The notes under the pieces are model-generated. The model was not told where the DNA came from. It ran no database searches and saw nothing but the letters and a program-made list of their open reading frames with translations. DNA of 35,047 nucleotides from a virus. Lineage: Duplodnaviria > Heunggongvirae > Uroviricota > Caudoviricetes. The position numbers were made by a program, and so were the translations under genes. The DNA is taken from positions 1 to 35,047 of IMG/VR virus record IMGVR_UViG_2534682060_000007; one strand, 5' to 3'. Positions 1 to 35,047 of this stretch are shown piece after piece; positions within the stretch are counted from its first letter, which is position 1; each line of letters begins with the position of its first letter.

Positions 1-1
1 T

Positions 2-442
2 AAAGAAGTGCGTCTGCGTAATGCTTACGTCATTAAGGCTGAACGCGTGGAGAAAGATGCCGAAGGCAATATCACCACCATCTTCTGTACCTACGATGCC
101 GATACTTTAAGCAAAGATCCGGCAGATGGTCGTAAAGTGAAAGGCGTTATCCACTGGGTAAGCGCGGCCCATGCGCTGCCGGTTGAAATTCGCCTGTACG
201 ACCGTCTGTTCAGTGTACCGAACCCAGGTGCTGCGGATGATTTCCTGTCGGTGATTAACCCGGAATCGCTGGTGATCAAACAGGGCTTTGCTGAACCGTC
301 GCTGAAAGAAGCGGTAGCGGGTAAAGCATTCCAGTTTGAGCGTGAAGGTTATTTCTGCCTCGACAGCCGCCATTCCACGGCGGAAAAACCGGTATTTAAC
401 CGCACCGTTGGGCTGCGTGATACCTGGGCGAAGTTAGGTTAA
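2..442 (+). CDS. glnS: glutaminyl-tRNA synthetase, 3' end (ORF runs off left edge of window)
   Basis: Frame open from position 2; C-terminal sequence ...[30 protein letters not shown]...[15 protein letters not shown] recognised as enterobacterial GlnS anticodon-binding region; TAA stop 440-442. Confidence 0.7.
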
Positions 443-464
443 TAGGTATTTCGCCACATAAAAA

Positions 465-494
465 AGTAAACGCCGCTACTGCGGCGTTTTTTAC
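465..494. terminator. Rho-independent terminator, likely bidirectional (glnS and convergent dam)
   Basis: GC stem cgccgc/gcggcg with tact loop, flanked by A-run upstream and T-run downstream. Confidence 0.6.
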
Positions 495-1396
495 TTCATT
501 ATCGCAATTATATCGTTAGCAACTACACGTGTTGACGCCTTGCAGGAAACCGACCGTCTGGCTGCCATATGATGTACTTTAAACCCGTTTCCTTCATATA
601 GTTCACGGATGTTTGGCGCACCACTATTTGTTATCACTACCTTAGCGCCGCGCTGGTGGGCTTCCACCAATAGAGATACCAGCCGTTTCTGTTCGTCGAA
701 ACGGAAGCTATTTCCTGAATAACTGGTAAACCCTTCTGTATCCGGCAGCGGTTCATACGGCGGATCGCAAAAAATCACATCGCCTTCACCAGCCGCCTCG
801 ATGACGCCAGCAAAGTCACCTGATACAAAGGACGTGTTTTTGAGTACGTCATCAGCCAAAAATGCCTCCATCTCTGCATGTGGGAAGTAGGGCGCTTTGT
901 ATTTGCCATACCCCACGTTGAACTCGCCATTTTGGTTGTACCGCGTTACGCCATTAAAACAGTGCCGATTAAGGTACAAAAAGGCGGCAGCATGATGTAG
1001 CTGGTCATACTTTCCTCTGTTAAATGCCTCACGCACTTCGAGGTAAGCGTCAGCGTTGTTGTAATTTTGGAAAAAACTATATGACAGCGTGACGAGCGAA
1101 TGTCCTTCTCGCTGCAATGTCTGATAGAAGTTAATCAGGTCACCGTTAATATCATTAAGCAGGTTGTGGTGAAATCCTGCATTTGTAAATACGGAACCGC
1201 CACCAACGAATGGTTCTATTAACCGCTTGCCGTGTGGTAGATGCTCAAGCACTGTAGGCAACTCTGAGAATTTACCGCCTACCCATTTGAAGATCGGGCG
1301 CTCATATTCATCCGGAGTCCGAATGGTGCGCATATAGCTAATTTCAGCCATCGTATCCTGTTTTTTTATGGCTATGCTTGCTATAGATTTACTCAT
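491..1396 (-). CDS. dam: DNA adenine methyltransferase (Dam family, orphan)
   Basis: DPPY catalytic motif, FVGGGS AdoMet-binding motif; start placed at ATG 1396 with AAGGGGG RBS (ORF table start 1453 is upstream in-frame). Confidence 0.85.
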   Translation of the reverse strand: MSKSIASIAIKKQDTMAEISYMRTIRTPDEYERPIFKWVGGKFSELPTVLEHLPHGKRLIEPFVGGGSVFTNAGFHHNLLNDINGDLINFYQTLQREGHSLVTLSYSFFQNYNNADAYLEVREAFNRGKYDQLHHAAAFLYLNRHCFNGVTRYNQNGEFNVGYGKYKAPYFPHAEMEAFLADDVLKNTSFVSGDFAGVIEAAGEGDVIFCDPPYEPLPDTEGFTSYSGNSFRFDEQKRLVSLLVEAHQRGAKVVITNSGAPNIRELYEGNGFKVHHMAARRSVSCKASTRVVANDIIAIMK

Positions 1397-2039
1397 AGAG
1401 CACCCCCTTATTCGCTTCGAAAATTGCCTTTGCGAATCCATGCGGAGTAGCACTTCGAAAATTAGCCCTTTCAGGTCCAGGTGGCGCGGTATGGATTCTG
1501 TTATCTGGCTTGCCTAATGATTCGTCCATTAGGGCATCAGGCATGACAAAGCCTTGCCCGCTCCAGAGGCATGTTTTTTTGGTGTAATTGTCTTCCTTGC
1601 AATATGCAGTGAAGTGGTAAGGATGGAAGATGTGATCAGGTTTACGCCAGAATGTCGATATTTGGCTGACCGGGTTTTCAATCATGTACGGGCAACCAAT
1701 CATCTTTGCAATATCGTAACACTGCCAGACGACCTGCATCGCTTTGAACTGGAAAAACGGATCTTTGTCAGCCTTATGCGCAAACCAGCGCGCACCGGAA
1801 ACAGCAAGGTCCGTGCACGGCGGAAAACCAGCTAAAAACACAATACGTTGTAAATTATTTCGGAGAAAAGCATAAACTTCATCACTATCGATAATCGCAC
1901 TGATACGTGTCAGAACTGCGCCTGATTGCATCAGCTCATCTCTGGTCTCTGCGTGTTGTGGATCGACGATAACAGCATCTATACCATGCTCCAGCCAGGG
2001 GGCGACCATTTTCCCCGTGAAATCACAAAGACTCACCAT
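1389..2039 (-). CDS. putative small DNA methyltransferase-like protein (C5-cytosine MTase-like PC and ENP motifs)
   Basis: GFPPCTDLAVSGA resembles C5-MTase motif IV (PC dipeptide), MIENPV resembles motif VI ENV; stop overlaps dam start by 8 nt; start at internal ATG 2039 is uncertain (no clear RBS). Confidence 0.4.
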   Translation of the reverse strand: MVSLCDFTGKMVAPWLEHGIDAVIVDPQHAETRDELMQSGAVLTRISAIIDSDEVYAFLRNNLQRIVFLAGFPPCTDLAVSGARWFAHKADKDPFFQFKAMQVVWQCYDIAKMIGCPYMIENPVSQISTFWRKPDHIFHPYHFTAYCKEDNYTKKTCLWSGQGFVMPDALMDESLGKPDNRIHTAPPGPERANFRSATPHGFAKAIFEANKGVLYE

Positions 2040-2052
2040 CAGAGGTCTATTG

Positions 2053-2958
2053 TTAACGTTCTGCTTCACCACCAACGGCCTCCACCAGCGAAGTGAACAT
2101 CGCGGATAATTCAGCAGTAAACAGGATAAAGTCAGCGTCAAATCGTTGCGCAACATCCTCTCGATCAATATCGTCGTTCTGGTCGTACAATTCGTCGCTG
2201 AACGACAAAGCCTTGATACTCATATCGTCATTCAGTCTGAAAAATGCACGGTCTTGCCAGTTAACCGCAACTGTGGTTGCAACCTTACCAGCTTCTATAT
2301 GACTCATGATCTCGTCGGATAGCAGGTCCACTTTTTTGCAGCGGACCGCGCCGCCATCATCAAGCAATGCTTTTAAGGTCGCTTCCTCACCGGCACGGAA
2401 ACCGTTCGGGAAGCCATTTTTAATCCAGCCAGTGATGGTCAGTTCTAATGGGTCTTTCGGAGAGAAGGGGACAACGGGCAAGCTGCCAAGCGATTTCCGT
2501 AACAAAGCCAGCTGATCCTCTGCTTTTTTAGCACTGCTGGCCTCGACAAAAACCAGATGATTGCTTCGGTCTATCAGGATTTTAGCGACTGATTTTCTCG
2601 TGAAAGCACGAGGAAGCAGAGAGTGAAGCACTTCATCCTTCAGCGAATCTTTTTCAGTCTTCTTCAGCTTTCTGTCTTGCTCTTCTTCAAGTGTCAGGAT
2701 TTTTTTCTGTAACTCTTCTTTGAGCACTTGAGAGGGTAGGATTTTTTCCTCTCGTTTATGCTGTATCAGAAGAAAACCTTGGTATTCATGGGTGAGGTTG
2801 TCGCCAAGAACGGGGGTCCAACCAGCTTTAGCCATATCCTGAGAACCGCATGGGGTAAACACAAACTTGCTAAGGGCTGCATTTACTTCTGCAGTATCCC
2901 AGCTAACTTCGCGTGAAAGACGATAGATGAAGATATTTTTGAAAGCGACTGATCTCAT
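2053..2958 (-). CDS. rdgC: recombination-associated protein RdgC homologue
   Basis: Full-length similarity to E. coli RdgC as recalled (YRLSRE..., [14 protein letters not shown]..., [23 protein letters not shown]..., [18 protein letters not shown]...GGEAER); GGTGAG RBS. Confidence 0.85.
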
Positions 2959-2970
2959 GTCTCACCATTT

Positions 2971-3004
2971 GTGTTAGAAAATACATATTAATTATCTAAC
3001 ACAA
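2971..3004. promoter_or_regulatory. operator-like inverted pair of the recurring TGTTAGA motif (site 1)
   Basis: GTGTTAGAAAAT at 2971-2982 and inverted TATCTAACACA at 2994-3004, in the 60-bp gap upstream of rdgC start. Confidence 0.45.
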
Positions 3005-3017
3005 ATGGGTGCATTTT

Positions 3018-3671
3018 CTATCCTTTCTTGAAATCGAAGTTGCTAGCAGTGGCCTGAAAGGTTCCTCCTGCCTTGAAAGCTATGTCTCCGTTAGCGGTGA
3101 CAGCAATATTTTCCCCTTTAACATTGATGTTGTTGGCTGATTTGACGTTAACACTCCCTCCTGCATTCACGATTACATCAGCCGGACCAATGATATATAT
3201 CTGCCCGGACTCATTCATGCCAATCCTTGAGCCTGCTGCCGTATTGGCAATTTCATAGCCGCCACCAGCAGTTCGTACTTCAAGAATATTGTTGCGGTGA
3301 ATAACGAAGTCTTTCGTTGCTGAGATTTGGGGGCGGGGAGGTGCTCCATCTACTTCCGGCGGCGTCCAGCCGTTGCCTTTGCCAGATGCTTCTGGTGCAA
3401 CGTTTGGAATTCCTCCCGGTGCATCCTGAGCGGCACCAACTATCATTGGGCGTCTGGTGTCTATTCGACCGTTAACATCTAAATAAGGAAACTCTACCCA
3501 GACCAGGTCACCTTTGACTGTGGGTACAAAAGCGTTTCCGATGGGTAACAGGTATTCCGCCCAGGGTAGATCGTCATCAGGAACGCCATTCCAGTCAGGT
3601 AAAACACGGACTTGAGCACGCATAAGCCCTGCCGGGTGCACAGTTCCAACAATTTGCGCTCTACGCTTCAT
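3018..3671 (-). CDS. baseplate-spike-like protein (gpV/gp5-type OB-fold N-terminus plus beta-helical repeat C-terminus)
   Basis: N-terminal pattern GTV...VRV...W...P.G...P..GD.V.V.F reminiscent of P2 gpV/Mu gp45 OB-fold; C-terminal G/N/V-rich repeats (VIVNAGGSVNVKSANNINVKGENIAVTANGDIAFKAGG); start overlaps stop of upstream gene. Confidence 0.5.
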   Translation of the reverse strand: MKRRAQIVGTVHPAGLMRAQVRVLPDWNGVPDDDLPWAEYLLPIGNAFVPTVKGDLVWVEFPYLDVNGRIDTRRPMIVGAAQDAPGGIPNVAPEASGKGNGWTPPEVDGAPPRPQISATKDFVIHRNNILEVRTAGGGYEIANTAAGSRIGMNESGQIYIIGPADVIVNAGGSVNVKSANNINVKGENIAVTANGDIAFKAGGTFQATASNFDFKKG

Positions 3672-4648
3672 TTGTTCGGCACTCCCAATATCATTCGTGT
3701 TGTGTAGCCTACGCGGTCTTCAAAGTGCGCAACATTTTTTACTATCAGCTTACGGGGCATTGATTCATCAATGCGGTTTTCCTGGTCATAGCGGTATACG
3801 ATAATCTCTATCACCATCCCCGGTTTTATATCAGGATTGCCTGCGACTTCTATATCCATTTTGGGGACGAGAGACAGCTGCATATTGCGAAGAGTTTCCA
3901 TATCAGAGTCGGATATATAACGCACTGGGAGTGAGCTATCGCCATATTCGACGTAGCCATCGGTCATGGAATACCCAACAAAACGATATTGATTCTTTGC
4001 TGTTGTCGCATGTTCCTGTTGGAGTAGGCGCATTTTGGACAAAGTGTATTCTGCTTTAGGGTTATTCCCCTCGTAGGTAAATGATGGCGTTTGCTTCATC
4101 AGATCAGCCAGGGTGTAAAAGTTAAATTCCCCCCGACATACCCAACACAATGCACCTTTGTCTCGCGCTATCTCCGAAAGCATTTTTGACGGTTTGTCAC
4201 CAGCATTCAGATGATATGTAACTGCGCGTTTTAGCACGCTGCTGGTAATTTTAAGTTTGCCGGAATATGCCTTGAATATAGCGTCTGGTGTTTTGTTGGT
4301 ATGTAAATTTGTGCGCGGGGAGGGGATCTTAAACCTGCGCACGTCTTCACTGACAGCAATAACGGTAACAACATCACCAGCCAGCATTGCAGACGTAACA
4401 AAGAAATCTGTTTTAAAAGTGCCTGCATTACCGTTTGGATCGCCCATTTCAGCCACCAGCGATGCACCGTATTTGGCTTTCCAGTCATCAATTACGGTGC
4501 CGGTAGCGTCATGAATTTCCAGTTTTAGCAAAGGGGCTTTGAGGCTGGTTTTTTCTACATATACTGCGGTAAAAATCCAGTCTCGTGGCACTTTGTTATC
4601 GTTAATGAGCACTGACTGTAGAAAATATTGTTGTAACTCCTGGGCCAC
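3668..4648 (-). CDS. hypothetical protein, third gene of coupled four-gene operon
   Basis: 326-aa ORF, start 3 nt after upstream stop; no recognisable catalytic motif. Confidence 0.6.
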   Translation of the reverse strand: MAQELQQYFLQSVLINDNKVPRDWIFTAVYVEKTSLKAPLLKLEIHDATGTVIDDWKAKYGASLVAEMGDPNGNAGTFKTDFFVTSAMLAGDVVTVIAVSEDVRRFKIPSPRTNLHTNKTPDAIFKAYSGKLKITSSVLKRAVTYHLNAGDKPSKMLSEIARDKGALCWVCRGEFNFYTLADLMKQTPSFTYEGNNPKAEYTLSKMRLLQQEHATTAKNQYRFVGYSMTDGYVEYGDSSLPVRYISDSDMETLRNMQLSLVPKMDIEVAGNPDIKPGMVIEIIVYRYDQENRIDESMPRKLIVKNVAHFEDRVGYTTRMILGVPNK

Positions 4649-4651
4649 TTA

Positions 4652-5419
4652 TCACCCCATAGATATCGATGTTTCGGTAATAATACGTTTTGCGTCCAAC
4701 TCCCATGCTGTGATCACGTCTGCAATCACACTTATCGGCGCTTGTGTGGCATAAATACGCTCTTCTCCAATTGGTGCTGAAACATCCGTAAAGCCGACTT
4801 CTTTGGCATCCTGTATCGAGCAAATCAGCGGGACCGGGACACGAACAAGGTGAGTGGTTGCTTCAAATTGTGTACCTGTCATCAGGCGAAGCCGTGCGCC
4901 CAGCGAATTACACATCAGACTCATGGTCGCTTTATCAGTTGCCATTAACGTAACGTCATACGTCAGAATGGCCTGGGTGTATTCCAGTTCTGCTAAAGGC
5001 GTTCCGGTATCTGGTTCGCAAAAACAGGCTACTTTTTTGCGGTCAATCTGCTGATCATCGTTGATATAATTGATATCCATAGTGCGTGAGATATTGACCA
5101 GGGGGAGAGCATCCCGGTTAATGTTCTGGTTTTCAGGTTTTCTCCCTTGCCCGGCATTTGCGCGACGAACTGCTTTAAGAAACTCGATCGCATTGTCGAA
5201 ACGGGCCATATAGACACGCTCTGCTGGTGGACGATTCAGGAATGACGCAAAGCGTTTTTCTTCCGGCGCGGGGGCCACCAGTAAGATATCAGAAAAAATG
5301 TTGCTGATTAGCGTCGCAAACGCGTTATCCACGTTTTCAAAGCCCGTGGTCTGGAATTTTCCTGTGCGTAAGGTTTGCCATTCACCGGTTCGCGCCAGGA
5401 GGGTTTTATTTGAAGTCAT
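4652..5419 (-). CDS. hypothetical protein, second gene of coupled four-gene operon
   Basis: 255-aa ORF, ATGA start/stop overlap with upstream gene. Confidence 0.6.
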   Translation of the reverse strand: MTSNKTLLARTGEWQTLRTGKFQTTGFENVDNAFATLISNIFSDILLVAPAPEEKRFASFLNRPPAERVYMARFDNAIEFLKAVRRANAGQGRKPENQNINRDALPLVNISRTMDINYINDDQQIDRKKVACFCEPDTGTPLAELEYTQAILTYDVTLMATDKATMSLMCNSLGARLRLMTGTQFEATTHLVRVPVPLICSIQDAKEVGFTDVSAPIGEERIYATQAPISVIADVITAWELDAKRIITETSISMG

Positions 5420-6219
5420 TCGATCACTCCGTTTTGAGTCGTATCAAAATTCCTGGCAGGTATGCAGTAGTAAAGCGAACCAACATGCTGTGTGCCGTAG
5501 CTAAAAATACGGTGCACGTACCACCAGCGGCGGGCTACGCCGTTTACCATCTCTTCATTCCATTCAAGAATTGAGCCGACGGGGACGTTATTTGCTGCAA
5601 TACGCAGAATCAGAACATCATCGGTTAAGCCATCCTGCTCACCGTCTGCGTCAATTGCATGGAAAGAGTCACGCCCGTCAGGGTTATCCAGCACATAAAC
5701 AATTTCAGGTTCCTGATAGGTCAGTTCACGCTGGTTGTTATCCAGTTCAGTGAATGACTCTTCTCCTGTTTCGTCGCTGACTACCCCAAATGTGCCAACA
5801 TCAGGTCGATATAAGAGAGCCTGAAACGCATCTGGGCTGGATTCAATAATCAGCATCCAGTCTGCGCGGATTTGGTCGTTAAAGGCTTTATGCCCGTTAT
5901 AGCGTGCTTTTAACTGTGGAGTCGGTTCTCTGCCAGCCAGGGAAGATGGAAGTATGGCTATATCTGATTCGCCAGCATCCGGAGTAAGGCCACCGTTGCT
6001 ATCAGCAAAATTATCATGGCTATCAGCTTTGGCGGCGGGTTGCTCTTCCGGAATGCTGAATGAATCCGAACCGGTATTGCCATGTTCCGGCGCGCCTCCT
6101 GCATTCGCTTCAATCGGCGCTGGCGTTTCTCTCTGCGTGCTGTCATGTTCTGACTCCTTACTTGCCAGGTTTGCATCGTCAGCAAACCATTCGTCAAAAC
6201 GGCCCATAAGCATCCTCAA
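5416..6219 (-). CDS. hypothetical protein with acidic low-complexity N-terminal region, first gene of four-gene operon
   Basis: 267-aa ORF; ORF-table start at 6219 is a TTG; more likely start is ATG at about 6207 with GAGG RBS. Confidence 0.55.
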   Translation of the reverse strand: MRMLMGRFDEWFADDANLASKESEHDSTQRETPAPIEANAGGAPEHGNTGSDSFSIPEEQPAAKADSHDNFADSNGGLTPDAGESDIAILPSSLAGREPTPQLKARYNGHKAFNDQIRADWMLIIESSPDAFQALLYRPDVGTFGVVSDETGEESFTELDNNQRELTYQEPEIVYVLDNPDGRDSFHAIDADGEQDGLTDDVLILRIAANNVPVGSILEWNEEMVNGVARRWWYVHRIFSYGTQHVGSLYYCIPARNFDTTQNGVIE

Positions 6220-6369
6220 AGGTCGATCTGTCAGGTATCGAAAGGAAGATTTTCGGGAGATTGTGATTTTGGATGAAGGAGGGGGAATTTATAAAATGCA
6301 CTTGCGCACAGTGCAACGGTGCGCTATAGTTATGGCATTCGGTAATCATCACGGAGGATCAAATGACTA

Positions 6370-6672
6370 ATGACCAAAAAAATTAACATAAAGGATTTCA
6401 GGGATGCGTGGCTTGATGATTTTTTTGAATTTTCAACACCACATAGAAAGATACCTCCTGATATTCATATGACATTGTCACGGAAGTTGGACATTATCAA
6501 TGCCGCAACTACCTGTAAGGATTTAAGATCACCACCAGGTAATCGGTATGAGGAACTGTCAGGGAAGCTAAATGGCTATTCATCAGTAAGGGTGAATAAG
6601 CAATATAGGTTAATTTTTAAGTGGGTTAACGGAAAGGCCGAGGACTTGTATCTCGACCCTCACAAATACTAA
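6370..6672 (+). CDS. higB: HigB-like killer toxin (RelE/ParE superfamily)
   Basis: 100 aa; C-terminal YRLIFKW...DLYLDPHKY pattern typical of HigB-like killer proteins; GGAGGA RBS; directly precedes HigA-type antidote. Confidence 0.7.
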   Translation: MTKKINIKDFRDAWLDDFFEFSTPHRKIPPDIHMTLSRKLDIINAATTCKDLRSPPGNRYEELSGKLNGYSSVRVNKQYRLIFKWVNGKAEDLYLDPHKY

Positions 6673-6742
6673 AACAGATACCCGGTTACGGACCGGGTTC
6701 TGACCAGAGTCCACTTAATACGCACGCTAGTAAGGGCAAAAA

Positions 6743-7081
6743 ATGAAACAGGCAACCAGAAAACCGACGACCGTAGGTGATATCCTGCTGTACGAATACC
6801 TGGAGCCGTTAGAGCTGAAGATCAACGAGTTGGCAGAAATACTTCATGTTCATCGTAACACCGTAAGTGCTCTTGTTAATAATAATCGTAAGCTAACGAT
6901 GGATATGGCATATCGCCTGGCAAAAGCATTCGATACTTCTGTAGATTTTTGGATTAATCTTCAGACCGCAGTAGACCTGTGGGAAGTCGAAAATGATATG
7001 CGCGTTCAGGAAGAGTTAAGTCGTATCAATACTGCTGAAAAATTTATTTCTCAGCGGAACCTGAATAAAAAAGCAGCCTGA
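6743..7081 (+). CDS. higA: HigA antitoxin (XRE-type HTH antidote)
   Basis: VGDILLYEYLEPLELKINELAEILHVHRNTVSALVNNNRKLTMDMAYRLAKAFDTSVDFWINLQ matches HigA/VapI-type HTH antidote pattern. Confidence 0.8.
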   Translation: MKQATRKPTTVGDILLYEYLEPLELKINELAEILHVHRNTVSALVNNNRKLTMDMAYRLAKAFDTSVDFWINLQTAVDLWEVENDMRVQEELSRINTAEKFISQRNLNKKAA

Positions 7082-7137
7082 TATAGTAAAACACATACAA
7101 AAAGCCCACTTAGCAAGTGGGCTTTCCTTTGTAATTA

Positions 7138-7497
7138 ATGAACATTAAACCTATCCGTACAGAACAAGATTATGAGGCCGCACTGCGTGCGGTCGAACCG
7201 ATGTTCGATAATGAACCGGAAATGAACACACCGGAAGGCGATTTCTTTGAGGTTATGTGTCTTCTCATTGAGGAGTACGAGAAAAAACATTACCCAATTG
7301 AGCCACCATCACCTATTGAGGCCATTAAATTCCGTATGGAACAGCAAGGACTGACCGTGAAGGATCTGGAACCGGCAATTGGTAAGTCAAACCGTGTTTA
7401 CGAAGTGCTTAATGGGACACGAAATTTGACGTTACCTATGATTCGTCGTTTACATGCCCAGTTTGGTATTCCACTGGAAAGTCTGATTGGTGTTTAA
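7138..7497 (+). CDS. second HigA-family protein (E. coli HigA/YgjM-like, C-terminal HTH) with no cognate toxin upstream
   Basis: Architecture and motifs (GLTVKDLEPAIGKSNRVYEVLNGTRNLTLPMIRRLHAQFGIPLESL) resemble the YgjM-type HigA antitoxin as recalled. Confidence 0.65.
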   Translation: MNIKPIRTEQDYEAALRAVEPMFDNEPEMNTPEGDFFEVMCLLIEEYEKKHYPIEPPSPIEAIKFRMEQQGLTVKDLEPAIGKSNRVYEVLNGTRNLTLPMIRRLHAQFGIPLESLIGV

Positions 7498-7641
7498 GTT
7501 TTGCGGTCTGGATGACCGCTGTTTTTATAAAAATAGATACTAGAAATTTGGTAGCATATATGAGTACAGATTCATCAATAAAGAAGGCAGCCGAATCAGA
7601 TAAAGAAAATGGGGGGGCCGATTGATGCCGCCAAGGATGTA

Positions 7642-8340
7642 ATGGAATATGTTATAAAGGATAAATTGTTTAATAAAGTATTTGCATATATTTTTATCTC
7701 GTTTTTAGTTGTTAATTGGCGAGATATATTAATACTAATTAAATCAAAAGAAGATATTCTTTATACACTATCAATAGTATTTGTTGGTGGCAAATTACCG
7801 TTTCTTGGTGGTGTTGTTTTATCACCGTGGGTTGCTCACTTTTTCTTGCCGTTTGTTTATGGCGTGATTGCGTCAATTGTGGCGCCAATAGTTACTCTAG
7901 CTGTATCTTACGTTACAACCAACATATATCATGAAATAAAATTTTTAGATGAAAATGCCTATGAAAATCAACTTAAAAAACAAGCAAAGAAAGCCAAAGA
8001 AAGAATTGATATTGAAATGAATGGTAAGTATAGCCAAAAAGTATTAGACGAAAGAAAAAAAGACCTGGAAGATATTGATAATGCGATTAAAAATAAACAA
8101 ATTAACTTTGATAAAAAAAGAAAAGAGTTTGCTGATAATATAAATTTAACATATGATAACATTCTCAGTTTAAGCGAATTATATAAGAATGGAGGGTTCA
8201 AAATTGAAAATCAGCAGGATTTATATAAATTCCTTTCTGCAGTAAAGGAATCATCATTCAATAACATAAATTTTGATAAATTATTCTCTGAAATTTCCCG
8301 CTTGCATTCTGAAATGCAAACTGATTTATCAGAAAAATGA
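7642..8340 (+). CDS. membrane protein with N-terminal TM helices and long K/E-rich coiled-coil C-terminus, in very AT-rich DNA
   Basis: Hydrophobic segments FAYIFISFLVVNW and LSIVFVGGKLPFLGGVVLSPWVAHFFLPFVYGVIASIVAPIVTLAVSYV; start placed at ATG 7642 with AAGGA RBS (ORF-table start 7609 lacks RBS). Confidence 0.55.
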   Translation: MEYVIKDKLFNKVFAYIFISFLVVNWRDILILIKSKEDILYTLSIVFVGGKLPFLGGVVLSPWVAHFFLPFVYGVIASIVAPIVTLAVSYVTTNIYHEIKFLDENAYENQLKKQAKKAKERIDIEMNGKYSQKVLDERKKDLEDIDNAIKNKQINFDKKRKEFADNINLTYDNILSLSELYKNGGFKIENQQDLYKFLSAVKESSFNNINFDKLFSEISRLHSEMQTDLSEK

Positions 8341-8375
8341 AAGCCTGGCATAAACCACCAGGCTATATGTGTGGT

Positions 8376-9569
8376 TTATGCTTTTTTTACATACTCCATG
8401 AACATTTTTTTAGCTTGTGCTGGTGGTGTTCCAGCCATGACAAGCGCATCAATGAACGCCTGCTTCTTCAGTGCGAACTGATCGGCCAGGCGTTGCTGAA
8501 GCTCCTTGTTTTTCTGTTTCTCACGTTGCAACGCCGCTTCTTTTGCTGCCGCCCGTTTTTTCTGTGCGTCTGACAACTTTCTGGCCTTGGTCAGTTGGTC
8601 ACGTAGCTTGTCAATCTTGCCGTTGTCCTTTGCCAGTTTTGTGCTTAAAGCGGCCTGGCGCTTCTGATAGAGCCTCCATTCTCGCTTGGCAGCGTCAACG
8701 TTCGTTTTACTGCTACGATTGCGATTAAACTCCTTCTCGTCTTCTTTTGAGAAGTGTTTGGTTGTACGGCGGCGATCGTCACCAAATGCAATTTGCGTTG
8801 CAGCCTTTTGTAGCGCACGAGCAATACTCATTTGCCAACTGGCGGACTGTAACCGCGTCATTGAGTGGATCACGTGTTTACAGGCGACGCCTTGCAGCTT
8901 CGGGTTGCGAACTTTTGGATAGGCGTATTCTTTTGGCGGTGCCAGGGCAAAGTTACCCGCAGTGGCGATGTAACGATACCAGTATTGATGACGACCACAG
9001 TCACAATCGAAAGACACTCGCCCGGCGCACAGTGATTTAGTGATTTTGAGAGCTGATTTATCGTCTTCTGCGATGTCATCAACCATCTGATCCCATTCTT
9101 CAAAGCGTATCCGGACGATATGGTGCTGGTGGACGGATATATCCGATGCTTCTACGCGGATATTAATCACATTGTGGCGAAGAGATACGGGTGTAGCTCT
9201 TTTGATACCAGATCCGTCATCCACGGCGTTATTTGCACGCTTAATATCGATTGCCTGGCTGGATGCCACCAGCTGGGCGTATGTGATGCCAGCCGTCTTG
9301 CTGTCATATTTTTCGCGCGTTTTACTCCGTAGCTTTTCGAAACCTTTCAGGTCGTCTCGCGTGAAGAACGTGCCGCCTTTTTTCTTCCCTAACTTGAGAA
9401 TATCTTCGGCGGATTTGTTCCTCAGTCTACCTGGCGTCAGCGTCCGGTGAGCTTGTCGGCGCTTACGGGTTTGTTCTTTCCTGATAAGGTCGAATAAACG
9501 CGTGAAGTCCTTAGAGGACAGGCCGTCAGTGATATAGCGCCCGTCCTGGTTTTTCAGGAAATCAGGCAT
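8376..9569 (-). CDS. SWIM-type zinc-finger protein with K/R-rich coiled-coil C-terminus
   Basis: CDCGRHQYW...GVACKHVIH fits a C-x-C...C-x-H SWIM-like motif; GGAG RBS; start overlaps stop of upstream 109-aa gene. Confidence 0.55.
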   Translation of the reverse strand: MPDFLKNQDGRYITDGLSSKDFTRLFDLIRKEQTRKRRQAHRTLTPGRLRNKSAEDILKLGKKKGGTFFTRDDLKGFEKLRSKTREKYDSKTAGITYAQLVASSQAIDIKRANNAVDDGSGIKRATPVSLRHNVINIRVEASDISVHQHHIVRIRFEEWDQMVDDIAEDDKSALKITKSLCAGRVSFDCDCGRHQYWYRYIATAGNFALAPPKEYAYPKVRNPKLQGVACKHVIHSMTRLQSASWQMSIARALQKAATQIAFGDDRRRTTKHFSKEDEKEFNRNRSSKTNVDAAKREWRLYQKRQAALSTKLAKDNGKIDKLRDQLTKARKLSDAQKKRAAAKEAALQREKQKNKELQQRLADQFALKKQAFIDALVMAGTPPAQAKKMFMEYVKKA

Positions 9570-9891
9570 TTTCTATCTCCGGTTCCGCGCTCGCGTAATC
9601 ACGGATCTTGTTCCTCAGCCATGCCACATCAGGAAGAGTTAACGTGGTCCCGGCGGGCATTTCTTCCATTTCTGACTCATGGCCCACCAGCACCCGGAAT
9701 ACCCAGCGCAAATCTGCATTGCCATACGCCCTGTAGGCTGCAAGGTCTGAACGATATACTTCATCAATCTTTATCGTGTACTGGAAATTATCAGAGTGAT
9801 ACTCCGATACCCGCTTAATCATTTCCTGGTGAAACAGCGCACGAAAAATATCGTCTTCAATGTACCTATCGTCGAGTCTGCTATAGCCCAT
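9562..9891 (-). CDS. hypothetical protein co-transcribed with SWIM protein
   Basis: 109-aa ORF, 8-nt overlap with downstream gene. Confidence 0.5.
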   Translation of the reverse strand: MGYSRLDDRYIEDDIFRALFHQEMIKRVSEYHSDNFQYTIKIDEVYRSDLAAYRAYGNADLRWVFRVLVGHESEMEEMPAGTTLTLPDVAWLRNKIRDYASAEPEIENA

Positions 9892-10084
9892 AACAAAGCC
9901 TCTCAGTCATAACCTGGGGGAAACTGTATGCAGGGTGTGAAATGCGAGAAACAGACAGGCCACCAGTTCAGGGGGATGTGGTTCATAAATCCCCTCACTG
10001 GTGACAAGTGACTTTCATTAATCTTTATGCGGGGGCCAGCTTCATTTGCTGGCATTAGATTAAAAATTAAACGGAGTGAATGAC

Positions 10085-10219
10085 ATGGATGTTATCTTCA
10101 AATTATTAATGCTAATTGATCTGTTTATGAACGCTTCATTGACCACTCAAATACTCGCGTCAATATTTTTGTTACTCTTCTACCTGGTATTGAGGGAGTT
10201 AACAAAGCTACTAATGTGA
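10085..10219 (+). CDS. candidate small hydrophobic peptide (44 aa)
   Basis: ATG with GGAG RBS about 8 nt upstream; translation MDVIFKLLMLIDLFMNASLTTQILASIFLLLFYLVLRELTKLLM; not in ORF table (under 60 aa). Confidence 0.25.
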   Translation: MDVIFKLLMLIDLFMNASLTTQILASIFLLLFYLVLRELTKLLM

Positions 10220-10873
10220 TCAAAGTATCACGGTATCTTCATCAACTTCTTTCCCAGCCAGTGACTTTGGCTGGGAGGTGCCTGCTTTAACTTTTTCATG
10301 CCCAATAATGGACAGGAACGAAGCGAGTATGCCTGTTTTTTGCTCTTTCTCGACTGTACCGGTCATCTGCTCTACATAATCTGCACTGGCAACGTTGTGG
10401 TATACGGTCGCGTAGCAACACAGGATCATCAGAATATGCTCCGGCCTGATATCCTGCCAGTTCACCCTGTAGACTTCTTCTCCGTTACCGTTGTATTCGG
10501 TATCAACGATAGAGTCGGGGATTTCGAAAGCACCTTTGTTATTTTGCGGCAGGGATAATAGTTTCTGGAGTTTTAACTCTCTGTATCTTTCCATCCCGAC
10601 GATGATTGCTGCTCTACCATCGGCATGACGGGTCTTGAGAGTCACCTGACTTGCTCCGGTGCCAGCGGAGATCGTTGGCGTAATTTCGTCTACTAGAACC
10701 TTAAATTTGCTTTTCCGCAGGGCTGCTATAGCTGGAGGAATTTTTTGCTTTTGCTCCAATGCTGACGCGGGAAGGGGTTTTACTTCGTTAATAATGAGAG
10801 CACCGTCTTTCAGTATTGCAGTGAGCATTTGAGGCTTGCTGGTGGTCAGGCTGAATATTGCGATCTTTTCCAT
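10220..10873 (-). CDS. hypothetical phage protein
   Basis: Start placed at ATG 10873 (MEKIAIF...) with GGAGG RBS; ORF-table start 10915 is upstream in-frame. Confidence 0.6.
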   Translation of the reverse strand: MEKIAIFSLTTSKPQMLTAILKDGALIINEVKPLPASALEQKQKIPPAIAALRKSKFKVLVDEITPTISAGTGASQVTLKTRHADGRAAIIVGMERYRELKLQKLLSLPQNNKGAFEIPDSIVDTEYNGNGEEVYRVNWQDIRPEHILMILCCYATVYHNVASADYVEQMTGTVEKEQKTGILASFLSIIGHEKVKAGTSQPKSLAGKEVDEDTVIL

Positions 10874-10900
10874 TGTCCTTCCTCCACGGATGACGGATAC

Positions 10901-10925
10901 AAAAAAAGGCCGCACATGGCGGCCT
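10901..10925 (-). terminator. intrinsic-terminator-like hairpin in the 5' leader of the 10220-10873 gene
   Basis: Stem aggccgc/gcggcct; on the minus strand it is followed by a 7-U run; sits 28 nt upstream of the start codon on the same strand. Confidence 0.4.
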
Positions 10926-11141
10926 GCTTTGGCGTTATGACTCCCTACCGCGCTTCGGCTGAAAGTTAATCGTCAAAAGAACCTTCAACGGGAGCCGTTA
11001 GCGCGATGGATTATGTGCAGTTTGTGATTTCCAAAATAGTGTCAACCACTTTTTGTGGATTTTATTTTTTGACCGAAATTTGGCCTAAATCATGTTGATG
11101 TAGTTAATTGTTTTTATAACATAAAACTTCATTTTGTTTAC

Positions 11142-11765
11142 ATGAAGGATGGTGTAGTGAAGTTAAGGGTTTTAGGGGCCGCGCTCGCGGCTATGTTGGG
11201 ATGCGTATCTGCTAATACTGCCAATGCAACTGCGTTACCTGCACAATTCAGGGCAGGGCAGCAGGTTATGAATAACGCTGGTGGGGATCATTCACAAGCG
11301 GCCATTATGGACTTTTGCAAGAGGGAGGGCATTCCATTACGGCCTGTTGGAACTCAGTTTATTGGTAAAACTGACTTTTGCGTTTTTGCATATACAGCAT
11401 ATCTGACGGACAAAGCTATAACAAAAACAGGTTATTCAACCAAAGATACTCTTTCCAGATTAAGTCAGGGATGGCAGCAATTCGAAGTGTATCGCCAGCA
11501 AGGATTAGGTGAGTTATTGCAACCACTTTTTATGCTTGCGTTGGTGCCAGAGGGGCAGCAATTTTTGGTTAAAAAGGGAATGCTTCGCCAAAGTGATATT
11601 GCCGGGTTCGATAGCATGATGGCTTATGAGCGCAAACTAACCGAGCAGCGAAATAAAAAACCATCTGCTTCATGTGTGCAAAGTAAAACAGCAGAATACA
11701 GTGCAGTAGCCGGGCCTTTAGCCAAACAAATGGCAGAGCAATGGTGTAAAAAATACGGGCAATAA
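11142..11765 (+). CDS. secreted or lipoprotein-like hypothetical protein
   Basis: N-terminal signal peptide LRVLGAALAAMLGCVSANTANA; possible alternative GTG start at 11157 with better RBS. Confidence 0.55.
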   Translation: MKDGVVKLRVLGAALAAMLGCVSANTANATALPAQFRAGQQVMNNAGGDHSQAAIMDFCKREGIPLRPVGTQFIGKTDFCVFAYTAYLTDKAITKTGYSTKDTLSRLSQGWQQFEVYRQQGLGELLQPLFMLALVPEGQQFLVKKGMLRQSDIAGFDSMMAYERKLTEQRNKKPSASCVQSKTAEYSAVAGPLAKQMAEQWCKKYGQ

Positions 11766-11785
11766 GTTACGCAGCGGAGGCAGAA

Positions 11786-12178
11786 TTGAAAAGATTGGCT
11801 ATTGCTTTACTGGCGTCTTTCCCTTTGATCGCGAGCGCCGGAAATTTACAAGTTAAGTGCGGTCGGTTTGATATAAAAATCTATCCAGATGCCATATTTC
11901 TGAATGGGAATAAGGTTGATAACGCACACCGAAAAACTGAATCTGACGTAATGAGCTATGTGTTCCAGGAGTATGCGGAGATGGGGGGAACTTACACGCT
12001 GTACTCGCTGGATGTTCCTTCTCGCGGTGATATGACATTATCCCATCAATGGCAGAACGCCGATGGCGAAGCTCTGCGCGAGGTTAAAACAGAAAAATGT
12101 GGCACTTTCCATTCTTTTAAAGGGAAAGCGCCAAATGTTAAATCTGTGCTTGAAAAACAGCGCGCAGGTGAGCTTTAA
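11786..12178 (+). CDS. secreted hypothetical protein
   Basis: Signal peptide MKRLAIALLASFPLIASA followed by mature domain with two Cys. Confidence 0.6.
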   Translation: MKRLAIALLASFPLIASAGNLQVKCGRFDIKIYPDAIFLNGNKVDNAHRKTESDVMSYVFQEYAEMGGTYTLYSLDVPSRGDMTLSHQWQNADGEALREVKTEKCGTFHSFKGKAPNVKSVLEKQRAGEL

Positions 12179-12486
12179 ACACCTTTAACCACGGAGATGC
12201 CGTTCCCTGCACGATAGCGGCGGGGAACGGAATTCTCCATCAGGTCACGAATTACTCCCGCCTCATGTAGTTCCTCTGTTTCCCAGTATCTGTTTGTCAC
12301 CAGATCGAGGCTGGCTATGACCTTGTGCCGGTCATTAGGCATAGCCAATTTTTCTGCTATAACCATCAGTGAAAACTCTTCATCCAGTAGGATTTGATAC
12401 CAGACTTTTGACAGCTCCAACTCTCTAATGAGGGTGAAGCGCCGCTCAAGTGTGGCGGCAGAATAAGTGAAATCTATTTTTTTCAT
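12175..12486 (-). CDS. hypothetical protein downstream of antirepressor
   Basis: 103-aa ORF on same strand as antirepressor operon. Confidence 0.45.
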   Translation of the reverse strand: MKKIDFTYSAATLERRFTLIRELELSKVWYQILLDEEFSLMVIAEKLAMPNDRHKVIASLDLVTNRYWETEELHEAGVIRDLMENSVPRRYRAGNGISVVKGV

Positions 12487-12545
12487 CGTGCGGATAATCC
12501 GATTATTTGGCAGTTAAATCCCCGGCGTCGCCGGGGATGCAGCAT

Positions 12546-13487
12546 TTAACTAACAATCCAGTCCATAGCAATAACATCCTCTGGAGCTAAATCAATAGCA
12601 TGGATTTTCCCGTCACGGATGGTGCGCCAGTGCTTTCGTGATCCACCTTCGGGCCACACCCATATACCTTCAGGCCAGGAAGAACGACGACACACTGTTG
12701 CGTATCCAGTCCTGATCTTCTCTCTGACGGTATGTAGTGACAGATTATCCTTTGGGCTTTCAGGCACAGGATGGTGGATTGCCTGAAACATCCCCATCTT
12801 TGGATGATACCAGCGTTTATTGCGTGGTTCTGCCTCCGACATCACCTGCTTAAAGGCTTTCCGGAAGGGGGCCAGGGCCACAATGGAGCGTCGCGCAAGC
12901 AAACCATCTGGAGTTAAAAACTCATGCGTATCGGTGGGAATCCGGAAAGCGTTAACCAGGTTGCGACATTTGGCTTCAGTCAGGCCACATTTCGCCGCCA
13001 GCTGGCGGTAGCCAATGTAGCCTTCCGGAATATTGCCTTTCTTTATTTGCTCGAGTGTTTCAGCGACCATCGATACTTGTGCTGATACCTCGGCTACCTG
13101 GGCATTTACGGCGTTGATCCGGCGTTCATGCTCAAGATGCATTTGCGCCATTTCAGCCAGAATTTCGGCTTTTGATTTTAACTGTACCCGGGCATTCTCC
13201 AGTTCGCGCCAGCGGTCCACCAGCCGGGCGGTGAATTCCGGAGAGAGCTGCGCGACGACAATGATGCTGTCTCGTTTTCCTTGTTCGCCTTCAAAGATGT
13301 AAGCCTTGGAAAATCGACGAGGGCCAACTGATTGTTTATTTTCAATTTCCACAGATTGTGGAAATTGGATCACACTCTTTTTAGCCAGTGTTTCGATAGT
13401 TCTCTTCACACTATCTGGGCGACTTCCTACCAGTTCCGCGATCTCAATACTGGTCATTGTCGCTTTTTGAGAGATGGACAGATTCAT
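12546..13487 (-). CDS. phage antirepressor (Rha/Ant-like)
   Basis: N-terminal TSIEIAELVGSRPDSVKRTIETL resembles the Rha-family regulatory N-domain; 313 aa; start overlaps stop of upstream small ORF. Confidence 0.7.
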   Translation of the reverse strand: MNLSISQKATMTSIEIAELVGSRPDSVKRTIETLAKKSVIQFPQSVEIENKQSVGPRRFSKAYIFEGEQGKRDSIIVVAQLSPEFTARLVDRWRELENARVQLKSKAEILAEMAQMHLEHERRINAVNAQVAEVSAQVSMVAETLEQIKKGNIPEGYIGYRQLAAKCGLTEAKCRNLVNAFRIPTDTHEFLTPDGLLARRSIVALAPFRKAFKQVMSEAEPRNKRWYHPKMGMFQAIHHPVPESPKDNLSLHTVREKIRTGYATVCRRSSWPEGIWVWPEGGSRKHWRTIRDGKIHAIDLAPEDVIAMDWIVS

Positions 13488-13702
13488 CAGTGCACCTCCA
13501 CGCAGTTCATTGGCAGATTCCAGTAATTGAGGATCTCCATCGCATCAAGAGTGAAGCGAGCAGCAAAAATGCAGGGTTCTTCGGGAAGGTATGAGCGCGC
13601 TTCTGCTTCGGTTGCAGCCATGACGCAGATATACAGGTGTTTTTGGCAGGAATAGAAACGCCAGATAAATTCAGAATGAGTTGGGGTAGGGGTAGTAGCC
13701 AT
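13487..13702 (-). CDS. small protein translationally coupled to antirepressor (in the position of P1 icd)
   Basis: 71-aa ORF with strong AAGGAGG RBS; stop overlaps antirepressor start. Confidence 0.55.
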   Translation of the reverse strand: MATTPTPTHSEFIWRFYSCQKHLYICVMAATEAEARSYLPEEPCIFAARFTLDAMEILNYWNLPMNCVEVH

Positions 13703-13885
13703 AATGGCAGCCTCCTTTTGCTAATTTAAGGAGCTACCGCGTGAGGTTCCAATCTCAATGGCGGTAGCACTGACTGGGTTGGAACTACCGGCGCAAAAGG
13801 GAACCGGCCTGCCTTTCGGCAGCCCAGCCAGCACTACCATTGATCTCTGAGCTAAACGCTACGTATGGCTGTGCGATGGCATGAC
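13703..13885 (-). ncRNA. candidate structured leader / antisense-type regulatory RNA upstream of the antirepressor operon
   Basis: Several inverted repeats: 13733-13740/13761-13768 (8 bp), 13763-13778/13823-13838 (16 bp, perfect only with G-U pairs in the minus-strand transcript), GNRA hairpin near 13806-13821. Confidence 0.3.
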
Positions 13886-13887
13886 AC

Positions 13888-13910
13888 AAAAAAAGACGCT
13901 TTCGGCGTCT
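13888..13910 (-). terminator. Rho-independent terminator (minus strand)
   Basis: Hairpin agacgc/gcgtct followed on the minus strand by a 7-U run. Confidence 0.5.
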
Positions 13911-14014
13911 GTGTCGCCTTTTGCATTATCCGGGGTTCCAATCCCGGCACCCGTTTTTCTAAGGTGCCGTAGAAATATACCCCACGATAATGCCAGGGCG
14001 CAACAGTCAGTATT

Positions 14015-14182
14015 TTATGCTTTGGCGGATTTCTTCCGGGCTTGCTTGCAGGCGTAGGCCATTGCTTTAGCTTTCACTTCATCCAGCTTCCCGGTGATCA
14101 CTTCTTTTCCGAGAGTGACAAACCAGTCATAGCAACCGCCAGTGATGTTCTGGATTTGAAAGTTGAGGTAGCGAACGGTCAT
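14015..14182 (-). CDS. small hypothetical protein (55 aa)
   Basis: ATG at 14182 with GGGGGTG RBS; translation MTVRYLNFQIQNITGGCYDWFVTLGKEVITGKLDEVKAKAMAYACKQARKKSAKA; not in ORF table. Confidence 0.4.
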   Translation of the reverse strand: MTVRYLNFQIQNITGGCYDWFVTLGKEVITGKLDEVKAKAMAYACKQARKKSAKA

Positions 14183-14500
14183 TTTGACACCCCCAGCGCG
14201 AGTAAAGAATGCAGATTATCGCGTGAGTGGCGGACAACGAGTGATGGGAAAAGACAGTAGCTGTTCATAGTGTAGTGACTCCTTGCTTTCGGAGCCGCCA
14301 TCGACTGTTCCACGGTCTGGTGGCGGCGCAATAAAGGCTGGAACACCGTGAGTCAACGGGGGCTTTTCAGCCACCTATATTGCACCGCCATTGGTATGGC
14401 GGCGGCAATCATACGAAAAACTAAATAGTTTGTCTCAAAAAGTTGACCGGTGTGCCAATCGGTAGTGAATGTACATCGGAGCATTTTTCAATTCAACTTA

Positions 14501-14519
14501 AAATGTTAGAAAACTAATT
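14501..14519. promoter_or_regulatory. recurring motif site 2 (AATGTTAGAAAACTAATT)
   Basis: Direct sequence match to the recurring motif; overlaps the stop codon of the 14514-15092 gene. Confidence 0.35.
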
Positions 14520-15092
14520 TATCAATTCAATCGCCATCTGATACAACGCCATTTCATCGGCATTGTGCCGTATGAAATCTGCTTTTCCGCCTATTTTTCC
14601 ATCAGCATGAACAGGGACCAGCCAGGGATATTGTTCTCGGACCTCGGCTGGCGCTGCGTACTGGTGGTGCCATTTACACAAAGGGAGGACATATTTATGC
14701 GCGTTCTCTGCCGTTCTCCCGAAGATATGGTGCAGGGATACCACTGGGCTATGTTGCCCGTGAATATGGCAGGCAATGCAGGGGAGAGTACCGATAGCGG
14801 TCTGTATCCGGCGTTCATCGGCTGTGAGTGATCTGCCCTTCAGGCCGCGTGACGTGCGTGTTTTTTTGGACGGAGCGGATACAGCTTTCTCTTTTCTCCG
14901 CTGGTCATATTGCTTTGCTTTTTCAATTCTCTTTTGCCGATATTCAGGCGATGCGGCTTTTTCTCTCGCTCGCTGCTGCTGGCGTTGAGCTTGTTGAAGG
15001 CGCTTTGCCCTTTGTTCCTCTCGCCAGGCCGGGTCAGCCAATCTTTGCATGGCTTTTTGTCTCTGTTTCTCCCAGTAGCTCTGTTTCTGCAT
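14514..15092 (-). CDS. HNH-nuclease-domain protein (NinG/YbcO-like) with K/R-rich coiled-coil N-terminus
   Basis: C-terminal CIAC...LHHIFGRTAENAHKYVLPLCKWHH fits the C-x2-C / HH / N / H HNH pattern. Confidence 0.55.
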   Translation of the reverse strand: MQKQSYWEKQRQKAMQRLADPAWREEQRAKRLQQAQRQQQRAREKAASPEYRQKRIEKAKQYDQRRKEKAVSAPSKKTRTSRGLKGRSLTADERRIQTAIGTLPCIACHIHGQHSPVVSLHHIFGRTAENAHKYVLPLCKWHHQYAAPAEVREQYPWLVPVHADGKIGGKADFIRHNADEMALYQMAIELIN

Positions 15093-15140
15093 GATGGCTG
15101 CCTCTTACTTTTCAGCGATTTTTCTATGATTGATCAAAAT

Positions 15141-15174
15141 GGTTAGATATTCAAAATTGATTTTCTAACACAAA
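15141..15174. promoter_or_regulatory. recurring motif site 3, inverted pair in divergent promoter region
   Basis: GGTTAGATAT at 15141-15150 and inverted TTTTCTAACACA at 15161-15172, between the HNH-like gene and the rightward early operon. Confidence 0.4.
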
Positions 15175-15364
15175 ACATTAATATCATTCCTGATAACTGT
15201 TTGGAGGACATGATGCTTATAGCTTTAAGTGCGATCCACCAGCCATCTGTGAATGAGATTGGCCTGTTCTATGTGTTGTTTTTCGGGGCGTTGGCGCTAC
15301 TTGAGCTTGGTATTGAGCTTTTCGCAGTGCTTATGTTTTGCGTCACGATTTTGGGGAAATTTTG

Positions 15365-15976
15365 ATGGTGAAACGTATTTTGAAAATTTACATCGCGGGG
15401 CCGATGACTGGTTATCCAGATTACAACCGTGCGGCGTTTAATGCGAAAGCGAGCGAGCTGATGGCTGAAGGGCATATCGTTCTGAATCCAGCGGTGTTAC
15501 CTGGTGGCCTTTGCCAGAGTGAATACATGGATATTTGCCTGGCAATGGTGCGTTCTGCTGATGCGATTTATTTGCTCAATCGATGGGAAGAATCGGTTGG
15601 TGCTCGTGCAGAGCACGCGCTGGCTGAAAAGCTGGGGCTGACTGTAATTTATGAGTCACCAACCAACATTGAATGCCAGGTTGCTCCGCATATTTACCGG
15701 GAACTGGTCAATGCACTGCGTGATATCGCTGCTGTATATCACGGCACAGAACAGCTTCGTGAGCGTTTAGCCCATACCATTTCCTATTACCTTTCTTTAT
15801 CTCATGAGCACAAGCTCCGCCAGAAGGTAATGATCAAATTTATCATGAGGTTATCGAAATCCCTGGCAAACGCCGATCCAAAGAATCCATTACCGAAAGA
15901 GGCAATGAATTACCTGAAGTCCTGCAACGTTGTTTCTGAAGATGGCGTTCTTTTGGTTAGAAGGAGTTCTGCGTGA
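15365..15976 (+). CDS. DUF4406-like protein (nucleoside 2-deoxyribosyltransferase-like fold) with C-terminal extension
   Basis: IYIAGPMTGYPDYNRAAF motif typical of DUF4406 / N-deoxyribosyltransferase-like proteins; start at ATG 15365. Confidence 0.6.
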   Translation: MVKRILKIYIAGPMTGYPDYNRAAFNAKASELMAEGHIVLNPAVLPGGLCQSEYMDICLAMVRSADAIYLLNRWEESVGARAEHALAEKLGLTVIYESPTNIECQVAPHIYRELVNALRDIAAVYHGTEQLRERLAHTISYYLSLSHEHKLRQKVMIKFIMRLSKSLANADPKNPLPKEAMNYLKSCNVVSEDGVLLVRRSSA

Positions 15977-16290
15977 GCTGGCGGGGATGGGGAAGGGCAG
16001 AAATCATGATACTCCGCCAGTGCGCCGGAGCTATGACGGTCGAGAGTATTGGGAAGCTGATCGGTCGTACCGGTGATGCCGTCAGGACTAAAGCGCGAGA
16101 GCTTGGGATCAGCATGATTCTGAAAGGTGACTTTCACCAGTCAGCCAAATACCGGCAGAGCGATATAGAGCTGGCGCGGCAGCTTCATCAGTGTGGCGTT
16201 CCCCGCCGTGAGATCGCGGAAAAACTCGAAATGCCCCTGAGCATGATTAATCAGTACGTTTATTTCGAAAGGAGAGTGTATGAAGTCTGA
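15973..16290 (+). CDS. small putative DNA-binding protein
   Basis: 105-aa ORF with two HTH-like segments; overlaps neighbours. Confidence 0.5.
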   Translation: MSWRGWGRAEIMILRQCAGAMTVESIGKLIGRTGDAVRTKARELGISMILKGDFHQSAKYRQSDIELARQLHQCGVPRREIAEKLEMPLSMINQYVYFERRVYEV

Positions 16291-16768
16291 AGGTTTAACG
16301 CCCGCACAACTGGCAGAGCGTAACGCTGAGTATGTAACGGAAATTTCCCGACTTGAGAAAGCGTGTGCTGCGCTGGCGGCGGAGAATGCTGGGCTGAAAC
16401 ATGCAATGGCTGTAACTCTTGAGCATGTGTCGGTCACGGATGCAGGTCAGGCCGGAGTTGCTGCAATGATTATCAACGATGCCCTGCACCACAGCGAAAC
16501 TCCAGCCACCGATGCTTTTCTGGCTGAAATTCGTGCGGCGGCTCGCAACGAGGGGATTAACTATACCGCAAGCCGTCTTGCTGCTGCTTTCAACCACGGA
16601 TTTATCAATAAGTCTTTACGTGAAGTTTTCGACGTTACGCGCATGATTCTGTCAGCGAAAGAAGAGTTGGCTAATGAACCGCACCCGATTGATGGCCTGT
16701 CCGGTGAATATGCGGAGAAATCCCTTGAAGAATGGGCGGAACAGATTCGCAAAGGAGCTGACAAGTGA
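16280..16768 (+). CDS. paralogous coiled-coil early protein (Ea22-like family), copy 1
   Basis: Coiled-coil LEKACAALAAENAGLK and C-terminal domain shared with 17172-17969 and 17966-18607 (TD.FL.E......EG....A.R....GFI...........ARMIL...E...N, ...IRKG). Confidence 0.6.
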   Translation: MKSEGLTPAQLAERNAEYVTEISRLEKACAALAAENAGLKHAMAVTLEHVSVTDAGQAGVAAMIINDALHHSETPATDAFLAEIRAAARNEGINYTASRLAAAFNHGFINKSLREVFDVTRMILSAKEELANEPHPIDGLSGEYAEKSLEEWAEQIRKGADK

Positions 16769-17175
16769 AGAGGATGATTTTTGTGGCGGCATTGCTGACC
16801 ATTACCCAACAGGCGCAGGCTTCAGCAGTTATTGTGGCATCTACCGCCGCGACCACGGCTGCTGTAGCTGCTGCGAACTCTGCGAATATCGCAAACCAAC
16901 AGTCACAGCGTGCTGCCAATGCATCAGCCAGTGTTCACCCAATCGCCATTAAGGCCAGCAAGAAAAATATAGGTTTCATAACATGCGGCAAACGTTCTGA
17001 CGAGGCTGTAGGTTCACTTGGATGTACGGTATATGGGGATAGTGAGAGTAGAGAAATTCCATGGAAAACGTGGCCCGGATATGTTCTCGGCTCGAAGCTC
17101 CCTGCCAGCTATGAAGTAAACGCCGTATCGTTTGATCACTATAACGGCGTGGCAACGGTCTATTTTGCATATTGA
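16765..17175 (+). CDS. secreted hypothetical protein
   Basis: Signal peptide MKRMIFVAALLTITQQAQA; ATGA overlap with upstream gene. Confidence 0.5.
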   Translation: MKRMIFVAALLTITQQAQASAVIVASTAATTAAVAAANSANIANQQSQRAANASASVHPIAIKASKKNIGFITCGKRSDEAVGSLGCTVYGDSESREIPWKTWPGYVLGSKLPASYEVNAVSFDHYNGVATVYFAY

Positions 17176-17969
17176 GGCTCCGCATGAAATTCTCCAAATT
17201 TTCTGAGTTGGTGAATCGTATTTTGTCCAACAACCACAGCCATCGTCGCGATATGGATGTAACGATCGTTGTTCATTCGCCTGGCAGCATTGGTTCAACA
17301 CCCTCAGTTGAGGTTCAGTCAATTCACGCTGGTTTTGATTGGGATTCCGGGAAAGTGCTGATTTTCCCAGCACAGCCACTGACTACGCTAACACCAGAAC
17401 AGATTACTGATATTACTGATAGTGTGCGCAAAGGTCAGTCCTGGCACGCATATCAGGAATATAAGAAGCATAAAGAGCAGTTGGAAAAATTATCGATTGA
17501 ACTTGATACCGCAAAACAGCGCATTGCAGAGCTGGAGGGTAATCGCGCGGCGCTGGCTGCGGAGAATGCGAGACTGAAGGCGATATGTGAGGATCGCCGC
17601 ACGTTCATTATGAATGGCGTGCAGCTTGGTTTTATCAAAGTGCCAACAGTGGAAATAGATCCAGCTCTTGAAACAATTCGTATCGCCCTATCACCACAAA
17701 AAACCACTCCTGCGACCGACACTTTCCTGGATGAAGTGAAGACTGAAGCACGCAAGGAGGGCGCTTACTTTGTGGCGAACAGAATGCTGGCTGCTTGGGA
17801 AGCTGGTTTTATTGATGATACTGCGAAGAACGCCGCGGATATTGCCCGGATGATTCTTACCTCTACTGAGTTTATGGCTAATGCGCGGGAAGGCGATTTT
17901 GACCGCTCATTCTCTGATGGCGTTCTCGAAGATATCGCTGAACAGCTTCGCAAAGGAGGCAGCCAGTGA
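17172..17969 (+). CDS. paralogous coiled-coil early protein (Ea22-like family), copy 2
   Basis: Coiled coil AKQRIAELEGNRAALAAENARLK plus shared C-terminal domain ending EQLRKGG. Confidence 0.6.
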   Translation: MRLRMKFSKFSELVNRILSNNHSHRRDMDVTIVVHSPGSIGSTPSVEVQSIHAGFDWDSGKVLIFPAQPLTTLTPEQITDITDSVRKGQSWHAYQEYKKHKEQLEKLSIELDTAKQRIAELEGNRAALAAENARLKAICEDRRTFIMNGVQLGFIKVPTVEIDPALETIRIALSPQKTTPATDTFLDEVKTEARKEGAYFVANRMLAAWEAGFIDDTAKNAADIARMILTSTEFMANAREGDFDRSFSDGVLEDIAEQLRKGGSQ

Positions 17970-18607
17970 GCGAGCTTTACTATCATACGTTACGTGAACG
18001 TTTTTCACCGAAACCAGCGCCTAAATGCTCTGTTTGTGGCGAGGAAATGTCAATGCAGCGCATATCTGGATCACATGTTGTTTATGCCTGTTCCGGCATG
18101 GAGGACGACGGATGCTTCAAAACTGGACGAACTTATGCTGACGAGCATTACAAAAAATCGCGCATAACAGTAGTTGATGATAGCGATCCTGATGTGATTG
18201 AACTGCTGGACGAGAACATGGAGATGGCTCTAACGCTTGAGAAGCTGCGTGTTGAGCTGGAGGCTGCTAAACAGCGTATTGCCGAATATGAAAGCAATTG
18301 CGGGGCGATGGTGGCGGAATGCCAAAGCAAAAAAGCAGCACTTGAGGCAATTCTTAGCCATTGCCCAATTAATCATCCAGATATAGACATCGCATGTATA
18401 GCGAACATCGCTCATAACGAATTAGGCGAGGCGAAAAGCACTACATCTAAGGCATACCTTGTAGAAATACAGGCACAAGGGGTGGAGGCATTCGCTTTGA
18501 CGATGCGCGATACCGGAGATGATCCATTTTTTGATTCCGTTGCTTCTGCTTGCGCGGATGCAGCTGATAGGTTCGCTGACCAGCTTCGAAAAGGAGGCAA
18601 ACAGTGA
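17966..18607 (+). CDS. paralogous coiled-coil early protein (Ea22-like family), copy 3
   Basis: LTLEKLRVELEAAKQRIAEYE coiled coil; N-terminal Cys pairs; C-terminus ADQLRKGGKQ. Confidence 0.6.
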   Translation: MSELYYHTLRERFSPKPAPKCSVCGEEMSMQRISGSHVVYACSGMEDDGCFKTGRTYADEHYKKSRITVVDDSDPDVIELLDENMEMALTLEKLRVELEAAKQRIAEYESNCGAMVAECQSKKAALEAILSHCPINHPDIDIACIANIAHNELGEAKSTTSKAYLVEIQAQGVEAFALTMRDTGDDPFFDSVASACADAADRFADQLRKGGKQ

Positions 18608-18852
18608 GTAATACCGCACGACTACAGCTTGGTTTTTCACCGCTATCAAAAACCATCGTGTTGGCAAAAATGCGTGACTTAGGGGATGGAACAAAACGTC
18701 GTGTCGGCAATGATCGCGGTCGTGATGTAACCAACGAGGCCGCACAACTCGTTTGGCATCTAGTCATGGCTGAAGGCGGTGAAATTAATTGGGAGCTGGA
18801 TGATGGTTCTCGCATGGTATTAAAGGCAGAAAAGCAGGAGCCACCACAGTGA
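18604..18852 (+). CDS. hypothetical protein
   Basis: 82-aa ORF, overlapping start/stop with neighbours in operon. Confidence 0.45.
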   Translation: MSNTARLQLGFSPLSKTIVLAKMRDLGDGTKRRVGNDRGRDVTNEAAQLVWHLVMAEGGEINWELDDGSRMVLKAEKQEPPQ

Positions 18853-19157
18853 ATATCGACACCACGATAACGATCGATACGGCCCTAAATACCGGTCTGG
18901 CACTTCTCGGTTGGCTTTACATCATGTCCCGTACCTGGCGATGGCTGGGTTCCATTTTCCTAAAAGAGTGGAAAAAACGGCGCAAACAGGAACTACGCCA
19001 GAAGGCATTAGAAGCGTTCTATGACGCATTTGAACTTAGCCGCATTGAACCAGGCACAACAGCCAGAATAGCGATAAAAGGCGACCTGATGATAGTGATG
19101 TTCAGACAGGAGAAACCAAATGACAGAACAGACGATGACAAATCGCGAACTTGTTGA
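18849..19157 (+). CDS. small membrane protein
   Basis: One predicted TM helix (ALNTGLALLGWLYIMS) followed by basic stretch. Confidence 0.45.
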   Translation: MNIDTTITIDTALNTGLALLGWLYIMSRTWRWLGSIFLKEWKKRRKQELRQKALEAFYDAFELSRIEPGTTARIAIKGDLMIVMFRQEKPNDRTDDDKSRTC

Positions 19158-19344
19158 TGCCGCGATTGAACTTGCTGGCGATTTTTATTCCATGATGGGT
19201 TACGAGCATCGACCTGGTTTTAAGTATTGGGAGTCACCGCATCCGCAAGAACAACAGGTGTTTGAAATGGCCTGCCGTGCTTTTGAGGTTATTCGCGGTT
19301 CTGATGTGATGGAGGCCGTTGCCGACTTGGAGGATGAAGAGTGA
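19120..19344 (+). CDS. hypothetical acidic protein
   Basis: 74-aa ORF in operon; true start may be an internal ATG. Confidence 0.45.
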   Translation: MTEQTMTNRELVDAAIELAGDFYSMMGYEHRPGFKYWESPHPQEQQVFEMACRAFEVIRGSDVMEAVADLEDEE

Positions 19345-19652
19345 GCATCATTAAAGAAATGCCGGTAGAACGTGATGAATATGGCTGCTGGACACATCCG
19401 GAGTATGAGAAGTTTTGCGCAGGTCGTGAATATATTTCCACTGAGGAATTTGACGCCTGGATGAAGGAAAATAATCTTCAGTGGACTATTCGCAGTATGG
19501 ATGAAGATGATTTTGATCTGGACGCAGCTGGTCCCGATATTGCCGCCTGGGAACCGGAGCGACCAGAGGGTGAAGGCTGGTTTGTTGGCTCTATTCATGA
19601 CACTGAAGATGGTCCAGTTTGTATCTGGCTGCGGGAGAAGGTTGCCGCATGA
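19341..19652 (+). CDS. hypothetical protein
   Basis: 103-aa ORF (GTG start), ATGA overlap with phosphatase gene. Confidence 0.45.
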
Positions 19653-20341
19653 TCCAGACTATGCATGAAGTGAATTTATATAGCCGTATTGATGGTTCTG
19701 GCTACAGAAACATATGGGTTGTTGGTGATCTGCATGGTTGCTACACCAGACTGATGTCCGAACTCCATCGTGTGGATTTTGACCCGGCGCAGGATTTACT
19801 GATATCGGTTGGCGACCTTATCGATCGCGGTACTGAAAATGTCGAATGTCTGGAACTATTGCAGATGCCCTGGTTCAGGGCAGTAATGGGGAACCATGAG
19901 CGGTTGATGCTTGATGCGTTAAGTCCTGATGGCAACGTGAATAACTGGCTAATGAATGGCGGACAATGGTTCTTCATGCTGGGCACTGATCAGGAAATAT
20001 TAGCCAAGGCGCTGGTGGAGCTGGTAAAGCGTCTGCCATATATCATTGAGTTGAACACCGGGCATGAAACTATCGTTATAGCCCATGCCGACTATCCAGG
20101 TGGAGAGTACCAGTTCGGTAAGGATGTGTCGCTTTTTGATGTTGTCTGGTCGCGCAGTCGCGTCGGTGATTCGATAGATGGCATTGGTGGAGAAATCACA
20201 GGCGCAGATCGCTTTATCTTTGGGCACACACCGGTACGAAGACCAAAAGCATACTGGAATCAGCACTACATAGACACGGGCGCGGTTTTTTGCGGAAATC
20301 TGACGCTAATGCAGGTGAAGGGAGGGAAGCTTAAAGTCTGA
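19649..20341 (+). CDS. serine/threonine protein phosphatase (lambda NinI / PPP family)
   Basis: Metallophosphatase motifs GDLHGC, GDLIDRG, GNHE; start at ATG 19649 (MIQTMHEV). Confidence 0.85.
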
Positions 20342-20366
20342 TCAAATCATTTACGCACTCAAAATT

Positions 20367-20400
20367 ACGTTAGAACATTGATTTTAGTTTTCTAACATAT
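20367..20400. promoter_or_regulatory. recurring motif site 4, inverted pair
   Basis: CGTTAGAACA at about 20368-20377 and inverted GTTTTCTAACATA at 20387-20399, just upstream of the 20440 gene. Confidence 0.4.
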
Positions 20401-20439
20401 TATTTTACCGATCGGAACAAAACAGAGTCGGTATGCATT

Positions 20440-21435
20440 ATGAGTGCAATAATCACCCCATATGTCGTAAATGAAACTGGTGTGGCTGTCTTTCCTGTAG
20501 ATAAGCCCACCAGCAATTACATCGGCGCAGGACGCCGTTTTCTTATATCCCCATTGCCGCGTGAACAGGCTGAAAACACCCCTGATGGTGTCGTTGACCT
20601 GAATTATTCACTGGTTGCCAACCAGTCACTGGCACCCTTTTTTCAAAGTGAGCGTGTATTTAACGCGTTAGGTGGTGAGGATTCTCTCGTTCACTGGGTT
20701 AGCACCAACATTCACGATTGCCAGGCGCATGATAAGCGCGATTGCAGCCACCAGCTAACCACCCATTTCTATAACGGTTCTGCCGTTCGCCTGTGCTGGA
20801 AGCATGATGCGGAATACATGATGAAGGGATACGGCAAGCTGGAAGACCAACTGTCACGGAATCGCGCCAACTGGATTATGAACTGGGCTGCCAGCGAGTT
20901 AAAACTTCCGCCGGATCGCGATCTGAGCATGGTTGAACTCACCTTTTGGGCCATTCGCCGGAATCTTAAAGACGAACTGCCTGATGAAGCTGGTCGCATT
21001 GCATTTTGTCAGCCAAAAACTGAAATCCCTACCGGTACGCTGAAAGAATCAGATATCACCTGGGAGCACAGTACCCGCGAGCTGGTGGACATAACCGCAG
21101 AGCAGATCGTCAACCTGTCTGTAGATGAGGATTCCGGCCTGCTTTATATGCGCCGACCAAAAGCGGTCCTCGGTAAAAGCCCGGCTTATCTCCGGTTTGT
21201 GGTTTCTCGTCCGTGCATCGGATGCGGTGGCAAAGTTAACCACCCGTTCATGTACCGCGCCCGCTCGTTAAACGAACACGACCGCTGGGCTGTTCCTCTT
21301 TGCGATGACTGCGCCAGAAGCGCAGAAAACGATGTTCGGGCATGGGAAAAAGCACATGGCATACGCCTTTACGTAGCCGCTAACCAGCTTTTTGACTTCG
21401 CCATCGAGCGCGGAGTGATCACGTTCAATAACTGA
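20440..21435 (+). CDS. phage protein with C-terminal Cys-rich zinc-binding / HNH-like motif
   Basis: C-terminal RPCIGCGGKVNHPFMY...NEHDRWAVPLCDDCAR (C-x2-C ... H ... C-x2-C). Confidence 0.55.
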   Translation: MSAIITPYVVNETGVAVFPVDKPTSNYIGAGRRFLISPLPREQAENTPDGVVDLNYSLVANQSLAPFFQSERVFNALGGEDSLVHWVSTNIHDCQAHDKRDCSHQLTTHFYNGSAVRLCWKHDAEYMMKGYGKLEDQLSRNRANWIMNWAASELKLPPDRDLSMVELTFWAIRRNLKDELPDEAGRIAFCQPKTEIPTGTLKESDITWEHSTRELVDITAEQIVNLSVDEDSGLLYMRRPKAVLGKSPAYLRFVVSRPCIGCGGKVNHPFMYRARSLNEHDRWAVPLCDDCARSAENDVRAWEKAHGIRLYVAANQLFDFAIERGVITFNN

Positions 21436-21451
21436 TGAGGTGGATCAAAAA

Positions 21452-22138
21452 ATGAAAGAACGCGGGATGATTTTTAACGATGAGATGGTCAGGGCCATCC
21501 TCGAAGGAAGGAAAACGCAGACGCGGCGGATAATGAAAAATCAGCCTGCGGAAGTTGGTCCAGAAGCACCAGTGATGGTTAGAAAAATTGGTGCAGGTTT
21601 TCAGTGGTACGGGGCTGATGGTGTAAGCAGTGTTTTCAATTGCCCCTTTGGTATCGTCGGCGATCGAATTTGGGTTCGTGAAACATGGGCGATATTAGGC
21701 AATGAAGATGGTTGCAGTGTGGACTGGAACGACAACCTTTGTCGTGACGATGAGAAGAACGCAGCAAGGATTTATCGGGCCAGTTGTGAGCAAAAGCCTG
21801 GTGATTACGGTTTGTGGTCGATACCCGATGATGCCGACTGGAAACCTCACACTGTGAATGAAAAGTTTGATGGCGGGTGGCGTCCATCAATTCACATGCC
21901 GCGCTGGGCTTCGCGTATTTTGCTGGAAATTACCGACGTGCGTGTGGAACGGCTGCGTGATATGAGCGAGGCAGATGCTAACGCAGAAGGCGCATCTCCG
22001 GCGATGTACAAAATTACGCCGCCGGAAGCTGTTTATCGCGTTGGTTTTGGTGATATCTGGCGCAGTATTTACGGGCAGGATAACTGGCTATCTAACCCGT
22101 GGGTATGGGTAATCGAGTTTAAGCGCGTTCAGGAATAA
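21452..22138 (+). CDS. ASCH/PUA-like domain protein
   Basis: N-terminal MVRAILEGRKTQTRR resembles the ASCH GxKxxExR motif (imperfect); start ATG 21452. Confidence 0.5.
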   Translation: MKERGMIFNDEMVRAILEGRKTQTRRIMKNQPAEVGPEAPVMVRKIGAGFQWYGADGVSSVFNCPFGIVGDRIWVRETWAILGNEDGCSVDWNDNLCRDDEKNAARIYRASCEQKPGDYGLWSIPDDADWKPHTVNEKFDGGWRPSIHMPRWASRILLEITDVRVERLRDMSEADANAEGASPAMYKITPPEAVYRVGFGDIWRSIYGQDNWLSNPWVWVIEFKRVQE

Positions 22139-22141
22139 ACC

Positions 22142-23020
22142 GTGAGTATGCATCAAGTTGTCAGCTTTTCAGGTGGACGAACATCGGCTTATCTCGTTCA
22201 TCTGATGGAAGCACAGCGAAAAGCTGGCGCTAGCGTCCATTTCATTTTTATGGATACCGGCTGTGAACATCCTCTGACGTATCGCTTTATTCGTGAGGTT
22301 GTGAAGTTCTGGAACGTACCGCTAACGGTGTTGCAGGTCGATATAAATCCAGAACTTGGGCAGCCAAATGGTTATACGGAATGGGAACCAAAGGATATTC
22401 AGACGCGAATGCCGGTGCTTAAACCGTTTATGGACATGGTTAAAAAGTACGGTACGCCTTACATCGGCGGCGCGTTCTGTACTGACAGGCTAAAACTCAC
22501 CCCTTTCACGAAATATTGCGATGACCATTTTGGGCGAGGGAATTACATCACATGGCTGGGTATTCGTGCGGACGAACACCGTAGGCTGAAACCGAAACCG
22601 GGCGTCCGGTATCTTGCAGAACTGTCAGATTTTGATAAGTCGGATGTTATTCGGTGGTGGCGAAAACAACCTTTTGATTTGCAAATCCCGGAGCACCTCG
22701 GGAACTGTGTTTTTTGCATCAAAAAGTCAACGCAAAAGCTGGGGCTTGCATGTAAAGACGAACCTGGTCTGATGCGGGTTTTTAATGAACTGGTTACAGG
22801 CAAACACGTCAGGGATGGTCATCGCAGAACAGGTAAAGACGTTATGTACCGTGGTCACCTGACGCTTGACGGGATTGCCAGAATGTATGCCGACAGCGAC
22901 TACAGAAATTTGTATCAGGCGATGGTGCAGGCCAAGCGGTTTGATACTGGTTCGTGTTCCGAATCATGTGAAATCTGGGGTGACCAATTGGAGTTGAAAT
23001 TCGAAGAGGTAGTGGTATGA
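22142..23020 (+). CDS. phosphoadenosine-phosphosulfate (PAPS) reductase-family protein
   Basis: PP-loop VVSFSGGRTSAYL near N-terminus; several Cys clusters toward C-terminus. Confidence 0.7.
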   Translation: MSMHQVVSFSGGRTSAYLVHLMEAQRKAGASVHFIFMDTGCEHPLTYRFIREVVKFWNVPLTVLQVDINPELGQPNGYTEWEPKDIQTRMPVLKPFMDMVKKYGTPYIGGAFCTDRLKLTPFTKYCDDHFGRGNYITWLGIRADEHRRLKPKPGVRYLAELSDFDKSDVIRWWRKQPFDLQIPEHLGNCVFCIKKSTQKLGLACKDEPGLMRVFNELVTGKHVRDGHRRTGKDVMYRGHLTLDGIARMYADSDYRNLYQAMVQAKRFDTGSCSESCEIWGDQLELKFEEVVV

Positions 23021-23583
23021 CAAACAAAATTGACTATCAAAAACTTCGTGAAATCGCTGAAAAAACAAAAATTGCTGGTGAAGCACCTGTAATGCCTTTC
23101 GATCAGCGAATTAATGCGCTTAACGATTTTATGAAGCACTTTTCGCCAGATATCGCGCTGGCATTGTTGGATGAACGGGAAAGAAACCAGCAATACATCA
23201 AACGCCGCGACCAGGAGAACGAGGAAATTGCGCTAACGGTAGGGAAGCTGCGTGTTGAGCTGGAAGCCGCAGAGAAGCGCATTGCAGAACTGGAAGCACG
23301 GGAAATAAAACCAGCCAAAGGCGAAGTTCTTGTCGTTGTTTCTGGTTTTACTGGTTGCGGAAAAAGCGCCATCGCCGGGGAAATAGAAATTGCGATGAAA
23401 GCTATTGGTGTGCCGGTTCAATGGACTAATGGCGATGCAGAAAAGCATATGACCGGCGCTGACTGGCTGACAGCGATTGAGATGTACAAACCAACTGTGC
23501 GCATCGTGGAAGTTAATGTGCCACGCGTCGCTGGCATTTGCATCAAAGGAGACGCAGGAGAGCAAAACGATGAAAAACCGTAA
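23017..23583 (+). CDS. coiled-coil early protein related to the Ea22-like paralogs
   Basis: Shares LTVGKLRVELEAAEKRIAELE segment, also at DNA level, with 17966-18607. Confidence 0.55.
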   Translation: MTNKIDYQKLREIAEKTKIAGEAPVMPFDQRINALNDFMKHFSPDIALALLDERERNQQYIKRRDQENEEIALTVGKLRVELEAAEKRIAELEAREIKPAKGEVLVVVSGFTGCGKSAIAGEIEIAMKAIGVPVQWTNGDAEKHMTGADWLTAIEMYKPTVRIVEVNVPRVAGICIKGDAGEQNDEKP

Positions 23584-23758
23584 AGCAAAGATTCTGTTAG
23601 TTCGTAGAAACGCCCCTAGCGTCTGGCAGTGGGTGAGACTCAGCAACCGACGGATGGGGTTGATGAAATATTACGGGATGATGGATTGTGGTTTTTGCAA
23701 AAAGCCCAGCGCGGCGCAAAACCGCTGGAAAAACCATTTGCGCACTAAAGGAGAGTGA
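23570..23758 (+). CDS. small basic hypothetical protein
   Basis: ATG 23570 with GGAGAG RBS; ORF-table start 23477 overlaps upstream gene. Confidence 0.4.
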   Translation: MKNRKAKILLVRRNAPSVWQWVRLSNRRMGLMKYYGMMDCGFCKKPSAAQNRWKNHLRTKGE

Positions 23759-23759
23759 T

Positions 23760-24023
23760 ATGGCAACTTTAACAAAAAAAGAACGGGCATGGTTGAACGA
23801 ATTACAGGACGTTCTTGATCGCTGCCCATCACCGAAAAAAATTGGTTTTTACACCATTGGCGATAAAAGCATTTACCTGTATGACCTGCGCCGCATGGAT
23901 GAAATCATGGAGGCTCTTGATAATCGTTCGTCAATGGATTGGTGTGTTGCTGTCCATGATATGAATGCCGGATTTGAAGAAAAGATTTTGTTCCCCTCGT
24001 CAGTTGAAAGCACTGCGGGTTAA
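23760..24023 (+). CDS. small hypothetical protein
   Basis: ATG 23760 with AAAGGAGAG RBS. Confidence 0.5.
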   Translation: MATLTKKERAWLNELQDVLDRCPSPKKIGFYTIGDKSIYLYDLRRMDEIMEALDNRSSMDWCVAVHDMNAGFEEKILFPSSVESTAG

Positions 24024-24033
24024 GGAGTAACAC

Positions 24034-24480
24034 ATGACCACTATTACCAAAGAGCGACTGCTGACAATCAGGCAGTGGCGCGAAACATACGGACCTGGTA
24101 GCAACGTTGTACTGCCAGCAGAAGAAGCGGAAGAACTGGCGCGGATTGCGCTGGCATCGCTGGAAGCAGAACCGATGGCATGGCGATATCGCTACGTGAA
24201 AAAAGGCATTACGGACTCACAGGGGGAGCCGTGGGTTGGTGACTGGAAATATGTACCGACAAAAGAGGATTGCAACGACAGACCGAACTATGAAATTCAG
24301 GCGTTATTCACTGCCCCGCCTGTGCCACTGACACCAGAAGGATTGATTAAAGCAGTGCGCTTCTATGAACAGGTTAAGCGTGAAAATCCGCCAGTCGAAA
24401 CCGGAGCATGGAAAGACGCTGTTGACTGGGTGCTCAAAGAGGCTTGCCAGGCTGTAAACATTGGCATCAAAGGAGAGTGA
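24034..24480 (+). CDS. hypothetical protein (paralog of 24619-25113 N-terminus)
   Basis: Shares IALASLEAEP segment with the next gene. Confidence 0.55.
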   Translation: MTTITKERLLTIRQWRETYGPGSNVVLPAEEAEELARIALASLEAEPMAWRYRYVKKGITDSQGEPWVGDWKYVPTKEDCNDRPNYEIQALFTAPPVPLTPEGLIKAVRFYEQVKRENPPVETGAWKDAVDWVLKEACQAVNIGIKGE

Positions 24481-24482
24481 GG

Positions 24483-24608
24483 ATGTTCAATAATTTGCCT
24501 GGTACTGGTTTTTTCGTTGTTTTCGGTGTCATTTGCGCCGTTATTGGTTGGGCAGTTATTGAGTCCATTCTTTGGCTGCTTTCTTTCATTCACATAACTA
24601 TTGGTTGA
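24483..24608 (+). CDS. candidate small membrane peptide (41 aa)
   Basis: ATG with GGAG RBS; translation MFNNLPGTGFFVVFGVICAVIGWAVIESILWLLSFIHITIG; not in ORF table. Confidence 0.3.
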   Translation: MFNNLPGTGFFVVFGVICAVIGWAVIESILWLLSFIHITIG

Positions 24609-24618
24609 GAACTGACCC

Positions 24619-25113
24619 ATGACCACTTTCACCGACAAAGAACTGATTAAAGAAATCAAAGAACGCATAGGCAGCCTGGACGTTCGAGACAATATTGAGC
24701 GCCGTGCTTATGAAATTGCACTGGCATCACTGGAAGCAGAACCGGTGGTTTACATGTGGGATAGCGAAAGAAAAGATATTGATGCCCCTGGGTATTATCG
24801 GACTGAGCATTTAGTGTTCGCTGAGAGTAGTGTTAAGCAATGGGGAGGGCGAGTTGTTCCACTTTACACCGCCCAGCCAGTGCCGGTAACTCCGGATGGT
24901 TGGATAAGCTGTAGTGAGCGGATGCCTGAAAAGAACCAGAACGTGCTTATTTCGGTGAATTTCGATAGCTCTCTGGTTGAACCGCTAATATGCTCCGCAC
25001 GCTATACCGGAAGCACCTTTCGGCGCGGAGATGCAACGATTAAGCCGGGTAATGGTATTGAGCAAGCAACTCACTGGATGCCGCTACCGGAACCGCCGCA
25101 GGAGGCGAAATGA
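24619..25113 (+). CDS. hypothetical protein (paralogous N-terminus, distinct C-terminal domain)
   Basis: 164-aa ORF in operon. Confidence 0.55.
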   Translation: MTTFTDKELIKEIKERIGSLDVRDNIERRAYEIALASLEAEPVVYMWDSERKDIDAPGYYRTEHLVFAESSVKQWGGRVVPLYTAQPVPVTPDGWISCSERMPEKNQNVLISVNFDSSLVEPLICSARYTGSTFRRGDATIKPGNGIEQATHWMPLPEPPQEAK

Positions 25114-25370
25114 TGGATGTAAAAGAGAAGGTTTTGCAGGTGATGCGTTCCCGGGCTGCCCTGCAAGATAAAGCTCTCGGCGGGGAATATCCATTCAGGA
25201 TGGCAACCTGGAATCTGCGGTTGGCAATGGAGAAGGAATTTCCTGATGAAGAATGGCGTTCGGCAGATTTGCGCAAAATTCTTATGGAGCTGGCTAAAGA
25301 CGGAACAGTATCCAAAGATACCCATGCCAGCCGGATTGGTCAGGCGGTATGGAGACTGGAGGTGAGGTAA
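25110..25370 (+). CDS. hypothetical protein
   Basis: 86-aa ORF, ATGA overlap with neighbours. Confidence 0.45.
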   Translation: MMDVKEKVLQVMRSRAALQDKALGGEYPFRMATWNLRLAMEKEFPDEEWRSADLRKILMELAKDGTVSKDTHASRIGQAVWRLEVR

Positions 25371-25651
25371 TGGCTAACCTGCAACTTGCCGTTAAAGGTG
25401 AATACTTCGATGCCATGATTCGAGGGGAGAAAACGGAAGAGTATCGCCTGTGTAATGACTACTGGAATAAGCGCCTCGTTAACCGTAAGTATGACCGCCT
25501 GATTATCACAAAGGGATATCCGAAGCGCGAAGACTTCAGTCGCAGAATTGACGTCCCGTATAACGGATATGAAATAAAAACAATCACACATCCGCACTTC
25601 GGTGATAAACCGGTAAAGGTGTTCGCGATAAAAGTGAAGATTAATAGCTAA
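25370..25651 (+). CDS. small ASCH-like protein
   Basis: MIRGEKTEEYR matches GxKxxExR; start at internal ATG 25370 (MANLQLAV...). Confidence 0.55.
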   Translation: MANLQLAVKGEYFDAMIRGEKTEEYRLCNDYWNKRLVNRKYDRLIITKGYPKREDFSRRIDVPYNGYEIKTITHPHFGDKPVKVFAIKVKINS

Positions 25652-25674
25652 ATTTCAATTAACACGGAGTAATT

Positions 25675-25968
25675 ATGTGGCGCGGTAATAATCATGGCGG
25701 AAGCCAGATGATACTTACCGAATATACTTTCGACCACAAAACCAATAAATCACGTTCAGTATATTTGCTTCGGCACAATAGCCGCGTAAGAAATACCGTG
25801 CTGGAGCAAAATCTGACCGTCGAAATGGATAATTTAGGAAACTTCAAGCCAACAATATCGCTTGATGATTTTCCGTGTGGTTTAAGCGAAAGAGAAGCAA
25901 TGCTGAAATTAGCAGAATGGTTACAAAGATTAAGCATTGCTATTGAAGATAACTGGATTCAACCATAA
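25675..25968 (+). CDS. hypothetical protein
   Basis: 97-aa ORF in AT-rich stretch with CGGAG RBS. Confidence 0.4.
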   Translation: MWRGNNHGGSQMILTEYTFDHKTNKSRSVYLLRHNSRVRNTVLEQNLTVEMDNLGNFKPTISLDDFPCGLSEREAMLKLAEWLQRLSIAIEDNWIQP

Positions 25969-25992
25969 TGAAAAACAGAAAGAAAGATTGCT

Positions 25993-26202
25993 ATGGCAAC
26001 ATTTAGTAAATTCGCAGTAATTATTATTTTATTAATTCCCCTCACTGTTACAGCAGGGGAACAGCAACATTGCACAAAAGAGAATGAACACCCTTTCATC
26101 GTTATTCAATGCGATGACGGAACGGTGACTGTGGTTAATGTAAGAAATGACCGTGTAGCTGTTTGCCGTAAAGGCGAACCATGCAAGGAAATAAAACTAT
26201 GA
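25993..26202 (+). CDS. small secreted protein
   Basis: Signal peptide MATFSKFAVIIILLIPLTVTAG, mature part with 4 Cys. Confidence 0.45.
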   Translation: MATFSKFAVIIILLIPLTVTAGEQQHCTKENEHPFIVIQCDDGTVTVVNVRNDRVAVCRKGEPCKEIKL

Positions 26203-26948
26203 CAAGAATCACTAAAGAGCGTATTTCAGATATTATTTCCCGTATCGAAATGTATGGTCACGGTGCTGGATACACAGCAGATGAAGTATTGGAACTTGCC
26301 AAAATAGCTTTAGCGCCTTGCAAGGATGGTAAAGCTATGACACTGATTGACTTGTTAGTGAAGGAATTATCTAAGGGGCATGGATGGCCTGATGGAAAAG
26401 ATTTTTGCCATCTATCCATTACGATGCCAGGTAGTAGTCGCGCTACGGTTCTTTTTGGTACGCGCCATAAAAATTACCAATCATCAAAGAATTATTCCAT
26501 TGATGGCATTATTTGCGATATCAGTGACCTTGATCGCAGTGCGTTTACATCGGTTGTCACTCGTGAACAGTATGAAGCAGCTCGCATAGCGTCTCAGAAA
26601 GTCAAGTCTGAAAGTAAGGCTTACAAGTTAGATTTTGAGCAATGGCTGGAGCAGCAACGCGGGGAAATCGATGTGGACTGCGGTTGTGTGTCTGCGGAAA
26701 CATTCATGCACTGGTTGCGGGTAGCTTATGAGGCTGGGAACCATCCGGTTCTTCCGGATGGTTCCCAACAAGCGCCCAGGAAAAGCGTAAAAACCACTCT
26801 GGAAAGAGGCTATCTTGAGGCCGCATTAAAGATTAAGCCGGGCCATACGCTAGGCGTCATTGATGCCATGTTGGTTCATGAAATGGCTAAGGCTTTATTG
26901 CCGCTGGTGGCTGATAAACATGAGGCGGGCCATGCCAACGAAAGCTGA
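26199..26948 (+). CDS. hypothetical protein
   Basis: Start at ATG 26199 (AAGGA RBS, ATGA overlap with upstream stop). Confidence 0.55.
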   Translation: MTRITKERISDIISRIEMYGHGAGYTADEVLELAKIALAPCKDGKAMTLIDLLVKELSKGHGWPDGKDFCHLSITMPGSSRATVLFGTRHKNYQSSKNYSIDGIICDISDLDRSAFTSVVTREQYEAARIASQKVKSESKAYKLDFEQWLEQQRGEIDVDCGCVSAETFMHWLRVAYEAGNHPVLPDGSQQAPRKSVKTTLERGYLEAALKIKPGHTLGVIDAMLVHEMAKALLPLVADKHEAGHANES

Positions 26949-27216
26949 GTTACAGGCTCGCGTAGAGATTCTTGAAAAAGAAAATGCGAGTCTAAAAGGA
27001 ATGCTGGCGCGGGCGGAAAGGGAATTATCAGGCAAATTATTGCCAGAAGAGCTGCCACCAGCAGATATACCTGATCGAGTGTCCTGGTGGATGAAGTATT
27101 TCCGTGTACCGTGGGAGGCGTTTTGGTGCTACGACCATCGCAGATGGTGTGATGAGCTTGATAGCAGTTTCCCCTATTTTGCGGAAGGGAACTCTTGCCC
27201 TGAATGTAGGAGTTAA
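26932..27216 (+). CDS. hypothetical coiled-coil protein with C-terminal CPEC motif
   Basis: Start at internal ATG 26932 (MPTKAELQARVEILEKEN...). Confidence 0.45.
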   Translation: MPTKAELQARVEILEKENASLKGMLARAERELSGKLLPEELPPADIPDRVSWWMKYFRVPWEAFWCYDHRRWCDELDSSFPYFAEGNSCPECRS

Positions 27217-27446
27217 TGATGACCGGCGAGCTTTATTTTAAAATGTTTCTCGTTAGGAGTGCAGTCAAAATTTTTGGGCAATACAGGATCGAGAGGAATG
27301 CGATTAGGCATAGCCAATTCCTTATTAACTGATTGGCAACGAGGTTACGCTGATCCGTTGGTGATGAATAGTAGCAAAGAGCACAAAATCATCAGCGGTG
27401 GTTGATGTACGTAACGCGTTTGCACCAAAGGTGTCCATTTAATGTA

Positions 27447-27466
27447 TACTGTATAAATGAACAGTA
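27447..27466. promoter_or_regulatory. LexA (SOS) box
   Basis: TACTGTATAAATGAACAGTA = CTGT-N8-ACAG with palindromic TA flanks, about 20 bp upstream of humD start. Confidence 0.65.
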
Positions 27467-27485
27467 TTATTGAGGTGAAAACGCT

Positions 27486-27875
27486 ATGGGCTTCCCTTCT
27501 CCTGCGGCGGATTATGTTGAAAGCCGAATTTCTCTTGATCAGCAACTAATCAGGCATCCATCAGCAACCTACTTCATGCGGGCAGCTGATAGCCATCACC
27601 GTGAGGGAATATTGCAAGGTGCTTTGCTGGTGGTTGATTCTTCGCTTACTCCAGTTGATGGTTCGCTGCTTGTGTGCGCTATGGAGGGTGAATATCGCAT
27701 AAAGAGATACAGGAAGTATCCGCGCCAGCACCTGGAGGATTTAAGCACCGGGAAGAAAGAGGCGTTACCAGTAGATGACGATGGATGCACGGGAAGTAAT
27801 GCTGTTTTTGGTGTGATCACTCATGTCATCAATGATGCCCGAAGTGGGGAGTTTGATGATTGTCCGGTTATTTAA
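27486..27875 (+). CDS. humD: UmuD'-like protein lacking the N-terminal tail (P1 HumD-like)
   Basis: Starts MGFPSPAADYVE..., i.e. near the UmuD self-cleavage site; conserved FPSPAADY, HPSATYF, FGVI.HVI segments; GAGGTG RBS. Confidence 0.8.
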   Translation: MGFPSPAADYVESRISLDQQLIRHPSATYFMRAADSHHREGILQGALLVVDSSLTPVDGSLLVCAMEGEYRIKRYRKYPRQHLEDLSTGKKEALPVDDDGCTGSNAVFGVITHVINDARSGEFDDCPVI

Positions 27876-27914
27876 GCTGCAAAGTGCTGGTGCTTTATGC
27901 CTGTGAGGTTTATA

Positions 27915-27940
27915 ATTGTGTACACATAATGAGTACACGA
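27915..27940. promoter_or_regulatory. phd-doc promoter/operator region
   Basis: Palindrome TGTGTACACA (27917-27926) and related GAGTACAC half-site, immediately upstream of phd. Confidence 0.4.
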
Positions 27941-27947
27941 GGTGTTT

Positions 27948-28169
27948 ATGCAATCCATTAACTTCCGTACCGCGCGCGGCAACTTTTCTGAAGTGCTCAA
28001 CAATGTTGAAGCCGGGGAAGAGGTTGAAATCACCCGCAGAGGCCGTGAGCCAGCAGTAATTGTCAGCAAGGCTACTTTCGAAGCCTACAAAAAAGCGGCG
28101 CTGGATGCCGAATTTGCATCTCTGTTTGACACTCTGGATTCCACCAACAAGGAACTGGTTAACCGATAA
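27948..28169 (+). CDS. phd: Phd antitoxin (prevent-host-death)
   Basis: 73-aa product [73 protein letters not shown], near-identical to P1 Phd as recalled. Confidence 0.9.
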
Positions 28170-28549
28170 TGAGGCATATATCACCGGAAGAACTTATTGC
28201 GCTTCATGATGCGAATATAAGCCGCTACGGCGGACTGCCGGGCATGTCAGATCCGGGTAGGGCAGAGGCCATTATCGGGAGAGTTCAGGCCAGAGTTGCC
28301 TACGAAGAGATCACCGACCTTTTCGAAGTCTCCGCCACCTACCTGGTGGCTACGGCGAGAGGGCATATATTCAATGATGCCAATAAGCGTACCGCGCTAA
28401 ACAGTGCGCTGCTATTTCTACGCCGTAACGGGGTGCAGGTATTTGATTCACCTGAACTGGCAGACCTTACCGTAGGGGCTGCGACCGGAGAGATATCTGT
28501 ATCTTCTGTCGCCGACACGTTACGTAGATTGTATGGTTCCGCGGAGTAG
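28169..28549 (+). CDS. doc: Doc toxin (Fic-fold kinase)
   Basis: 126 aa with Fic-type motif HIFNDANKR; overlapping stop/start with phd. Confidence 0.9.
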
Positions 28550-28553
28550 ATTA

Positions 28554-28751
28554 ATGGCACGTAGATACAACAAATTGTCCCGTGAAGCGTTAAAGATGCT
28601 TCTTGATGGCGTGAGTCGCCGCGAGGTAAAGCAATACCTGATTGGTAAGCAAATTGGCGCCAGGACCGCTATTGCTGTGTTATGCCGTCAGGAAATGGTT
28701 GTGCTTAAACAGAGAATGCTTGGTAGCAGGCAAAGTGCTTCCAGTATTTGA
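28554..28751 (+). CDS. small basic hypothetical protein
   Basis: Internal ATG 28554 (MARRYNKLSREALKMLLDGV...), just after doc stop. Confidence 0.4.
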   Translation: MARRYNKLSREALKMLLDGVSRREVKQYLIGKQIGARTAIAVLCRQEMVVLKQRMLGSRQSASSI

Positions 28752-28755
28752 AAAG

Positions 28756-28786
28756 AAGCCCGCCATACCAAGCGGGCTTTTTGTTA
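28756..28786. terminator. Rho-independent terminator between convergent operons
   Basis: Stem gcccgc/gcgggc with 7-nt loop followed by TTTTTGTTATTT. Confidence 0.55.
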
Positions 28787-29560
28787 TTTCACCTCTTCTG
28801 CCGCTGTATCATTGGACTGTTCTTCTTTGGCCCGTTCTGCAATCGCCGCACGGCATTTCGCCCTGGCTATAGCGATTGCTTCAGCTCGCACATCGTCTGG
28901 AATCGTTGACGTGATATACATATCCAGTTCTTCGGCACGGAATACTGTTTGGTCCAGATATTCGCGTAGCATCCAGGTAAATTCGAAATCACACGCGATA
29001 ATCTCTGCGCTACCTTCTGCACCATTTGGGAAATGAATAAATGCCTGTTTAGCCAAACCGATAACACGACATGCGGTTGCCAAAACAGCGACAACCAGGT
29101 TTACATTTTCACACGCTACGGGCTGATTAACGCCGGAGATTACTCCATTTAACTGTCGGTTATATGGAAGGTAGTTTGAGATGCGTTCTACGCGCCATGT
29201 GCCAGTCAGGCTGCCATTTTTAAAGATAATTGGTGTAACGGATAGCCCAAGCTCGCGTATAAGTCGTTGCGCTATAGCAGGATCATTAAACAGGTCTAAT
29301 GCTACACATTCGAAAGACTGCGCAAGGGTAAACAGTTCTTCCAGAGAGTAGTCTTTGCCCCTGGCGGTGATGTAACGACGAACGCCGCTGTCTGCATCAC
29401 TCCATATAGCTACGCCATGCTCTTCATTCAGCTCTTCATTAAAGCCGAGATACGTCATGATAGTGCGTTCAATCGTGTCAAACGGCAGTGACATGTCGGC
29501 GTTAACAGCCACCAGCAGGCCATTACGCAAGCGGTATTGAATTGTTTTGGTGCTTTCCAT
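28784..29560 (-). CDS. hypothetical protein
   Basis: 258-aa ORF, last gene of the leftward operon. Confidence 0.55.
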   Translation of the reverse strand: MESTKTIQYRLRNGLLVAVNADMSLPFDTIERTIMTYLGFNEELNEEHGVAIWSDADSGVRRYITARGKDYSLEELFTLAQSFECVALDLFNDPAIAQRLIRELGLSVTPIIFKNGSLTGTWRVERISNYLPYNRQLNGVISGVNQPVACENVNLVVAVLATACRVIGLAKQAFIHFPNGAEGSAEIIACDFEFTWMLREYLDQTVFRAEELDMYITSTIPDDVRAEAIAIARAKCRAAIAERAKEEQSNDTAAEEVK

Positions 29561-29566
29561 GTCAAA

Positions 29567-30244
29567 TCACTCCACTACAAACCAGTCACATGCCAGTAAG
29601 TCGCCTACAGAAGGAACCCACGGAACAACTACACCTTGTGCATTTTTTAAGGCGAAATAAGCACCATACGGAACGAGGTCGCCGGGGAAATATCCCTTAA
29701 TGGCTTCCATTCGTGCCGGGTACTGTCCTTCAGGAACCAGCCAGCAGAATTGGTTTTCGCCGTTCCACCCGCGTCGAGCAACTTTCTTGCCATCCTTCAG
29801 CCACATCAGCGCGTCAGAAAAGTCGGCTGCTTCAAGGTCGATTTCTTCTTGCTGGATGGTGATGCCACCAGCAGAAATAGTTACGCTCCCGGTAAGATTA
29901 ATCATCACGCCGTTGTCATCCGTAATGATGACCGTGGTTCCATTTTTGGAGGCGTCGTTAACCAGGCCATAGCGTTCCTCAAATGGTTTCTCCGGGGCAT
30001 AGAACAGATAACCGTTTTCATAAACGATCAGATACCCGCCAGTTTTTGGTCGGTGTTTTTGTAAAAACATTGCGTCAACACAAACTGTTGCCCCTTTTGG
30101 TTCAACGAGTTCGATGCAGCCCCACAGTGGGGCATCAGTTACTCCGAAAATAACAACATTTTTGATTTTCGATGCACTAACGTTTTTGTGAGCTTTGTAT
30201 TTGGGAAGGAACTTAAAAAGCTCTTTCGTTGCCATGTTATTCAT
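29567..30244 (-). CDS. two-domain protein with C-terminal DUF2829 (Tad2-like) domain
   Basis: C-terminal FSDALMWLKDGKKVARRGWNGENQFCWLVPEG...PWVPSVGDLLACDWFVVE matches the DUF2829 hallmark (GKKV.R.GWNG) as recalled. Confidence 0.55.
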   Translation of the reverse strand: MNNMATKELFKFLPKYKAHKNVSASKIKNVVIFGVTDAPLWGCIELVEPKGATVCVDAMFLQKHRPKTGGYLIVYENGYLFYAPEKPFEERYGLVNDASKNGTTVIITDDNGVMINLTGSVTISAGGITIQQEEIDLEAADFSDALMWLKDGKKVARRGWNGENQFCWLVPEGQYPARMEAIKGYFPGDLVPYGAYFALKNAQGVVVPWVPSVGDLLACDWFVVE

Positions 30245-30258
30245 AGTCTTTTCTCTGC

Positions 30259-30753
30259 TTATAACTTTTCGTACTGAAGCGGTGAACGCTTAATTTCAAA
30301 GTGGCCTTCCGATGTGCTACCAAAGCCACCAGCACCACGTTCCGTTTCGTTGAGTTCCTCAACCTCGACTAGTGAGACTTGTTCAACACGCTCAAAAATT
30401 CCTTGCATGACAGCCATTCCAGGCTTGAGACAAACGCCTTCCCCGCCGGGATCAGTAATCAGTTTTGCCATGATTTCACCGCGATAATCGGAGTCGATAA
30501 TTCCTACGCAGTTAGCCAGGCGAGTATGTTTTTTGCAGCCCAATCCGGATCGCGGATAGAGTTTCAGACACCAGCCGGGCGGGATCTCCATAGCCAGTCC
30601 GGTATACACCCACCAGCTTGAGGAAATTGCACCATTGCTATCGACGCATGGTTTTATTTCAACAGCCTCAAAATCCATCGCCGCCGATCCGGAGGTGGCA
30701 TAAGCTGGAAGTTTTGCTGCCGGATGTAGGCGTTTCACTTTTACGTAAATCAT
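30259..30753 (-). CDS. dut: dUTP diphosphatase
   Basis: dUTPase motifs AYATSGSAAMDF, RSGLG, IIDSDYRGEI, RGAGGFGSTS. Confidence 0.85.
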   Translation of the reverse strand: MIYVKVKRLHPAAKLPAYATSGSAAMDFEAVEIKPCVDSNGAISSSWWVYTGLAMEIPPGWCLKLYPRSGLGCKKHTRLANCVGIIDSDYRGEIMAKLITDPGGEGVCLKPGMAVMQGIFERVEQVSLVEVEELNETERGAGGFGSTSEGHFEIKRSPLQYEKL

Positions 30754-31226
30754 TGTTTTTTAGCTCTCTGCGTGAAGGTGTAAACCCGACGTTTGATATG
30801 TGGAACGGTAGGAACAGGAAGACAGGAACTTTCAATAACCCCTTGCCCCTCCAGCGATCGCACCGCCCGCAAGAACTGCGACGTGTCGCCGCCAAACTGG
30901 CGGGCATAGGTGCTGCCGTTATGAAGTATTTGAGCTATTACCCGAGCTTTTGTCTGGCTGTCACGATATGCGAATAGCCGCACGGCCTCTTCTGGCGCAA
31001 TCGCTAACTGATAGCCTTTCCCGGCACGGTGTCGAATGAATCCATGCGCCAGTAGGTTTTTGAGTTCGTTACGAGTGCGAACAGATCCGTAATCCAGGAA
31101 GTGTGGATTGATAACGACTGGCTTAAACCATTCCGTAGGTGCTTTAGCTAATAGAGCTAACAGCTTCCCGGATAATTCTGGATAGGAAGACGGGTAACAA
31201 TTCAGAGATGGGTAATAAGTTTTCAC
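30750..31226 (-). CDS. hypothetical protein
   Basis: 158-aa ORF, ATGA-type overlap with dut. Confidence 0.5.
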   Translation of the reverse strand: MKTYYPSLNCYPSSYPELSGKLLALLAKAPTEWFKPVVINPHFLDYGSVRTRNELKNLLAHGFIRHRAGKGYQLAIAPEEAVRLFAYRDSQTKARVIAQILHNGSTYARQFGGDTSQFLRAVRSLEGQGVIESSCLPVPTVPHIKRRVYTFTQRAKKQ

Positions 31227-31567
31227 CGACGCCCCCTTGCAGGATATCGACCTGCATTAGTATCCGGTGCAATAAAGCCGGTAGTGGGGCGAGTGAAAGC
31301 GAGATTAATCTTCTCGACCATAGTGCGATAATTTTCCTGATAGTGGGCCAGGAGTTTTTCGGCGGCAATGATGGTTACTTTCCGGACGTAGCTTTCTGCT
31401 TCCTCCAGATTTCGCCAGTTTTTTTCGAGGGTAAACACAGGGACGGCCTCAAGCCCGGTCATGATGCCGAACACAACGACAGCATGACTGTTCTTAACAC
31501 CAGCGGCGAAGGTTACGGTGTAACAATCCACCTTGAAGCGTCTTGATTCCGTGATTTGACTCTGCAA
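31223..31567 (-). CDS. hypothetical protein
   Basis: 114-aa ORF, first gene after motif site 5. Confidence 0.5.
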   Translation of the reverse strand: MQSQITESRRFKVDCYTVTFAAGVKNSHAVVVFGIMTGLEAVPVFTLEKNWRNLEEAESYVRKVTIIAAEKLLAHYQENYRTMVEKINLAFTRPTTGFIAPDTNAGRYPARGRR

Positions 31568-31621
31568 AGCACCCTCCTAAATAGGCGAGGGTACTTTACA
31601 GCAAAGGCGTCAATCTAAAAA

Positions 31622-31640
31622 GATGTGTTAGAAATTTAAT
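31622..31640. promoter_or_regulatory. recurring motif site 5 (GATGTGTTAGAAATTTAATT)
   Basis: In the 73-bp gap between the Cre-like gene and the downstream operon. Confidence 0.4.
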
Positions 31641-32669
31641 TTACGAATCCATCAGGCGGCTATTAGCCCCCACAGACACGCCGCCACGGCGAAGATACCG
31701 CATAAGTGTTTCCGGTTTCTTCCAGGTTCCTTCCTGCATGATCTCCACCATAGACACCTGCTTTTCAGCCATATCAATAGCGGCCCCGACACGTGCACTA
31801 TGCCCGGTCCACGTCCGGTATCTTCCTTTGTTTGGCGTAGCATCTCTTTTATTCAGCAACACCCAGGCGTCGCTGAATATTTTCTCCATTGCAGGTGCAG
31901 TAAGGGGCGTTGTCGTGATCCTGGCCTTATTGCTACGGTGTATCGGCGGGAACAGCACTGCGTCAGGATGTTCGCGAAGCCCGGAAACATCCAGCCAGTC
32001 ATTCAGCACAGCGGTAGTGCGACGGGAAAGCACCTTATCAAGCCCGGCGGCGGTCGTTATTGTCTTCGTGTGTGAAATATGTAGCGTGACAGTGTCACCT
32101 GTTTGGTCCAGATCTCCTACACGAATACGCGAGATTTCCGACATACGCATCAGCGTATTGTATGCAACAAAGAGAAAAGCCCGGTTGCGCAGGTCCACCA
32201 GCCGTTCTGACCTGGACAACAGGACGTCGAGCAGTTTCAGATCGTCCCACCGCAGCGGTATAGCCTGGCCTGTTCGTTCGCCTTTTTCAGTTGCCGCTTC
32301 GCGCCGGATGCGCCGCATAGCCAGAGAAACACTTTTATCATCCGAAAGTGGCGGAAGACCACAATGCGAAAGCAGCATGTTCAGCATGGCGTAGTGCTTA
32401 TCAATGGTGGTCGAAGCCAGATCGGCATCATGCAGCTGAAGAAAATACTCGCGGGCCATTTCTGGTGAGATCGGAAACCAGGCAAGCTGGCGAGCGTGAC
32501 ACCAGCGCGCCCAGGAATGAAACACCAACCGGAGGTCGCGCAGAGTATTCGGCGCATAAGCCCCCTGGTCATTCATGAACCGCATAAAGTTTTCTGCGGC
32601 TTCCTGGTACTCTTTGCCAATGTTGCGCAGAAAACCACCGGAACTGCCAGAGATAATTAATTCACTCAT
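31641..32669 (-). CDS. Cre-like tyrosine site-specific recombinase
   Basis: Collinear similarity to P1 Cre as recalled: SWARWC, WFP, VSLAMRRIRRE, AYNTLMRMSEISRIRVGDL, HISHTKT, WTGHSARVGAAIDMA, EIMQEGTW, catalytic Tyr in LMRYLRR. Confidence 0.85.
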   Translation of the reverse strand: MSELIISGSSGGFLRNIGKEYQEAAENFMRFMNDQGAYAPNTLRDLRLVFHSWARWCHARQLAWFPISPEMAREYFLQLHDADLASTTIDKHYAMLNMLLSHCGLPPLSDDKSVSLAMRRIRREAATEKGERTGQAIPLRWDDLKLLDVLLSRSERLVDLRNRAFLFVAYNTLMRMSEISRIRVGDLDQTGDTVTLHISHTKTITTAAGLDKVLSRRTTAVLNDWLDVSGLREHPDAVLFPPIHRSNKARITTTPLTAPAMEKIFSDAWVLLNKRDATPNKGRYRTWTGHSARVGAAIDMAEKQVSMVEIMQEGTWKKPETLMRYLRRGGVSVGANSRLMDS

Positions 32670-32820
32670 GAAACTATTTCACCTCTATATACAGATGACG
32701 CTACGCGAAAAATATAAAAATGACAGGGTAGCTATAAGTTAATTTTCAAAATACAAGCCTTTGATTCGAGGCACGTATTTTCAGTGATGTCAACACTGTT
32801 CATCTACACATGATTATAGC

Positions 32821-32854
32821 CTAACTTTAAATAATGCCAATTATTTAAAGTTAT
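32821..32854. other. candidate lox-like recombination site (13-bp inverted arms, 8-bp spacer)
   Basis: CTAACTTTAAATA-ATGCCAAT-TATTTAAAGTTAT; arms match 12/13 to each other and 10/13 to the loxP arm ATAACTTCGTATA; about 150 bp upstream of the Cre-like start. Confidence 0.45.
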
Positions 32855-33032
32855 AAAATGGCGATTTTTTTTAATCCATCACAGATTGATTGCTGACCAG
32901 TAACACGTTGCCTTCATGGTCTTTAATTTGCGAAGCGTGGTTTATACAGTTGGTTTTCTAAAATTGATGACAAAAAATCACAGTTCGATCCTTTACTCAC
33001 TCTGTTATTCGACATAAATTTGTCATAGTAAT

Positions 33033-33052
33033 TTTATGTTAGAAAACTAAAT
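33033..33052. promoter_or_regulatory. recurring motif site 6 (TTTATGTTAGAAAACTAAAT)
   Basis: About 13 bp upstream of the 33065 start codon; a related TTTTCTAAAATTGA lies at about 32955-32970. Confidence 0.4.
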
Positions 33053-33064
33053 CGAGTAGGAATA

Positions 33065-34102
33065 ATGAGTAAGAAGTCGATCGAGAAAGAGTACAAACGG
33101 TTCCTGCAAACCGCTGAACGGTGGAAAGAGCTGGTGGTCGCAAACTCTGTTTTCCATGATACCAGTTATGCTGGCGAGGAATTCCGCCATGTTGCATTAA
33201 CGCATGACCAAAACATATTAGAAGAAGCTGAAAAATGTCTTGCTGAATGGAAAGCCTTCGTTGACATGTGCCGCGATGCCGACGGCAAAGCGTCGAACAT
33301 TGTTGAGTCTGTATATTCTCCGATCCCATTCATCATTGAGGACACCAATCAAAGCACGCATGTTGTTGTGCAAAGCGCTACAACAACACGTACATTTACA
33401 CGTGAACAATTGCTCAAAAAATACGACAAAATCATAAAGAAAAGCCTGAAAAATAGGGTTTTTTCTCAAATCGTAGGTGCTCTTGAAGAAGAACAGCGCT
33501 TCTTTGAAGCTGAGCCTGAAGGCGAGATCTACCGGGCGCGTAAAGAGGCATATACAGATGTTGTGCTGACAACAAACATCGAAGGCAGCAATGCCCTTTC
33601 TCGCTTTAGAGTTGGCGCACATGGCGCATTGGTTTTCGCAAAACTACCGAAGACAACAATCCCCGTTGTCAATAATGTTGGTGAGCGCCGGAGCATTACA
33701 ATTTATTCTGGCGTCGAATCGGTACCTTGCAGCCTTCTCGGCGATTTTAACTTATATCGTGTTCGTGACCTGGAAAAACACCAGCCAAGCTACGTTGCGA
33801 AGTCGTACATCTTAAGGAACATCGATATTCGCAATGAAAGCCTTAAGCAGAAATCCGCTAAGATGCTGGAGGATGCCGATCCGGCTATTCGCCATATCAT
33901 TGAGCGTAAGATACGTACATCACGTGAAGCAATGGCAAGGCTGGATAAAATGGATCTGGAATTGTTAGACGTAATGATGGCCTCTGGAGACGACCTGACC
34001 GGCATAAAACTGAATGAAGCTCGTAAAAAATACGGCAAAGCAATCGAAGAACGTTACGGATACACATTCCCCCAAACGCAGTACGCCGCGAAGCTCTGGT
34101 AA
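33065..34102 (+). CDS. hypothetical protein (345 aa) between the lox-like site and terminase
   Basis: Isolated gene flanked by AT-rich intergenic DNA and a terminator hairpin; no recognisable catalytic motif. Confidence 0.6.
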   Translation: MSKKSIEKEYKRFLQTAERWKELVVANSVFHDTSYAGEEFRHVALTHDQNILEEAEKCLAEWKAFVDMCRDADGKASNIVESVYSPIPFIIEDTNQSTHVVVQSATTTRTFTREQLLKKYDKIIKKSLKNRVFSQIVGALEEEQRFFEAEPEGEIYRARKEAYTDVVLTTNIEGSNALSRFRVGAHGALVFAKLPKTTIPVVNNVGERRSITIYSGVESVPCSLLGDFNLYRVRDLEKHQPSYVAKSYILRNIDIRNESLKQKSAKMLEDADPAIRHIIERKIRTSREAMARLDKMDLELLDVMMASGDDLTGIKLNEARKKYGKAIEERYGYTFPQTQYAAKLW

Positions 34103-34111
34103 TCACAACCG

Positions 34112-34137
34112 GCCCCGCATCGCGGGGCTTTATATAT
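34112..34137. terminator. terminator hairpin between convergent genes
   Basis: Stem gccccgc/gcggggc with 3-nt loop followed by TTTATATAT. Confidence 0.45.
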
Positions 34138-35047
34138 CCAGATCCGGCATTTCGATATCCGCCAGAACCTGATCTCGGAAAGTTGCCATTTCGGCACCAA
34201 TATCTTCATTAGCAGGCACATAGTCCACCAGCATAGTGAAGCAGTAGGTATCCCATCGGTCAGGCGATTTGATGTTTAGCTTTTGCCGCATGTGCTCTTT
34301 GCGCATCATCGCCATTTTCCCTTCTTCATTCAGTAAAAAGGGTATTTTTGACGCTTGCTCTGCCGTTTTAGGGTCACTGTCTATCCGCATACGCCCTGAC
34401 TTTATGGCATCTCGCGCCATAATATTTGCGTAGGCACGCTGATTAACAAATCGCTCCCTGTCTTTGTTCGCAAACATGGGTTTTCCCCACCGAATACGTA
34501 CCGGGTTCGCACCACGACGCACCAACTGCGCACACGTATCAGAACCAAAACCATCAGCATCAACCGCGATTGTTATATTCGGGTATTTTTCCGGCGTACA
34601 TTCGTTATATATGAAGTCAGCAAAGGCCAATGGGTCCATAGTGCCAGGCATCTCCATTACCTTAAAGTTAACAACGCGCCGCTTATCCCTGTGACCAGAT
34701 ACCTTGCAGATGTTGAGGACCGACTTATCTCGCCCATTACCAACGTCAGCCGTTGCCACCCATCCCCAGTTTTTCTCCAACAACACCTTGCGGCGAGCAG
34801 CGCGATCGCATTCATCACGACCAAGCAAATAGCCGTTAATTTCTCGTGGGAACTGACCAAGCACCTTGACCATGTACTCAATAGAATCGCGCCCGCCATA
34901 TTCCAGAAGCTTCTGCTTGATGAATTGTGGTGTGACGAACGGTGATTCTTCCGAGTTAAGAACAATTGCTGTCCAGATCCCTTTCGGGTTGTCTGGGGTT
35001 TTTGCTTGAGAATGGTGCGAATCGTAGAAATAACCACTTGGCCTTGT
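34130..35047 (-). CDS. terminase large subunit, C-terminal nuclease region (N-terminus beyond right edge)
   Basis: Frame open to the window edge; C-terminal IAVDADGFGSD and SPDRWD acidic motifs consistent with a terminase RNaseH-like nuclease domain. Confidence 0.5.
   Translation of the reverse strand, partial: TRPSGYFYDSHHSQAKTPDNPKGIWTAIVLNSEESPFVTPQFIKQKLLEYGGRDSIEYMVKVLGQFPREINGYLLGRDECDRAARRKVLLEKNWGWVATADVGNGRDKSVLNICKVSGHRDKRRVVNFKVMEMPGTMDPLAFADFIYNECTPEKYPNITIAVDADGFGSDTCAQLVRRGANPVRIRWGKPMFANKDRERFVNQRAYANIMARDAIKSGRMRIDSDPKTAEQASKIPFLLNEEGKMAMMRKEHMRQKLNIKSPDRWDTYCFTMLVDYVPANEDIGAEMATFRDQVLADIEMPDLDI

Follow-up and report, generated by a model that had tools for sequence, protein, structure and literature searches.

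Phage P1 carries 22 dispersed operators for C1, its established transcriptional repressor; they share a 17-bp asymmetric consensus (PMC8546580). Among these operators, Odmt is located upstream of uhr-hrdC-dmt and Omat (2628-2645 in P1) overlaps the ref stop codon at position 2637. It has long been noted as an oddity of C1 that its operator is not a palindrome and that no helix-turn-helix can be recognised in the protein. The DNA analysed here, a window of 35,047 nucleotides, is a plasmid prophage of the P1 family; it is D6-like, with 95.6-98.4% identity to phage D6. That the element is P1-like had been proposed in an earlier sequence-only reading, and this was confirmed by the presence of Dre, of an exact, annotated 32-bp rox site for Dre (32822-32853, + strand), which marks the immC neighbourhood, and of a humD-phd-doc block with 97% identity to P1.

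The same reading had placed a 345-aa protein encoded at 33065-34102 (+ strand) in the c1 position and had suggested it as the regulator of a motif that recurs in the window. The gene indeed lies between rox/dre and pacB, as does c1 of P1, and its product is a true, distant homologue of C1. This identity was already in GenBank: AY753669 and MF356679 name the protein C1 of phage D6 and annotate c1, dre and rox of the D6 immC region, and neither record contains annotated operators. BLASTP revealed 21% identity to P1 C1 over 240 aa (E 3e-8). Both proteins belong to phrog_1678 (4e-170 and 3e-140), and the precomputed Pfam family PF27008 is common to both. The NCBIfam equivalog model of C1 returned 25.6 bits at a cutoff of 500. 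Since this is far below the cutoff, the C1 function is carried over across about 21% identity, and the protein is best described as a distant branch, a homologue but no equivalog of P1 C1. It is 62 residues longer than P1 C1 and has a helical C-terminal extension. An interpretation of this extension as a fused Lxc was ruled out, as no similarity was found. In contrast to P1 and P7, the D6 type has no detectable Coi, Lxc or Ant1/2; tblastn searches of D6 and the window with P1 Coi, Lxc and Ant1 gave no match below E 0.6, and no open reading frame of at least 50 aa was found on the + strand between rox and c1.

The AT-rich motif itself was recovered at all positions given in the sequence-only reading. 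TGTTAGAAAAY has five exact matches in the window (2972-2982(+), 14504-14514(+), 15160-15170(-), 20387-20397(-) and 33037-33047(+)) compared with 0.05 expected, and none of 100 shuffles reached five, so the motif is commoner than composition predicts. Allowing one mismatch gave eight matches versus 1.3 expected, the additional ones being 2991-3001(-), 31626-31636(+) and 32953-32963(-). In an unbiased 10-mer count of the window TGTTAGAAAA ranked second, behind a Chi-containing word. According to the information profile the site is asymmetric and about 19 bp long, T.TGTTAGAAAA(Y)TAAWTT, which slightly exceeds the consensus proposed in the sequence-only reading.

A weight matrix identified ten sites at six intergenic loci of the window, none of them inside a gene body, with sites 14504 and 31626 overlapping or abutting stop codons. 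All ten are present in D6. Across the complete genome of D6, 14 sites reach at least 15 bits, compared with 0-2 in each of 30 shuffles, and 15 of 15 sites are intergenic (P ~2e-15) in a genome that is 89.5% coding. The matrix also added the weak partner half-sites 15141(+) and 20368(+), and with these partners the three inverted pairs (2972/2992, 15141/15161 and 20368/20388) have one identical geometry: the core starts are offset by 20 nt, and the distance from the outer TGTTAG to CTAACA is 30 bp. The 20-nt offset was seen again at lpa of the relative L010. Sites 15141 (11 bits) and 11101 (13.4 bits) score within the shuffle range and 20368 (15.6 bits) near it, so these three are too weak on sequence alone.

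The likeness to the immC system of P1 and P7 concerns the repressor gene, homologous and located between a lox/rox recombinase module and pacB, as well as numerous asymmetric sites, about 17-19 bp long and spread across some 90 kb, at the early promoters of orthologous genes. Overlapping inverted "divalent" operators, operators in the promoter of the repressor gene and a c4-icd-antirepressor module nearby are also common to both. For the D6-type pairs P1 Obanab is the model, with a length of about 34 bp in the D6 type versus 28 bp in P1. D6 has about 15 sites, P1 22.

At the left side of the window, the half-sites 2970-2988 (+; exact core, 30 bits, D6 copy at 64114) and 2985-3003 (-), the latter overlapping a -10-like GATAAT at 2996-2991, form a putative operator pair upstream of the hrdC(rdgC)-methylase operon, the positional analogue of Odmt. 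The single candidate operator at 14502-14520 (+) is located on the stop codon of the ref homologue, equivalent to Omat. From this site leftward transcription runs into orf86/85, an isrK-like RNA, c4, icd and ant. The window contains an immI-type module consisting of the c4 antisense RNA (13757-13844, - strand; Rfam RF01695, 76.7 bits), icd and a Rha-type antirepressor. Its nearest site is the one at 14504, about 660 nt upstream of c4 and separated from it by a terminator-like hairpin; because of this distance and the hairpin the target of the site is uncertain. In the second icd-ant module of D6, outside the window, a site precedes icd by about 340 nt.

The divergent promoter region of ref and the early operon contains a weak half-site at 15139-15157 (+; 11 bits, 20-nt offset) and a strong one with exact core at 15154-15172 (-), the analogue of Oref upstream of ref, which overlaps -35-like hexamers of both divergent promoters. 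Between ppp and a DUF968/pdcB-like gene, a weak half-site at 20366-20384 (+; 15.6 bits) is combined in the 20-nt geometry with a strong one at 20381-20399 (-), which is located in the spacer of the candidate promoter TTGATT-17-TATTTT and is kept 5' of DUF968 in the relative L009. Directly past the dre stop codon, a single putative operator at 31624-31642 (+) is located upstream of the leftward orf117-orf116-dut operon, and it occupies the same place in L008, L009 and L011. A possible seventh locus, TGTTATAAAAAC at 11101-11125 (-) in the mat/simB-like gap (13.4 bits, D6 copy at 72194), was retained as a weak, uncertain candidate only.

The c1 promoter is flanked by a distal inverted site at 32947-32965 (-) and a proximal site with exact core at 33035-33053 (+), which ends about 12 nt before the start codon of c1 and is probably the autoregulation site. 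The two are 84 bp apart, as in L008 and L011 (96 bp in L009). These copies at the gene's own promoter, already pointed out in the sequence-only reading, are conserved at the sequence level here and in four diverged relatives, five D6-clade elements in all, and correspond to the c1/coi operator set of P1. Further D6 sites are positional counterparts of Olpa (lpa), OrepL (repL), Oc4 (icd-ant) and OpmgR (pmgS/R).

Comparison with related elements had been recommended as a check for co-variation of motif and regulator, and the result was positive. In four relatives whose C1 is 44-51% identical, the TGTTAGAAAA core occurs at the same promoters in all four although the flanks cannot be aligned, and in three of the four it is the top or a near-top 10-mer. 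In contrast, two P1-clade elements with a C1 53-58% identical to that of P1 have kept ATTGCTCTAAT and show no D6-type sites, and P1 itself has none of at least 13 bits. Conversely, the P1 consensus ATTGCTCTAATAAATTT has no match with up to three mismatches in the window or D6, and its core TGCTCTAATAA is absent. P1-type operators were also not found as relics inside the P1-derived mosaic blocks of the window, which end short of the P1 operators. The motif therefore differs from the P1 operator, as had been suspected: the D6-type word T.TGTTAGAAAAYTAAWTT and the P1 word have only a TCTAA/TTAGA pentamer in common, and both operator types never co-occur in the elements compared. By their sequence the D6-type operators are a separate specificity group from the P1 type.

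These observations support the C1-like operator interpretation, and the dispersed sites are very probably operators of the D6-type C1 encoded at 33065-34102. What appears to be new is the D6-type operator set, given that the identity of C1 in GenBank and the P1-type system were already known; full-text searches turned up nothing relevant on the motif, on a D6-like "C1 operator" or on Tus together with C1, and an earlier publication of the D6 operator word is possible. The sites could instead be bound by another regulator, either encoded by the element or a nucleoid protein of the host, with C1 recognising something else. The element does encode further predicted DNA-binding proteins (HigA-like, pmgF-like and a Rha-type antirepressor), and the AT-rich motif resembles the sites of many nucleoid proteins. 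However, the motif follows the C1 clade in six independent elements and is located at promoters for which C1 sites have been proven by experiment in P1, no alternative repeated word was found at the c1 promoter, and a host factor would not change its word between P1-type and D6-type elements that share hosts. We consider this reading improbable.

Using a relaxed sigma-70 scan, most sites were found to overlap candidate -35, spacer or -10 elements. Strict scans yielded few promoters, with none assigned to the dut-operon site, so that the overlaps rest on the relaxed scan, and the assignment of sites to promoters is a guess at the level of consensus matches. The motif could itself be a shared promoter element (an early box, an UP-like or -10-like element or an Lpa-type activator box) and not a repressor site, since all sites are near gene starts and at several of them the reverse complement of core and flank reads TAACAT or GATAAT, which is -10-like. 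But the motif points along or against the downstream gene depending on the site, its distance varies and it sometimes falls on a stop codon, and three overlapping inverted pairs with fixed spacing are not promoter-like. The late promoters of P1 that depend on Lpa have a -22 box, AAGTGACTT, followed by a -10 element (AAGTGACTT-N-TAnAAT). This is a different word, whose single occurrence in the window (10006) has no relation to the motif, and the motif precedes lpa and c1 and accompanies early genes rather than late morphogenetic operons; an Lpa box was ruled out, and a promoter element of any kind is highly improbable. The LexA/SOS box is a palindromic CTGT-N8-ACAG. The sites are asymmetric and lack CTG...CAG arms, and the statement of the sequence-only reading that the motif is no LexA box was correct.

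If the sites are C1 operators, then in the plasmid-prophage state C1 would bind each asymmetric site of about 19 bp, probably as a single monomer, with two monomers at each overlapping inverted pair, and would block sigma-70 promoters of early and lytic functions. In the window the likely targets are the hrdC-methylase operon, ref, the long rightward early operon, the pdcB-like operon, the dut operon and possibly the immI antirepressor module; outside the window they would include lpa, repL, the second icd-ant module and pmgS. The two sites at the c1 promoter would provide autoregulation.

How C1 might read such a site is suggested by its predicted structure. In a Foldseek search of solved structures Tus was the only match at E <=1e-3 for AlphaFold models of both C1 clades (1.4e-7 for the D6-type and 1.3e-8 for the P1-type model); these are predicted models with a pLDDT of about 80, and TM-scores to Tus are 0.34-0.46. 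Tus binds DNA as a monomer, its site being asymmetric and about 20 bp long, and TerB is located directly upstream of tus, in the promoter region of that gene, as two of the D6-type sites are at the c1 promoter. Sequence homology between C1 and Tus was rejected: hhalign gave a probability of 0.2% with 9 sequences and 1.2% with a 101-sequence profile, no C1 family member matched the Pfam Tus/Ter models, and sequence searches of the PDB gave no match. The near-invariant residues R41, R159 and G187 of the C1 family are placed in beta-strands of the predicted models. It is possible, if short of likely, that the whole P1/D6-type C1 family has a Tus-like architecture, in which a monomer reads a long asymmetric site via beta-strands.

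That the sites are in fact Ter-like polar fork barriers or pause sites for a Tus-like protein, with secondary effects on transcription, is extremely improbable: this structural match and a resemblance of the c1-proximal site to TerB (TATGTT and AACTAAA in common) would fit, but the resemblance to Ter is significant in only two of six sites versus shuffles and is likely a coincidence, the orientations alternate with no bias relative to genes or replication and no polarity relative to the plasmid and lytic origins (oriR, repL), the sites are located at promoters and include three head-to-head pairs, and P1 C1 acts as a transcriptional repressor (PMC8546580). If C1 binding is confirmed to use a Tus-like fold, this would be the first structural rationale for an asymmetric C1 site and would explain the non-palindromic operator in a protein without a recognisable helix-turn-helix. 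An immunity repressor and a chromosomal replication terminator would then have a common DNA-recognition fold and possibly ancestry, and C1-operator complexes might be orientation-dependent roadblocks.

D6-type phage-plasmids are common in Enterobacteriaceae, and 112 plasmids in PLSDB from E. coli, Salmonella and Shigella carry a D6-type c1. Control of the lytic genes by one repressor is the expected design for the P1-like family, and it is the word of the site that differs from P1. This word would define the C1 regulon and offer a simple sequence marker of the lysis-lysogeny switch. Because D6-type and P1 operators are mutually exclusive, heteroimmunity with P1 is predicted, and repressor and operator may provide an orthogonal pair for engineering beside Dre/rox. 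Taken together, the comparison of the two clades would neatly illustrate, in nature, how a repressor and its approximately 15-22 dispersed sites shift specificity together.

The AT-rich word with the core TGTTAGAAAAY occurs five times in exact form in the 35-kb window, compared with 0.05 copies expected from dinucleotide-preserving shuffles, and eight times with one mismatch (1.3 expected). These counts confirmed the dispersed motif that a sequence-only reading had described, and all of its motif positions agree with those found here. In an unbiased count of all 10-mers of the window TGTTAGAAAA took rank 2 after a Chi-containing word. A weight matrix trained on eight window sites added two weak half-sites at 15141(+) and 20368(+). 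Each of them belongs to one of three inverted pairs (2972/2992, 15141/15161 and 20368/20388) with identical geometry, the cores being offset by 20 nt with 30 bp between the outer TGTTAG and CTAACA. This architecture is shared with the divalent P1 operator Obanab, which consists of two inverted 17-mers with overlapping AT-rich ends. When the sites were pooled, the element came out asymmetric and roughly 19 bp long, T.TGTTAGAAAA(Y)TAAWTT.

The window shows 95.6% identity to phage D6, a P1-family plasmid prophage, and 96-98% identity to many plasmids of E. coli and Salmonella (~92 kb). The identity of the regulator was previously recorded in GenBank, where the 345-aa ORF at 33065-34102(+) is named 'C1, similar to the C1 repressor of P1' (AY753669, MF356679). 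The adjoining gene is listed there as that of the Dre recombinase, together with rox, and an exact copy of the 32-bp rox site is located at 32822-32853. The operators are unannotated in both records and the operator word was not found in the literature searched, though it may have been described before. C1 of the window and C1 of P1 are 21% identical (E 3e-8) and both are members of phrog_1678 and of Pfam PF27008, with the window protein reaching 25.6 bits on the NCBI P1-C1 equivalog model (cutoff 500). Judged from these comparisons, the window protein is a genuine, deeply diverged homologue of P1 C1. The C1 family is a small one, forming 130 clusters at 50% identity out of 1.84 billion representatives. 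D6-type c1 occurs commonly in the field and is present on 112 PLSDB plasmids.

A scan of the whole D6 genome with the matrix gave 14 sites scoring 15 bits or more, compared with 0-2 in each of 30 shuffles. The 15 sites examined all fall between genes, with 89.5% of the genome coding (binomial P ~2e-15). As a reference we used the named, experimentally defined C1 operators annotated in the P1 record, and the D6-type sites sit at the same genes. They are located upstream of hrdC-methylase (P1 Odmt), ref (Oref), lpa (Olpa), repL (OrepL) and an icd-antirepressor module (Oc4), at pmgR/pmgS (OpmgR) and in the c1 promoter (c1/coi operator set of P1). A further site lies on the ref stop codon and corresponds to Omat, which shows the same overlap in P1.

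The sequence-only reading had proposed co-variation of motif and regulator as a check. C1 homologues were traced to four contigs of D6-clade relatives, L008 (51% identity), L010 and L011 (48% each) and L009 (44%), all of which are syntenic for recombinase, c1, pacB, pacA and lpa. Among the 10-mers, TGTTAGAAAA ranks first in L008, with 6 copies, and in L011, with 5, and comes third in L009 (4 copies). In the relatives the core again precedes the c1 start by about 18-25 nt, inside otherwise unalignable intergenic DNA, and an inverted core follows further upstream at a distance of 84 bp in the window, L008 and L011 and of 96 bp in L009. Further copies of the core stand immediately after the recombinase stop codon and upstream of both a DUF968 gene and lpa, the lpa copy of L010 being a pair with the 20-nt offset of the window pairs. 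In two elements with a C1 53-58% identical to that of P1, the P1 word ATTGCTCTAAT is retained at the corresponding positions and D6-type sites are absent. P1 itself has zero D6-type sites of at least 13 bits, and P1-type operators are absent from the window and D6. The motif therefore tracks the C1 clade. There are thus two repressor clades, each with an operator word of its own that stays constant within the clade, and the two words do not mix.

The otherwise D6-type backbone of the window contains three blocks with 89-97% identity to P1, at 19684-20322 (ppp), 21450-21969 (pmgT) and 27237-28735 (humD-phd-doc-pdcA). Their edges are at or within coding sequence and leave the P1 operators outside; the pmgT block begins about 190 bp downstream of OpmgT. 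Taken together, C1 homology, P1 operator positions and co-variation support the earlier proposal of P1 C1-like operators, and the sites are very probably operators of C1.

P1 C1 binds 22 scattered operators that share an asymmetric 17-bp consensus and keeps lytic functions, repL and lpa among them, repressed (PMC8546580). By analogy, the D6-type sites would be bound by C1 in the lysogen, which would block access to sigma-70 promoters. In a relaxed promoter scan, which gives weak predictions, most sites overlap a candidate -35, spacer or -10, and the c1-proximal one falls between the c1 start codon and a candidate promoter. The presence of two sites at c1 suggests autoregulation; in P1, C1-mediated looping between operators is reportedly involved in c1 autoregulation, a result ascribed to Heinzel et al. 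1994. Leftward (downstream) of the site at 14504 an isrK-like RNA, the c4 antisense RNA, icd and a Rha-type antirepressor are encoded. The c4 RNA and the isrK-like Hfq-binding sRNA directly upstream of it were located at 13757-13967(-) with Rfam scores of 76.7 and 62.5 bits. Due to the distance of 660 nt and an intervening hairpin, the link between this site and the module is uncertain. D6 has a second icd-antirepressor module elsewhere. The rox site contains a sigma-70-like promoter with 11/12 matches, TTGGCA-16-TATAAT, on the minus strand (32840-32813) and directed toward dre, so that the recombination site and the predicted recombinase promoter overlap.

Additional features of the window were recorded. 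Chi, GCTGGTGG, is present in 28 copies (0.88 expected; 0 of 100 shuffles reach 28), 11 on the plus and 17 on the minus strand, which are spread over the whole window (e.g. 652, 2082, 3262 and 34225). The top k-mers of L009, L013 and L014 likewise contain Chi, and Chi enrichment is reported for P1. The P1 pattern for Lpa-dependent late promoters, AAGTGACTTTCATTAATCT, was matched once, at 10006-10024(+) between a gp26-like gene and mat, and the strict Lpa pattern revealed no further late promoters in the window. According to the annotation of close relatives, a RelE/ParE-family toxin gene followed by two HigA-like antitoxin/transcriptional-regulator genes (6370-7497) forms a second toxin-antitoxin module besides phd-doc.

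Structure prediction for P1-type C1 (20 sequences) gave a pLDDT of 75-80 in five of five runs, and the sole match of this model was Tus, the E. coli replication-terminator protein (1.3e-8 to 3.8e-8; next match 0.19), the same outcome as for the separate model of D6-type C1. Tus reads its site through interdomain beta-strands. The near-invariant residues R41, P88, R159 and G187 of a 101-sequence family alignment are located on or adjoining beta-strands of the model. P1 C1 is said to be monomeric, as reported by Dreiseikelmann et al. in 1988. Tus is a monomer with asymmetric binding to its site (PMC10331603). The TM-scores of the C1 models with Tus are only 0.34-0.46, both C1 structures being predictions; profile comparisons of C1 with Tus were non-significant (probability 0.2% and 1.2%), and the Pfam Tus/Ter models matched none of the C1 family members. 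The c1-proximal site TATGTTAGAAAACTAAA (33033-33055) is similar to E. coli TerB TATGTTGTAACTAAA (L012 2227-2249), with TATGTT..AACTAAA in common and a 2-nt length difference plus one mismatch. In each case the start codon of the gene encoding the (predicted) binding protein lies 11-14 nt downstream. The resemblance to TerB exceeds shuffles in just two of six sites and is not statistically robust, and the orientation of the sites showed no replication polarity. Because of the low TM-scores, the null profile and Pfam results, the weak Ter likeness and the lack of polarity, we give the Tus-like fold of C1 as a moderately supported prediction and not as a finding.

The likeness to P1 immC lies in the predicted way of working and in the repressor family. 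The window's system differs from it in that its sites do not match the P1 operator consensus and Coi and Lxc are not detectable; Ant1 was likewise undetected in the D6-type circuit. D6-type C1 carries a helical C-terminal extension of about 100 residues (residues 241-345, window 33785-34099) with several clade-invariant residues, e.g. D297 and S307-G308-D309. P1-type C1 has a short basic tail in its place, and no similarity of the extension to Lxc was found. The operator mismatch and the missing Coi and Lxc define the system, at the sequence level, as a specificity (immunity) group of its own within a known kind. Added interest comes from the clean co-variation of repressor and operator, and from the predicted Tus-like fold for a repressor family without a solved structure.

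What the first reader, a model, noticed from the sequence alone, without database searches (positions are those of the whole stretch)
8376..9891. SWIM-zinc-finger protein operon
A 397-aa protein with a C-x-C ... C-x-H SWIM-like motif and a lysine/arginine-rich coiled-coil tail is co-transcribed with a 109-aa protein. The operon is convergent with the AT-rich membrane gene. SWIM domains are nucleic-acid or protein interaction modules and are uncommon as stand-alone phage proteins, so function is unknown.
Basis: inference. Interest (0 to 1): 0.4.

Follow-up and report, generated by a model that had tools for sequence, protein, structure and literature searches.

The report
P1 tail genes 25 and 26
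These two genes are the phage-D6 versions of the long-known phage P1 tail-assembly genes 26 (a baseplate "plug") and 25; gene 25 does carry a divergent SWIM-like zinc motif, and what it does at the molecular level is still unknown.

Summary
Two overlapping minus-strand ORFs (109 aa at 9562-9891, 397 aa at 8376-9569) sit convergent to an AT-rich membrane gene. The 397-aa protein has C189-x-C191 ... C230-K-H232 and a basic helical tail.

The pair is not an orphan operon. The window is a D6-type P1-family phage-plasmid (98.4% nt identity to phage D6). The genes are orthologues of P1 late genes 26 and 25.
- P1 gp26 is a solved baseplate "plug".
- gp25 is a "tail stability" gene defined by amber mutants.

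Both genes head a cassette, 26-25-7-24-6-5, that is conserved in distant environmental phages. In this window an inserted toxin-antitoxin/membrane island splits it.

The SWIM call is supported at fold level only.
- The four putative ligands are invariant in 62 diverse relatives.
- The best viral neighbours (Foldseek) include phage "SWIM-type" proteins.
- Pfam SWIM never reaches threshold, and a conserved 38-residue insert splits the motif.

gp25 is absent from the near-complete P1 virion cryo-EM models, gives only a weak mass-spectrometry signal, and is very basic (net +38).

Best reading: a transient or low-copy factor in tail/neck assembly. Mechanism is inferred. Moderate-to-low interest.

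The parts
9562..9891 (-). Gene 26 orthologue (109 aa): baseplate 'plug', the T4 gp53-like wedge-to-hub glue protein.
   Evidence: PDB 9ay5_S/9vzk 'Gp26', E=1e-16. PHROG 1269 'baseplate wedge subunit', E=2.3e-36. D6 orf75 is annotated 'similar to P1 gene 26'. Its role in the P1 virion is described in PMC12810830 and the bioRxiv preprint.
8376..9569 (-). Gene 25 orthologue (397 aa): 'tail stability' morphogenetic protein with a SWIM-like zinc module and a basic helical tail.
   Evidence: PHROG 1722, E=5.6e-197. 99% identical to D6 orf74 and 57% identical to P1 gp25 over aa 1-334. AlphaFold2 model: pLDDT 82.6, pTM 0.72.
9562..9569 (-). 8-nt overlap (ATGCCTGA) between the stop of gene 26 and the start of gene 25.
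   Evidence: The 26->25 gap is 9 nt or less in 31 of 39 informative lineages, out of 41 dereplicated at 80% identity.
9300..9569 (-). N-terminal basic helical region (aa 1-90, net +12). It is variable in distant relatives.
8784..9299 (-). Conserved core (aa 91-262): a three-stranded sheet (122-156), helices, and the SWIM-like motif.
8997..9005 (-). C189-D-C191, the first half of the putative zinc site.
   Evidence: Invariant in A1, A2, A4 and A5.
8883..8957 (-). Insert loop between the two halves of the motif (aa 205-229). It is conserved as E214..(F/Y)P218-K219-x-R-N222-P..L..G227.
   Evidence: E214, P218, N222 and G227 are invariant in 62 representatives. The loop has lower pLDDT than its flanks.
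8874..8882 (-). C230-K-H232, the second half of the putative zinc site, at the start of helix 231-239.
   Evidence: Invariant. This is the part that Pfam SWIM aligns to in relatives.
8379..8783 (-). C-terminal basic helical (coiled-coil-like) tail, aa 263-397, net +19, ending in a small helical module.
   Evidence: The tail is net positive in 61 of 62 family representatives.
8342..8364 (-). Terminator-like hairpin (AGCCTGG...CCAGGCT followed by TTCATTTTT) between the convergent stop codons.
3018..6219 (-). The rest of the conserved cassette, separated here from genes 26-25: gene 7 (stopper, 5416-6219), gene 24 (tail terminator, 4652-5419), gene 6 (hub, 3668-4648), gene 5 (spike, 3018-3671).
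   Evidence: D6 annotation. jackhmmer seeded with the P1 proteins. Roles come from PMC12810830.
6370..8340 (+). Inserted low-GC accessory island that splits the cassette: HigB-like toxin, HigA-like HTH protein, a second HTH protein, and a membrane protein.

Best explanation
IDENTITY (shown). The locus is the D6-type orthologue of P1 late genes 26 and 25. These are the first two genes of a tail/neck cassette, 26-25-7-24-6-5, encoding plug, gp25, stopper, tail terminator, hub and spike. The cassette is conserved across a wide group of roughly 45-100-kb phages.

THE 109-aa PROTEIN. In the P1 virion its orthologue gp26 is a six-copy baseplate 'plug' that glues the wedges to the central hub. The same role is inferred here by orthology.

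ARCHITECTURE OF THE 397-aa PROTEIN (inferred from models and alignments). It has three parts:
- a basic N-terminal helical region;
- a conserved core in which C189, C191, C230 and H232 most likely bind one zinc ion, in a SWIM-like fold split by a conserved 38-residue loop;
- a long, strongly basic helical tail.

MECHANISM (inferred, not shown). gp25 is not a building block of the finished particle. It is a transient or very low-copy morphogenetic factor that acts when the tail is completed and joined to the head. Its SWIM-like module would hold a partner, with its cassette neighbours gp26, gp7 or gp24 as the obvious candidates. The basic coiled-coil tail would oligomerise or bind an acidic surface or DNA. 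Without gp25, tails are made but are unstable or unjoined.
For: IDENTITY
- 98.4% nt identity to phage D6.
- D6 annotates these genes 'similar to P1 gene 25/26'.
- 57% aa identity to P1 gp25; PHROG 1722, E=5.6e-197.
- The 109-aa protein matches P1 Gp26 in PDB 9ay5_S, E=1e-16.

CASSETTE
- In P1 the genes lie in the order 26-25-7-24-6-5 downstream of late promoter LP26.
- A gp26-like gene lies upstream on the same strand in 160 of 162 fetched loci, and is adjacent in 146.
- The order 26-25-7-24-6-5 is kept in distant environmental contigs.
- Junctions are tight on both sides in about 31 of 41 dereplicated lineages.

ZINC/SWIM-LIKE CORE
- The ligands are invariant.
- SWIM is the only recurrent Pfam match: 12 of 62 relatives, best E=0.01.
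- In one relative the match spans both halves of the motif (aa 194-248 to profile positions 12-37 of 38).
- Foldseek against BFVD returns SWIM-type phage proteins with probability 1.0.

NOT A MAJOR STRUCTURAL PROTEIN
- P1 cryo-EM at 3.2-3.5 A assigns gp7, gp24, gp26, gp6 and gp5 but never mentions gp25. The P1 tail-baseplate preprint does not include it either.
- Virion mass spectrometry found only 2 peptides, 8.4% coverage.

MORPHOGENETIC ROLE
- P1 gene 25 is annotated 'tail stability'. Genes 25 and 26 were discovered as amber mutants.
Against: - No partner, no zinc binding and no location has been shown for any family member.
- Assembly chaperones are usually acidic, from my own knowledge. 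This protein is extremely basic (net +38), and that is conserved in the family. This fits nucleic-acid binding better.
- The weak mass-spectrometry signal could reflect a real low-copy virion component rather than a transient factor.
- CRISPRi knock-down of P1 gene 25 lowered plating only about 10-fold and scored 'non-essential'. The authors suspect ineffective roadblocks.
- The amber 'tail stability' phenotype could partly reflect polarity on genes 7 and 24.
Confidence: 0.5

Rival explanations
1. gp25 is a low-copy DNA-binding virion protein that works like T4 gp2, the DNA-end protector. It would sit with the genome end in the neck or tail lumen, help head-tail joining, and possibly protect the injected linear DNA.
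For: - Conserved extreme basicity in all three regions.
- The core has conserved Arg, Lys and aromatic residues (R193, Y/W196-200, K219, K231).
- Weak but real virion mass-spectrometry signal.
- Invisible in symmetrised cryo-EM, as an asymmetric lumen protein would be; the tape measure Sit was also unresolved.
- The gene sits next to the stopper and terminator genes, as T4 gene 2 sits between gene 4 (head closure) and gene 3 (terminator), beside genes 53 and 5.
- The mild CRISPRi defect would fit a conditional requirement.
Against: - No homology to T4 gp2: hhalign probability 0.04, and gp2 has no cysteines.
- No recognised DNA-binding domain reaches significance.
- Nothing is known about DNA binding in this family.
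- The positional analogy is loose.
Confidence: 0.22
2. gp25 is a dedicated chaperone or installer for the baseplate plug gp26. Mis-installed plugs would weaken the wedge-to-hub connection, so tails fire prematurely, giving the 'tail stability' phenotype.
For: - Overlapping stop and start with gene 26 here, and adjacency in 146 of 162 loci.
- gp26 glues the wedges to the hub, and its release accompanies contraction.
Against: - gp25 is coupled just as tightly to gene 7 downstream.
- Insertions separate 26 from 25 in 8 of 41 lineages.
- Gene 26 is annotated 'baseplate' but gene 25 'tail stability', so the recorded defects differ.
- The protein is basic, which is unlike typical chaperones.
Confidence: 0.15
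3. gp25 is a true structural virion component, such as a flexible neck or collar fibre or a tail-lumen protein, that current maps and proteomics have missed.
For: - Database names call it 'phage tail protein'.
- 2 peptides were found in virions.
- Its helices of 24 and 61 residues could form a fibre.
- Flexible parts such as fibres, UpfB and Sit were also unresolved.
Against: - Very low peptide coverage for a 45-kDa protein.
- The cryo-EM papers report no unexplained neck or tail density.
- The 'tail protein' name derives from genetics, not from localisation.
Confidence: 0.1
4. gp25 is a nucleic-acid-binding regulator of late gene expression, and its morphogenesis phenotype is indirect.
For: - Basic, zinc-motif protein.
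- One distant homologue is annotated 'transcriptional regulator MvaT'.
Against: - It is conserved strictly inside a structural cassette.
- That annotation is automatic and unsupported.
- No HTH or other regulator domain was found.
Confidence: 0.03

Closest known systems
Phage P1 gp25 ('tail stability' protein; PHROG 1722) and phage D6 orf74
   Same: Full-length orthology: 99% to D6 orf74 and 57% to P1 gp25 over aa 1-334. Same neighbour (gene 26), same cassette, same invariant Cys/His motif.
   Different: The C-terminal ~60 residues diverge from P1. In this window and in D6, an inserted ~2-kb island on the opposite strand cuts genes 26-25 off from genes 7-24-6-5.
Phage P1 gp26 / T4 gp53 (baseplate wedge 'plug'; PDB 9ay5, 9vzk)
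   Same: The 109-aa protein aligns to P1 Gp26 over residues 4-99 (E=1e-16). It belongs to PHROG 1269.
   Different: It is shorter than P1 gp26 (109 vs 125 aa). Pfam Phage_gp53 and Phage_tail_X match only below threshold (E about 0.05-0.07).
SWIM zinc finger (Pfam PF04434; e.g. ZSWIM8, PDB 9rwz)
   Same: C-x-C ... C-x-H signature, with the CKH at the start of a helix. ZSWIM8 is the best structural neighbour in the PDB. The best named viral structural neighbours are called 'SWIM-type domain-containing protein'.
   Different: 38 residues separate the two halves, and they carry their own invariant motif (E..FPK.RNP..L..G). No member reaches the Pfam gathering score. The module is embedded in a larger beta-sheet and helix core and followed by a basic coiled coil.
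T4 gp2 (DNA end protector)
   Same: A comparable position in a neck/baseplate gene cluster (T4: 4-2-3 next to 53-5), and in my reading of its sequence a Lys/Arg-rich N-terminal part. From my own knowledge, it is low in copy number and is needed for efficient head-tail joining.
   Different: No sequence or profile similarity (hhalign probability 0.04). No cysteines and no zinc motif. The resemblance is a functional analogy only.

Membership tests
P1 gp25 family (PHROG 1722) | Full-length sequence similarity to P1 gp25 / D6 orf74 | tested here: met
   PHROG 1722 E=5.6e-197, residues 2-396. tblastn gives 99% to D6 and 57% to P1.
P1 gp25 family (PHROG 1722) | Position in the cassette 26-25-7-24-6-5 | tested here: met
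   Gene 26 lies directly upstream, and genes 7-24-6-5 lie downstream on the same strand, although 2156 nt away across an insertion.
P1 gp25 family (PHROG 1722) | Morphogenesis-defective (unstable-tail) phenotype of mutants | not testable with these tools
   Known only for P1, from record annotation and from papers that cite Walker & Walker 1983. The primary paper was not available.
SWIM zinc finger (Pfam PF04434) | C-x-C-x(n)-C-x-H signature | tested here: met
   C189-D-C191-x38-C230-K-H232, invariant in 62 relatives. As I recall, classical SWIM domains have a spacer of about 6-25 residues, so n=38 is longer than usual.
SWIM zinc finger (Pfam PF04434) | Profile score at or above the Pfam gathering threshold (19.6 bits) | tested here: not met
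   No hit for the window protein even at E<=10. The best value across the family scans was E=0.01. The best score seen with bits reported was 13.9 bits, E=0.041.
SWIM zinc finger (Pfam PF04434) | Fold similarity to solved or annotated SWIM proteins | tested here: met
SWIM zinc finger (Pfam PF04434) | Binds one zinc ion through the Cys3His ligands | not testable with these tools
   Needs metal analysis of purified protein.
P1 gp26 / T4 gp53 baseplate plug | Sequence similarity to a structurally placed baseplate protein | tested here: met
   9ay5_S Gp26 E=1e-16. PHROG 1269 E=2.3e-36.
T4 gp2 DNA end protector | Homology to gp2 | tested here: not met
   hhalign probability 0.04, E=0.86. gp2 has no Cys.

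The most novel reading that the evidence does not exclude
The gp25 family could be a previously unrecognised class of zinc-dependent, DNA-binding neck or tail-lumen proteins. It would bind the packaged genome end and be needed for head-tail joining, and perhaps for protecting the injected linear DNA. That would make it the P1-group counterpart of T4 gp2 or Mu N, built on a split SWIM fold. It would also explain why gp25 is genetically required, barely detectable in virions and invisible in symmetrised cryo-EM maps.
Probability: 0.2. Interest if true: 0.6.

Novelty: already known. Interest (0 to 1): 0.3.

Why it matters
P1 is a classic model phage and transduction tool, and P1/D6-type phage-plasmids are widespread in Enterobacteriaceae. 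About 100 plasmids in PLSDB carry this segment at 95% identity or more.

Recent cryo-EM work assigned nearly every P1 morphogenesis protein to a place in the particle. gp25 is one of the few amber-defined late genes left with no location or mechanism.

Recognising a conserved Cys3His SWIM-like module, a conserved insert loop and a conserved strong positive charge gives concrete handles for experiments: ligand mutants, zinc analysis, and tests of DNA or partner binding.

As a scan finding it is otherwise an ordinary, already annotated tail-gene pair.

Tried and rejected
SEARCHES THAT FOUND NOTHING USEFUL
- Pfam, NCBIfam and PADLOC gave no significant hit for the 397-aa protein.
- PDB sequence and profile searches gave only spurious hits: pectin lyase E=0.04, huntingtin polyQ, an endopeptidase E=0.16.
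- The afdb50 library was unavailable.
- I looked for domain fusions in the longest family members and found none.

IDEAS TESTED AND REJECTED
- Homology to T4 gp2: rejected.

PROMOTER AND OPERATOR SEARCHES
- The P1 C1 operator consensus gave no match within 3 mismatches.
- A P1 LP26-like late-promoter pattern gave 14 matches against 8.3 expected, none in a convincing position upstream of gene 26.
- The only sigma-70-like site upstream (10131-10102, 9 of 12 matches) is no better than chance.
- The promoter of genes 26-25 in this window therefore remains unidentified.

PAPERS NOT AVAILABLE
- Lobocka 2004, Walker & Walker 1983 and the D6 genome paper could not be read.
- The 'tail stability' phenotype is therefore cited second-hand.

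Full report
OBSERVATION

The two ORFs exist exactly as described: 9562-9891 (-) encodes 109 aa and 8376-9569 (-) encodes 397 aa. They overlap by 8 nt (ATGCCTGA), and each has a Shine-Dalgarno-like sequence. The 397-aa protein contains FDC189DC191GRHQYWYRY ... GVAC230KH232VIH. Its last 135 residues have 27% K/R (net +19) and are predicted to form long helices. The neighbouring gene 7609-8340 (+) is convergent, hydrophobic, and lies in the lowest-GC part of the window (0.33). A hairpin followed by a T-rich run sits between the two stop codons.

WHAT IT IS

The segment is 98.4% identical in DNA to Escherichia phage D6, a P1-family plasmid prophage. D6 annotates the two genes as 'similar to P1 gene 25' and 'similar to P1 gene 26'.
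- The 397-aa protein is 99% identical to D6 orf74 and 57% identical to P1 gp25 over residues 1-334. It matches PHROG 1722 at E=5.6e-197.
- The 109-aa protein matches PHROG 1269 and the solved P1 Gp26 chain 9ay5_S at E=1e-16.
- The exact 397-aa sequence is on 63 contigs in public data, named only 'phage tail protein' or 'hypothetical protein'.
- About 100 E. coli and Salmonella plasmids carry the segment at 95% identity or more; those listed are about 75-93 kb.

CONTEXT

In P1 the genes lie in the order 26-25-7-24-6-5 downstream of the annotated late promoter LP26. I fetched 162 related loci from IMG/VR and the annotated phage collection.
- A gp26-like gene lies upstream of the gp25-like gene on the same strand in 160 of them, and is adjacent in 146.
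- The whole order 26-25-7-24-6-5 is kept in distant environmental contigs of roughly 45-100 kb.
- After dereplication at 80% identity (41 lineages), both junctions are usually overlapping or within about 10 nt. Insertions occur on either side in a minority of lineages.

This window and D6 have such an insertion. A low-GC island on the plus strand (6370-8340) separates gene 25 from gene 7 by 2156 nt. The island carries a HigB-like toxin, a HigA-like HTH protein, a second HTH protein and the membrane gene.

KNOWN BIOLOGY OF THE P1 ORTHOLOGUES

A 2026 whole-virion cryo-EM study (PMC12810830) built these models: gp7 as the connector 'stopper', gp24 as the tail terminator, gp26 as a six-fold 'plug' gluing the wedges to the hub, gp6 as the hub, and gp5 as the spike. 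gp25 is not mentioned anywhere in that paper. A 2025 preprint on the tail-baseplate complex likewise includes gp26 but not gp25.

Gonzales et al. 2022 (PMC9024508) detected gp25 in virions with only 2 peptides (8.4% coverage). HHpred gave them no match above 50%.

Piya et al. 2023 (PMC10695390) note that genes 25 and 26 were found as amber mutants, so they must count as essential. Yet both scored non-essential (efficiency of plating about 0.1) under CRISPRi, with no polarity on genes 7-24-6-5.

So gp26 is explained. gp25 is a genetically defined morphogenesis gene with no known location or mechanism.

IS IT A SWIM PROTEIN?

At sequence level, formally no.
- Pfam SWIM does not hit the window protein even at E<=10.
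- Among 62 diverse relatives, however, SWIM is the only Pfam family that recurs: 12 members, best E=0.01.
- The matches cover the C-K-H helix. In one relative the match covers both halves of the motif, aa 194-248 to profile positions 12-37 of 38.

Conservation is striking. A HMMER profile search of 1.84 billion representative sequences finds 596 clusters. In an alignment of 62 representatives with 19% mean column identity, the only invariant residues are G94, C189, C191, E214, P218, N222, G227, C230, K231 and H232. These are the four putative ligands plus a motif in the 38-residue loop between them.

At fold level:
- The AlphaFold2 models are confident: full length pLDDT 82.6 and pTM 0.72; residues 1-262 pLDDT 83.0 and pTM 0.81.
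- Foldseek against BFVD returns ten small phage proteins with probabilities of 1.00 down to 0.72. Both hits with informative names are 'SWIM-type domain-containing protein'.

I conclude that this is a divergent, split SWIM-like Cys3His module. It works like a SWIM domain but is not a threshold-passing member of PF04434. Zinc binding itself is untested.

HOW IT PROBABLY WORKS

Shown:
- conserved placement in a tail/neck cassette;
- absence from the high-resolution virion models;
- weak mass-spectrometry presence;
- conserved strong positive charge (net +38 here; median +6, +12 and +12 for the three regions across the family; the tail is positive in 61 of 62 representatives).

Inferred: gp25 is a transient or very low-copy factor acting at tail completion or head-tail joining. 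It would use the SWIM-like core to hold a partner and the basic helical tail to oligomerise or to bind an acidic surface or DNA. The P1 record labels genes 7, 25 and (with 'baseplate or') 24 'tail stability', and two of those proteins are now known to form the head-tail interface. That points to the joining step. Polarity of gene-25 amber mutations on genes 7 and 24 cannot be excluded.

RIVALS
- (a) A T4 gp2-like DNA-end-binding protein. The T4 cluster 4-2-3 next to 53-5 is a positional parallel, and basicity, low copy number and cryo-EM invisibility all fit. But gp2 is not homologous (hhalign probability 0.04; no cysteines).
- (b) A dedicated installer of the gp26 plug. Translational coupling supports this, but gp25 is coupled equally tightly to gene 7.
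- (c) A structural component that has been missed.
- (d) A regulator.

None of these can be separated with the tools at hand.

NOVELTY AND VERDICT

The gene pair is already known and annotated. What is possibly new is the fold-level SWIM-like assignment, together with the conserved insert loop and the conserved charge. I found no database name or paper that mentions it, and HHpred by others had failed. Interest is moderate to low.

Noticed in passing
window 6370-8340 (+): A low-GC (0.33-0.43) accessory island is inserted inside the conserved tail cassette. It holds a HigB-like toxin (6370-6672, Pfam E=4e-35) and a HigA-like HTH protein (6743-7081). It also holds a second HTH protein (7138-7497) that matches the first 119 positions of PADLOC PD-Lambda-2_B (E=4.7e-43), and a 243-aa membrane/coiled-coil protein (7609-8340, PHROG 8191). 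This may be toxin-antitoxin or defence cargo. Phage D6 has the same layout (orf70-73).
   Followed up: partly
window 5416-6219 vs 8376-9569; loci L032, L035, L096, L105, L116: In this window and in 5 other lineages (6 of 41 in all), genes 7-24-6-5 are separated from genes 26-25 by 0.9-2.2 kb. Here the gap holds opposite-strand genes, and a terminator-like hairpin follows gene 25. The downstream genes must therefore have their own promoter. An internal promoter before gene 7 could also explain why CRISPRi roadblocks in P1 genes 25 and 26 showed no polarity (PMC10695390).
   Followed up: partly
window 8379-8450 (aa ~375-397) and the C-termini of family members (alignment A4, columns ~560-590): After the basic coiled coil, many family members end in a short conserved helical module (G-[LIM]-[ST]-x-x-[ED]...). 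Single members give weak hits to RuvA_C, SAP, RecX_HTH1 and Phage_TAC_7 (E 0.003-0.45). This may be a small protein- or DNA-binding hairpin.
   Followed up: no
window 6361-6369 (+): An exact 9/9 copy of the P1 LP26 '-22' box (AAATGACTA) overlaps the higB start codon, but no -10 element follows it. About 0.3 such matches are expected by chance in this window, so it is probably coincidental.
   Followed up: partly
window 10220-10915 (-) and 9892-10219: A homologue of the P1 'mat' maturation-control gene lies directly upstream of gene 26 on the same strand, unlike in P1. It is separated from gene 26 by a 328-nt spacer that contains an inverted repeat (TCACT-N7-AGTGA at about 9990-10006). No promoter could be assigned in the spacer.
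   Followed up: partly
L003 (Acinetobacter phage ABMM1) 4299-5709; L004 (Xanthomonas phage Rb1) 6758-7879: The distant gp25 homologue in Rb1 is mis-annotated: it is called 'transcriptional regulator MvaT'. I found no gp26-like ORF upstream of it. ABMM1 keeps the gp26-gp25 pair next to its head genes.
   Followed up: partly
window 5954-6370 (+): A 138-aa ORF overlaps the 5' end of gene 7 on the opposite strand and ends in a TAATG overlap with the higB start codon. D6 does not annotate it, and it is probably spurious.
   Followed up: no

Follow-up and report, generated by a model that had tools for sequence, protein, structure and literature searches.

The window, i.e. the whole stretch of 35,047 nucleotides that was analysed, comes from a D6-like, P1-related phage-plasmid of E. 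coli. Its minus strand carries a leader RNA, a C4 antisense RNA gene and two overlapping protein-coding genes, and the ORFs are intact within the window. From upstream to downstream, the features are as follows.

13974-14003, minus strand: putative sigma-70 promoter of the leader, proposed from the sequence
13889-13967, minus strand: leader RNA of the isrK / c4-a1b1 type, 79 nt (Rfam isrK RF01394; consensus fold of nine variants)
13884-13910, minus strand: intrinsic terminator of the leader, stem-loop 13910-13894 and U-run (terminator scan; Rfam isrK alignment)
13757-13844, minus strand: C4 antisense RNA gene, Rfam model span (RF01695, 76.7 bits, E 1.7e-13)
13487-13702, minus strand: icd homologue, 71 aa (tblastn to P1 Icd; NCBIfam; PHROG)
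12546-13487, minus strand: antirepressor gene (ant), 313 aa, with a Rha/Roi-type N-terminal domain (PHROG 63; identity to D6 orf82)

The sequence-only reading had described a 71-aa ORF with a strong ribosome-binding site, whose stop codon overlaps the start of a Rha/Ant-like antirepressor gene. The Shine-Dalgarno sequence (AAGGAGG, 13717-13711) and the overlap were both found. The TGA of the first gene and the ATG of the second share one base (TGATG) at 13487, so that ant would be coupled in translation to icd, and the Shine-Dalgarno sequence of ant itself (GGAGG) lies inside the 3' end of icd. The 71-aa ORF showed 62.7% identity to P1 Icd (tblastn, E 3e-18), 49.5 bits against the NCBIfam model phage_ICD_like (cut-off 25) and an E value of 1.2e-40 against PHROG 1426. 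In the case of the 313-aa protein, the antirepressor assignment was upheld by PHROG 63, 'anti-repressor Ant' (E 1.4e-60), and was narrowed to the Rha/Roi type. The protein is 85% identical to D6 orf82 and, over residues 1-146, 52% identical to Roi/antirepressors of Stx phages; its score against Pfam Phage_pRha was 26.2 bits, under the GA of 29.9. Homology to P1 Ant1 was rejected (BLASTP E 0.32). The 313-aa protein would act as an antirepressor, on a target suggested by its family annotation. In a plasmid of 99.8% identity, PGAP marks ant as partial.

Between the terminator tail (13889) and the ATG of icd (13702) there are 186 nt, close to the approximately 180 nt of non-coding leader described before. 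This region contains the C4 gene. The match to RF01695 covers model positions 1-87 of 87 and reaches 76.7 bits against a gathering score of 45, which is more than P1 c4 (68.8) or P7 c4 (69.6) obtains with the same model. A C4 match was located about 55 nt upstream of icd in all Icd-selected loci with enough upstream DNA, and the C4 sequence is identical in 26 loci. The minimum free energy fold is the family consensus, a three-way junction made of a long outer stem and two hairpins. The minus strand folds at -46.4 kcal/mol (z = -5.46; none of 200 shuffles was as good) and the plus strand at -32 kcal/mol (z = -1.38), so the structure is strand-specific. The outer stem is the 16-bp helix 13823-13838 / 13763-13778 that had been noticed earlier, with its three wobble pairs (U.G, G.U, G.U) that become A.C/C.A mismatches on the other strand. 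The GNRA-looped hairpin (CUGCC-GAAA-GGCAG) proved to be C4 hairpin 1. G-CCA (13762-13759) comes directly after the outer stem and resembles a tRNA 3' end.

The helices of C4 were compared in 19 distinct sequences. In total, 92.6% of the cells were paired and 20 of the 27 pairs changed on both sides. The covariation score of 0.640 compares with 0.233 in shuffles (0/500 reached the observed value) and at most 0.20 with slid partners, and it is biased toward the structure because the alignment was fitted to the model. The C4 assignment made by the sequence-only reading therefore held in the covariance-model search, in the folding of the minus-strand leader and in the comparative alignment, where both helices and target sites covary across loci. 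Based on alignment with the annotated 77-nt c4 of P1, the mature C4 is predicted to span about 13838-13760 (79 nt).

The elements described earlier on the minus strand were all present at the positions given. The proposed extent (12546-13912) ended too early on the upstream side, since the element continues there with the 79-nt leader RNA 13889-13967. The leader consists of hairpin 1, hairpin 2, a single-stranded segment and an intrinsic terminator. It scored 62.5 bits over the full length of isrK RF01394 (GA 50) and 22.4 bits against c4-a1b1 RF03163, below the GA of 46.7 but for the same element. The leaders of P1 and P7 behave in the opposite way, with c4-a1b1 above GA and isrK below GA. The consensus fold of nine leader variants contains two compensatory pairs. 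The terminator seen previously was confirmed: its stem, 13910-13894, reads AGACGCCGAAAGCGTCT and precedes a T-run (terminator scan positive). It turned out to be the 3' end of the isrK/c4-a1b1 leader RNA, which carries the putative decoy sites.

The putative promoter is composed of a -35 element TTGCGC (14003-13998), an 18-nt spacer and a -10 element TATATT (13979-13974), with a predicted start at G13967. All leader variants have a -10-like hexamer (TATATT, TATGCT, TATCCT or TACACT; TATAGT in P1), and its spacing from the leader 5' end is constant. A simple promoter scan gave no call on the leader promoter, because it matches 8 of the 12 consensus positions, and by consensus it would be weak.

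The 7-8-bp alternative pairings reported earlier correspond to two sets of complementarities, a'/a1/a2 (7 nt) and b'/b1/b2 (8 nt), at the following positions.

13935-13941, minus strand: a1, UUGGAAC, loop of leader hairpin 2, complement of a' (complementarity; leader consensus fold)
13917-13924, minus strand: b1, GCAAAAGG, single-stranded, just 5' of the terminator, complement of b' (complementarity; leader consensus fold)
13793-13800, minus strand: b', CCUUUUGC, loop of C4 hairpin 2 (complementarity; fold; allele comparison)
13779-13785, minus strand: a', GUUCCAA, unpaired junction 3' of C4 hairpin 2 (complementarity; fold; allele comparison)
13746-13752, minus strand: a2, UUGGAAC, 4 nt past the 3' end of the C4 model (complementarity; allele comparison)
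13711-13721, minus strand: b2, GCAAAAGG at 13721-13714, overlapping the icd Shine-Dalgarno sequence at 13717-13711 (complementarity)

All four target sites (a1, b1, a2, b2) are exact in the window. The a' segment (13785-13779) pairs with a2 (13752-13746) at 7/7 positions, and b' (13800-13793) pairs with b2 (13721-13714) at 8/8. The chance of finding both sites together, estimated with 200,000 shuffles, is 1e-5 for the leader and 5e-6 for the RBS region. Comparison of the loci revealed six different a' and six different b' alleles, which occur in 11 combinations (specificity types). With its own leader and with its own RBS region, every cognate C4 forms duplexes of 7 bp and 8 bp, in one type by means of G.U wobbles, and non-cognate C4/target pairs fail unless an allele is common to both. 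All four cognate sites are kept in 89 of the 90 Icd-selected loci, which represent 11 a'/b' types. The exception, L036, has a non-cognate a1, so matching at a1 is not absolute. The b2 site overlaps the Shine-Dalgarno sequence in every variant, and the same target logic was present in the lambdoid phages F039 (annotated isrK and C4) and phiP27. In the 5' region of icd, a hairpin sequestering the Shine-Dalgarno sequence was not supported; the fold was no better than that of shuffles (z -0.94).

Site for site, the order of elements, a1-b1-c4-a2-b2-icd-ant, is the one given in the curated P1 record. The resemblance of the locus to P1 immI is one of homology and not just of layout, and with RF01695 matched at full length, homology to Icd and the P1 element order, the immI-like module proposed by the sequence-only reading was borne out. 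We conclude that 12546-13967 (minus strand) is, with high probability, a P1-type immI (c4-icd-ant) anti-immunity operon under the control of C4 antisense RNA. In P1, C4 is processed by RNase P, and there is also Rho-dependent polarity. According to the notes of the curated P1 record, translation of icd-ant is repressed by binding at a2/b2, and ant is not expressed without icd.

The operon may work in the following way. Transcription would start at about G13967 and the leader RNA of the isrK/c4-a1b1 type would be made first. Most transcripts would probably stop at the intrinsic terminator of the leader, and those that read through would carry C4, icd and ant. By analogy with P1, C4 would be excised from the read-through RNA with an RNase P 5' end at about G13838 and a 3' end near the tRNA-like GCCA at about 13760, giving a stable three-way-junction RNA of about 79 nt. 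Its exposed b' (hairpin-2 loop) and a' (junction) would pair in trans with b2 and a2 on the icd-ant mRNA. Icd would then remain untranslated because b2 overlaps the icd Shine-Dalgarno sequence, and Ant would not be made because ant starts at the icd stop codon. As a result, the main repressor of the prophage would remain active. The leader copies a1/b1 could pair with C4 in cis, while both are still part of the precursor, or in trans, if the leader is released as a free small RNA. In the minimum free energy fold of the full leader, a1/b1 are paired in cis with a'/b', an arrangement equivalent to 'structure A' of Gifsy-1 (PMC4825925). In this manner the leader would titrate C4 and allow icd-ant translation, as was experimentally shown for IsrK in Gifsy-1.

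It is also conceivable that C4 acts mainly on transcription, like the CI RNA of P4, with occlusion of the Shine-Dalgarno sequence being secondary and C4 exerting negative feedback on read-through. C4 bound to the nascent a1/b1 would favour the leader terminator, and/or C4 bound to a2/b2 would cause premature termination. The folds of some leaders agree with this. For the window/D6 allele, the terminator pairs of the free leader have a mean probability of only 0.25, because GGCG beside b1 pairs with the 5' arm of the terminator; masking of b1 raised it to 0.98, and the P1 and P7 leaders were switched likewise toward the terminator. Read-through in Gifsy-1 increased 8-fold with IsrK in trans, and a CI-like role for STnc1160 was raised by the authors of that study (PMC4825925). 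On the other hand, 5 of the 10 leader variants (L007, L009, L035, F039 and phiP27) need no masking to form the terminator at P >= 0.95, so the switch is not conserved; the alleles of the window, D6, P1 and P7 are predicted to have it, L032 in part, and the five other variants are not. The position of b2 over the Shine-Dalgarno sequence in every variant points to translational control, and in Gifsy-1 the effect on translation (140-fold) was far above that on transcription (PMC4825925). A mainly transcriptional role of C4 is therefore improbable. A conserved anti-terminator/terminator switch driven by C4 on b1 is no more than a hypothesis, being predicted in only about half of the variants.

Even less probable is that the 39-aa ORF at 13721-13840 is a real translated leader peptide and that the region is a coding upstream ORF and not an RNA gene. 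This ORF reaches 33 bits against Pfam Phage_ASH (GA 26), is annotated by RefSeq in near-identical plasmids and is analogous to 'orf45' of Gifsy-1, whose SPA-tagged product was detected and whose start codon mattered for anrP expression (PMC4825925). No NCBIfam HMM matched it, though, and the region varies as an RNA does, with compensatory changes in stems and with loop changes matched by distant target sites. In protein terms these allele changes are drastic replacements, e.g. Cys to Asp at b'. In P1, the corresponding frame stops inside b' (TAA within CACTAAC), and in the window the ORF ends 19 nt before icd and is coupled to nothing. With the frame unconserved in P1 and variation of the RNA type, we judged this 'ash'/orf45-like ORF very unlikely to be a real gene. 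The notion that the inverted repeats arose by chance or have decayed, and play no part in regulation of this element today, for which the PGAP partial flag on ant could be cited, is scarcely credible in view of the intact ORFs, the identical C4 in 26 loci, the four exact target sites with a joint chance of about 1e-5 x 5e-6, and a covariance-model score above that of P1's own c4.

The module under C4 control is already known and has been described for P1/P7, Gifsy-1 (isrK-orf45-anrP) and D6-like plasmids. With P1/P7 immI the window shares the order of elements, the Rfam C4 family, the three-way junction that presents b' in the loop of hairpin 2 and a' at the junction itself, a b2 site located at the ribosome-binding site of icd, a homologous Icd, and an antirepressor start overlapping the icd stop. 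It differs in that its leader scores as isrK and those of P1/P7 as c4-a1b1 (Rfam), and in that it has one Rha/Roi-type antirepressor unrelated to Ant1/Ant2. A P1-type C1 operator (ATTGCTCTAATAAATTT-like) was not found anywhere in the window with up to 3 mismatches; D6-type operators may differ. The a'/b' sequences are predicted to define immunity specificity, and the pair in the window, GUUCCAA / CCUUUUGC, differs from the pairs of D6, P1 and P7, which predicts a specificity different from that of P1/P7.

D6 and D6-like plasmid prophages (e.g. pYU39_89) have the same genome type and locus, at 94% nucleotide identity, and an identical b' allele. In these plasmids c4, icd, an antirepressor and a second c4-icd region have already been noted (PMC6799933). 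In spite of about 94% identity between the window and D6, a' is GUCUCAA in D6 and GUUCCAA in the window, and a1 and a2 are changed to match. These matched differences suggest partial heteroimmunity.

The isrK-C4 units of Gifsy-1 and of Stx/lambdoid phages likewise have an isrK-family leader, then a processed RNA of about 80 nt, and then a Rha-type antirepressor, the processing being known from Gifsy-1. Barquist 2013 already names the Gifsy-1/lambdoid arrangement an IsrK-C4 system. In Gifsy-1 the read-through transcript is the source of the processed RNA of about 80 nt (STnc1160), downstream translation increases 140-fold when IsrK is provided in trans, and compensatory mutations back the pairing between leader and downstream RNA (PMC4825925); activation there needs translation of the upstream ORF. 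A role of isrK as a short Hfq-binding sRNA that activates downstream translation in trans is known only for Gifsy-1 (PMC4825925). The lambdoid versions lack icd, and b2 therefore lies at the Shine-Dalgarno sequence of the regulator gene itself, whereas in the window a P1-like icd is interposed. The P4 CI RNA with seqA/seqC and the N15 CB RNA-antA system also have a small RNA processed from the leader of the operon under its control, and sites complementary to this RNA lie on either side of it, upstream and downstream. P4 CI differs in acting by premature transcription termination on replication genes, while in the window the downstream site covers the Shine-Dalgarno sequence and a leader termination switch is predicted for only some alleles of the family.

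If the operon works as proposed, C4-type RNAs decide antirepressor synthesis and thereby whether or not the plasmid prophage stays quiescent, and the short a'/b' sequences determine which related phages are able to activate one another and which are not. The a'/b' sequences co-evolve with the partner sites, of which there are three sets, and all of them reassort among E. coli phage-plasmids. The established picture from P1, P7 and Gifsy-1 is left unchanged. The importance lies mainly in a clean comparative confirmation and in annotation, as a protein-coding call, the RefSeq 'ash family protein' CDS, is placed over the C4 gene.

A P7-like C4 copy, accompanied by an icd and a Rha gene of its own, was observed at about 48-49 kb of the complete plasmid, and a second, shorter, leaderless C4-like RNA, previously unannotated, was observed immediately upstream of the locus at 14316-14395 (minus strand). 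With three C4-type RNAs that differ in their a'/b' alleles, and with a leader terminator switch that may depend on C4, the phage-plasmid might have more than a duplicate of P1 immI here, namely a multi-channel RNA immunity network in which alleles reassort by recombination and each RNA feeds back on its own synthesis; we offer this tentatively. Relatives of the short module were sought in the phage collection and none but D6 itself was found. No relative of a solved structure was found for the 55-aa ORF of this module or for the 313-aa Ant. The a'/b' sequences of the RNA at 14316-14395 match a site 3 nt downstream and the Shine-Dalgarno sequence of a 29-aa ORF, which is coupled to the 55-aa ORF of no assigned function.

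Across the whole 35-kb window, the Rfam library identified two RNA genes at the gathering threshold, both on the minus strand. They precede a 71-aa and a 313-aa ORF. The segments of C4 exposed for pairing, a' and b', were located by alignment to P1 C4, and exact complements of both are present in the leader (a1, b1) and downstream of C4 (a2, b2). In shuffled sequences, the joint occurrence of an a and a b site had a frequency of 1e-5 for the leader and 5e-6 for the RBS region.

Features of the candidate antirepressor locus
13889-13967, minus: isrK (RF01394) leader RNA, 62.5 bits, threshold 50
13941-13935, minus: a1, exact complement of a', loop of leader hairpin 2
13924-13917, minus: b1, exact complement of b', single-stranded, immediately before the terminator
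13910-13894, minus: terminator stem, followed by a T-run, 3' end of the isrK-type RNA
13757-13844, minus: C4 antisense RNA (RF01695), 76.7 bits, threshold 45, full model length
13800-13793, minus: b' CCUUUUGC, C4 hairpin-2 loop
13785-13779, minus: a' GUUCCAA, unpaired C4 junction
13752-13746, minus: a2, exact complement of a'
13721-13714, minus: b2, exact complement of b', overlaps the icd SD
13487-13702, minus: 71-aa ORF, icd homologue by its protein matches, SD AAGGAGG
12546-13487, minus: 313-aa ORF, candidate antirepressor, next after the 71-aa ORF; its ATG and the upstream TGA share one base

The sequence-only reading had described an immI-like antirepressor module with a structured leader, and every one of its structural details is real. 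Its 16-bp helix (13823-13838 with 13763-13778) is the C4 outer stem, three wobble pairs included; its hairpin with a GNRA loop is C4 hairpin 1 (GAAA), and its terminator is the one that ends the isrK-type RNA. The Rfam search that it had proposed returned C4, and the minus-strand RNA was predicted to fold at -46.4 kcal/mol (z = -5.46), whereas the fold of the opposite strand was weaker (-32 kcal/mol, z = -1.38).

The window segment shares 99.8% identity with E. coli plasmids of ~92 kb and 94% with phage D6, a P1-related plasmid prophage. The 71-aa ORF encodes an Icd homologue, with 62.7% identity to P1 Icd (E 3e-18) and matches to NCBIfam phage_ICD_like (49.5 bits) and PHROG 1426. The 313-aa protein has a match in PHROG 63 ('anti-repressor Ant', E 1.4e-60), and its N-terminal half is similar to the Roi/Rha regulators of Stx phages. 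No homology to P1 Ant1 was detected (E 0.32), and the match to Pfam Rha was under threshold. The cassette for control is thus a homologue of P1 immI that carries another cargo gene. A distinct family, PHROG 7385, is matched by residues 254-312, and most relatives end near residue 237. The overall appearance is that of a Rha-type antirepressor carrying an additional C-terminal module. In a near-identical (99.8%) plasmid, PGAP calls the 12546-13487 gene a 237-codon pseudogene ('missing C-terminus'); in both the window and D6, however, the reading frame stays open for 313 codons.

The curated P1 record annotates a1, b1, c4, a2, b2, icd and ant and notes that icd-ant translation is repressed by C4 binding at a2/b2. 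The a' segments of D6, P1 and P7 each differ from that of the window; b' differs in P1 and P7 and is the same in D6. In all three, the partner sites are altered to match their own a' and b'. The window and D6 are otherwise near-identical, yet a', a1 and a2 differ together.

For a wider comparison, 86 loci were gathered by Icd protein homology, so that their selection was independent of the RNA, and searched with a covariance model made from four C4 sequences. C4 was found ~55 nt upstream of icd in every locus with sufficient upstream DNA. Among the 19 distinct aligned C4 sequences, 92.6% of helix cells were paired, and both-sided changes occurred in 20 of the 27 pairs. The covariation score, for a C4 alignment fitted to the model, was 0.640, compared with 0.233 in shuffles (0/500 reached the observed value) and at most 0.20 with slid partners. 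Six a' and six b' alleles were found in eleven combinations. In every type, the cognate C4 forms 7-bp and 8-bp duplexes both with the leader and with the RBS region of the same locus. One type relies on G.U wobbles for this, a pairing that is meaningful only for RNA. Non-cognate pairs of C4 and targets fail, except where an allele is shared. When all loci were counted, the four cognate sites were kept in 89 of 90. Absence of covariation or of conservation in homologous loci, which the sequence-only reading had named as grounds against itself, was therefore not what we found. These data demonstrate membership of the family, together with the fold, the complementarity and the co-evolution.

The sole exception, L036:1720-1946 (IMGVR_UViG_2778261639_000014), has a D6-type a1 (UUGAGAC) with a window-type a' (GUUCCAA), while b1, a2 and b2 match. 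This locus has probably arisen by recombination, and its mismatch suggests that pairing at a1 can be dispensed with. Five loci (L088, L090, L007, L067 and L077) have mixed alleles relative to the window, D6, P1 and P7, among them P1 a' combined with P7 b', P7 a' combined with P1 b', and each of the two D6-type a' alleles with each of the two b' alleles. Matching target sites always accompany them, a pattern that resembles the reassortment of immunity specificity as modules.

The leaders of P1 and P7 pass the threshold of c4-a1b1 (RF03163) and miss that of isrK, whereas those of the window and D6 show the reverse; thus, the two Rfam families describe one element. In the annotation of Stx2 phage F039, 'C4 antisense RNA' comes next after 'isrK Hfq binding RNA'. 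F039 and phiP27 carry matched a'/a1/a2 and b'/b1/b2 sites, as in the window; both lack icd, and a Rha-family gene comes right after C4. For the full 278-nt 5' region, the MFE structure pairs a1/b1 with a'/b' in cis, and in the centroid C4 is folded independently. This alternative equals 'structure A / structure B', shown experimentally for isrK-orf45-anrP of the Salmonella prophage Gifsy-1 (PMC4825925). There, short IsrK supplied in trans raised downstream translation 140-fold, the pairing was backed by compensatory mutations, and an ~80-nt RNA (STnc1160) was processed from the read-through transcript (PMC4825925). Going by position, the Gifsy-1 base pairs G28/C162 and G31/C159 would lie in a1 and a', which in F039 span +26 to +32 and +160 to +166, respectively.

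The P1 mechanism most likely applies here. We infer C4 processing, the effect in vivo and the target of the antirepressor. C4 would be processed from the operon transcript and then pair with a2/b2, covering the icd SD, so that neither icd nor the coupled antirepressor would be translated; the leader a1/b1 would act as a decoy in cis, and also when the leader is a free sRNA. An additional, P4-like effect on transcription termination is possible: masking of b1 flips the predicted fold from anti-terminator to terminator in the window, D6, P1 and P7 leaders, whereas five other leader variants are predicted to form the terminator regardless.

According to the reference lists of PMC8546580 and the review PMC12197685, c4 of P1 and P7 is a classic system. 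The c4 and c4-a1b1 motifs were defined by Weinberg 2010, an explicit 'IsrK-C4 immunity system' common to P4, P1, P7, N15 and Salmonella lambdoid prophages was described by Barquist 2013, and a D6-like plasmid prophage with c4, icd, an antirepressor and a second c4-icd region by Silva 2019. The locus therefore belongs to a known system, correctly recognised from the sequence. In the literature consulted, no prior account was found for its specific pairing of a' and b' alleles and for some of the additional findings.

A second, shorter C4-like RNA was observed at 14316-14395 (minus strand; 43.5 bits with the R1 model, a covariance model built in this analysis); the copy in D6 reaches 40.2 bits with Rfam, under the gathering threshold of 45. 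It folds at -36.2 kcal/mol (z = -4.46) and is without an a1/b1 leader, with a promoter-like site (14436-14408) just upstream. Its junction a' (UGUUCCA) matches UGGAACA (14305-14311), 3 nt downstream, and its hairpin-2 loop (UGACUC) matches GAGUCA (~14275-14283) in the SD of a 29-aa ORF (14179-14268). The stop of this ORF and the start of the next, a 55-aa ORF (14015-14182; PHROG 7786, function unassigned), overlap as ATGA. The short RNA is present in 27 D6-type loci (L005-L031 except L008, where the upstream DNA is absent, plus D6), and within the phage collection in D6 only. A third C4 (71.9 bits) lies outside the window, on a complete near-identical plasmid (L094:1975-3160, i.e., NZ_CP116996.1 47975-49160). 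It combines the a' of P7 (CUGCUAA) with a new b' allele, and its cassette has a c4-a1b1-type leader (52.2 bits), its own icd-like gene and a 235-aa Rha-family gene. Thus, three C4-type RNAs of different specificity are found on one phage-plasmid.

In the window, directly upstream of these elements and as in P1, is a gene for a Ref-like RecA-dependent nuclease (14514-15092, minus; Pfam RecA_dep_nuc, E 1.3e-34), separated from the short C4-like RNA by a terminator-like hairpin (14460-14445). A divergent DUF4406/nucleoside 2-deoxyribosyltransferase-like gene (15338-15976, plus) lies on the same side.

RefSeq/PGAP places a 39-aa 'ash family protein' CDS (13721-13840, minus) wholly over the C4 gene and its a2 site. 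This ORF, the analogue of Gifsy-1 'orf45', matches Pfam Phage_ASH (33 bits, gathering threshold 26) and none of the NCBIfam HMMs; in P1 its frame is closed by a stop inside b'. It may be, therefore, that the ash family in part represents C4/CI-type RNA genes read as protein.

The Rha-type genes right after C4 begin with MATIPA in F039 (L091:1763) and MATVPT in phiP27 (L092:1745). The window Icd (start 13702) has this N-terminus too (MATTPTP), and its SD lies in an identical context, AAGGAGGCUGCCAUUAUGGCUAC. From these sequences, the mobile control cassette seems to extend over the RBS and a few initial codons.

Follow-up and report, generated by a model that had tools for sequence, protein, structure and literature searches.

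The gene at positions 15365–15976 of the window (the whole 35,047-nt stretch of DNA analysed here) encodes a 203-aa protein with an N-terminal domain of the nucleoside 2'-deoxyribosyltransferase (NDT) superfamily. We tentatively read this protein, at somewhat less than an even chance, as a 2'-deoxynucleoside 5'-monophosphate (dNMP) N-glycosidase of the DNPH1 type, in which Glu83 would be the nucleophile, which would be made early from the second cistron of its operon, and whose C-terminal modules would serve in assembly or partner binding. The gene and its domain are located as follows:

15365–15976, plus strand: DUF4406 coding sequence, 203 aa, a DUF4406 domain followed by a C-terminal helical extension.
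15383–15652, plus strand: DUF4406 domain (residues 7–96), a minimal NDT/DNPH1-like alpha/beta domain.

The reading frame runs from an ATG at 15365 to a stop codon ending at 15976, and its translation opens MVKRILKIYIAGPMTG. The counterpart in phage D6, a P1-like plasmid prophage of Escherichia, is orf89 (97% DNA identity), annotated as 'DUF4406 domain-containing protein; similar to N-term half gp57 of phage N15', and a 100% identical protein (P0003) also carries the name DUF4406 domain-containing protein. PHROG 5781, a family of unknown function, is matched over the full length of the protein (E 7e-102). Many plasmids of ~92 kb from E. coli and Salmonella match the region with ~98% identity, and the segment made up of the gene and its small leader ORF was found in 99 of 5,426 complete E. 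coli genomes, in every case on a plasmid of ~91–97 kb and never on a chromosome. The window reads as a D6-like (P1-like) phage-plasmid. The 203-aa protein is an already annotated accessory gene product from a common, uncharacterised phage family, so the novelty of the gene is low.

An earlier note on this DNA had proposed a DUF4406 protein with an N-deoxyribosyltransferase-like fold and a C-terminal extension of about 100 aa, and had named an HMM search as a check. The Pfam DUF4406 profile (PF14359) scores 116.4 bits on the product (E 7.8e-34; gathering cut-off 22 bits), aligning positions 2–91 of its 91, and the extension, residues 97–203, measures 107 aa. With the profile covered over nearly its whole length and an extension of this size, the core observation of the note was correct. 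The residues that are invariant in the family (G12, F25, P42, Y54, S77, G79 and E83) are all present in the 203-aa protein. PHROG 355, which is named 'nucleoside 2-deoxyribosyltransferase', matches residues 7–134 (E 3e-43).

An AlphaFold2 monomer model, built on 30 homologues, has a four-stranded alpha/beta domain that is confident over residues ~1–100 (block pLDDT mostly 87–98). Foldseek searches of the PDB with this domain returned NDTs (T. brucei, Leishmania, Chroococcidiopsis, Bacillus and Desulfotalea), DNPH1/Rcl, MilB and BcmB, all with a probability of 1.00 and E-values from 6.6e-4 up, and the flavodoxin-like alpha/beta fold can be superposed on the solved NDT, DNPH1 and MilB members. 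Among the BFVD structures many phage 'deoxyribosyltransferase' and DUF4406 models were matched, in all cases by the N-terminal domain only. A single-sequence search of the PDB sequences gave chance matches only (E ~0.7–1) and was replaced by a search with a 62-sequence domain profile, for which the T. brucei NDT was the best match (E 2e-4). Pfam, PHROG, Foldseek and the PDB profile search thus agree, and the assignment of residues 7–96 to the NDT superfamily is fully supported.

The catalytic triad of the NDT superfamily is Tyr/Asp(Asn)/Glu, with Asn in place of Asp in the NDT of T. brucei; within the triad, the Tyr constrains the Glu and shuts out ribo-substrates (PMC12884076). The dNMP hydrolases are without the Asp/Asn residues that hold the 5'-OH in the transferases and have small uncharged residues instead (PMC12884076). 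The corresponding codons in the window are:

15389–15391, plus strand: Tyr9, in strand 1 (KIYIAGP).
15536–15538, plus strand: Cys58, the third-triad position.
15593–15595, plus strand: Ser77, the 5'-substituent site.
15611–15613, plus strand: Glu83, the nucleophile position.

Conservation was counted in 127 diverse relatives, each with <75% identity. The KIYIAGP segment around Tyr9 is identical in the T. brucei NDT, and BlsM has a Phe at this position in the profile alignment; the relatives carry Tyr (113/127) or Phe (13/127). Glu83 aligns with the Glu of both PDCGTAFE in the T. brucei NDT and PSPGTHVE in BlsM and is present in all 127 relatives, on the helix after the S/D-x-G turn where the superfamily requires its catalytic Glu. 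Ser77 is likewise found in 127/127 and aligns with the Asp of the former motif and the Ser of the latter. It is thus one of the small uncharged residues (Ser, Val or Gly) expected at the 5'-substituent site of a dNMP hydrolase, and the Asp (or Asn) that would bind a nucleoside 5'-OH is absent. Gly79 (126/127) and Tyr54 (125/127) are kept almost throughout, and A80 is nearly invariant.

Position 58 behaves differently from these. Here the third triad residue, Asp or Asn, is absent, and Cys58 aligns with the Asn of the QKN motif in the T. brucei NDT. Cys is found in 83 of the 127 relatives (65%), Asp in 15, Asn in 3 and one of A/T/G/S in 26, and the actinophage members, with a Y-(L/M)-R-R-D motif around this position, have kept the canonical Asp. 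The earlier note had named a lack of conserved catalytic residues as the outcome that would speak against it. Glu83 and Tyr9 are conserved, so this outcome was not found, but with Cys58 as its third member the triad is still incomplete. As judged from these alignments, the protein reads as deoxy-selective (Tyr9), 5'-phosphate-accepting (Ser77-x-Gly79) and dependent on a Glu nucleophile (Glu83), with a non-canonical Cys58.

In the reaction that we propose, Glu83 would attack C1' to give a covalent deoxyribosyl-5-phosphate-enzyme intermediate. Tyr9 would orient Glu83 and disfavour substrates with a 2'-OH, while the 5'-phosphate would be held by Ser77-x-Gly79, with Ser77 placed at its site by sequence alignment, together with the GPM(T/S)G loop. 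Water would then free deoxyribose 5-phosphate and the free base. As Cys58 takes the place of the base-protonating Asp/Asn, the chemistry or the preferred leaving group might differ from those of DNPH1. The DUF4406 domain is also ~40–60 residues shorter than the characterised NDT/DNPH1 enzymes and may lack the elements that are given in trans across the NDT/DNPH1 dimer. Such an activity could serve to reshape or sanitise the pool of dNMPs in the early lytic phase.

The genomic contexts of the family fit in with a role in nucleotide metabolism. An exhaustive HMMER scan (E <= 1e-3) gave 9,604 DUF4406 clusters at 50% identity, and the domain is found in 637 of 50,697 phage records (~1.3%), among them records for Mycobacterium (201), Vibrio (124), Arthrobacter (86) and Gordonia (68). 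Where contexts were sampled, the DUF4406 gene sits in early or DNA-metabolism modules: it comes after the genes for a helicase, exonuclease VIII, Erf, SSB and an endonuclease in Escherichia phage C130_2, is flanked by WhiB and DnaQ-like genes in ZoeJ, and has a PAPS-reductase gene on one side and a MazG-like gene on the other in Optimus. The closest stand-alone relatives (60–67% identity) were followed in 78 IMG/VR loci, where they are found just after the replication genes, most commonly in the order replication protein O/HTH_36, IstB-like or DnaB, DUF1627, DUF977, DUF4406 and Ead/Ea22-like; in some of these loci a Dam methylase gene is nearby.

DUF4406 domains are also fused or adjacent to MazG-like or (d)NTP pyrophosphohydrolases, as seen in PHROG 12019, in BFVD proteins named 'dATP/dGTP diphosphohydrolase N-terminal domain' and in Optimus (gp161 and gp163). 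By guilt by association, these arrangements suggest a route in two steps, in which a dNTP would first become a dNMP and the dNMP would then yield the base and deoxyribose 5-phosphate. A comparable route operates in the Z-genome phages through their DutZ/DmtZ pair (PMC12884076). Our searches for work on DUF4406/PF14359 and on phage and mycobacteriophage NDTs found no functional study in the searchable literature.

In the C-terminal extension (residues 97–203) AlphaFold2 predicts five helices, with a pLDDT of only 50–77. Pfam searches with the extension alone gave noise only (BID and INT1_R3), and a word-index search with it gave fragments of the same protein only. No second copy was found within the window, and D6 has a second place with a match to the extension. 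Two modules can be told apart:

15677–15826, plus strand: module A, helical (residues 105–154), common to the N-termini of P1 PmgU and the P22-type EaA/Eaa2 proteins.
15827–15952, plus strand: module B, C-terminal (~residues 155–196), pLDDT 50–65.

Module A is 44% identical over 50 aa to residues 14–62 of P1 PmgU (BLASTP, E 2e-12). The N-terminus of ST64T Eaa2, a DUF551 protein, reads IREIVNELHDIAIEYHGTQQLRERIARTV and aligns with IYRELVNALRDIAAVYHGTEQLRERLAHTI in module A. Directly upstream of Eaa2 in ST64T lies Eaa1, a dATP/dGTP pyrophosphohydrolase (PF04447), and both are annotated as parts of P22 eaA. By tblastn, module A occurs in 174 phage records, and it was also seen in several PHROGs of unknown function. 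In lambdoid prophages, proteins whose genes lie one or two places downstream of a stand-alone DUF4406 gene have C-termini that resemble module B, which also gives weak C-terminal matches to PHROG 660/924. BLASTP gave no match between the extension and a neighbour protein whose tail is plainly similar. Despite this null result we take the likeness between the tails to be real, since Smith-Waterman scores for module B were 64–71, as compared to 27 +/- 5 (maximum 52) for 500 shuffles. The related proteins carry many other N- or C-terminal partners, among them Ea22-type tails ending in RKGGxQ, DUF551, DUF4752 and a ClpX-type zinc finger.

Since each module is found in other phage proteins, the extension reads as a recombinational patchwork of two mobile modules, typical of the 'ea/nin' accessory regions and with no recognisable enzyme domain. 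Its short helical modules (residues 105–196) recur in accessory proteins of enterobacterial phages and would probably serve oligomerisation or partner binding rather than catalysis. A HEPN domain in the extension was considered and rejected. PADLOC gives a weak CARF_HEPN match (E 0.0012, 16 bits, residues 68–174) and RERLAH fits the R-x4-6-H motif, but the corresponding segment in a 77%-identical relative (P0052) is RARLSN, in which the motif His is replaced by Asn.

The genes around the DUF4406 gene are the following:

14514–15092, minus strand: Ref-like RecA-dependent nuclease, the divergent neighbour (Pfam RecA_dep_nuc, E 1.3e-34; annotated in D6 as 'similar to P1 ref').
15203–15207, plus strand: GGAGG Shine-Dalgarno sequence of the small ORF, read directly and invariant in the 6-sequence alignment.
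15210–15365, plus strand: small upstream ORF of 51 aa, or 50 aa from the ATG at 15213; D6 orf88.
15973–16290, plus strand: next cistron, 105 aa with two HTH-like repeats, whose GTG start overlaps the DUF4406 stop (GTGA).

The DUF4406 gene had been described in the earlier note as the first gene of its operon, which is off by one conserved small ORF (15210–15365). As this 51-codon ORF precedes it, the DUF4406 gene is the second cistron. The TGA of the small ORF overlaps the ATG of the DUF4406 gene as TGATG, and gene callers predict the ORF in every related contig; D6 orf88 begins at the second ATG, 15213. In a diverged lineage 45 of its 156 nt differ (29%), with the differences distributed as 14/6/25 over codon positions 1/2/3, a third-position bias, while frame, length, Shine-Dalgarno sequence and overlap are kept. 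With a GRAVY of 1.64 the peptide is strongly hydrophobic, and no family in Pfam, PADLOC or NCBIfam matches it. RefSeq plasmid annotations under the match to 15200–15976 list the DUF4406 protein only, so RefSeq apparently omits the small ORF. On these sequence features the small ORF is the true first cistron, with a predicted translational coupling to the DUF4406 gene.

With stop/start overlaps at both ends of the DUF4406 gene, the cistrons are chained by overlapping codons. The 105-aa product of the next cistron gives a weak Sigma70_r4_2 match and goes by the PGAP name 'DNA-binding protein' in related plasmids. NCBIfam has no match for the DUF4406 protein, the leader peptide or this downstream product. 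A functional tie between the DUF4406 gene and the ref nuclease gene was considered, and we found nothing for it beyond the common control region.

This control region is the divergent intergenic region between ref and the small ORF (15093–15209), which contains two elements:

15142–15169, no strand assigned: operator-like inverted repeat GTTAGATATTCAA-aa-TTGATTTTCTAAC.
15157–15184, plus strand: candidate sigma-70 promoter TTGATT-16 nt-TAATAT, read by hand, 8/12 consensus.

The repeat at 15142–15169 bears out the claim that the gene lies downstream of a divergent control region with a repeated inverted motif. Similar inverted pairs are found at 2973–3000, upstream of an RdgC-like gene, and at 20369–20396, upstream of a DUF968/PdcB-like gene, and lone half-sites occur at 14505, 31627 and 33038. 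The right arm of the 15142–15169 repeat is invariant among diverged relatives. The half-site ATTGATTTTCTAACA is similar, though not identical, to the C1 operator OpmgT (ATTGCTCTAATAAATCT) that is annotated in P1. As read from the sequence, the inverted pair of TTTCTAACA-type half-sites overlaps the weak candidate -35/-10 elements, with the -35 hexamer falling within the right operator arm. No sigma-70 site came up in the ref–small ORF intergenic region with a promoter scan tool, and the promoter at 15157–15184, with its 8/12 match below the threshold of the tool, is therefore a weak candidate.

Both ref and pmgT are under C1 control in P1. Together with the C1-operator-like sites, this makes an early, repressor-controlled operon a plausible and reasonable analogy with P1. 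Transcription would probably begin at a promoter that overlaps a C1-type operator common to this operon and the divergent ref gene, and such an overlap would lead to expression on induction or infection.

Several readings compete with a dNMP N-glycosidase. A genuine NDT, which would swap bases between deoxynucleosides for salvage, agrees with the name of PHROG 355 and of many phage records, and the best PDB sequence and structure matches are indeed NDTs. Those names are transferred annotations, however. The position of the 5'-OH-binding Asp is an invariant Ser, that of the general acid/base Asp is a Cys, and the domain is without the C-terminal part of the NDTs. The 203-aa protein has no match to PF05014 even at E <= 1, and only 3 of 73 relatives match it, weakly. 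We therefore find a true transferase very unlikely. Hydrolysis of ribonucleoside 5'-monophosphates or of a modified nucleotide, as by MilB/BlsM or LOG enzymes, for example to remove a specific non-canonical nucleotide, is unlikely, given that Tyr9 is linked to the exclusion of ribo-substrates and is present here and in 89% of the relatives. The domain could also be non-catalytic, binding nucleotides or acting as a scaffold within an accessory protein of mosaic make-up with a regulatory or structural role, and its degenerate triad would then reflect lost enzymology. The variability of position 58 (C/D/A/T/G/S/N), the very small size of the domain and the former description of PmgU, which has module A too, as 'putative morphogenetic' would fit with this. 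E83 and S77 are nevertheless invariant and G79, Y54 and A80 nearly so in hundreds of diverged sequences, which argues for a maintained active site, and the actinophage versions retain the canonical Asp; we give the scaffold little chance.

Another possibility, in our view quite an unlikely one, is a role in counter-defence. The enzyme would then break the N-glycosidic bond in nucleotide immune messengers, NAD+-derived or other, or in NAD+/NMN itself, using the catalytic Glu only, as in enzymes of the TIR/CD38 type. In favour of this role are the weak resemblance of the N-domain model to TIR domains at the fold level and the arms-race-like mosaicism of the protein. Against it, neither Pfam nor PADLOC gives a TIR match for the 203-aa protein, PADLOC gives no meaningful match, and the profile similarity is to NDTs and CMP hydrolases rather than to TIR. 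Furthermore, Tyr9 and Ser77-x-Gly are features of dNMP/NMP hydrolases, the contexts are replication and nucleotide-metabolism modules, and no anti-defence role was found in the published literature searched. It is improbable, too, that DUF4406 proteins at large are widespread, unrecognised counter-defence or host-takeover enzymes. There, Glu83/Cys58 would cleave the N-glycosidic bond of NAD+/NMN, of ADPR-derived Thoeris signals or of an alarm molecule derived from dNMP/dNTP, as nucleotide-derived immune messengers or their precursors, and swappable C-terminal modules would target different partners.

The functional interpretation in the earlier note, which named either manipulation of the nucleotide pool or degradation of host signalling nucleotides, was reasonable but generic. 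Its first half is plausible and can now be made more specific. Ser77 agrees with BlsM and not with the nucleoside-specific NDT of T. brucei, which has Asp there. Together with the fusion or adjacency of related phage proteins to (d)NTP pyrophosphohydrolases, this makes a nucleotide-directed activity the best reading. Nothing speaks for the second half in particular apart from a generic resemblance of the fold to TIR domains.

The gene itself is ordinary. The DUF4406 family is very large, so a function assigned here could reach thousands of phage genes, and the Tyr9/Ser77/Glu83/Cys58 reading provides a concrete, testable prediction of the substrate. If the dNMP reading is true, it bears on whether remodelling of the dNMP pool is routine for temperate enterobacterial phages as lytic growth begins. 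For plasmids of the P1/D6 type, whose importance lies in their carriage of resistance genes, the analysis also gives two corrections to the annotation, namely the unannotated leader ORF and the modular nature of the extension.

Several known proteins can be compared with the 203-aa protein. P1 PmgU and the P22-type EaA/Eaa2 proteins are alike in module A only and unrelated in the remainder, which is DUF551 in Eaa2, and the 'putative morphogenetic' description of PmgU is no more than a label. PA1492 (PDB 1t1j; DUF1937), a structural-genomics protein, has marginal sequence similarity (E 0.93). The T. brucei NDT (2a0k, PF05014 class) is the best profile match in the PDB and the top Foldseek match, with an identical KIYIAGP segment and the Glu aligned. 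NDTs differ from DUF4406 in having Asp where DUF4406 has the invariant Ser77, and Asp/Asn at the position of Cys58. MilB, BlsM and BcmB are CMP (hydroxymethyl-CMP) N-glycosidases from antibiotic biosynthesis clusters, with ribonucleotide substrates and a Phe at the Tyr9 position; BlsM has Ser at the Ser77 position as seen here, at a sub-significant profile match (E 0.56). DNPH1/Rcl matches the DUF4406 N-domain in Foldseek with a probability of 1.00, and at the sequence level no match to DNPH1 was found in single-sequence and 62-sequence profile searches of the PDB. Compared to DNPH1/Rcl, the domain in the window is ~40 residues shorter and has Cys58 where DNPH1 has its catalytic Asp.

DmtZ of the Z-genome phages, a dAMP hydrolase/deoxyribose-5-phosphate transferase, is like DUF4406 a phage protein of the NDT superfamily, and by its description acts on dNMP (PMC12884076). 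It is ~145 aa long with five strands and comes from PurZ0 phages with 2-aminoadenine DNA, whereas D6-like elements have no sign of modified DNA. In DmtZ the third triad residue is a non-Asp residue, Asn, small uncharged residues are found at the 5'-phosphate site, and the gene adjoins, or is fused with, that of a dNTP/dUTP pyrophosphatase (PMC12884076).

The start of the DUF4406 gene overlaps the stop codon of a small upstream ORF, and the gene is followed by a translationally coupled gene for an HTH-like protein.

15210-15365, + strand: small ORF, conserved, strongly hydrophobic product of 50-51 aa (MMLIALSAIHQPSVNEIGLFYVLFFGALALLELGIELFAVLMFCVTILGKF)
15973-16290, + strand: HTH-like protein gene, 105 aa, two HTH-like repeats, weak match to Sigma70 region 4

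The small ORF has a GGAGG Shine-Dalgarno sequence and is annotated as orf88 in phage D6, and RefSeq plasmid annotations list the DUF4406 protein alone under the match spanning it. Its product might act on membranes as a small early peptide. Of 78 related viral loci, 15 have homologues of the HTH-like protein (cluster 7) encoded next to DUF4406 genes. Compared with window 15365-16290, the E. coli protein P0058 (191 aa) is a natural deletion variant in which the DUF4406 protein, up to about residue 150, continues in frame into the C-terminal half of the HTH-like protein encoded downstream.

The window also encodes a series of mosaic proteins, Ead/Ea22-like or related to these, with the tail ...(I/L)RKG(G/A)xx.

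16280-16768, + strand: mosaic protein
17172-17969, + strand: mosaic protein
17966-18607, + strand: mosaic protein
23017-23583, + strand: mosaic protein

In other phages this tail is fused straight to DUF4406 domains (proteins P0071 and P0128). In Salmonella phage ST64T (L008, 671-2028) the Eaa2 (DUF551) protein starts with module A, the helical segment at residues 105-154 of the window DUF4406 protein. Immediately before Eaa2 comes Eaa1, a dATP/dGTP pyrophosphohydrolase (PF04447); the record notes describe the two as one protein, EaA, in P22. Module A therefore comes after two different nucleotide-hydrolase domains.

Where enterobacterial DUF4406 domains read Y-M-D-I-C, those of actinophages (ZoeJ, L010 2980-3303; Optimus, L011 2474-2851) read Y-(L/M)-R-R-D and thus retain the Asp of the canonical triad, which is Cys in the enterobacterial subfamily. 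In mycobacteriophage Optimus a PAPS-reductase gene (L011 1608-2450) lies directly upstream of the DUF4406 gene, and the window encodes a protein with this domain in the same gene array as its DUF4406 gene.

22142-23020, + strand: PAPS-reductase-domain protein, about 6 kb downstream of the DUF4406 gene

The D6 annotations for the equivalent stretch do not include this protein. The pairing with DUF4406 in the window and Optimus may be due to chance or reflect an association that recurs.

An operator-like motif with TTTCTAACA-type half-sites recurs in the window, three times as inverted pairs.

2973-3000: inverted pair, upstream of the RdgC-like gene
15142-15169: inverted pair, upstream of ref and the small ORF
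20369-20396: inverted pair, upstream of the DUF968/PdcB-like gene
14505-14517, 31627-31639 and 33038-33050: half-sites

The motif is similar to the P1 C1 operator, yet distinct from it.

Follow-up and report, generated by a model that had tools for sequence, protein, structure and literature searches.

Organization of the locus

The 35,047-nt stretch of DNA analysed here (the window) carries a long, tightly packed and translationally coupled accessory operon, which runs rightward from ~15365, beside ref, and encodes four mosaic members of the Ead/Ea22 superfamily (g1, g2, g3 and g5); two further genes, g6 and g7, have only single modules in common with the Ea22 network, giving six genes that are loosely linked. 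All six lie on the + strand. The first, g1 (16280..16768; 162 aa, from the ORF call), comprises a short N head, an AALAAENAGLK linker (16367-16399), a MID cassette, a TPATDAFLAEIRA linker (16499-16537) and a helical C-terminal cassette, and closes with the tail EQIRKGADK-stop, which contains AAAGGAG and GTGA; it matches phrog_614 (8e-58) and phrog_368 (1e-40). The original prediction described g1, g2 and g3 as three adjacent genes, and the ORFs are as it gave them, but a 136-aa ORF (16765..17175, + strand) intervenes between the first two. This has an N-terminal signal-peptide-like segment, matches phrog_8805 (1e-85), is unrelated to the Ea22 family, is coupled translationally to g1 via GTGA and is also present in 29 related loci.

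Gene g2 (17172..17969) encodes 265 aa from TTG 17172 or 261 aa from ATG 17184, the latter being the annotated start in its homologues. A β-rich N domain (phrog_6026) is followed by the coil linker LEKLSIELDTAKQRIAELE (17481-17537), AALAAENARLK (17547-17579), a MID cassette, TPATDTFLDEVKT (17706-17744), the C-terminal cassette and the tail EQLRKGGSQ-stop. In g3 (17966..18607; 213 aa; PF13935, 48.5 bits; phrog_368 over its full length, 1e-52), the N region is of the Ead type with an inserted Cys4 zinc-ribbon-like segment; then come the coil linker LEKLRVELEAAKQRIAEYE (18236-18292), a diverged second linker, STTSKAYLVEIQA (18437-18475), a short C-terminal cassette and the tail FADQLRKGGKQ (18572-18604). 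Further along, g5 (23017..23583; 188 aa; PF13935, 71.6 bits) is a direct homologue of lambda Ea22, consisting of an Ead N region, the shortest version of the coil, VGKLRVELEAAEKRIAELE (23239-23295), and a conserved ~75-aa C-terminal module with a Walker-A-like GFTGCGKS; its former IKGE-stop tail (23536-23553, here IKGD) is read through by 9 codons. Relatives of g5 have 0-3 inserts within the coil and include variants with the IKGE-stop end, and near-identical proteins carry the NCBI name ead/Ea22-like. AlphaFold predicts a long helix at 71-147 in g2 and a helix at 44-94 in g5 (pLDDT 70-86 for both); outside the coil, the two models are poor (mean pLDDT 56 and 53).

The remaining pair was not part of the original prediction's array. 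The first of them, g6 (24034..24480; 148 aa; phrog_660, with phrog_250 on the last 35 aa), has an IALASLEAEP N module in common with g7 and the lambda-type tail NIGIKGE-stop (AAAGGAGAGTGA). In g7 (24619..25113; 164 aa), this N module (24715-24748), 91% identical to g6 24145-24178, is fused to a DUF551 C-terminal domain (PF04448, 1.7e-22).

Judged from its sequence, the window is an Escherichia coli P1/D6-like phage-plasmid (plasmid prophage) and a lambdoid phage is excluded: its top DNA matches are E. coli plasmids of ~92-97 kb and phage D6, the operon is surrounded by genes for Ref, Ant, Icd, tail proteins and a Cre-like recombinase, and a C4 antisense RNA is found in it. The Ea22-like genes are flanked by ref on one side and by the hot/humD end on the other and are not in the exo-xis (early-left, pL) region, so that the lambdoid early-left setting originally suggested does not hold. 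Promoter prediction yielded no sigma-70-like call upstream of the operon. A candidate repressor operator, TTGATTTTCTAACA, occupies 15157..15170 (+ strand) in the ref/operon intergenic region, and a second copy lies inside the operon at 20384-20397; the window has 7 copies versus 0.23 expected. Other non-core genes of the operon encode a metallophosphoesterase, a PAPS-reductase-family protein matching SspD, and a DUF968 protein.

Family membership and similarity

The original prediction likened these proteins to Ea22, and this is borne out by the profiles: g3 and g5 score 48.5 and 71.6 bits against PF13935 (Ead_Ea22), above its gathering cutoff of 27 bits. By contrast, g1 and g2 do not match this model at E ≤ 0.1, and both are devoid of the Ead N region that it covers. 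All four proteins are matched by phrog_368. What ties g1 and g2 to the family is solely the phrog_368, phrog_614 and phrog_492 profiles, together with recombinants; one of these, P0120, is itself PF13935-positive and matches 59% of the length of g2 at 97% identity. RefSeq names g1 and g2 'hypothetical', whereas in P1-like plasmids relatives already bear the ead/Ea22-like annotation. The genes add new members to a mosaic family that is known and annotated, and the case is fairly ordinary.

At the protein level, g1 and g2 are 36% identical over 153 aa (E=6e-21), in an alignment that extends far past the coil. The matches of g3 to g2 (E=1e-9) and to g1 (E=2e-4) are of another kind: g3 has only linker motifs in common with them (YLVEIQA for FLAEIRA; FADQLRKGGKQ), and between these motifs, which flank the C-terminal cassette in all three, its own cassette is shorter and different. 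The coil segment said to be common to g2, g3 and g5 is upheld, g3 and g5 being identical at 20/28 positions (E=4e-9). The three-part plan of variable N region, central coiled coil and separate C-terminal domain is evident from the alignment and from the predicted helices of g2 and g5, and the basic-Gly-Glu tail described in the literature is found as IKGE-stop in g6 and in g5 relatives, and as a variant, RKG(G/A)..-stop, in g1, g2 and g3.

Conservation of the shared segments in DNA was also confirmed: when the full window is compared with itself by blastn, no direct repeats are stronger than those flagged, and the top pairs are 18212-18296 versus 23215-23298 (the strongest; 78%, E=5e-11), 17935-17970 versus 18573-18608 (E=4e-6), 17497-17536 versus 23255-23294 (E=0.007) and 16367-16398 versus 17547-17578 (84%, E=0.024). 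A fifth, outside the array, pairs 24145-24178 with 24715-24748 (91%, E=4e-6). For pairs of genes within the window, we also compared how often the same codon is used, given the same amino acid, with expectation. There is a modest excess: 13/20 for the g3/g5 coil (7.3 expected, p=0.007), 7/8 for the g2/g3 tail (3.0 expected, p=0.004) and 6/10 for the g1/g2 linker (3.3 expected, p=0.07), although the g2/g3 coil has none (3/14 versus 5.6 expected). Across the population, the same-codon fraction of the linkers is 0.69-0.73, figures that carry no correction for shared ancestry.

Cassettes, linkers and recombination

Alignment of the relatives resolves variable cassettes (N head, MID and C-terminal) that are set apart by four short conserved linkers: LEKL.VELEAAKQRIAELE, AALAAENA.LK, TPATDAFLAEVRA and A.QLRKGG.Q-stop, in that order. 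The related loci were gathered with g2 as bait; among 151 distinct relatives, 11 N, 8 MID and 14 C-terminal cassette types occur in 40 combinations, the N-type counts being biased by this sampling, and 7 of the 8 MID types are paired with at least two C-terminal types. The proposed arrangement, in which a constant C-terminal domain carries N-terminal domains that vary, is not seen: the C-terminal part is itself variable (14 types versus 11 for the N part), and only the short linkers are constant.

In DNA, the linkers are homology patches of 30-60 nt, and the ends of blastn matches cluster at 16360, 16490-16520, 16750, 17560-17580 (67 ends) and 17970-17990. The TPATDAFLAE linker is found with 22 left and 19 right contexts, at a mean DNA identity of 82%. 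Module exchange by recombination at the flagged segments, as originally proposed, can be followed in individual genes. In L031:3938-4447, nt 1-119 resemble g1 (93%) and nt 85-510 resemble g2 (97%), the two matches overlapping within the AALAAENA.LK linker, whereas L019:3956-4792 joins the N-half of g2 to the C-terminal cassette of g1; in each of these, and in L001:4888-5559 and P0120, the partner switches at a linker.

The window paralogs have no variable cassette type in common, and their DNA similarity is undetectable outside the linkers. Each of their cassettes does have copies elsewhere, 93-99.7% identical and in other combinations, at 1279 chromosomal versus 471 plasmid places; these are mostly in chromosomal prophages, and 16370-16757, for example, recurs at 99.7% in NZ_CP074879. 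Moreover, a DNA search with an 8.8-kb segment of the operon matched 3779 records, at 5852 chromosomal places, with at least 80% coverage in only 3, as opposed to 126 records, 76 of them with at least 80% coverage, for a backbone segment of equal length. The window paralogs are old and diverged, and the reading of the tandem array as recent duplicates is set aside.

The last linker as a translation signal

The codons of QLRKGG.Q form a junction cassette (17937..17969, + strand; others at 16736-16768 and 18575-18607), in which AAAGGAGG is placed 6-7 nt ahead of a GTG; this GTG begins the next gene and shares bases with the TGA stop. The tail glycine codon is GGA in 98/101 distinct family ORFs, versus 18% GGA elsewhere in the operon, and 97/101 end in AGTGA; additionally, of the 10 AAGGAG sites in the operon, 8 are followed by a start codon at a distance of 5-7 nt. 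We conclude that the conserved tail (RKGG.Q-stop or IKGE-stop) is mainly a DNA signal, combining a ribosome-binding site with the GTGA stop/start overlap; as such, its Shine-Dalgarno site and overlap would drive translation of the next gene.

The C-terminal module of g5

After a predicted β-strand, the g5 module has the Walker A pattern GxxxxGK[ST] (VLVVVSGFTGCGKS), with G, GK and S invariant in 19 diverse homologues. Matches to P-loop families are sub-threshold (APS kinase, E=0.019; NCBIfam, E=0.002-0.09), and a PDB profile search gave UvrA, ArsA and kinases at only E=0.03-2, for a module of just ~75 aa; AlphaFold models it as β-α-β-α-β, at a pLDDT of only 30-50. It has no Pfam family. The Walker-A-bearing module recurs in 441 protein clusters, some with high-GC-looking members; the proteins that carry it differ greatly, with the module at one or the other terminus.

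Interpretation

Taken together, we consider an account probable in which mosaic Ea22 cassettes are re-dealt at the linkers, the tail acts as a translation signal and the proteins would have a lysogeny-biasing role. The sequences show each protein as a coiled-coil stalk bearing an interchangeable N head, optional coil inserts, a MID and a C-terminal cassette; recombination at the linkers has re-assorted these among homologues of other plasmids and chromosomal prophages, yielding the combinations seen in the population, and the array in the window was built of imported pieces as opposed to recent tandem duplication. By analogy with Ea22 of lambda and the Stx phages, these would be nonessential early proteins that oligomerise via the coil, and whose variable cassettes would bind host or phage partners and so bias a lysis-lysogeny or maintenance decision. 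Ea22 is described as three-part and tetrameric, and as favouring lysogeny (PMC10834534, PMC7093339), and lambda can dispense with it (PMC10695390). The original suggestion that variable domains diversify target recognition may apply.

The linkers might instead be conserved for the needs of the protein, as an oligomerisation core, as hinges or as a coil for mixed oligomers, with crossovers a by-product. This is quite possible, if somewhat doubtful, and it is compatible with, and does not exclude, the main explanation. Indeed, lambda Ea22 tetramerises through its coil (PMC10834534), the coil is the only part confidently modelled by AlphaFold, and g2, g3 and g5 have the same 19-aa coil segment although g2 and g3 encode it with differing codons; however, the DNA of the tail linker is itself constrained, with 97% GGA and an AGTGA ending, and the linkers have many neighbours, as the contexts of TPATDAFLAE illustrate.

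A role in phage-phage or host-defence conflict (anti-defence, decoys or superinfection exclusion) in place of the lysogeny decision, with cassette turnover reflecting an arms race, seems rather unlikely. It would suit small heads varying combinatorially on a constant stalk, several paralogs per element and an accessory operon shared with non-core genes such as those for the metallophosphoesterase, PAPS-reductase-family and DUF968 proteins. Against this, the 5027 defence-system models of PADLOC-DB 2.0 gave no match for g1, g2, g3, g6 or g7, and for g5 a single chance-level match to Avs2 (E=0.0026) on the Walker-A-like stretch; moreover, the sole experiments on the family report lysogeny effects (PMC7093339).

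In-place tandem duplication and divergence, with exchange with other elements unimportant, is very improbable: the genes do follow one another head to tail within a single operon, with junction sequences in common, and unequal crossing-over of neighbours is possible, but the paralogs have neither a variable cassette type nor DNA similarity outside the linkers in common, their cassettes have copies in other combinations, mostly in chromosomal prophages, and the arrangement is kept in only 3 records. Finally, we give practically no credence to the notion that the likeness is one of coiled-coil or low-complexity composition between unrelated genes, which the original prediction had named as its own refutation. 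In its favour, g3/g5 and g2/g5 match only along a helical segment of 28-36 aa in which A, E, L and K abound, and the 16367/17547 repeat is by itself marginal. It is refuted by the matches to curated and profile families (PF13935, PHROG), by the g1/g2 alignment, which lies mostly beyond the coil, and by L031 and other recombinants that connect the genes at 93-98% DNA identity; nor are TPATDAFLAE and QLRKGG.Q coiled-coil motifs.

A bolder combination of two linked readings is speculative and distinctly unlikely. In the first, the Ea22 superfamily would be a natural combinatorial display system: the four in-frame linkers would be recombination joints at which prophages and phage-plasmids sharing a cell exchange the contents of three or four cassette slots, and g2, g3 and g5, with their common coil segment, could co-assemble into mixed oligomers and so widen the range of host or phage targets many times over. 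In the second, the ~75-aa module of g5 would be an unrecognised nucleotide-binding effector domain.

Comparison with known systems

The nearest comparison is lambda Ea22 (NP_040612; exo-xis region), for which there is an NMR structure of the C-terminal domain (PMC10834534). It is 47% identical to g5 over 123 aa (E=2e-26), spanning the N region and coil and including LLDERERNQQYIKRRDQENE.IALTVGKLRVELE; the three-part plan is the same, and g5 relatives end in the same ...GIRIKGE-stop tail, the lambda tail likewise reading AAAGGAGAGTGA. Unlike lambda Ea22, g5 has a C-terminal domain unrelated in sequence (~75 aa, Walker-A-like) and a coil from which the 18-aa insert of lambda is missing. In direct comparison, g3 matches lambda Ea22 over the coil only (E=2e-7), and g1 and g2 would likewise have the coil, or less, in common with it; the host of the window genes is a P1/D6-like plasmid prophage. 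By score, g3 and g5 belong to PF13935, the NCBI 'ead/Ea22-like family protein' and PHROG 368, whereas g1 and g2 are without the Ead N region.

In the Stx phages, the Ea22 proteins (Phi24B vb_24B_6c, 933W and P27) have blocks of similarity and differing C-terminal parts, and in 933W one Ea22 gene is split (PMC7093339, PMC8614690). Their mosaicism is of the kind found in the window family; the published comparisons involve four or five proteins, and these accounts (PMC7093339, PMC8614690) contain neither the four-linker layout nor the MID slot, nor do they explain the tail in this way.

The sharp homology borders, the short conserved junctions at gene boundaries (Shine-Dalgarno site plus GTGA) and the pieces common to unrelated phages all resemble lambdoid mosaicism. 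Lambdoid phages are said, by Hendrix, Casjens, Juhala and Clark, to acquire their mosaicism via recombination at short conserved boundary sequences. Unlike that mosaicism, the exchange of Ea22 pieces links P1-like plasmids with lambdoid prophages, and several of the window junctions fall not at gene boundaries but within a single reading frame, so that what recombination shuffles is the domains of one protein.

Family membership and similarity among the four genes

The genes g1 (16280-16768), g2 (17172-17969), g3 (17966-18607) and g5 (23017-23583) are additions to a mosaic family that was already known and annotated, and the original prediction was right to call them Ea22-like. Both g3 and g5 pass the 27-bit cutoff of the Pfam model PF13935 Ead_Ea22 (48.5 and 71.6 bits, respectively), all four genes match phrog_368, g3 from end to end, and g5 has 47% identity with lambda Ea22 across the N region and coil (E = 2e-26); near-identical relatives of g5 are named ead/Ea22-like by NCBI. 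Neither g1 nor g2 matches the Pfam Ead_Ea22 model, because the Ead N region is absent from both, and their RefSeq equivalents are labelled hypothetical. NCBIfam gave no match above cutoff, and g2, g3 and g5 had no significant sequence match among solved structures. The AlphaFold models of g2 (21-sequence alignment; mean pLDDT 56) and g5 (11 sequences; mean pLDDT 53) are confident in the coil only, and their cassette parts fall below 50.

All of the similarities on which the tandem array had been proposed are present. In protein alignments, g1 and g2 share 36% identity over 153 residues (E = 6e-21), g2 and g3 align with E = 1e-9, and 20 of 28 coil residues are identical between g3 and g5; moreover, the g1/g2 alignment lies mostly outside the coil, so that the likeness is not one of coil composition only. 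Self-comparison of the 35-kb window likewise bore out the DNA repeats, which are its strongest direct repeats: 18212-18296 with 23215-23298 (E = 5e-11), a gene-end repeat (17935-17970 with 18573-18608; E = 4e-6) and 16367-16398 with 17547-17578 (E = 0.024). Within the window, identical residues share their codon more often than expected; this excess is real but modest, and it is absent for the g2/g3 coil; the copies are therefore old relatives rather than products of recent conversion. Recent gene conversion among them was rejected on the lack of codon excess in the g2/g3 coil and on the length of the longest shared tracts, ~20 nt exact.

Cassettes and linkers

The sample for the protein plan comprised 79 viral contigs fetched with g2, together with the best 240 listed protein homologues of g2 and g5. 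Their alignment reveals a chain of variable cassettes with short constant linkers between them, in the order N head, LEKL.VELEAAKQRIAELE, AALAAENA.LK, MID cassette, TPATDAFLAEVRA, C-terminal cassette and A.QLRKGG.Q-stop. Among the 151 distinct proteins that have the last three linkers, 40 combinations occur, drawn from 11 types of N head, 8 unrelated types of MID cassette and 14 types of C-terminal cassette, and seven of the eight MID types occur with at least two C-terminal partner types. No cassette type is common to g1, g2 and g3 in any slot: the C-terminal cassettes of g1 and g2 are distant homologues, and that of g3 is different and shorter. Relatives of g5 keep both ends and carry 0-3 inserts within the coil, and the g5 segment originally singled out is where the two insert borders meet directly. 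It is therefore the linkers that are constant, and the proposal of a constant C-terminal domain beneath variable N-terminal domains is not upheld. This layout is a useful but incremental addition: it marks the domain borders and so helps in the design of constructs, pull-downs and swaps.

The last ~75 residues of g5 (23302-23580; GEVLVVVSGFTGCGKSAIAGEIEI...NGD.EK...IVE.N) form a strongly conserved module of their own, which was found in 441 clusters (E ≤ 0.001) of a 1.8-billion-protein library. The carriers are otherwise unrelated, range from 110 to 623 aa and in some cases look high-GC; the module is usually C-terminal in them and sometimes N-terminal. The module contains an invariant Walker-A-like motif, GFTGCGKS; no Pfam family covers it, a Pfam scan of ten long carriers found no partner domains, matches to P-loop families and structures are sub-threshold, and the AlphaFold model is poor in this region. 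We regard the module as a lead rather than a finding.

Recombination at the linkers

When the window was compared with related loci by blastn, match ends clustered at 16360, 16490-16520, 16750, 17560-17580 (67 ends) and 17970-17990, and megablast matches to 5426 E. coli genomes start or end at these positions too. Individual loci show the crossovers directly. In one related viral locus (L031:3938-4447), nt 1-119 correspond to g1 at 93% and nt 85-510 to g2 at 97%, the overlap of the two parts being the AALAAENA.LK linker. A second (L019:3956-4792) joins the N half of g2 (95%) to the C-terminal cassette of g1 (94%) around a foreign MID cassette set between linkers, and in a protein homologue of g2 (P0120) an Ead N region is joined at the coil linker to the rest of g2. 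Partners thus change at linkers in all three, and module exchange by recombination had been correctly proposed.

There is a sharp contrast in mosaicism between the accessory operon and the backbone of this one element. The 8.8-kb operon segment 15300-24100 is matched in 3779 E. coli records, for the most part prophages in chromosomes, and no more than three of these records cover at least 80% of it, whereas a tail/backbone segment of equal length (2000-10800) matches 126 records, nearly all plasmids, with 76 at or above 80% cover. The array is therefore a patchwork of pieces shared, by exchange, with lambdoid prophages of the chromosome, and recent duplication in place is an unlikely origin for it.

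The conserved tail as a translational junction

The codons for RKGG in the last linker, AAAGGAGG, stand 6-7 nt upstream of the next gene's GTG start codon, which overlaps the TGA stop. Among the 101 distinct family ORFs, the tail glycine codon is GGA in 98, against a GGA share of 18% among the other glycine codons of the operon, and 97 end in AGTGA. Additionally, AAGGAG occurs 10 times in the operon against 3.4 expected, and eight of the ten sites stand 5-7 nt before a start codon. The lambda-type IKGE-stop tail (AAAGGAGAGTGA), which ends g6 (24034-24480), lambda ea22 and relatives of g5, is the same device. In g5 itself (23536-23583) IKGE-stop has been lost through a change of GAG TGA to GAC GCA, giving a 9-codon read-through (DAGEQNDEKP); both end forms are common in databases, at 178-179 and 187-188 aa. 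The significance of the '+GE' tail motif has been listed as unknown (PMC7093339). Its simplest reading is a ribosome-binding site plus the start overlap of the next gene, not a protein motif; the tail also offers recombination a universal junction between genes. This reading, too, is useful but incremental.

Two small unlisted ORFs each lie directly 3' of an Ea22-type tail. The first (23570-23758) encodes a basic product of 62 aa, overlaps the read-through end of g5 and ends in RTKGE-stop, where AAAGGAGAGTGAT precedes an ATG at 23760; the second (24483-24608) encodes a 41-aa hydrophobic, membrane-like peptide and starts 7 nt 3' of AAAGGAG at the end of g6.

The operon and its neighbouring genes

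On the ORF map, some two dozen short genes occupy the plus strand from 15365 to ~26950, most of them linked through stop/start overlaps of 4 nt (GTGA or ATGA). All four Ea22-like genes are on this strand, g5 lying ~4.4 kb beyond the g1-g3 group, and for g2 the annotated start in homologues is the ATG at 17184. Minus-strand ORFs over the genes (for example, 17014-17379 and 18447-18815) were treated as spurious, being antisense to plus-strand genes with strong family support. Scanning for promoters and terminators gave no plus-strand sigma-70 site upstream of the operon and no convincing internal terminator.

Wedged between g1 and g2 is an unrelated plus-strand ORF of 136 aa (16765-17175), coupled to g1 by GTGA. 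Its N-terminus resembles a signal peptide, and one stretch is rich in Ala, Ser and Thr; the ORF belongs to phrog_8805, a family without assigned function, and was found in 29 related loci. Further downstream, g6 and g7 (24619-25113) have a common N-terminal module, IALASLEAEP, and different C-terminal parts, a DUF551 domain being present in one and the lambda-type tail ending the other. The module DNA (24145-24178 and 24715-24748; 91% identity) forms one more direct repeat in the self-comparison; the same shuffling logic is at work in this neighbouring family. Between g3 and g5 lies a PAPS-reductase-family gene (22142-23020) that matches the SspD model (1.4e-13) and, weakly, the DndC and BrxP models of DNA-modification defence systems; upstream of it, within 20440-21435 and 21440-22138, are a DUF968 gene and an ORF without a family match. 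The region 20440-23020 may be a DNA-modification or anti-restriction module.

The host element and possible control of the operon

The best DNA matches of the window are to E. coli plasmids of 91-97 kb and to phage D6, a relative of P1, and the neighbouring genes encode Ref, Icd, Ant, tail proteins, a DNA methyltransferase and a Cre-like recombinase. Upstream of icd/ant, on the minus strand, Rfam identifies C4 antisense RNA (13757-13844; 76.7 bits) and isrK (13889-13967; 62.5 bits), the sole matches, with no RNA family on either strand of the Ea22-like region. The kind of element is confirmed by this stretch (13757-13967), the immI immunity region of P1-type phages. All this places the Ea22-like genes in the accessory operon of a P1/D6-like phage-plasmid and not, as the original comparison implied, in a lambdoid phage.

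A 14-nt motif, TTAGTTTTCTAACA, occurs seven times in the window with up to two mismatches (2988, 14504, 15157, 20384, 31626, 32950 and 33037), against 0.23 expected. Those copies that were placed on the ORF map fall between genes or at gene ends, including one in the ref/operon intergenic region and one before 20440. The motif looks like a dispersed operator of the P1 type for a C1-type repressor of the element, and it hints at operon timing; if it is an operator, the accessory operon would be under immunity control.

Relation to Ea22 of lambda and Shiga-toxin phages

The Ea22 family goes far beyond the handful of published members and extends into P1-like phage-plasmids; the general picture of phage mosaicism is unchanged by this case. 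Few early proteins of lambda have been reported to influence the lysis-lysogeny decision; Ea22 is among them, and an effect is reported for Shiga-toxin phages too. The Ea22 proteins of lambda and Stx phages form tetramers through the coil, have a separable C-terminal domain, and are early, nonessential and favourable to lysogeny (PMC10834534, PMC7093339, PMC10695390). By analogy, the proteins described here would oligomerise through the coil, as tetramers with a separable C-terminal domain, and would display small variable heads towards partners from host or phage. The linkers, beyond their part in recombination, may also be conserved for assembly, and mixed oligomers are possible among paralogs with a common coil. 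A role in anti-defence or exclusion is a further possibility, although no Ea22-like gene here matches a defence system in PADLOC. On the model of their lambda and Stx counterparts, the Ea22-like proteins of this phage-plasmid would be accessory early proteins, nonessential and favouring lysogeny.

Follow-up and report, generated by a model that had tools for sequence, protein, structure and literature searches.

A pdcB-, pmgT- and ninC-like gene trio in a P1/D6-like plasmid prophage, probably mosaic accessory content and not one DNA-modification system

The three genes considered here are homologues of phage genes that already bear names, namely pdcB and pmgT of phage P1 and ninC of phage lambda. 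In P1, pmgT (annotated as "putative morphogenetic function") lies beside pap with its own annotated C1-controlled promoter, and 3.4 kb separate it from pdcB, which has a different annotated promoter. Lambda ninC (Orf290) is an accessory early gene of the nin region, located between ninB and ninD. A CRISPRi study found ninC, pmgT and pdcB to be non-essential and dispensable for plaque formation in lambda and P1 (PMC10695390). The DUF968 family, to which PdcB and E. coli Qin YdfU belong, occurs in nin-type regions beside Q or RusA and has been assigned to His-Me finger group 7 together with YbcO/DUF1364 (PMC5714182). E. coli YqfB is an ASCH-type N4-acetylcytidine amidohydrolase of which Lys, Thr, Arg and Glu residues were found to be catalytic by mutagenesis (PMC6972931). 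The GKTR and GKER subgroups of ASCH proteins were defined in a 2026 bioRxiv paper, and a 2026 preprint reports that 19 of 19 assayed ASCH proteins strip ac4C from tRNA. Regarding the PAPS reductases of phages, a 2026 paper reports one that helps to escape the Dnd system of the host.

The window, meaning the whole stretch of 35,047 nucleotides that was analysed, is part of a P1/D6-like phage-plasmid (plasmid prophage) of approximately 93 kb. Its best DNA matches were plasmids of approximately 93 kb with Ref, Icd, Rha and the maturation control gene. The element was found to contain the P1 immI C4 antisense RNA (76.7 bits) and a Ref family match (1.3e-34), with humD and doc closing the block. 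The three ORFs of the trio were confirmed at their predicted positions on the plus strand (see Table 1), with gaps of 4 and 3 nt between them, and the ninC stop shares 4 nt with the start of the following Ead/Ea22-like gene. A gene of this kind also comes next after NinC in 16 of 80 NinC loci. Directly upstream of the trio lies a ppp-like gene, and the ppp-pdcB pair is also found in phage D6, where orf97, annotated as "similar to P1 gene ppp", is directly upstream of the pdcB-like orf98. Since the trio genes and a small second ASCH gene each have from hundreds to tens of thousands of conserved homologues, all four are taken to be real genes and not chance ORFs. The original prediction had described them as a Cys-rich HNH-like protein, two ASCH-like proteins and a PAPS-reductase-family protein, and these four domain calls stand. 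With profile searches, the DUF968 and PAPS_reduct domains were recovered, but Pfam ASCH remained below its cut-off for both ASCH proteins.

Table 1. Features of the trio and of its surroundings in the window.
Feature	Position	Strand	Evidence
D12 N6-adenine methyltransferase	491-1453	opposite to trio	
Second methyltransferase-family ORF	1389-2168	opposite to trio	
Ppp/NinI-like Ser/Thr protein phosphatase (context)	19619..20341	+	Pfam Metallophos 3.9e-16; PHROG 246 "NinI-like phosphatase" 1.6e-109
PdcB/YdfU-family DUF968 protein, 331 aa	20440..21435	+	Pfam DUF968 6.4e-45; PHROG 96 "HNH endonuclease" 2e-104
Zinc-ribbon / degenerate HNH segment CIGCGGKVNHPFMYRARSLNEHDRWAVPLCDDC, residues 259-291	21214..21312	+	alignment
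PmgT-like ASCH-fold protein, 232 aa from GTG	21440..22138	+	
ASCH octapeptide GRKTQTRR, G23-R30, "GKTR" YqfB type	21506..21529	+	60-homologue alignment
Partner acidic residue E183 of PmgT-like protein	codon 21986-21988	+	
NinC homologue, 292 aa (GTG start) or 290 aa (ATG start at 22148)	22142..23020	+	
PP-loop SFSGGRTS, S8-S15	22163..22186	+	30-32 homologues
NinC cysteine motifs GNCVFCIKK (C189, C192) and GSCSESCE (C272, C276)	22700..22972	+	
Ead/Ea22-like protein (context)	23017..23583	+	Pfam Ead_Ea22 1.3e-19
Small probable ASCH protein, 93 aa	25370..25651	+	PHROG 625 5.9e-49; motif GEKTEEYR

The three genes are not co-inherited. With the window proteins as tblastn queries, a search which very divergent partners would escape, the complete trio was found in 15 of the 880 E. 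coli records holding any part of it (<2%) and in 14 of the 365 plasmids holding any part (~4%). Close relatives of the element carry one or two of the genes. Most homologues occur singly: within 5 kb flanks of IMG/VR loci, PmgT-like genes stood apart from the other query genes in 45 of 80 cases and NinC in 56 of 80, and NinC was near only five of 34 close PdcB relatives. Immediately upstream of NinC, 55 of 80 loci had a YfbR-like HD protein and 11 a PmgT-like protein, and NinC followed directly downstream of the PmgT-like gene in four of the 80 PmgT-like loci. Among sister elements, D6 has pdcB alone of the trio and pVP441 has pdcB and the pmgT-like gene without ninC. In lambdoid prophages of Klebsiella and Dickeya, the PmgT-like gene adjoins xis/int and the other two are absent. 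Furthermore, ninC is closest at DNA level to ninC of Stx2 phages (approximately 93% identity) and this identity stops at the flanks, which indicates its exchange as a single-gene cassette. Some recurrent proximity of these families does exist outside this plasmid lineage, as two Xenorhabdus loci (L224, L259) have a PmgT-like gene no more than 2.5 kb from NinC, and Mixta and Sodalis (L236, L238) have a YdfU-like gene within approximately 1-2 kb of it. Because adjacency of the trio is limited to a small group within the P1/D6-like plasmid prophages, there is no sign of a joint DNA-modification system. The stretch is probably mosaic accessory content of a P1/D6-like plasmid prophage, consisting of three independent and dispensable genes which are adjacent by chance.

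The second protein of the trio shares 82% identity with P1 PmgT over residues 1-222, although in the window its gene follows pdcB instead of lying beside pap. Its start is more likely the ATG at 21452 (228 aa), which is preceded by a Shine-Dalgarno sequence (GAGGTGG). Pfam ASCH (PF04266) matches the protein at 17.9 bits (E 0.0052), short of the cut-off of 21.2, and this profile weakly matches 11 of 60 members of the PmgT-like family (best E 1.2e-4). The family as a whole comprises 44,442 clusters at 50% identity, which are mostly unannotated and below the Pfam ASCH threshold. In the structural model the protein adopts the ASCH beta-barrel fold, with a poorly modelled insertion of approximately 60 residues in the barrel. 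The ASCH-like motif, originally called imperfect, is the YqfB-type Thr variant of GxKxxExR. An alignment of 60 diverse PmgT-like homologues showed K25, R29 and R30 to be invariant and G23, T26, T28 and E183 to be at least 90% conserved. Direct comparison with the verified YqfB sequence placed K25, T28 and R30 at YqfB K21, T24 and R26 in a common GRKTxTxR motif (GxKxxTxR), and E183 was aligned to the catalytic YqfB E74 by hhalign; the Thr-Lys-Glu triad and the oxyanion Arg of YqfB (K21, T24, E74 and R26) are all matched. The protein differs from YqfB in being twice as large, in its insertion, in falling under the Pfam threshold and in the family-specific basic motif WRPSIHMPRWASR, within which P154, R155, A157 and R159 are invariant.

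The PmgT-like protein is predicted from these residues to be a YqfB-type, N4-acylcytosine-type amidohydrolase. It keeps the Lys-Thr-Glu triad and the Arg of YqfB and would hydrolyse an N4-acyl (amide) group on cytosine; its putative substrate would probably be RNA, such as tRNA ac4C, and possibly DNA or a free nucleoside. A second, smaller ASCH-like gene was found as predicted further downstream. The motif of its product is the canonical GxKxxExR (GKER, Glu type) and a relative bears the RefSeq name "ASCH domain-containing protein", although the Pfam ASCH match is again below cut-off (E 0.044; 14.9 bits). The likely start of this gene is at 25370, behind a strong Shine-Dalgarno sequence.

ASCH domains had been proposed to read modified bases. 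On one alternative reading, the two ASCH proteins would be non-catalytic readers of a modified RNA or DNA base, similar to EVE, YTH and SRA-like PUA domains. They could then serve in sensing or inhibition, for instance by hiding modified sites so that a type IV restriction enzyme of the host does not recognise them. The basic motif of the PmgT-like protein could indeed touch a nucleic-acid backbone. However, the YqfB catalytic Lys, Thr, Arg and Glu residues retained across the 60 PmgT-like proteins are expected of an enzyme and not of a mere binder, and the tRNA deacetylase activity of all the ASCH proteins assayed in the 2026 preprint also stands against non-catalytic reading, which is considered rather unlikely. 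The original statement on ASCH domains needs sharpening, as characterised ASCH proteins are N4-acetylcytidine amidohydrolases whose catalytic residues are kept in the PmgT-like protein.

The third protein is identical to lambda NinC at 227 of 285 residues (80%) in a gap-free alignment, and the two share their length, PP-loop and cysteine motifs, with the window ninC lying downstream of the pmgT-like gene instead of between ninB and ninD. As originally called, it is PAPS-reductase-like, with a PP-loop and a Pfam PAPS_reduct match (4.5e-9) confined to its N-terminal part, and it also matches PHROG 424 (6e-92). Within the PP-loop, S8, S10, G11, G12, R13 and S15 are invariant among 30-32 homologues. 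Two further cysteines, C113 and C126, lie upstream of the cysteine motifs given in Table 1; along with C189, C192 and C276, they are invariant in both NinC alignments (A2 and A3), while C272 is invariant in A2 and at least 90% conserved in A3. The best PADLOC match was a partial one to SspD (1.4e-13 over residues 5-148), and the DndC model TIGR03183 was far under its cut-off (18.1 bits against 290.4; E 0.001). A PP-loop and a PAPS-reductase fold are probably shared with DndC and SspD, which are PAPS-reductase-family ATP pyrophosphatases acting in DNA phosphorothioation, the conserved cysteines could hold an Fe-S cluster and, as with DndC and SspD, NinC relatives are found in a DNA-related context. 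However, NinC is approximately half the size of DndC, and no cysteine desulfurase and no DndB/D/E or SspB/C partner is annotated nearby in related plasmids.

The DNA-related context of NinC is seen in family members fused to phage Dam methylases (P0365, P0377, P0389 and P0390) and in the presence of a Dam gene within 3.2 kb downstream of NinC in 15 of 48 diverse genomic loci. Vibriophages carry such fusions, for example the "Dam methyltransferase with PAPS reductase domain" of Vibrio phage 44E38.1; the N-terminal 280 residues of these are 55% identical to the window NinC with all motifs kept, and the fusions sit in a nin-like early region near NinG. The window protein differs in being without a methylase domain. 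On account of the Dam fusions, the Dam neighbourhood and the reported anti-Dnd PAPS reductase, a role in DNA modification or anti-restriction is plausible for NinC alone. The NinC homologue would be a PP-loop enzyme with a PAPS-reductase fold and six conserved cysteines that may adenylate a substrate or transfer sulfur, possibly via an Fe-S cluster or a cysteine persulfide. Its substrate may be DNA or a component of a defence system, which would make it an anti-restriction factor.

A broader reading, regarded as quite unlikely, takes the PmgT-like proteins to be erasers of N4-acyl groups on cytosine, either in host tRNA or in a nucleic-acid mark installed by a defence system or phage, and solo NinC proteins to be PP-loop enzymes, working with an Fe-S cluster or a persulfide, that would modify DNA or undermine phosphorothioate-based immunity. 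If this were true, the plasmid would hold two separate counter-defence enzymes of nucleic-acid modification as neighbours, and the two might act on cytosine or backbone chemistry of a related kind.

The first protein of the trio is 95.8% identical to D6 orf98 and has full-length homologues in P1 PdcB (38.4% identity over 99% of the query length, E 2e-65) and Qin YdfU (26% identity). Its residues 161-325 span all 171 positions of the DUF968 profile and score 153.7 bits, where the cut-off is 27.8. The full-profile match is common to PdcB and YdfU, with which the protein also shares the zinc-binding pair of cysteine pairs and an H-D dyad. Homology places the protein in the His-Me-finger (HNH) superfamily, and it has a four-cysteine zinc ribbon. 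The C-terminal arrangement of C-x2-C, H and C-x2-C noted originally is present as C259-x2-C262, H268/H280 and C288-x2-C291. The two cysteine pairs correspond to the zinc-binding CxxC pairs that flank the beta-beta-alpha element of His-Me finger nucleases. C259, C262, H280, C288 and C291 are invariant in an alignment of 15 sequences (A4) that leaves out YdfU, which has a His at the C291 position. YdfU and the YdfU-like proteins of the Mixta and Sodalis loci contain DDPHH...CHxELH at the zinc-ribbon segment, YdfU itself reading KHHNELH. In contrast, alignments of the D6-type subfamily to which the window protein belongs show that 5 residues are missing and that neither the DDPHH nor the CHxxLH site retains a conserved His, and P1 PdcB retains just one of these His residues. 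Because these motifs are not kept, nuclease activity is doubtful, although the loss is read from alignments of a short region and His268, which varies among relatives (H/R/Q/T), might substitute. It may be that the protein descends from His-Me-finger nucleases, having retained the zinc ribbon and lost the canonical catalytic histidines, and acts as a DNA-binding or accessory protein instead of as a classical HNH nuclease. Here, as with PmgT and NinC, we infer the chemistry from sequence and modelled structure.

The original proposal was that the trio serves DNA modification or modification sensing. Spelled out as one module, NinC would install a sulfur or amino mark on the DNA of the element, the ASCH protein would recognise it and the HNH-like protein would cut unmodified DNA or help to target the enzyme. 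The tight, co-oriented packing of the genes, which are probably co-transcribed, fits such a module, as do the weak but real similarity of NinC to SspD and DndC and the fact that other genera occasionally have a PmgT-like or YdfU-like gene close to NinC. Against it stand the rarity of the complete trio, the sister elements that are without one or two members, the single occurrence of most homologues, the different transcription units of pmgT and pdcB in P1 and the loss of the HNH catalytic histidines in the D6-type subfamily. No dndA/B/D/E or sspB/C genes were detected among the window ORFs, nor are they annotated in near-identical plasmids. P1 and lambda DNA are not known to carry non-canonical bases or phosphorothioates beyond host-type methylation. 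The left-end methylase genes, which had been suggested as partners, are real; they are similar to dmt-type backbone genes of P1, are separated from the trio by 18 kb on the opposite strand and have no relation to it, and no Dam gene of the PF05869 family was found anywhere in the window. A single module is thus regarded as very improbable, and the proposed link to DNA modification has some support for NinC alone and not for the trio.

It is barely conceivable that NinC is a true PAPS/APS reductase, the product of an auxiliary metabolic gene that raises cysteine synthesis in the infected host, as its Pfam and PHROG labels ("phosphoadenosine phosphosulfate reductase, moron/AMG") would have it, and a strict CysH is rejected, given that similarity to E. 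coli CysH covers only the first ~65 residues (residues 4-70 in hhalign), the catalytic ECGLH motif is missing (CysH ends in KRECGLHEG, NinC in GSCSESCEIW), the PP-loop has SGG where E. coli CysH has a degenerate SSSFGIQA, NCBIfam PAPS reductase PRK02090 reaches 21.9 bits where its cut-off is 154, and relatives are fused to or beside DNA adenine methylases among replication and recombination genes.

The locus as such matters little, being the ordinary mosaic accessory content of a phage-plasmid common in E. coli and Salmonella; what it suggests about the three families is of wider use. Lambda NinC is clearly no CysH of sulfate assimilation, and its Dam fusions and neighbourhood tie it to DNA methylation modules. 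The PdcB/D6 branch of DUF968 is, judging by its aligned motifs, probably no active HNH nuclease, contrary to its database label. P1 PmgT and a very large family of prophage proteins can be relabelled from "putative morphogenetic protein" to ASCH-fold proteins with the YqfB catalytic residues.

Each of the three ORFs at 20440–23020 carries a domain, as originally predicted, and a second ASCH-like gene is present at 25370–25651; all of the domain calls were upheld. ORF1, ORF2 and ORF3 (the trio) encode a PdcB-like DUF968 protein, a PmgT-like ASCH-fold protein and a NinC homologue, respectively (see table). On the ORF map of the window the ORFs 3′ of the trio are packed as closely as those within it, so tight packing is no trio-specific feature. 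Between 14.9 and 29 kb, a simple promoter and terminator scan detected no sigma-70 site on the + strand; it gave a single strong + strand terminator-like hairpin. However, in the P1 record promoters are annotated upstream of both humD and phd, relatives of which lie within this block of the window, and such a scan may therefore be too insensitive for operon boundaries. No NCBIfam family and no PADLOC match was found for the proteins of ORF1, ORF2 and the small ASCH gene, which thus show no link to catalogued defence systems, and sequence searches of PDB chains returned nothing usable for any of the four proteins.

Features of the trio, its surroundings and the rest of the window
Feature	Position	Strand	Remarks
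3′ end of glnS (glutamine--tRNA ligase) homologue	8-442	+	Left window edge; annotation of a near-identical plasmid
D12-class N6-adenine methyltransferase	491-1453	-	Matches a PHROG profile of 779 residues in its C-terminal half
PHROG 757 'DNA methyltransferase' ORF	1389-2168	-	No Pfam match; 65-nt overlap with preceding ORF
RelE/ParE-HigA toxin-antitoxin pair	6370-7081	+	
C4 antisense RNA, P1 immI (RF01695)	13757-13844	-	Rfam, 76.7 bits
isrK (RF01394)	13889-13967	-	Rfam, 62.5 bits
Ref	14514-15092		Family match
DUF4406 / nucleoside 2-deoxyribosyltransferase-like gene	15338-15976	+	First + strand ORF past divergent ref
Phosphatase upstream of trio	19619-20341		Counterpart in D6: orf97 ('similar to P1 gene ppp')
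ORF1	20440-21435	+	331 codons
ORF2	21440-22138	+	232 codons; 4-nt gap after ORF1; start 21440 or 21452, ATG 21452 (Shine-Dalgarno GAGGTGG) better supported than longest-ORF start
ORF3	22142-23020	+	292 codons; 3-nt gap after ORF2; start 22142 or 22148, RefSeq relatives begin at equivalent of ATG 22148
Ead/Ea22-like gene	Directly 3′ of ORF3		4-nt overlap
Small probable ASCH gene	25370-25651		Start 25349 or 25370, ATG 25370 (GGAGGTGAGG) better supported than longest-ORF start
Doc-like toxin	28169-28549	+	
Intrinsic-terminator-like hairpin	28753-28782	+	11-bp stem and T run; just after doc

The element is a P1/D6-like plasmid prophage, since the best DNA matches of the window are ~90–95 kb plasmids of E. 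coli and Salmonella, annotated with Ref, Icd, a Rha-type antirepressor and a maturation control gene, and since the window itself holds the immI C4 RNA, Ref and, at the end of the + strand block, homologues of humD and doc. Together the C4 RNA and isrK form a P1-type immI region, with Rha/Ant-like and Icd-like genes alongside. It should also be noted that an aminoacyl-tRNA synthetase gene, as at the left edge, is unusual for a P1/D6-like phage-plasmid.

The match of ORF1 to Pfam DUF968 covers the profile in full (6.4e-45), PHROG 96 'HNH endonuclease' is a further match (2e-104), and the C-terminus of the protein has the pattern CIGC...H...CDDC. ORF1 is 95.8% identical to orf98 of the related phage D6 (annotated 'similar to P1 pdcB') and 38% identical to P1 PdcB, and it aligns end to end with the DUF968 prototype, YdfU of the E. 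coli prophage Qin. As DUF968 is a member of His-Me finger group 7 (PMC5714182), the label 'HNH-like' is correct by descent. The motifs DDPHH...GTKAHD...CHxELH are found in YdfU (which itself has KHHNELH) and in two distant homologues. The D6-type subfamily keeps four cysteines and the H280-D281 dyad, with a 5-residue deletion replacing the HH motif and no histidine past the second CxxC, while P1 PdcB retains one of these histidines and has lost the others; nuclease activity of the D6-type PdcB branch is doubtful. A profile search with the PdcB alignment gave no relative of solved structure. An Orf-like relationship of DUF968 has been proposed in the literature; BLASTP gave no match between lambda NinB/Orf and the DUF968 protein. 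The cluster of a protein 100% identical to ORF1 (P0391) comprises 674 member sequences on 427 contigs. In Vibrio anguillarum phages (H88–H90) an annotated nucleoside 2-deoxyribosyltransferase adjoins the YdfU/PdcB homologue.

P1 PmgT, which bears the annotation 'putative morphogenetic function', shares 82% identity with the product of ORF2. The PmgT-like family is very large, with 44,442 clusters at 50% identity (E<=0.001). The assignment of ORF2 to ASCH was resolved by fold comparison alone; a profile search with the PmgT-like alignment found no relative of solved structure. Across 60 diverse members, K25, R29 and R30 do not vary, and conservation is 90% or higher at G23, T26, T28 and E183. 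The ORF2 motif GRKTQTRR is the counterpart of GRKTITIR in YqfB, whose reference sequence was checked against PDB 1te7, and hhalign aligned YqfB E74 to E183. YqfB is inactivated by K21A, T24A and R26A, and with E74A its activity drops 100- to 1000-fold (PMC6972931). A 2026 preprint distinguishes two types of ASCH enzyme, Thr-type (GKTR) and Glu-type (GKER), and reports removal of tRNA ac4C by all 19 ASCH proteins tested. From motif conservation and fold, PmgT-like proteins are predicted to be amidohydrolases acting on N4-acylated cytosine, and a conserved basic insert in the family, WRPSIHMPRWASR, hints at a polynucleotide substrate.

The small gene at 25370–25651 encodes the canonical ASCH octapeptide GEKTEEYR. 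Set against the GKTR and GKER types, this motif and that of ORF2 suggest that the window carries one Glu-type and one Thr-type ASCH gene. Membership of the small protein in ASCH is provisional: the profile match is weak (E 0.044), the remaining basis is the RefSeq name of a relative, and the motif region was its sole match to the PmgT profile in hhalign.

Two further associations of PmgT-like genes were observed. A HAD/PNKP-phosphatase-like protein is encoded upstream in 22 of 80 loci (IMG/VR loci around L008–L033), a position held next to P1 pmgT by pap (P1 record 83787–85417); a PNKP-related phosphatase beside a putative amidohydrolase of the ac4C type could indicate a role directed at RNA. 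In Klebsiella prophages a TraR/DksA-type zinc finger (PF01258) is fused to, or directly 3′ of, some PmgT-like proteins (P0032, 305 aa; L005–L007).

ORF3 shares 80% identity with lambda NinC over 285 residues. With Stx2-phage ninC the DNA identity is ~93%, the match stopping short of the remaining query. The PP-loop, DTGxEH and six cysteines (C113, C126, C189-x2-C192, C272-x3-C276) are conserved in NinC. A true PAPS reductase (CysH) was considered and rejected: likeness to E. coli CysH is confined to ~65 N-terminal residues and the catalytic ECGLH tail is absent, so 'PAPS reductase' names a fold and not a function. A fold search of a viral structure library matched generic 'PAPS reductase' and QueC-like entries and nothing further. 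Phage Dam methylases (PF05869) form fusions with NinC relatives of 50–55% identity (P0365, P0377, P0389, P0390), as in Vibrio phage 44E38.1 ('Dam methyltransferase with PAPS reductase domain'), and a Dam gene lies 0.1–3.2 kb downstream of NinC in 15 of 48 diverse genomic loci. A 2026 NAR paper, citing Piel et al. (2022), states that a phage PAPS reductase promotes evasion of the host Dnd system. Given these fusions, the Dam neighbourhood and the reported anti-Dnd enzyme, a DNA-directed or anti-restriction role stays plausible for NinC alone. The related plasmids have no annotated Dnd or Ssp partner genes, and no PF05869 Dam gene was found anywhere in the window.

In a Vibrio phage, Erwinia, Sodalis and Symbiopectobacterium NinC is fused to, or ~100 bp upstream of, Dam (L203, L238, L241, L242, L244), and in prophages of Xenorhabdus and Photorhabdus Dam follows 1–3 kb downstream. 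The neighbourhood counts left out many 80%-identical NinC matches in unrelated bacterial assemblies, on probable lambda-DNA contaminant contigs. These contigs (L205, L207, L210–L212, L214) are ~20–49 kb long, several being ~48.4 kb, match NinC at the 80% given by lambda NinC and come from assemblies labelled Pseudomonas, Shewanella, Oceanobacillus, Neobacillus and Chromatiales; they appear to represent lambda DNA present as a contaminant or spike-in of public assemblies.

The evidence speaks against the trio as one functional cluster. In a set of 5,426 complete E. coli genomes the 2.58 kb trio stretch is matched in part by 880 records, only 15 of which hold at least 80% of it; in PLSDB this holds for 14 of 365 plasmids. 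Gene content varies stepwise among sister elements: D6 has ppp-pdcB followed by unrelated ORFs, and the related plasmid pVP441 has pdcB and a pmgT-like gene without ninC. In P1, pmgT is served by an annotated C1-controlled promoter of its own, with pdcB 3.4 kb away, after phd-doc. Lambdoid prophages of Klebsiella and Dickeya have their PmgT-like gene at the end of the early-left operon, adjoining xis/int. Within 5 kb flanks in IMG/VR, no other query gene was found at 45 of 80 PmgT-like and 56 of 80 NinC loci, and NinC was nearby for five of 34 close PdcB relatives. Immediately upstream of NinC, 55 of 80 loci have a YfbR-like HD protein and 11 have a PmgT-like gene, and NinC stands directly 3′ of a PmgT-like gene in 4/80. 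A PmgT-like gene occurs near NinC in two Xenorhabdus loci, as does a YdfU-like gene in Mixta and Sodalis; such recurrent proximity is read as shared residence in nin-type accessory regions. Lambda ninC itself is a nin-region gene, following directly on ninB/orf. CRISPRi mapping found pmgT and pdcB of P1, and lambda ninC once Q polarity was relieved, to be non-essential for plaques (PMC10695390). By sequence, the trio is a P1-type pdcB, a P1-type pmgT and a lambdoid ninC. The original interpretation, an investment in DNA modification, finds partial support as regards NinC, a candidate DNA-modification or anti-restriction enzyme, and none as regards a three-gene module for modification or sensing.

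The left-end methylases had been drawn into the same interpretation. The genes are real, one a D12-class N6-adenine methylase and the other a second ORF of the methyltransferase family, but they look like P1 dmt-type backbone genes and have no relation to the trio. The two ORFs together resemble a split or rearranged P1 dmt-type gene, and in a relative the adenine methylase is classed by RefSeq as a partial pseudogene.

All three trio genes belong to described families with named P1 or lambda members, and hundreds of plasmids carry near-identical annotated copies; as a locus, this stretch is thus ordinary and already known. The locus itself is of little interest. The re-annotation leads have modest value, being open to direct tests in P1 and lambda.

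Follow-up and report, generated by a model that had tools for sequence, protein, structure and literature searches.

The window, that is, the whole 35,047-nt stretch of DNA that was analysed, contains a block of four co-oriented genes, humD, phd, doc and pdcA, which is preceded by a LexA (SOS) box and closed by a terminator-like hairpin (Table 1). The four genes follow one another in the order and at the spacing seen in phage P1, where they form part of the lxr-humD-phd-doc-pdcA region (AF234172.1, 87398-88827), and the DNA of the locus is ~97% identical to that of P1, P7 and more than a thousand P1-like plasmids.

Table 1. Features of the humD-phd-doc locus and its surroundings, in window coordinates.
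Feature	Position	Strand	Basis
3' end of glnS, the only chromosome-like gene	1-442		protein nearly identical to E. coli GlnRS
Two ORFs in the DNA replacing lxr	26181..26948 and 26932..27216	+	function unknown
lxr remnant, 32-codon ORF	27213..27311	-	codons 1-22 = P1 Lxr; alignment with P1 and plasmid pF16EC0589-1
Candidate -35 of humD promoter, TTGCAC	27420..27425	+	inferred; TT(G/T)CAC kept at fixed distance from the box
Candidate -10 of humD promoter, TATACT	27445..27450	+	inferred; last 4 nt = first 4 nt of LexA box
LexA (SOS) box, TACTGTATAAATGAACAGTA	27447..27466	.	match to P1-annotated LexA site
Shine-Dalgarno-like GAGGTG of humD	27472..27477	+	sequence reading; kept in relatives
humD, pre-processed UmuD' homologue (S24 peptidase fold), 129 aa	27486..27875	+	PF00717, phrog_811
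Pphd: -35 at 27888-27893, -10 TATAAT at 27911-27916	27888..27916	+	transferred from P1 annotation
Phd/Doc operator site 1, perfect palindrome TGTGTACACA	27917..27926	.	identity to P1
Phd/Doc operator site 2, imperfect palindrome TGAGTACACG	27930..27939	.	P1 comparison
phd, antitoxin, 73 aa	27948..28169	+	PF02604; 72/73 to P1 Phd / PDB 3HRY
doc, toxin, 126 aa (Fic-fold kinase)	28169..28549	+	PF02661; 126/126 to PDB 3K33 P1 Doc
pdcA homologue, last gene of the co-oriented block	28554..28751	+	phrog_3345; P1, D6 and plasmid annotations
Intrinsic-terminator-like hairpin, 11 pairs + T run	28753..28782	.	closes humD-phd-doc-pdcA block; faces convergent genes downstream

The product of humD passes the Pfam cutoff for Peptidase_S24 (PF00717, E = 5.7e-9) and matches both the UmuD-like family phrog_811 (E = 7e-55) and the structure of UmuD' (PDB 1UMU, E = 2e-23), which aligns with HumD across its whole length. 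Residues 2-116 of HumD align with residues 25-136 of UmuD (8GMT_B), residue 2 being the counterpart of Gly25 of UmuD and of residue 1 of the crystallised UmuD', and the Ser/Lys dyad is kept as S36 and K73. Unlike UmuD, HumD is devoid of the 24-residue N-terminal pro-segment and of the Cys-Gly cleavage site. Because it begins at the equivalent of Gly25, HumD is a pre-processed form of the protein, in agreement with the original prediction of a pre-processed UmuD' homologue, and with neither pro-segment nor cleavage site, the RecA-mediated processing step is not needed. Given that 127 of its 129 residues are identical to those of P1 HumD, the protein probably has the same function; according to the note in the P1 record, P1 HumD complements UmuD', and interaction with UmuC and RecA as well as support of SOS mutagenesis are reported there. 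The search for a umuC partner covered the window only, a 35 kb part of the ~92 kb element, and revealed neither an ORF of at least 400 aa nor a polymerase-domain match among the 30 ORFs scanned. From P1, HumD is reportedly poorly expressed, a finding ascribed to McLenigan and colleagues in 1999.

The start codon of doc overlaps the stop codon of phd (TAATG). Phd matches the PhdYeFM_antitox family (PF02604, E = 2e-13) and differs from P1 Phd by the single replacement L13F, and Doc, a member of the Pfam Fic/DOC family, is identical to P1 Doc throughout and retains the intact catalytic motif H66-IFNDANKR, which fits the signature HxFx(D/N)(A/G)N(K/G)R; the direct comparison of the proteins thus bears out the original prediction that both are nearly identical to their P1 counterparts. 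The spacer between humD and phd is 72 nt long, with 70 of the 72 positions identical to P1, and includes TATAAT, which the P1 record labels at the homologous position as the -10 hexamer of the sigma-70 promoter Pphd, and, directly 3' of it, the palindrome TGTGTACACA, both as in P1. As a 10-mer palindrome, TGTGTACACA is statistically unremarkable when taken alone (0.76 occurrences expected at up to one mismatch) and is accepted as an operator because it is identical to the corresponding part of the P1 Pphd/operator region, in which two palindromes lying side by side are bound by the Phd-Doc complex (PMC13034048, PMC4803016). The palindrome that had been said to resemble the Phd operator is, accordingly, site 1 of the P1 operator. 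Within site 2, the window differs from P1 by a C to T replacement at position 27930, which is C in P1 and in 75 of 75 relatives. The Phd F13 and operator T27930 variants make up a rare haplotype, the carriers found being L084, two Salmonella plasmids and the plasmid pZ1323HEC0010-2. We considered L13F and the replacement at 27930 as a compensatory pair, given that the two co-occur in every carrier found, and rejected this interpretation: the carriers share the whole haplotype, so that the linkage reflects descent and is no evidence of co-adaptation.

The box upstream of humD is of the gammaproteobacterial type, as is the operator of E. coli umuDC. Such boxes are imperfect palindromes of 20 bp, TACTG(TA)5CAGTA, in which the core CTG-N10-CAG does not vary. 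TACTGTATAAATGAACAGTA agrees with the idealised sequence in 17 of 20 positions, all three mismatches falling within the central spacer, and both of its arms, TACTGTAT and ACAGTA, are intact. When the idealised sequence was searched for with up to three mismatches, TACTGTATAAATGAACAGTA was the sole match in the 35 kb window, and no such match appeared in any of 100 dinucleotide-preserving shuffles. The shorter pattern CTGT-N8-ACAG occurs in the window once, as part of the same box, with 0.34 occurrences expected by chance, and no credible CTG-N10-CAG that might represent a second LexA site, such as a coi-type site near c1, was detected elsewhere in the window. The end of the box is separated from the humD ATG (27486) by 19 nt. 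In P1, the 20-nt box is the same base for base, and the P1 record (AF234172.1) labels this 20-mer "LexA binding site in the regulatory region of lxr and humD"; humD is described as LexA-regulated in PMC9603915 and PMC10695390. By extension of the P1 annotation, LexA can be expected to bind at 27447-27466. The proposal that a consensus SOS box lies ~20 bp before a UmuD' homologue therefore holds, with the addition that the box is unique in the window and identical to the P1 site.

Given their common orientation, humD, phd, doc and pdcA could be perceived as a single SOS-inducible operon, such that DNA damage would raise the expression of phd-doc independently of Phd/Doc auto-repression. No terminator-like site was found between humD and phd, the first strong one being the hairpin at 28753-28782, past pdcA, and the RNA of the spacer folds no better than its shuffled versions (z = +1.0), so that read-through from the presumed LexA-controlled promoter is physically possible. 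Moreover, in a survey of 80 IMG/VR loci that encode HumD at 96-100% identity and were collected by a single-protein HumD search, the 72-nt spacing of humD and phd is constant in 76. However, among relatives this similar, the fixed spacing is attributable to common descent, not to selection. Furthermore, phd-doc possesses its own characterised promoter and operator, at which bound Phd/Doc could stop an elongating polymerase, and phage D6 tolerates an ORF of 423 nt between humD and phd. Each of the two parts also occurs without the other: humD is found without phd-doc in the phages Cyrano and CMS-2020a, and phd-doc without humD on conjugative plasmids (313 conjugative records in the mobility counts), as also stated in the P1 record, in which a misc_feature that begins where humD ends describes phd-doc with its promoter as occurring alone on such plasmids. 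By these comparisons, humD and phd-doc are neighbouring modules that evolution can separate, and a single SOS-inducible operon appears unlikely. Conceivably, SOS induction could de-repress the humD promoter, with transcription then passing Pphd and its operator and continuing into phd, doc and pdcA, so that damage would transiently override auto-repression and reset the toxin:antitoxin ratio. We consider this scenario quite unlikely; if true, it would make the addiction module damage-responsive and thus more than a pure sensor of loss.

The question of which gene the box serves arises from the P1 annotation itself, in which the site is common to lxr and humD. The box might mainly serve the divergent lxr gene ('LexA-regulated function'), with humD only incidentally adjacent, and a minus-strand candidate promoter obtained by relaxed hexamer enumeration, TTCACC-18-TATACA, indeed overlaps the box. 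The survey of relatives argues otherwise. The CTG-N10-CAG core is found 18-19 nt upstream of humD in 80 of the 80 loci, in the form of 15 sequence variants of the box that differ mostly in the spacer, and it is there regardless of the left flank, of which there are three or more versions, with the intact P1 lxr in 35 loci, the truncated type seen in the window in 22 and other types in 23. Apart from the block AATGTATACTGT...ACAGTA, all that these left flanks have in common is the hexamer TT(G/T)CAC, whose distance from the box is fixed. The box is likewise kept in D6-type elements, which are without any lxr. Beyond the relatives with 96-100% identity, conservation was assessed in two diverged phage-plasmids, Cyrano (OV696614.1) and CMS-2020a (CP054387.1), with ~85% DNA identity to the window in humD. 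Both encode a pre-processed HumD of 129 aa whose start codon is preceded, at a distance of 16 nt, by a LexA box, which reads TACTGTATGTGTATACAGTA in Cyrano and TACTGTGTAAATGAACAGTA in CMS-2020a; in contrast to the window, their upstream DNA is unrelated and no phd-doc follows downstream. The distance from the box to humD is, then, 16-19 nt throughout, whereas the lxr ATG lies ~135 nt away from the box and, in the window, belongs to a mere 32-codon remnant. A box that functions primarily for lxr is thus very unlikely. Because the box is retained near humD in all 80 relatives and in two diverged phages without lxr and phd-doc, it belongs to humD and, as judged from this distribution, it is with humD that it travels, not with lxr or phd-doc.

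The location of the humD promoter is a related problem. A stringent sigma-70 scan of positions 27000-29000 detected no promoter around the box and missed the characterised Pphd too; it is therefore uninformative here, and was replaced by the relaxed hexamer enumeration combined with conservation. The best candidates for humD in this enumeration have 8 matches out of 12 and a spacer of 18-19 nt, with TTGCAC or TGCACC (27420-27426) as the -35 element, and the likeliest promoter would join one of these hexamers to the -10 TATACT (27445-27450), which runs into the left arm of the box. In three left-flank lineages that are unrelated to one another, TT(G/T)CAC stands equally far from the box, and in CMS-2020a TTGCAC is placed as far away as in the window but next to an unrelated spacer, with TATACT again overlapping the left arm; in Cyrano, the arrangement is TTCAAA-17-TATACT, with the same overlap. 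P1 differs in having G at the equivalent of position 27445, where the A of the window is the first base of the candidate TATACT. Given that there is no stringent promoter match and that the candidates reach only 8 of 12 with an 18-19 nt spacer, the start of humD transcription is uncertain. For P1, the record predicts a sigma-70 promoter, PhumD, ~480 bp upstream, within lxr, in DNA that is deleted in the window: since lxr is truncated here by a different left flank, the predicted PhumD of P1 is absent. If humD really depended on that far-upstream PhumD, the gene would have no promoter in this element. Probably, the functional promoter of humD is a local one that overlaps the LexA box, as opposed to the distant PhumD predicted for P1.

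Comparison with P1 and D6 reveals the composite nature of the region. To the left, homology to P1 ends at ~27245, within lxr (an apparent start of the homology at 27300 is only a query boundary, the breakpoint being set by the alignment). To the right, it ends within pdcA, at ~28729, and P1 pdcB is replaced by convergent genes of the D6 type. In D6 (MF356679.1, orf107-orf112), the genes downstream of humD, phd, doc and pdcA are the convergent ones also seen in the window, and the D6 backbone is that of the window throughout, including glnS, higBA, immI, dut, the dre recombinase, pacB and c1. Within the locus, by contrast, D6 has the variant TACTGTATGAATAAACAGTA of the box, not TACTGTATAAATGAACAGTA, and its operator site 1 is TGCGTACACA, not TGTGTACACA. 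Furthermore, humD of D6 is directly preceded by a remnant of a hot-like ORF, with no lxr, and the 423-nt ORF between humD and phd is an inserted gene, orf109, whereas the window is as compact here as P1. A D6 backbone with a compact, P1-type humD-phd-doc segment implies that the window is a P1/D6 mosaic, which fits the published description of this region as variable and recombining in P1-like phage-plasmids, with the humD-phd-doc cluster common to subgroups (PMC9603915).

The wider context is that of a plasmid prophage. Phage D6 covers 75% of positions 1-25000 of the window at 95.6% identity, the remaining part (25000-35047) matches D6 through to the dre recombinase, pacB and c1, and the window as a whole is colinear with D6 and with P1/D6-type plasmids of ~90-96 kb. 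The best whole-segment matches in PLSDB and among complete E. coli genomes are all plasmids of 74-96 kb, of which those checked are typed as non-mobilizable. The window also contains the immI C4 antisense RNA, and Pfam matches identify a Dam-type methylase, RdgC, a tyrosine recombinase, a dUTPase and a HigB/HigA pair. The DNA of the glnS fragment at the left end shares 99.8% identity with the copy carried by the 92.8 kb plasmid pZ1323HEC0010-2, as against ~94-95% with chromosomal glnS, and there are 77 plasmid-borne copies of glnS in complete E. coli genomes. To the right of glnS, the DNA is colinear with D6 and with plasmids of ~92 kb; D6 itself has an annotated glnS (orf62) and, according to PMC6799933, all D6-like plasmid prophages carry this gene. 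It is highly improbable, then, that the module is chromosomal, be it as a part of a P1-like prophage, integrated or decayed, or as a domesticated toxin-antitoxin system beside glnS: the window does start inside a glnS gene with a product nearly identical to E. coli GlnRS, and many of its genes (ead/Ea22, PAPS reductase, Rha-like) also match chromosomal lambdoid prophages, but the glnS DNA, the colinearity, the exclusively plasmid best matches, the presence of immI, the dre recombinase, pacB and c1, and the published occurrence of glnS all point to a plasmid. The one claim of the original prediction that has to be abandoned is that the addiction module is contiguous with a chromosomal gene. The gene in question is almost certainly glnS, of which a copy lies at 1-442; because glnS is established cargo of D6-like plasmid prophages, the chromosomal context was a misreading and, in the setting of a plasmid prophage, phd-doc would be doing its normal job.

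Taken together, these observations make it very probable that the locus is the humD/phd-doc region of P1, residing on a D6-type P1-like phage-plasmid and consisting of two modules, one putatively under SOS control and the other expected to provide addiction. As regards the binding of LexA, the location of the promoter and the activities of the proteins, what is known of P1 and E. coli suggests how the two modules might work. Host LexA bound to the box would cover the -10 element of a weak local promoter and keep humD off, and DNA damage would free this promoter through RecA-stimulated self-cleavage of LexA. HumD would then be made directly as the active, UmuD' form, which could pair with host UmuC for translesion synthesis. 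phd-doc, in turn, would be transcribed from Pphd (-10 at 27911-27916). Auto-repression of this promoter is expected, with Doc bridging the Phd dimers that occupy the adjacent palindromes (27917-27939) and with excess Doc relieving the repression, a behaviour known as conditional cooperativity. Should the plasmid prophage be lost, labile Phd would decay, and stable Doc, a kinase of EF-Tu, would arrest translation; such post-segregational killing would stabilise the prophage, as could be expected from the identity to P1 and the plasmid-prophage context. The bridged auto-repression, conditional cooperativity and phosphorylation of EF-Tu by Doc have been described previously (PMC4803016, PMC13034048).

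On sequence grounds, every element of the locus is nearly identical to a P1 feature that has been characterised and annotated, occurs in its normal plasmid-prophage setting and, as such, is already known. Two modest additions are made here: comparative evidence ties the LexA box to humD, and it makes a local promoter overlapping the box the probable one for this gene. D6-like prophages have been described as carrying both phd-doc and higBA (PMC6799933). The element studied here is a D6-type plasmid prophage that combines the textbook P1 addiction module with a second toxin-antitoxin pair, higBA, and a ready-made analogue of UmuD' that is predicted to be LexA-controlled. The toxin-antitoxin pairs and HumD bear on the stability of such plasmids and, possibly, on damage-induced mutagenesis in their hosts.

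In phage D6, a 423-nt open reading frame, orf109 (positions 2943-3365 of the D6 locus, L002), is inserted between humD and phd and, therefore, the humD and phd-doc modules can be non-contiguous. The humD loci of Cyrano and CMS-2020a, two phage-plasmids of ~108 kb with diverged humD genes, lack phd-doc, and in Cyrano, humD is adjoined downstream by a gene for a MinD/ParA-like protein on the opposite strand. In both of these phage-plasmids, the LexA box is retained although the flanks are unrelated.

Examination of the upstream region of humD revealed a substitution in the sequenced P1 laboratory strain (c1.100 mod749::IS5, L001), which has G at the position homologous to 27445 of the window (AATGT[G]TACTG), the sole such case among 38 distinct upstream sequences; as a result, the candidate -10 element TATACT becomes TGTACT. 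The HumD protein of P1 is said, in a 1999 report by McLenigan et al., to be poorly expressed and, speculatively, the substitution might bear on this. A pair of linked differences involves phd and its operator. In operator site 2, upstream of phd, the window contains T at 27930 where P1 and all 75 relatives compared contain C, and residue 13 of Phd (27984) is phenylalanine, as opposed to leucine in all others compared. Both variants occur jointly in L084, two Salmonella plasmids (CP100711 and CP100729) and pZ1323HEC0010-2, and among the sequences compared, neither was found without the other; the haplotype is rare. Judging by this distribution, the linkage between T27930 and Phe13 looks like common descent rather than compensation.

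On the other side of humD, the divergent lxr gene is cut off past codon 22, and recombination has supplied two plus-strand open reading frames; this type of left flank is common, being present in 22 of the 80 relatives. The homologue of one of these frames, which encodes 94 amino acids, is labelled 'antitoxin PHD' in the plasmid record CP088384.1. A Pfam scan of the window's 94-aa frame detected no PhdYeFM match, and the label is probably a misannotation passed on between records.

Features of the window and of the diverged humD loci
Feature	Coordinates	Strand	Evidence or note
Plasmid-borne glnS (glutaminyl-tRNA synthetase), 3' end, last 144 codons	1-442	+	DNA comparison
HigB-like RelE toxin gene	6370-6672	+	PF05015, E = 4e-35
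HigA-type HTH antitoxin gene, after the HigB-like toxin gene	6743-7081	+	type II TA pair
Rha/Ant-like gene, adjoining the immI region	12546-13487		
C4 antisense RNA	13757-13844	-	Rfam match, 76.7 bits
isrK	13889-13967	-	Rfam match, 62.5 bits
94-aa ORF	26932-27216	+	phrog_3797
lxr remnant, breakpoint about 27245	27213-27311	-	alignment
225-aa protein, C-terminal Tad2-like domain (Thoeris anti-defence 2)	29567-30244	-	PF11195, E = 1.9e-22
dUTPase, phage-plasmid-encoded	30259-30753	-	PF00692
LexA box, Cyrano	L089 866-885		16 nt upstream of humD ATG
LexA box, CMS-2020a	L090 910-929		16 nt upstream of humD ATG

Downstream of pdcA, the window shares with D6 a convergent block that includes the dUTPase gene. 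The gene for the Tad2-like domain protein lies two genes 3' of doc, and D6 orf114 matches the C-terminal half of this protein alone. At the DNA level, the glnS fragment is 99.8% identical to the copy in a 92.8 kb P1/D6-type plasmid, but its identity to the chromosomal glnS of E. coli drops to ~94-95%; 77 plasmid copies of glnS were found in complete E. coli genomes, and this cargo gene is known from all D6-like prophages (PMC6799933). The C4 antisense RNA and isrK matches (13757-13967) identify the immI immunity region. Because a HigB/HigA-type pair is present besides phd-doc, the element carries two addiction modules, as is likewise known for D6-like prophages (PMC6799933).
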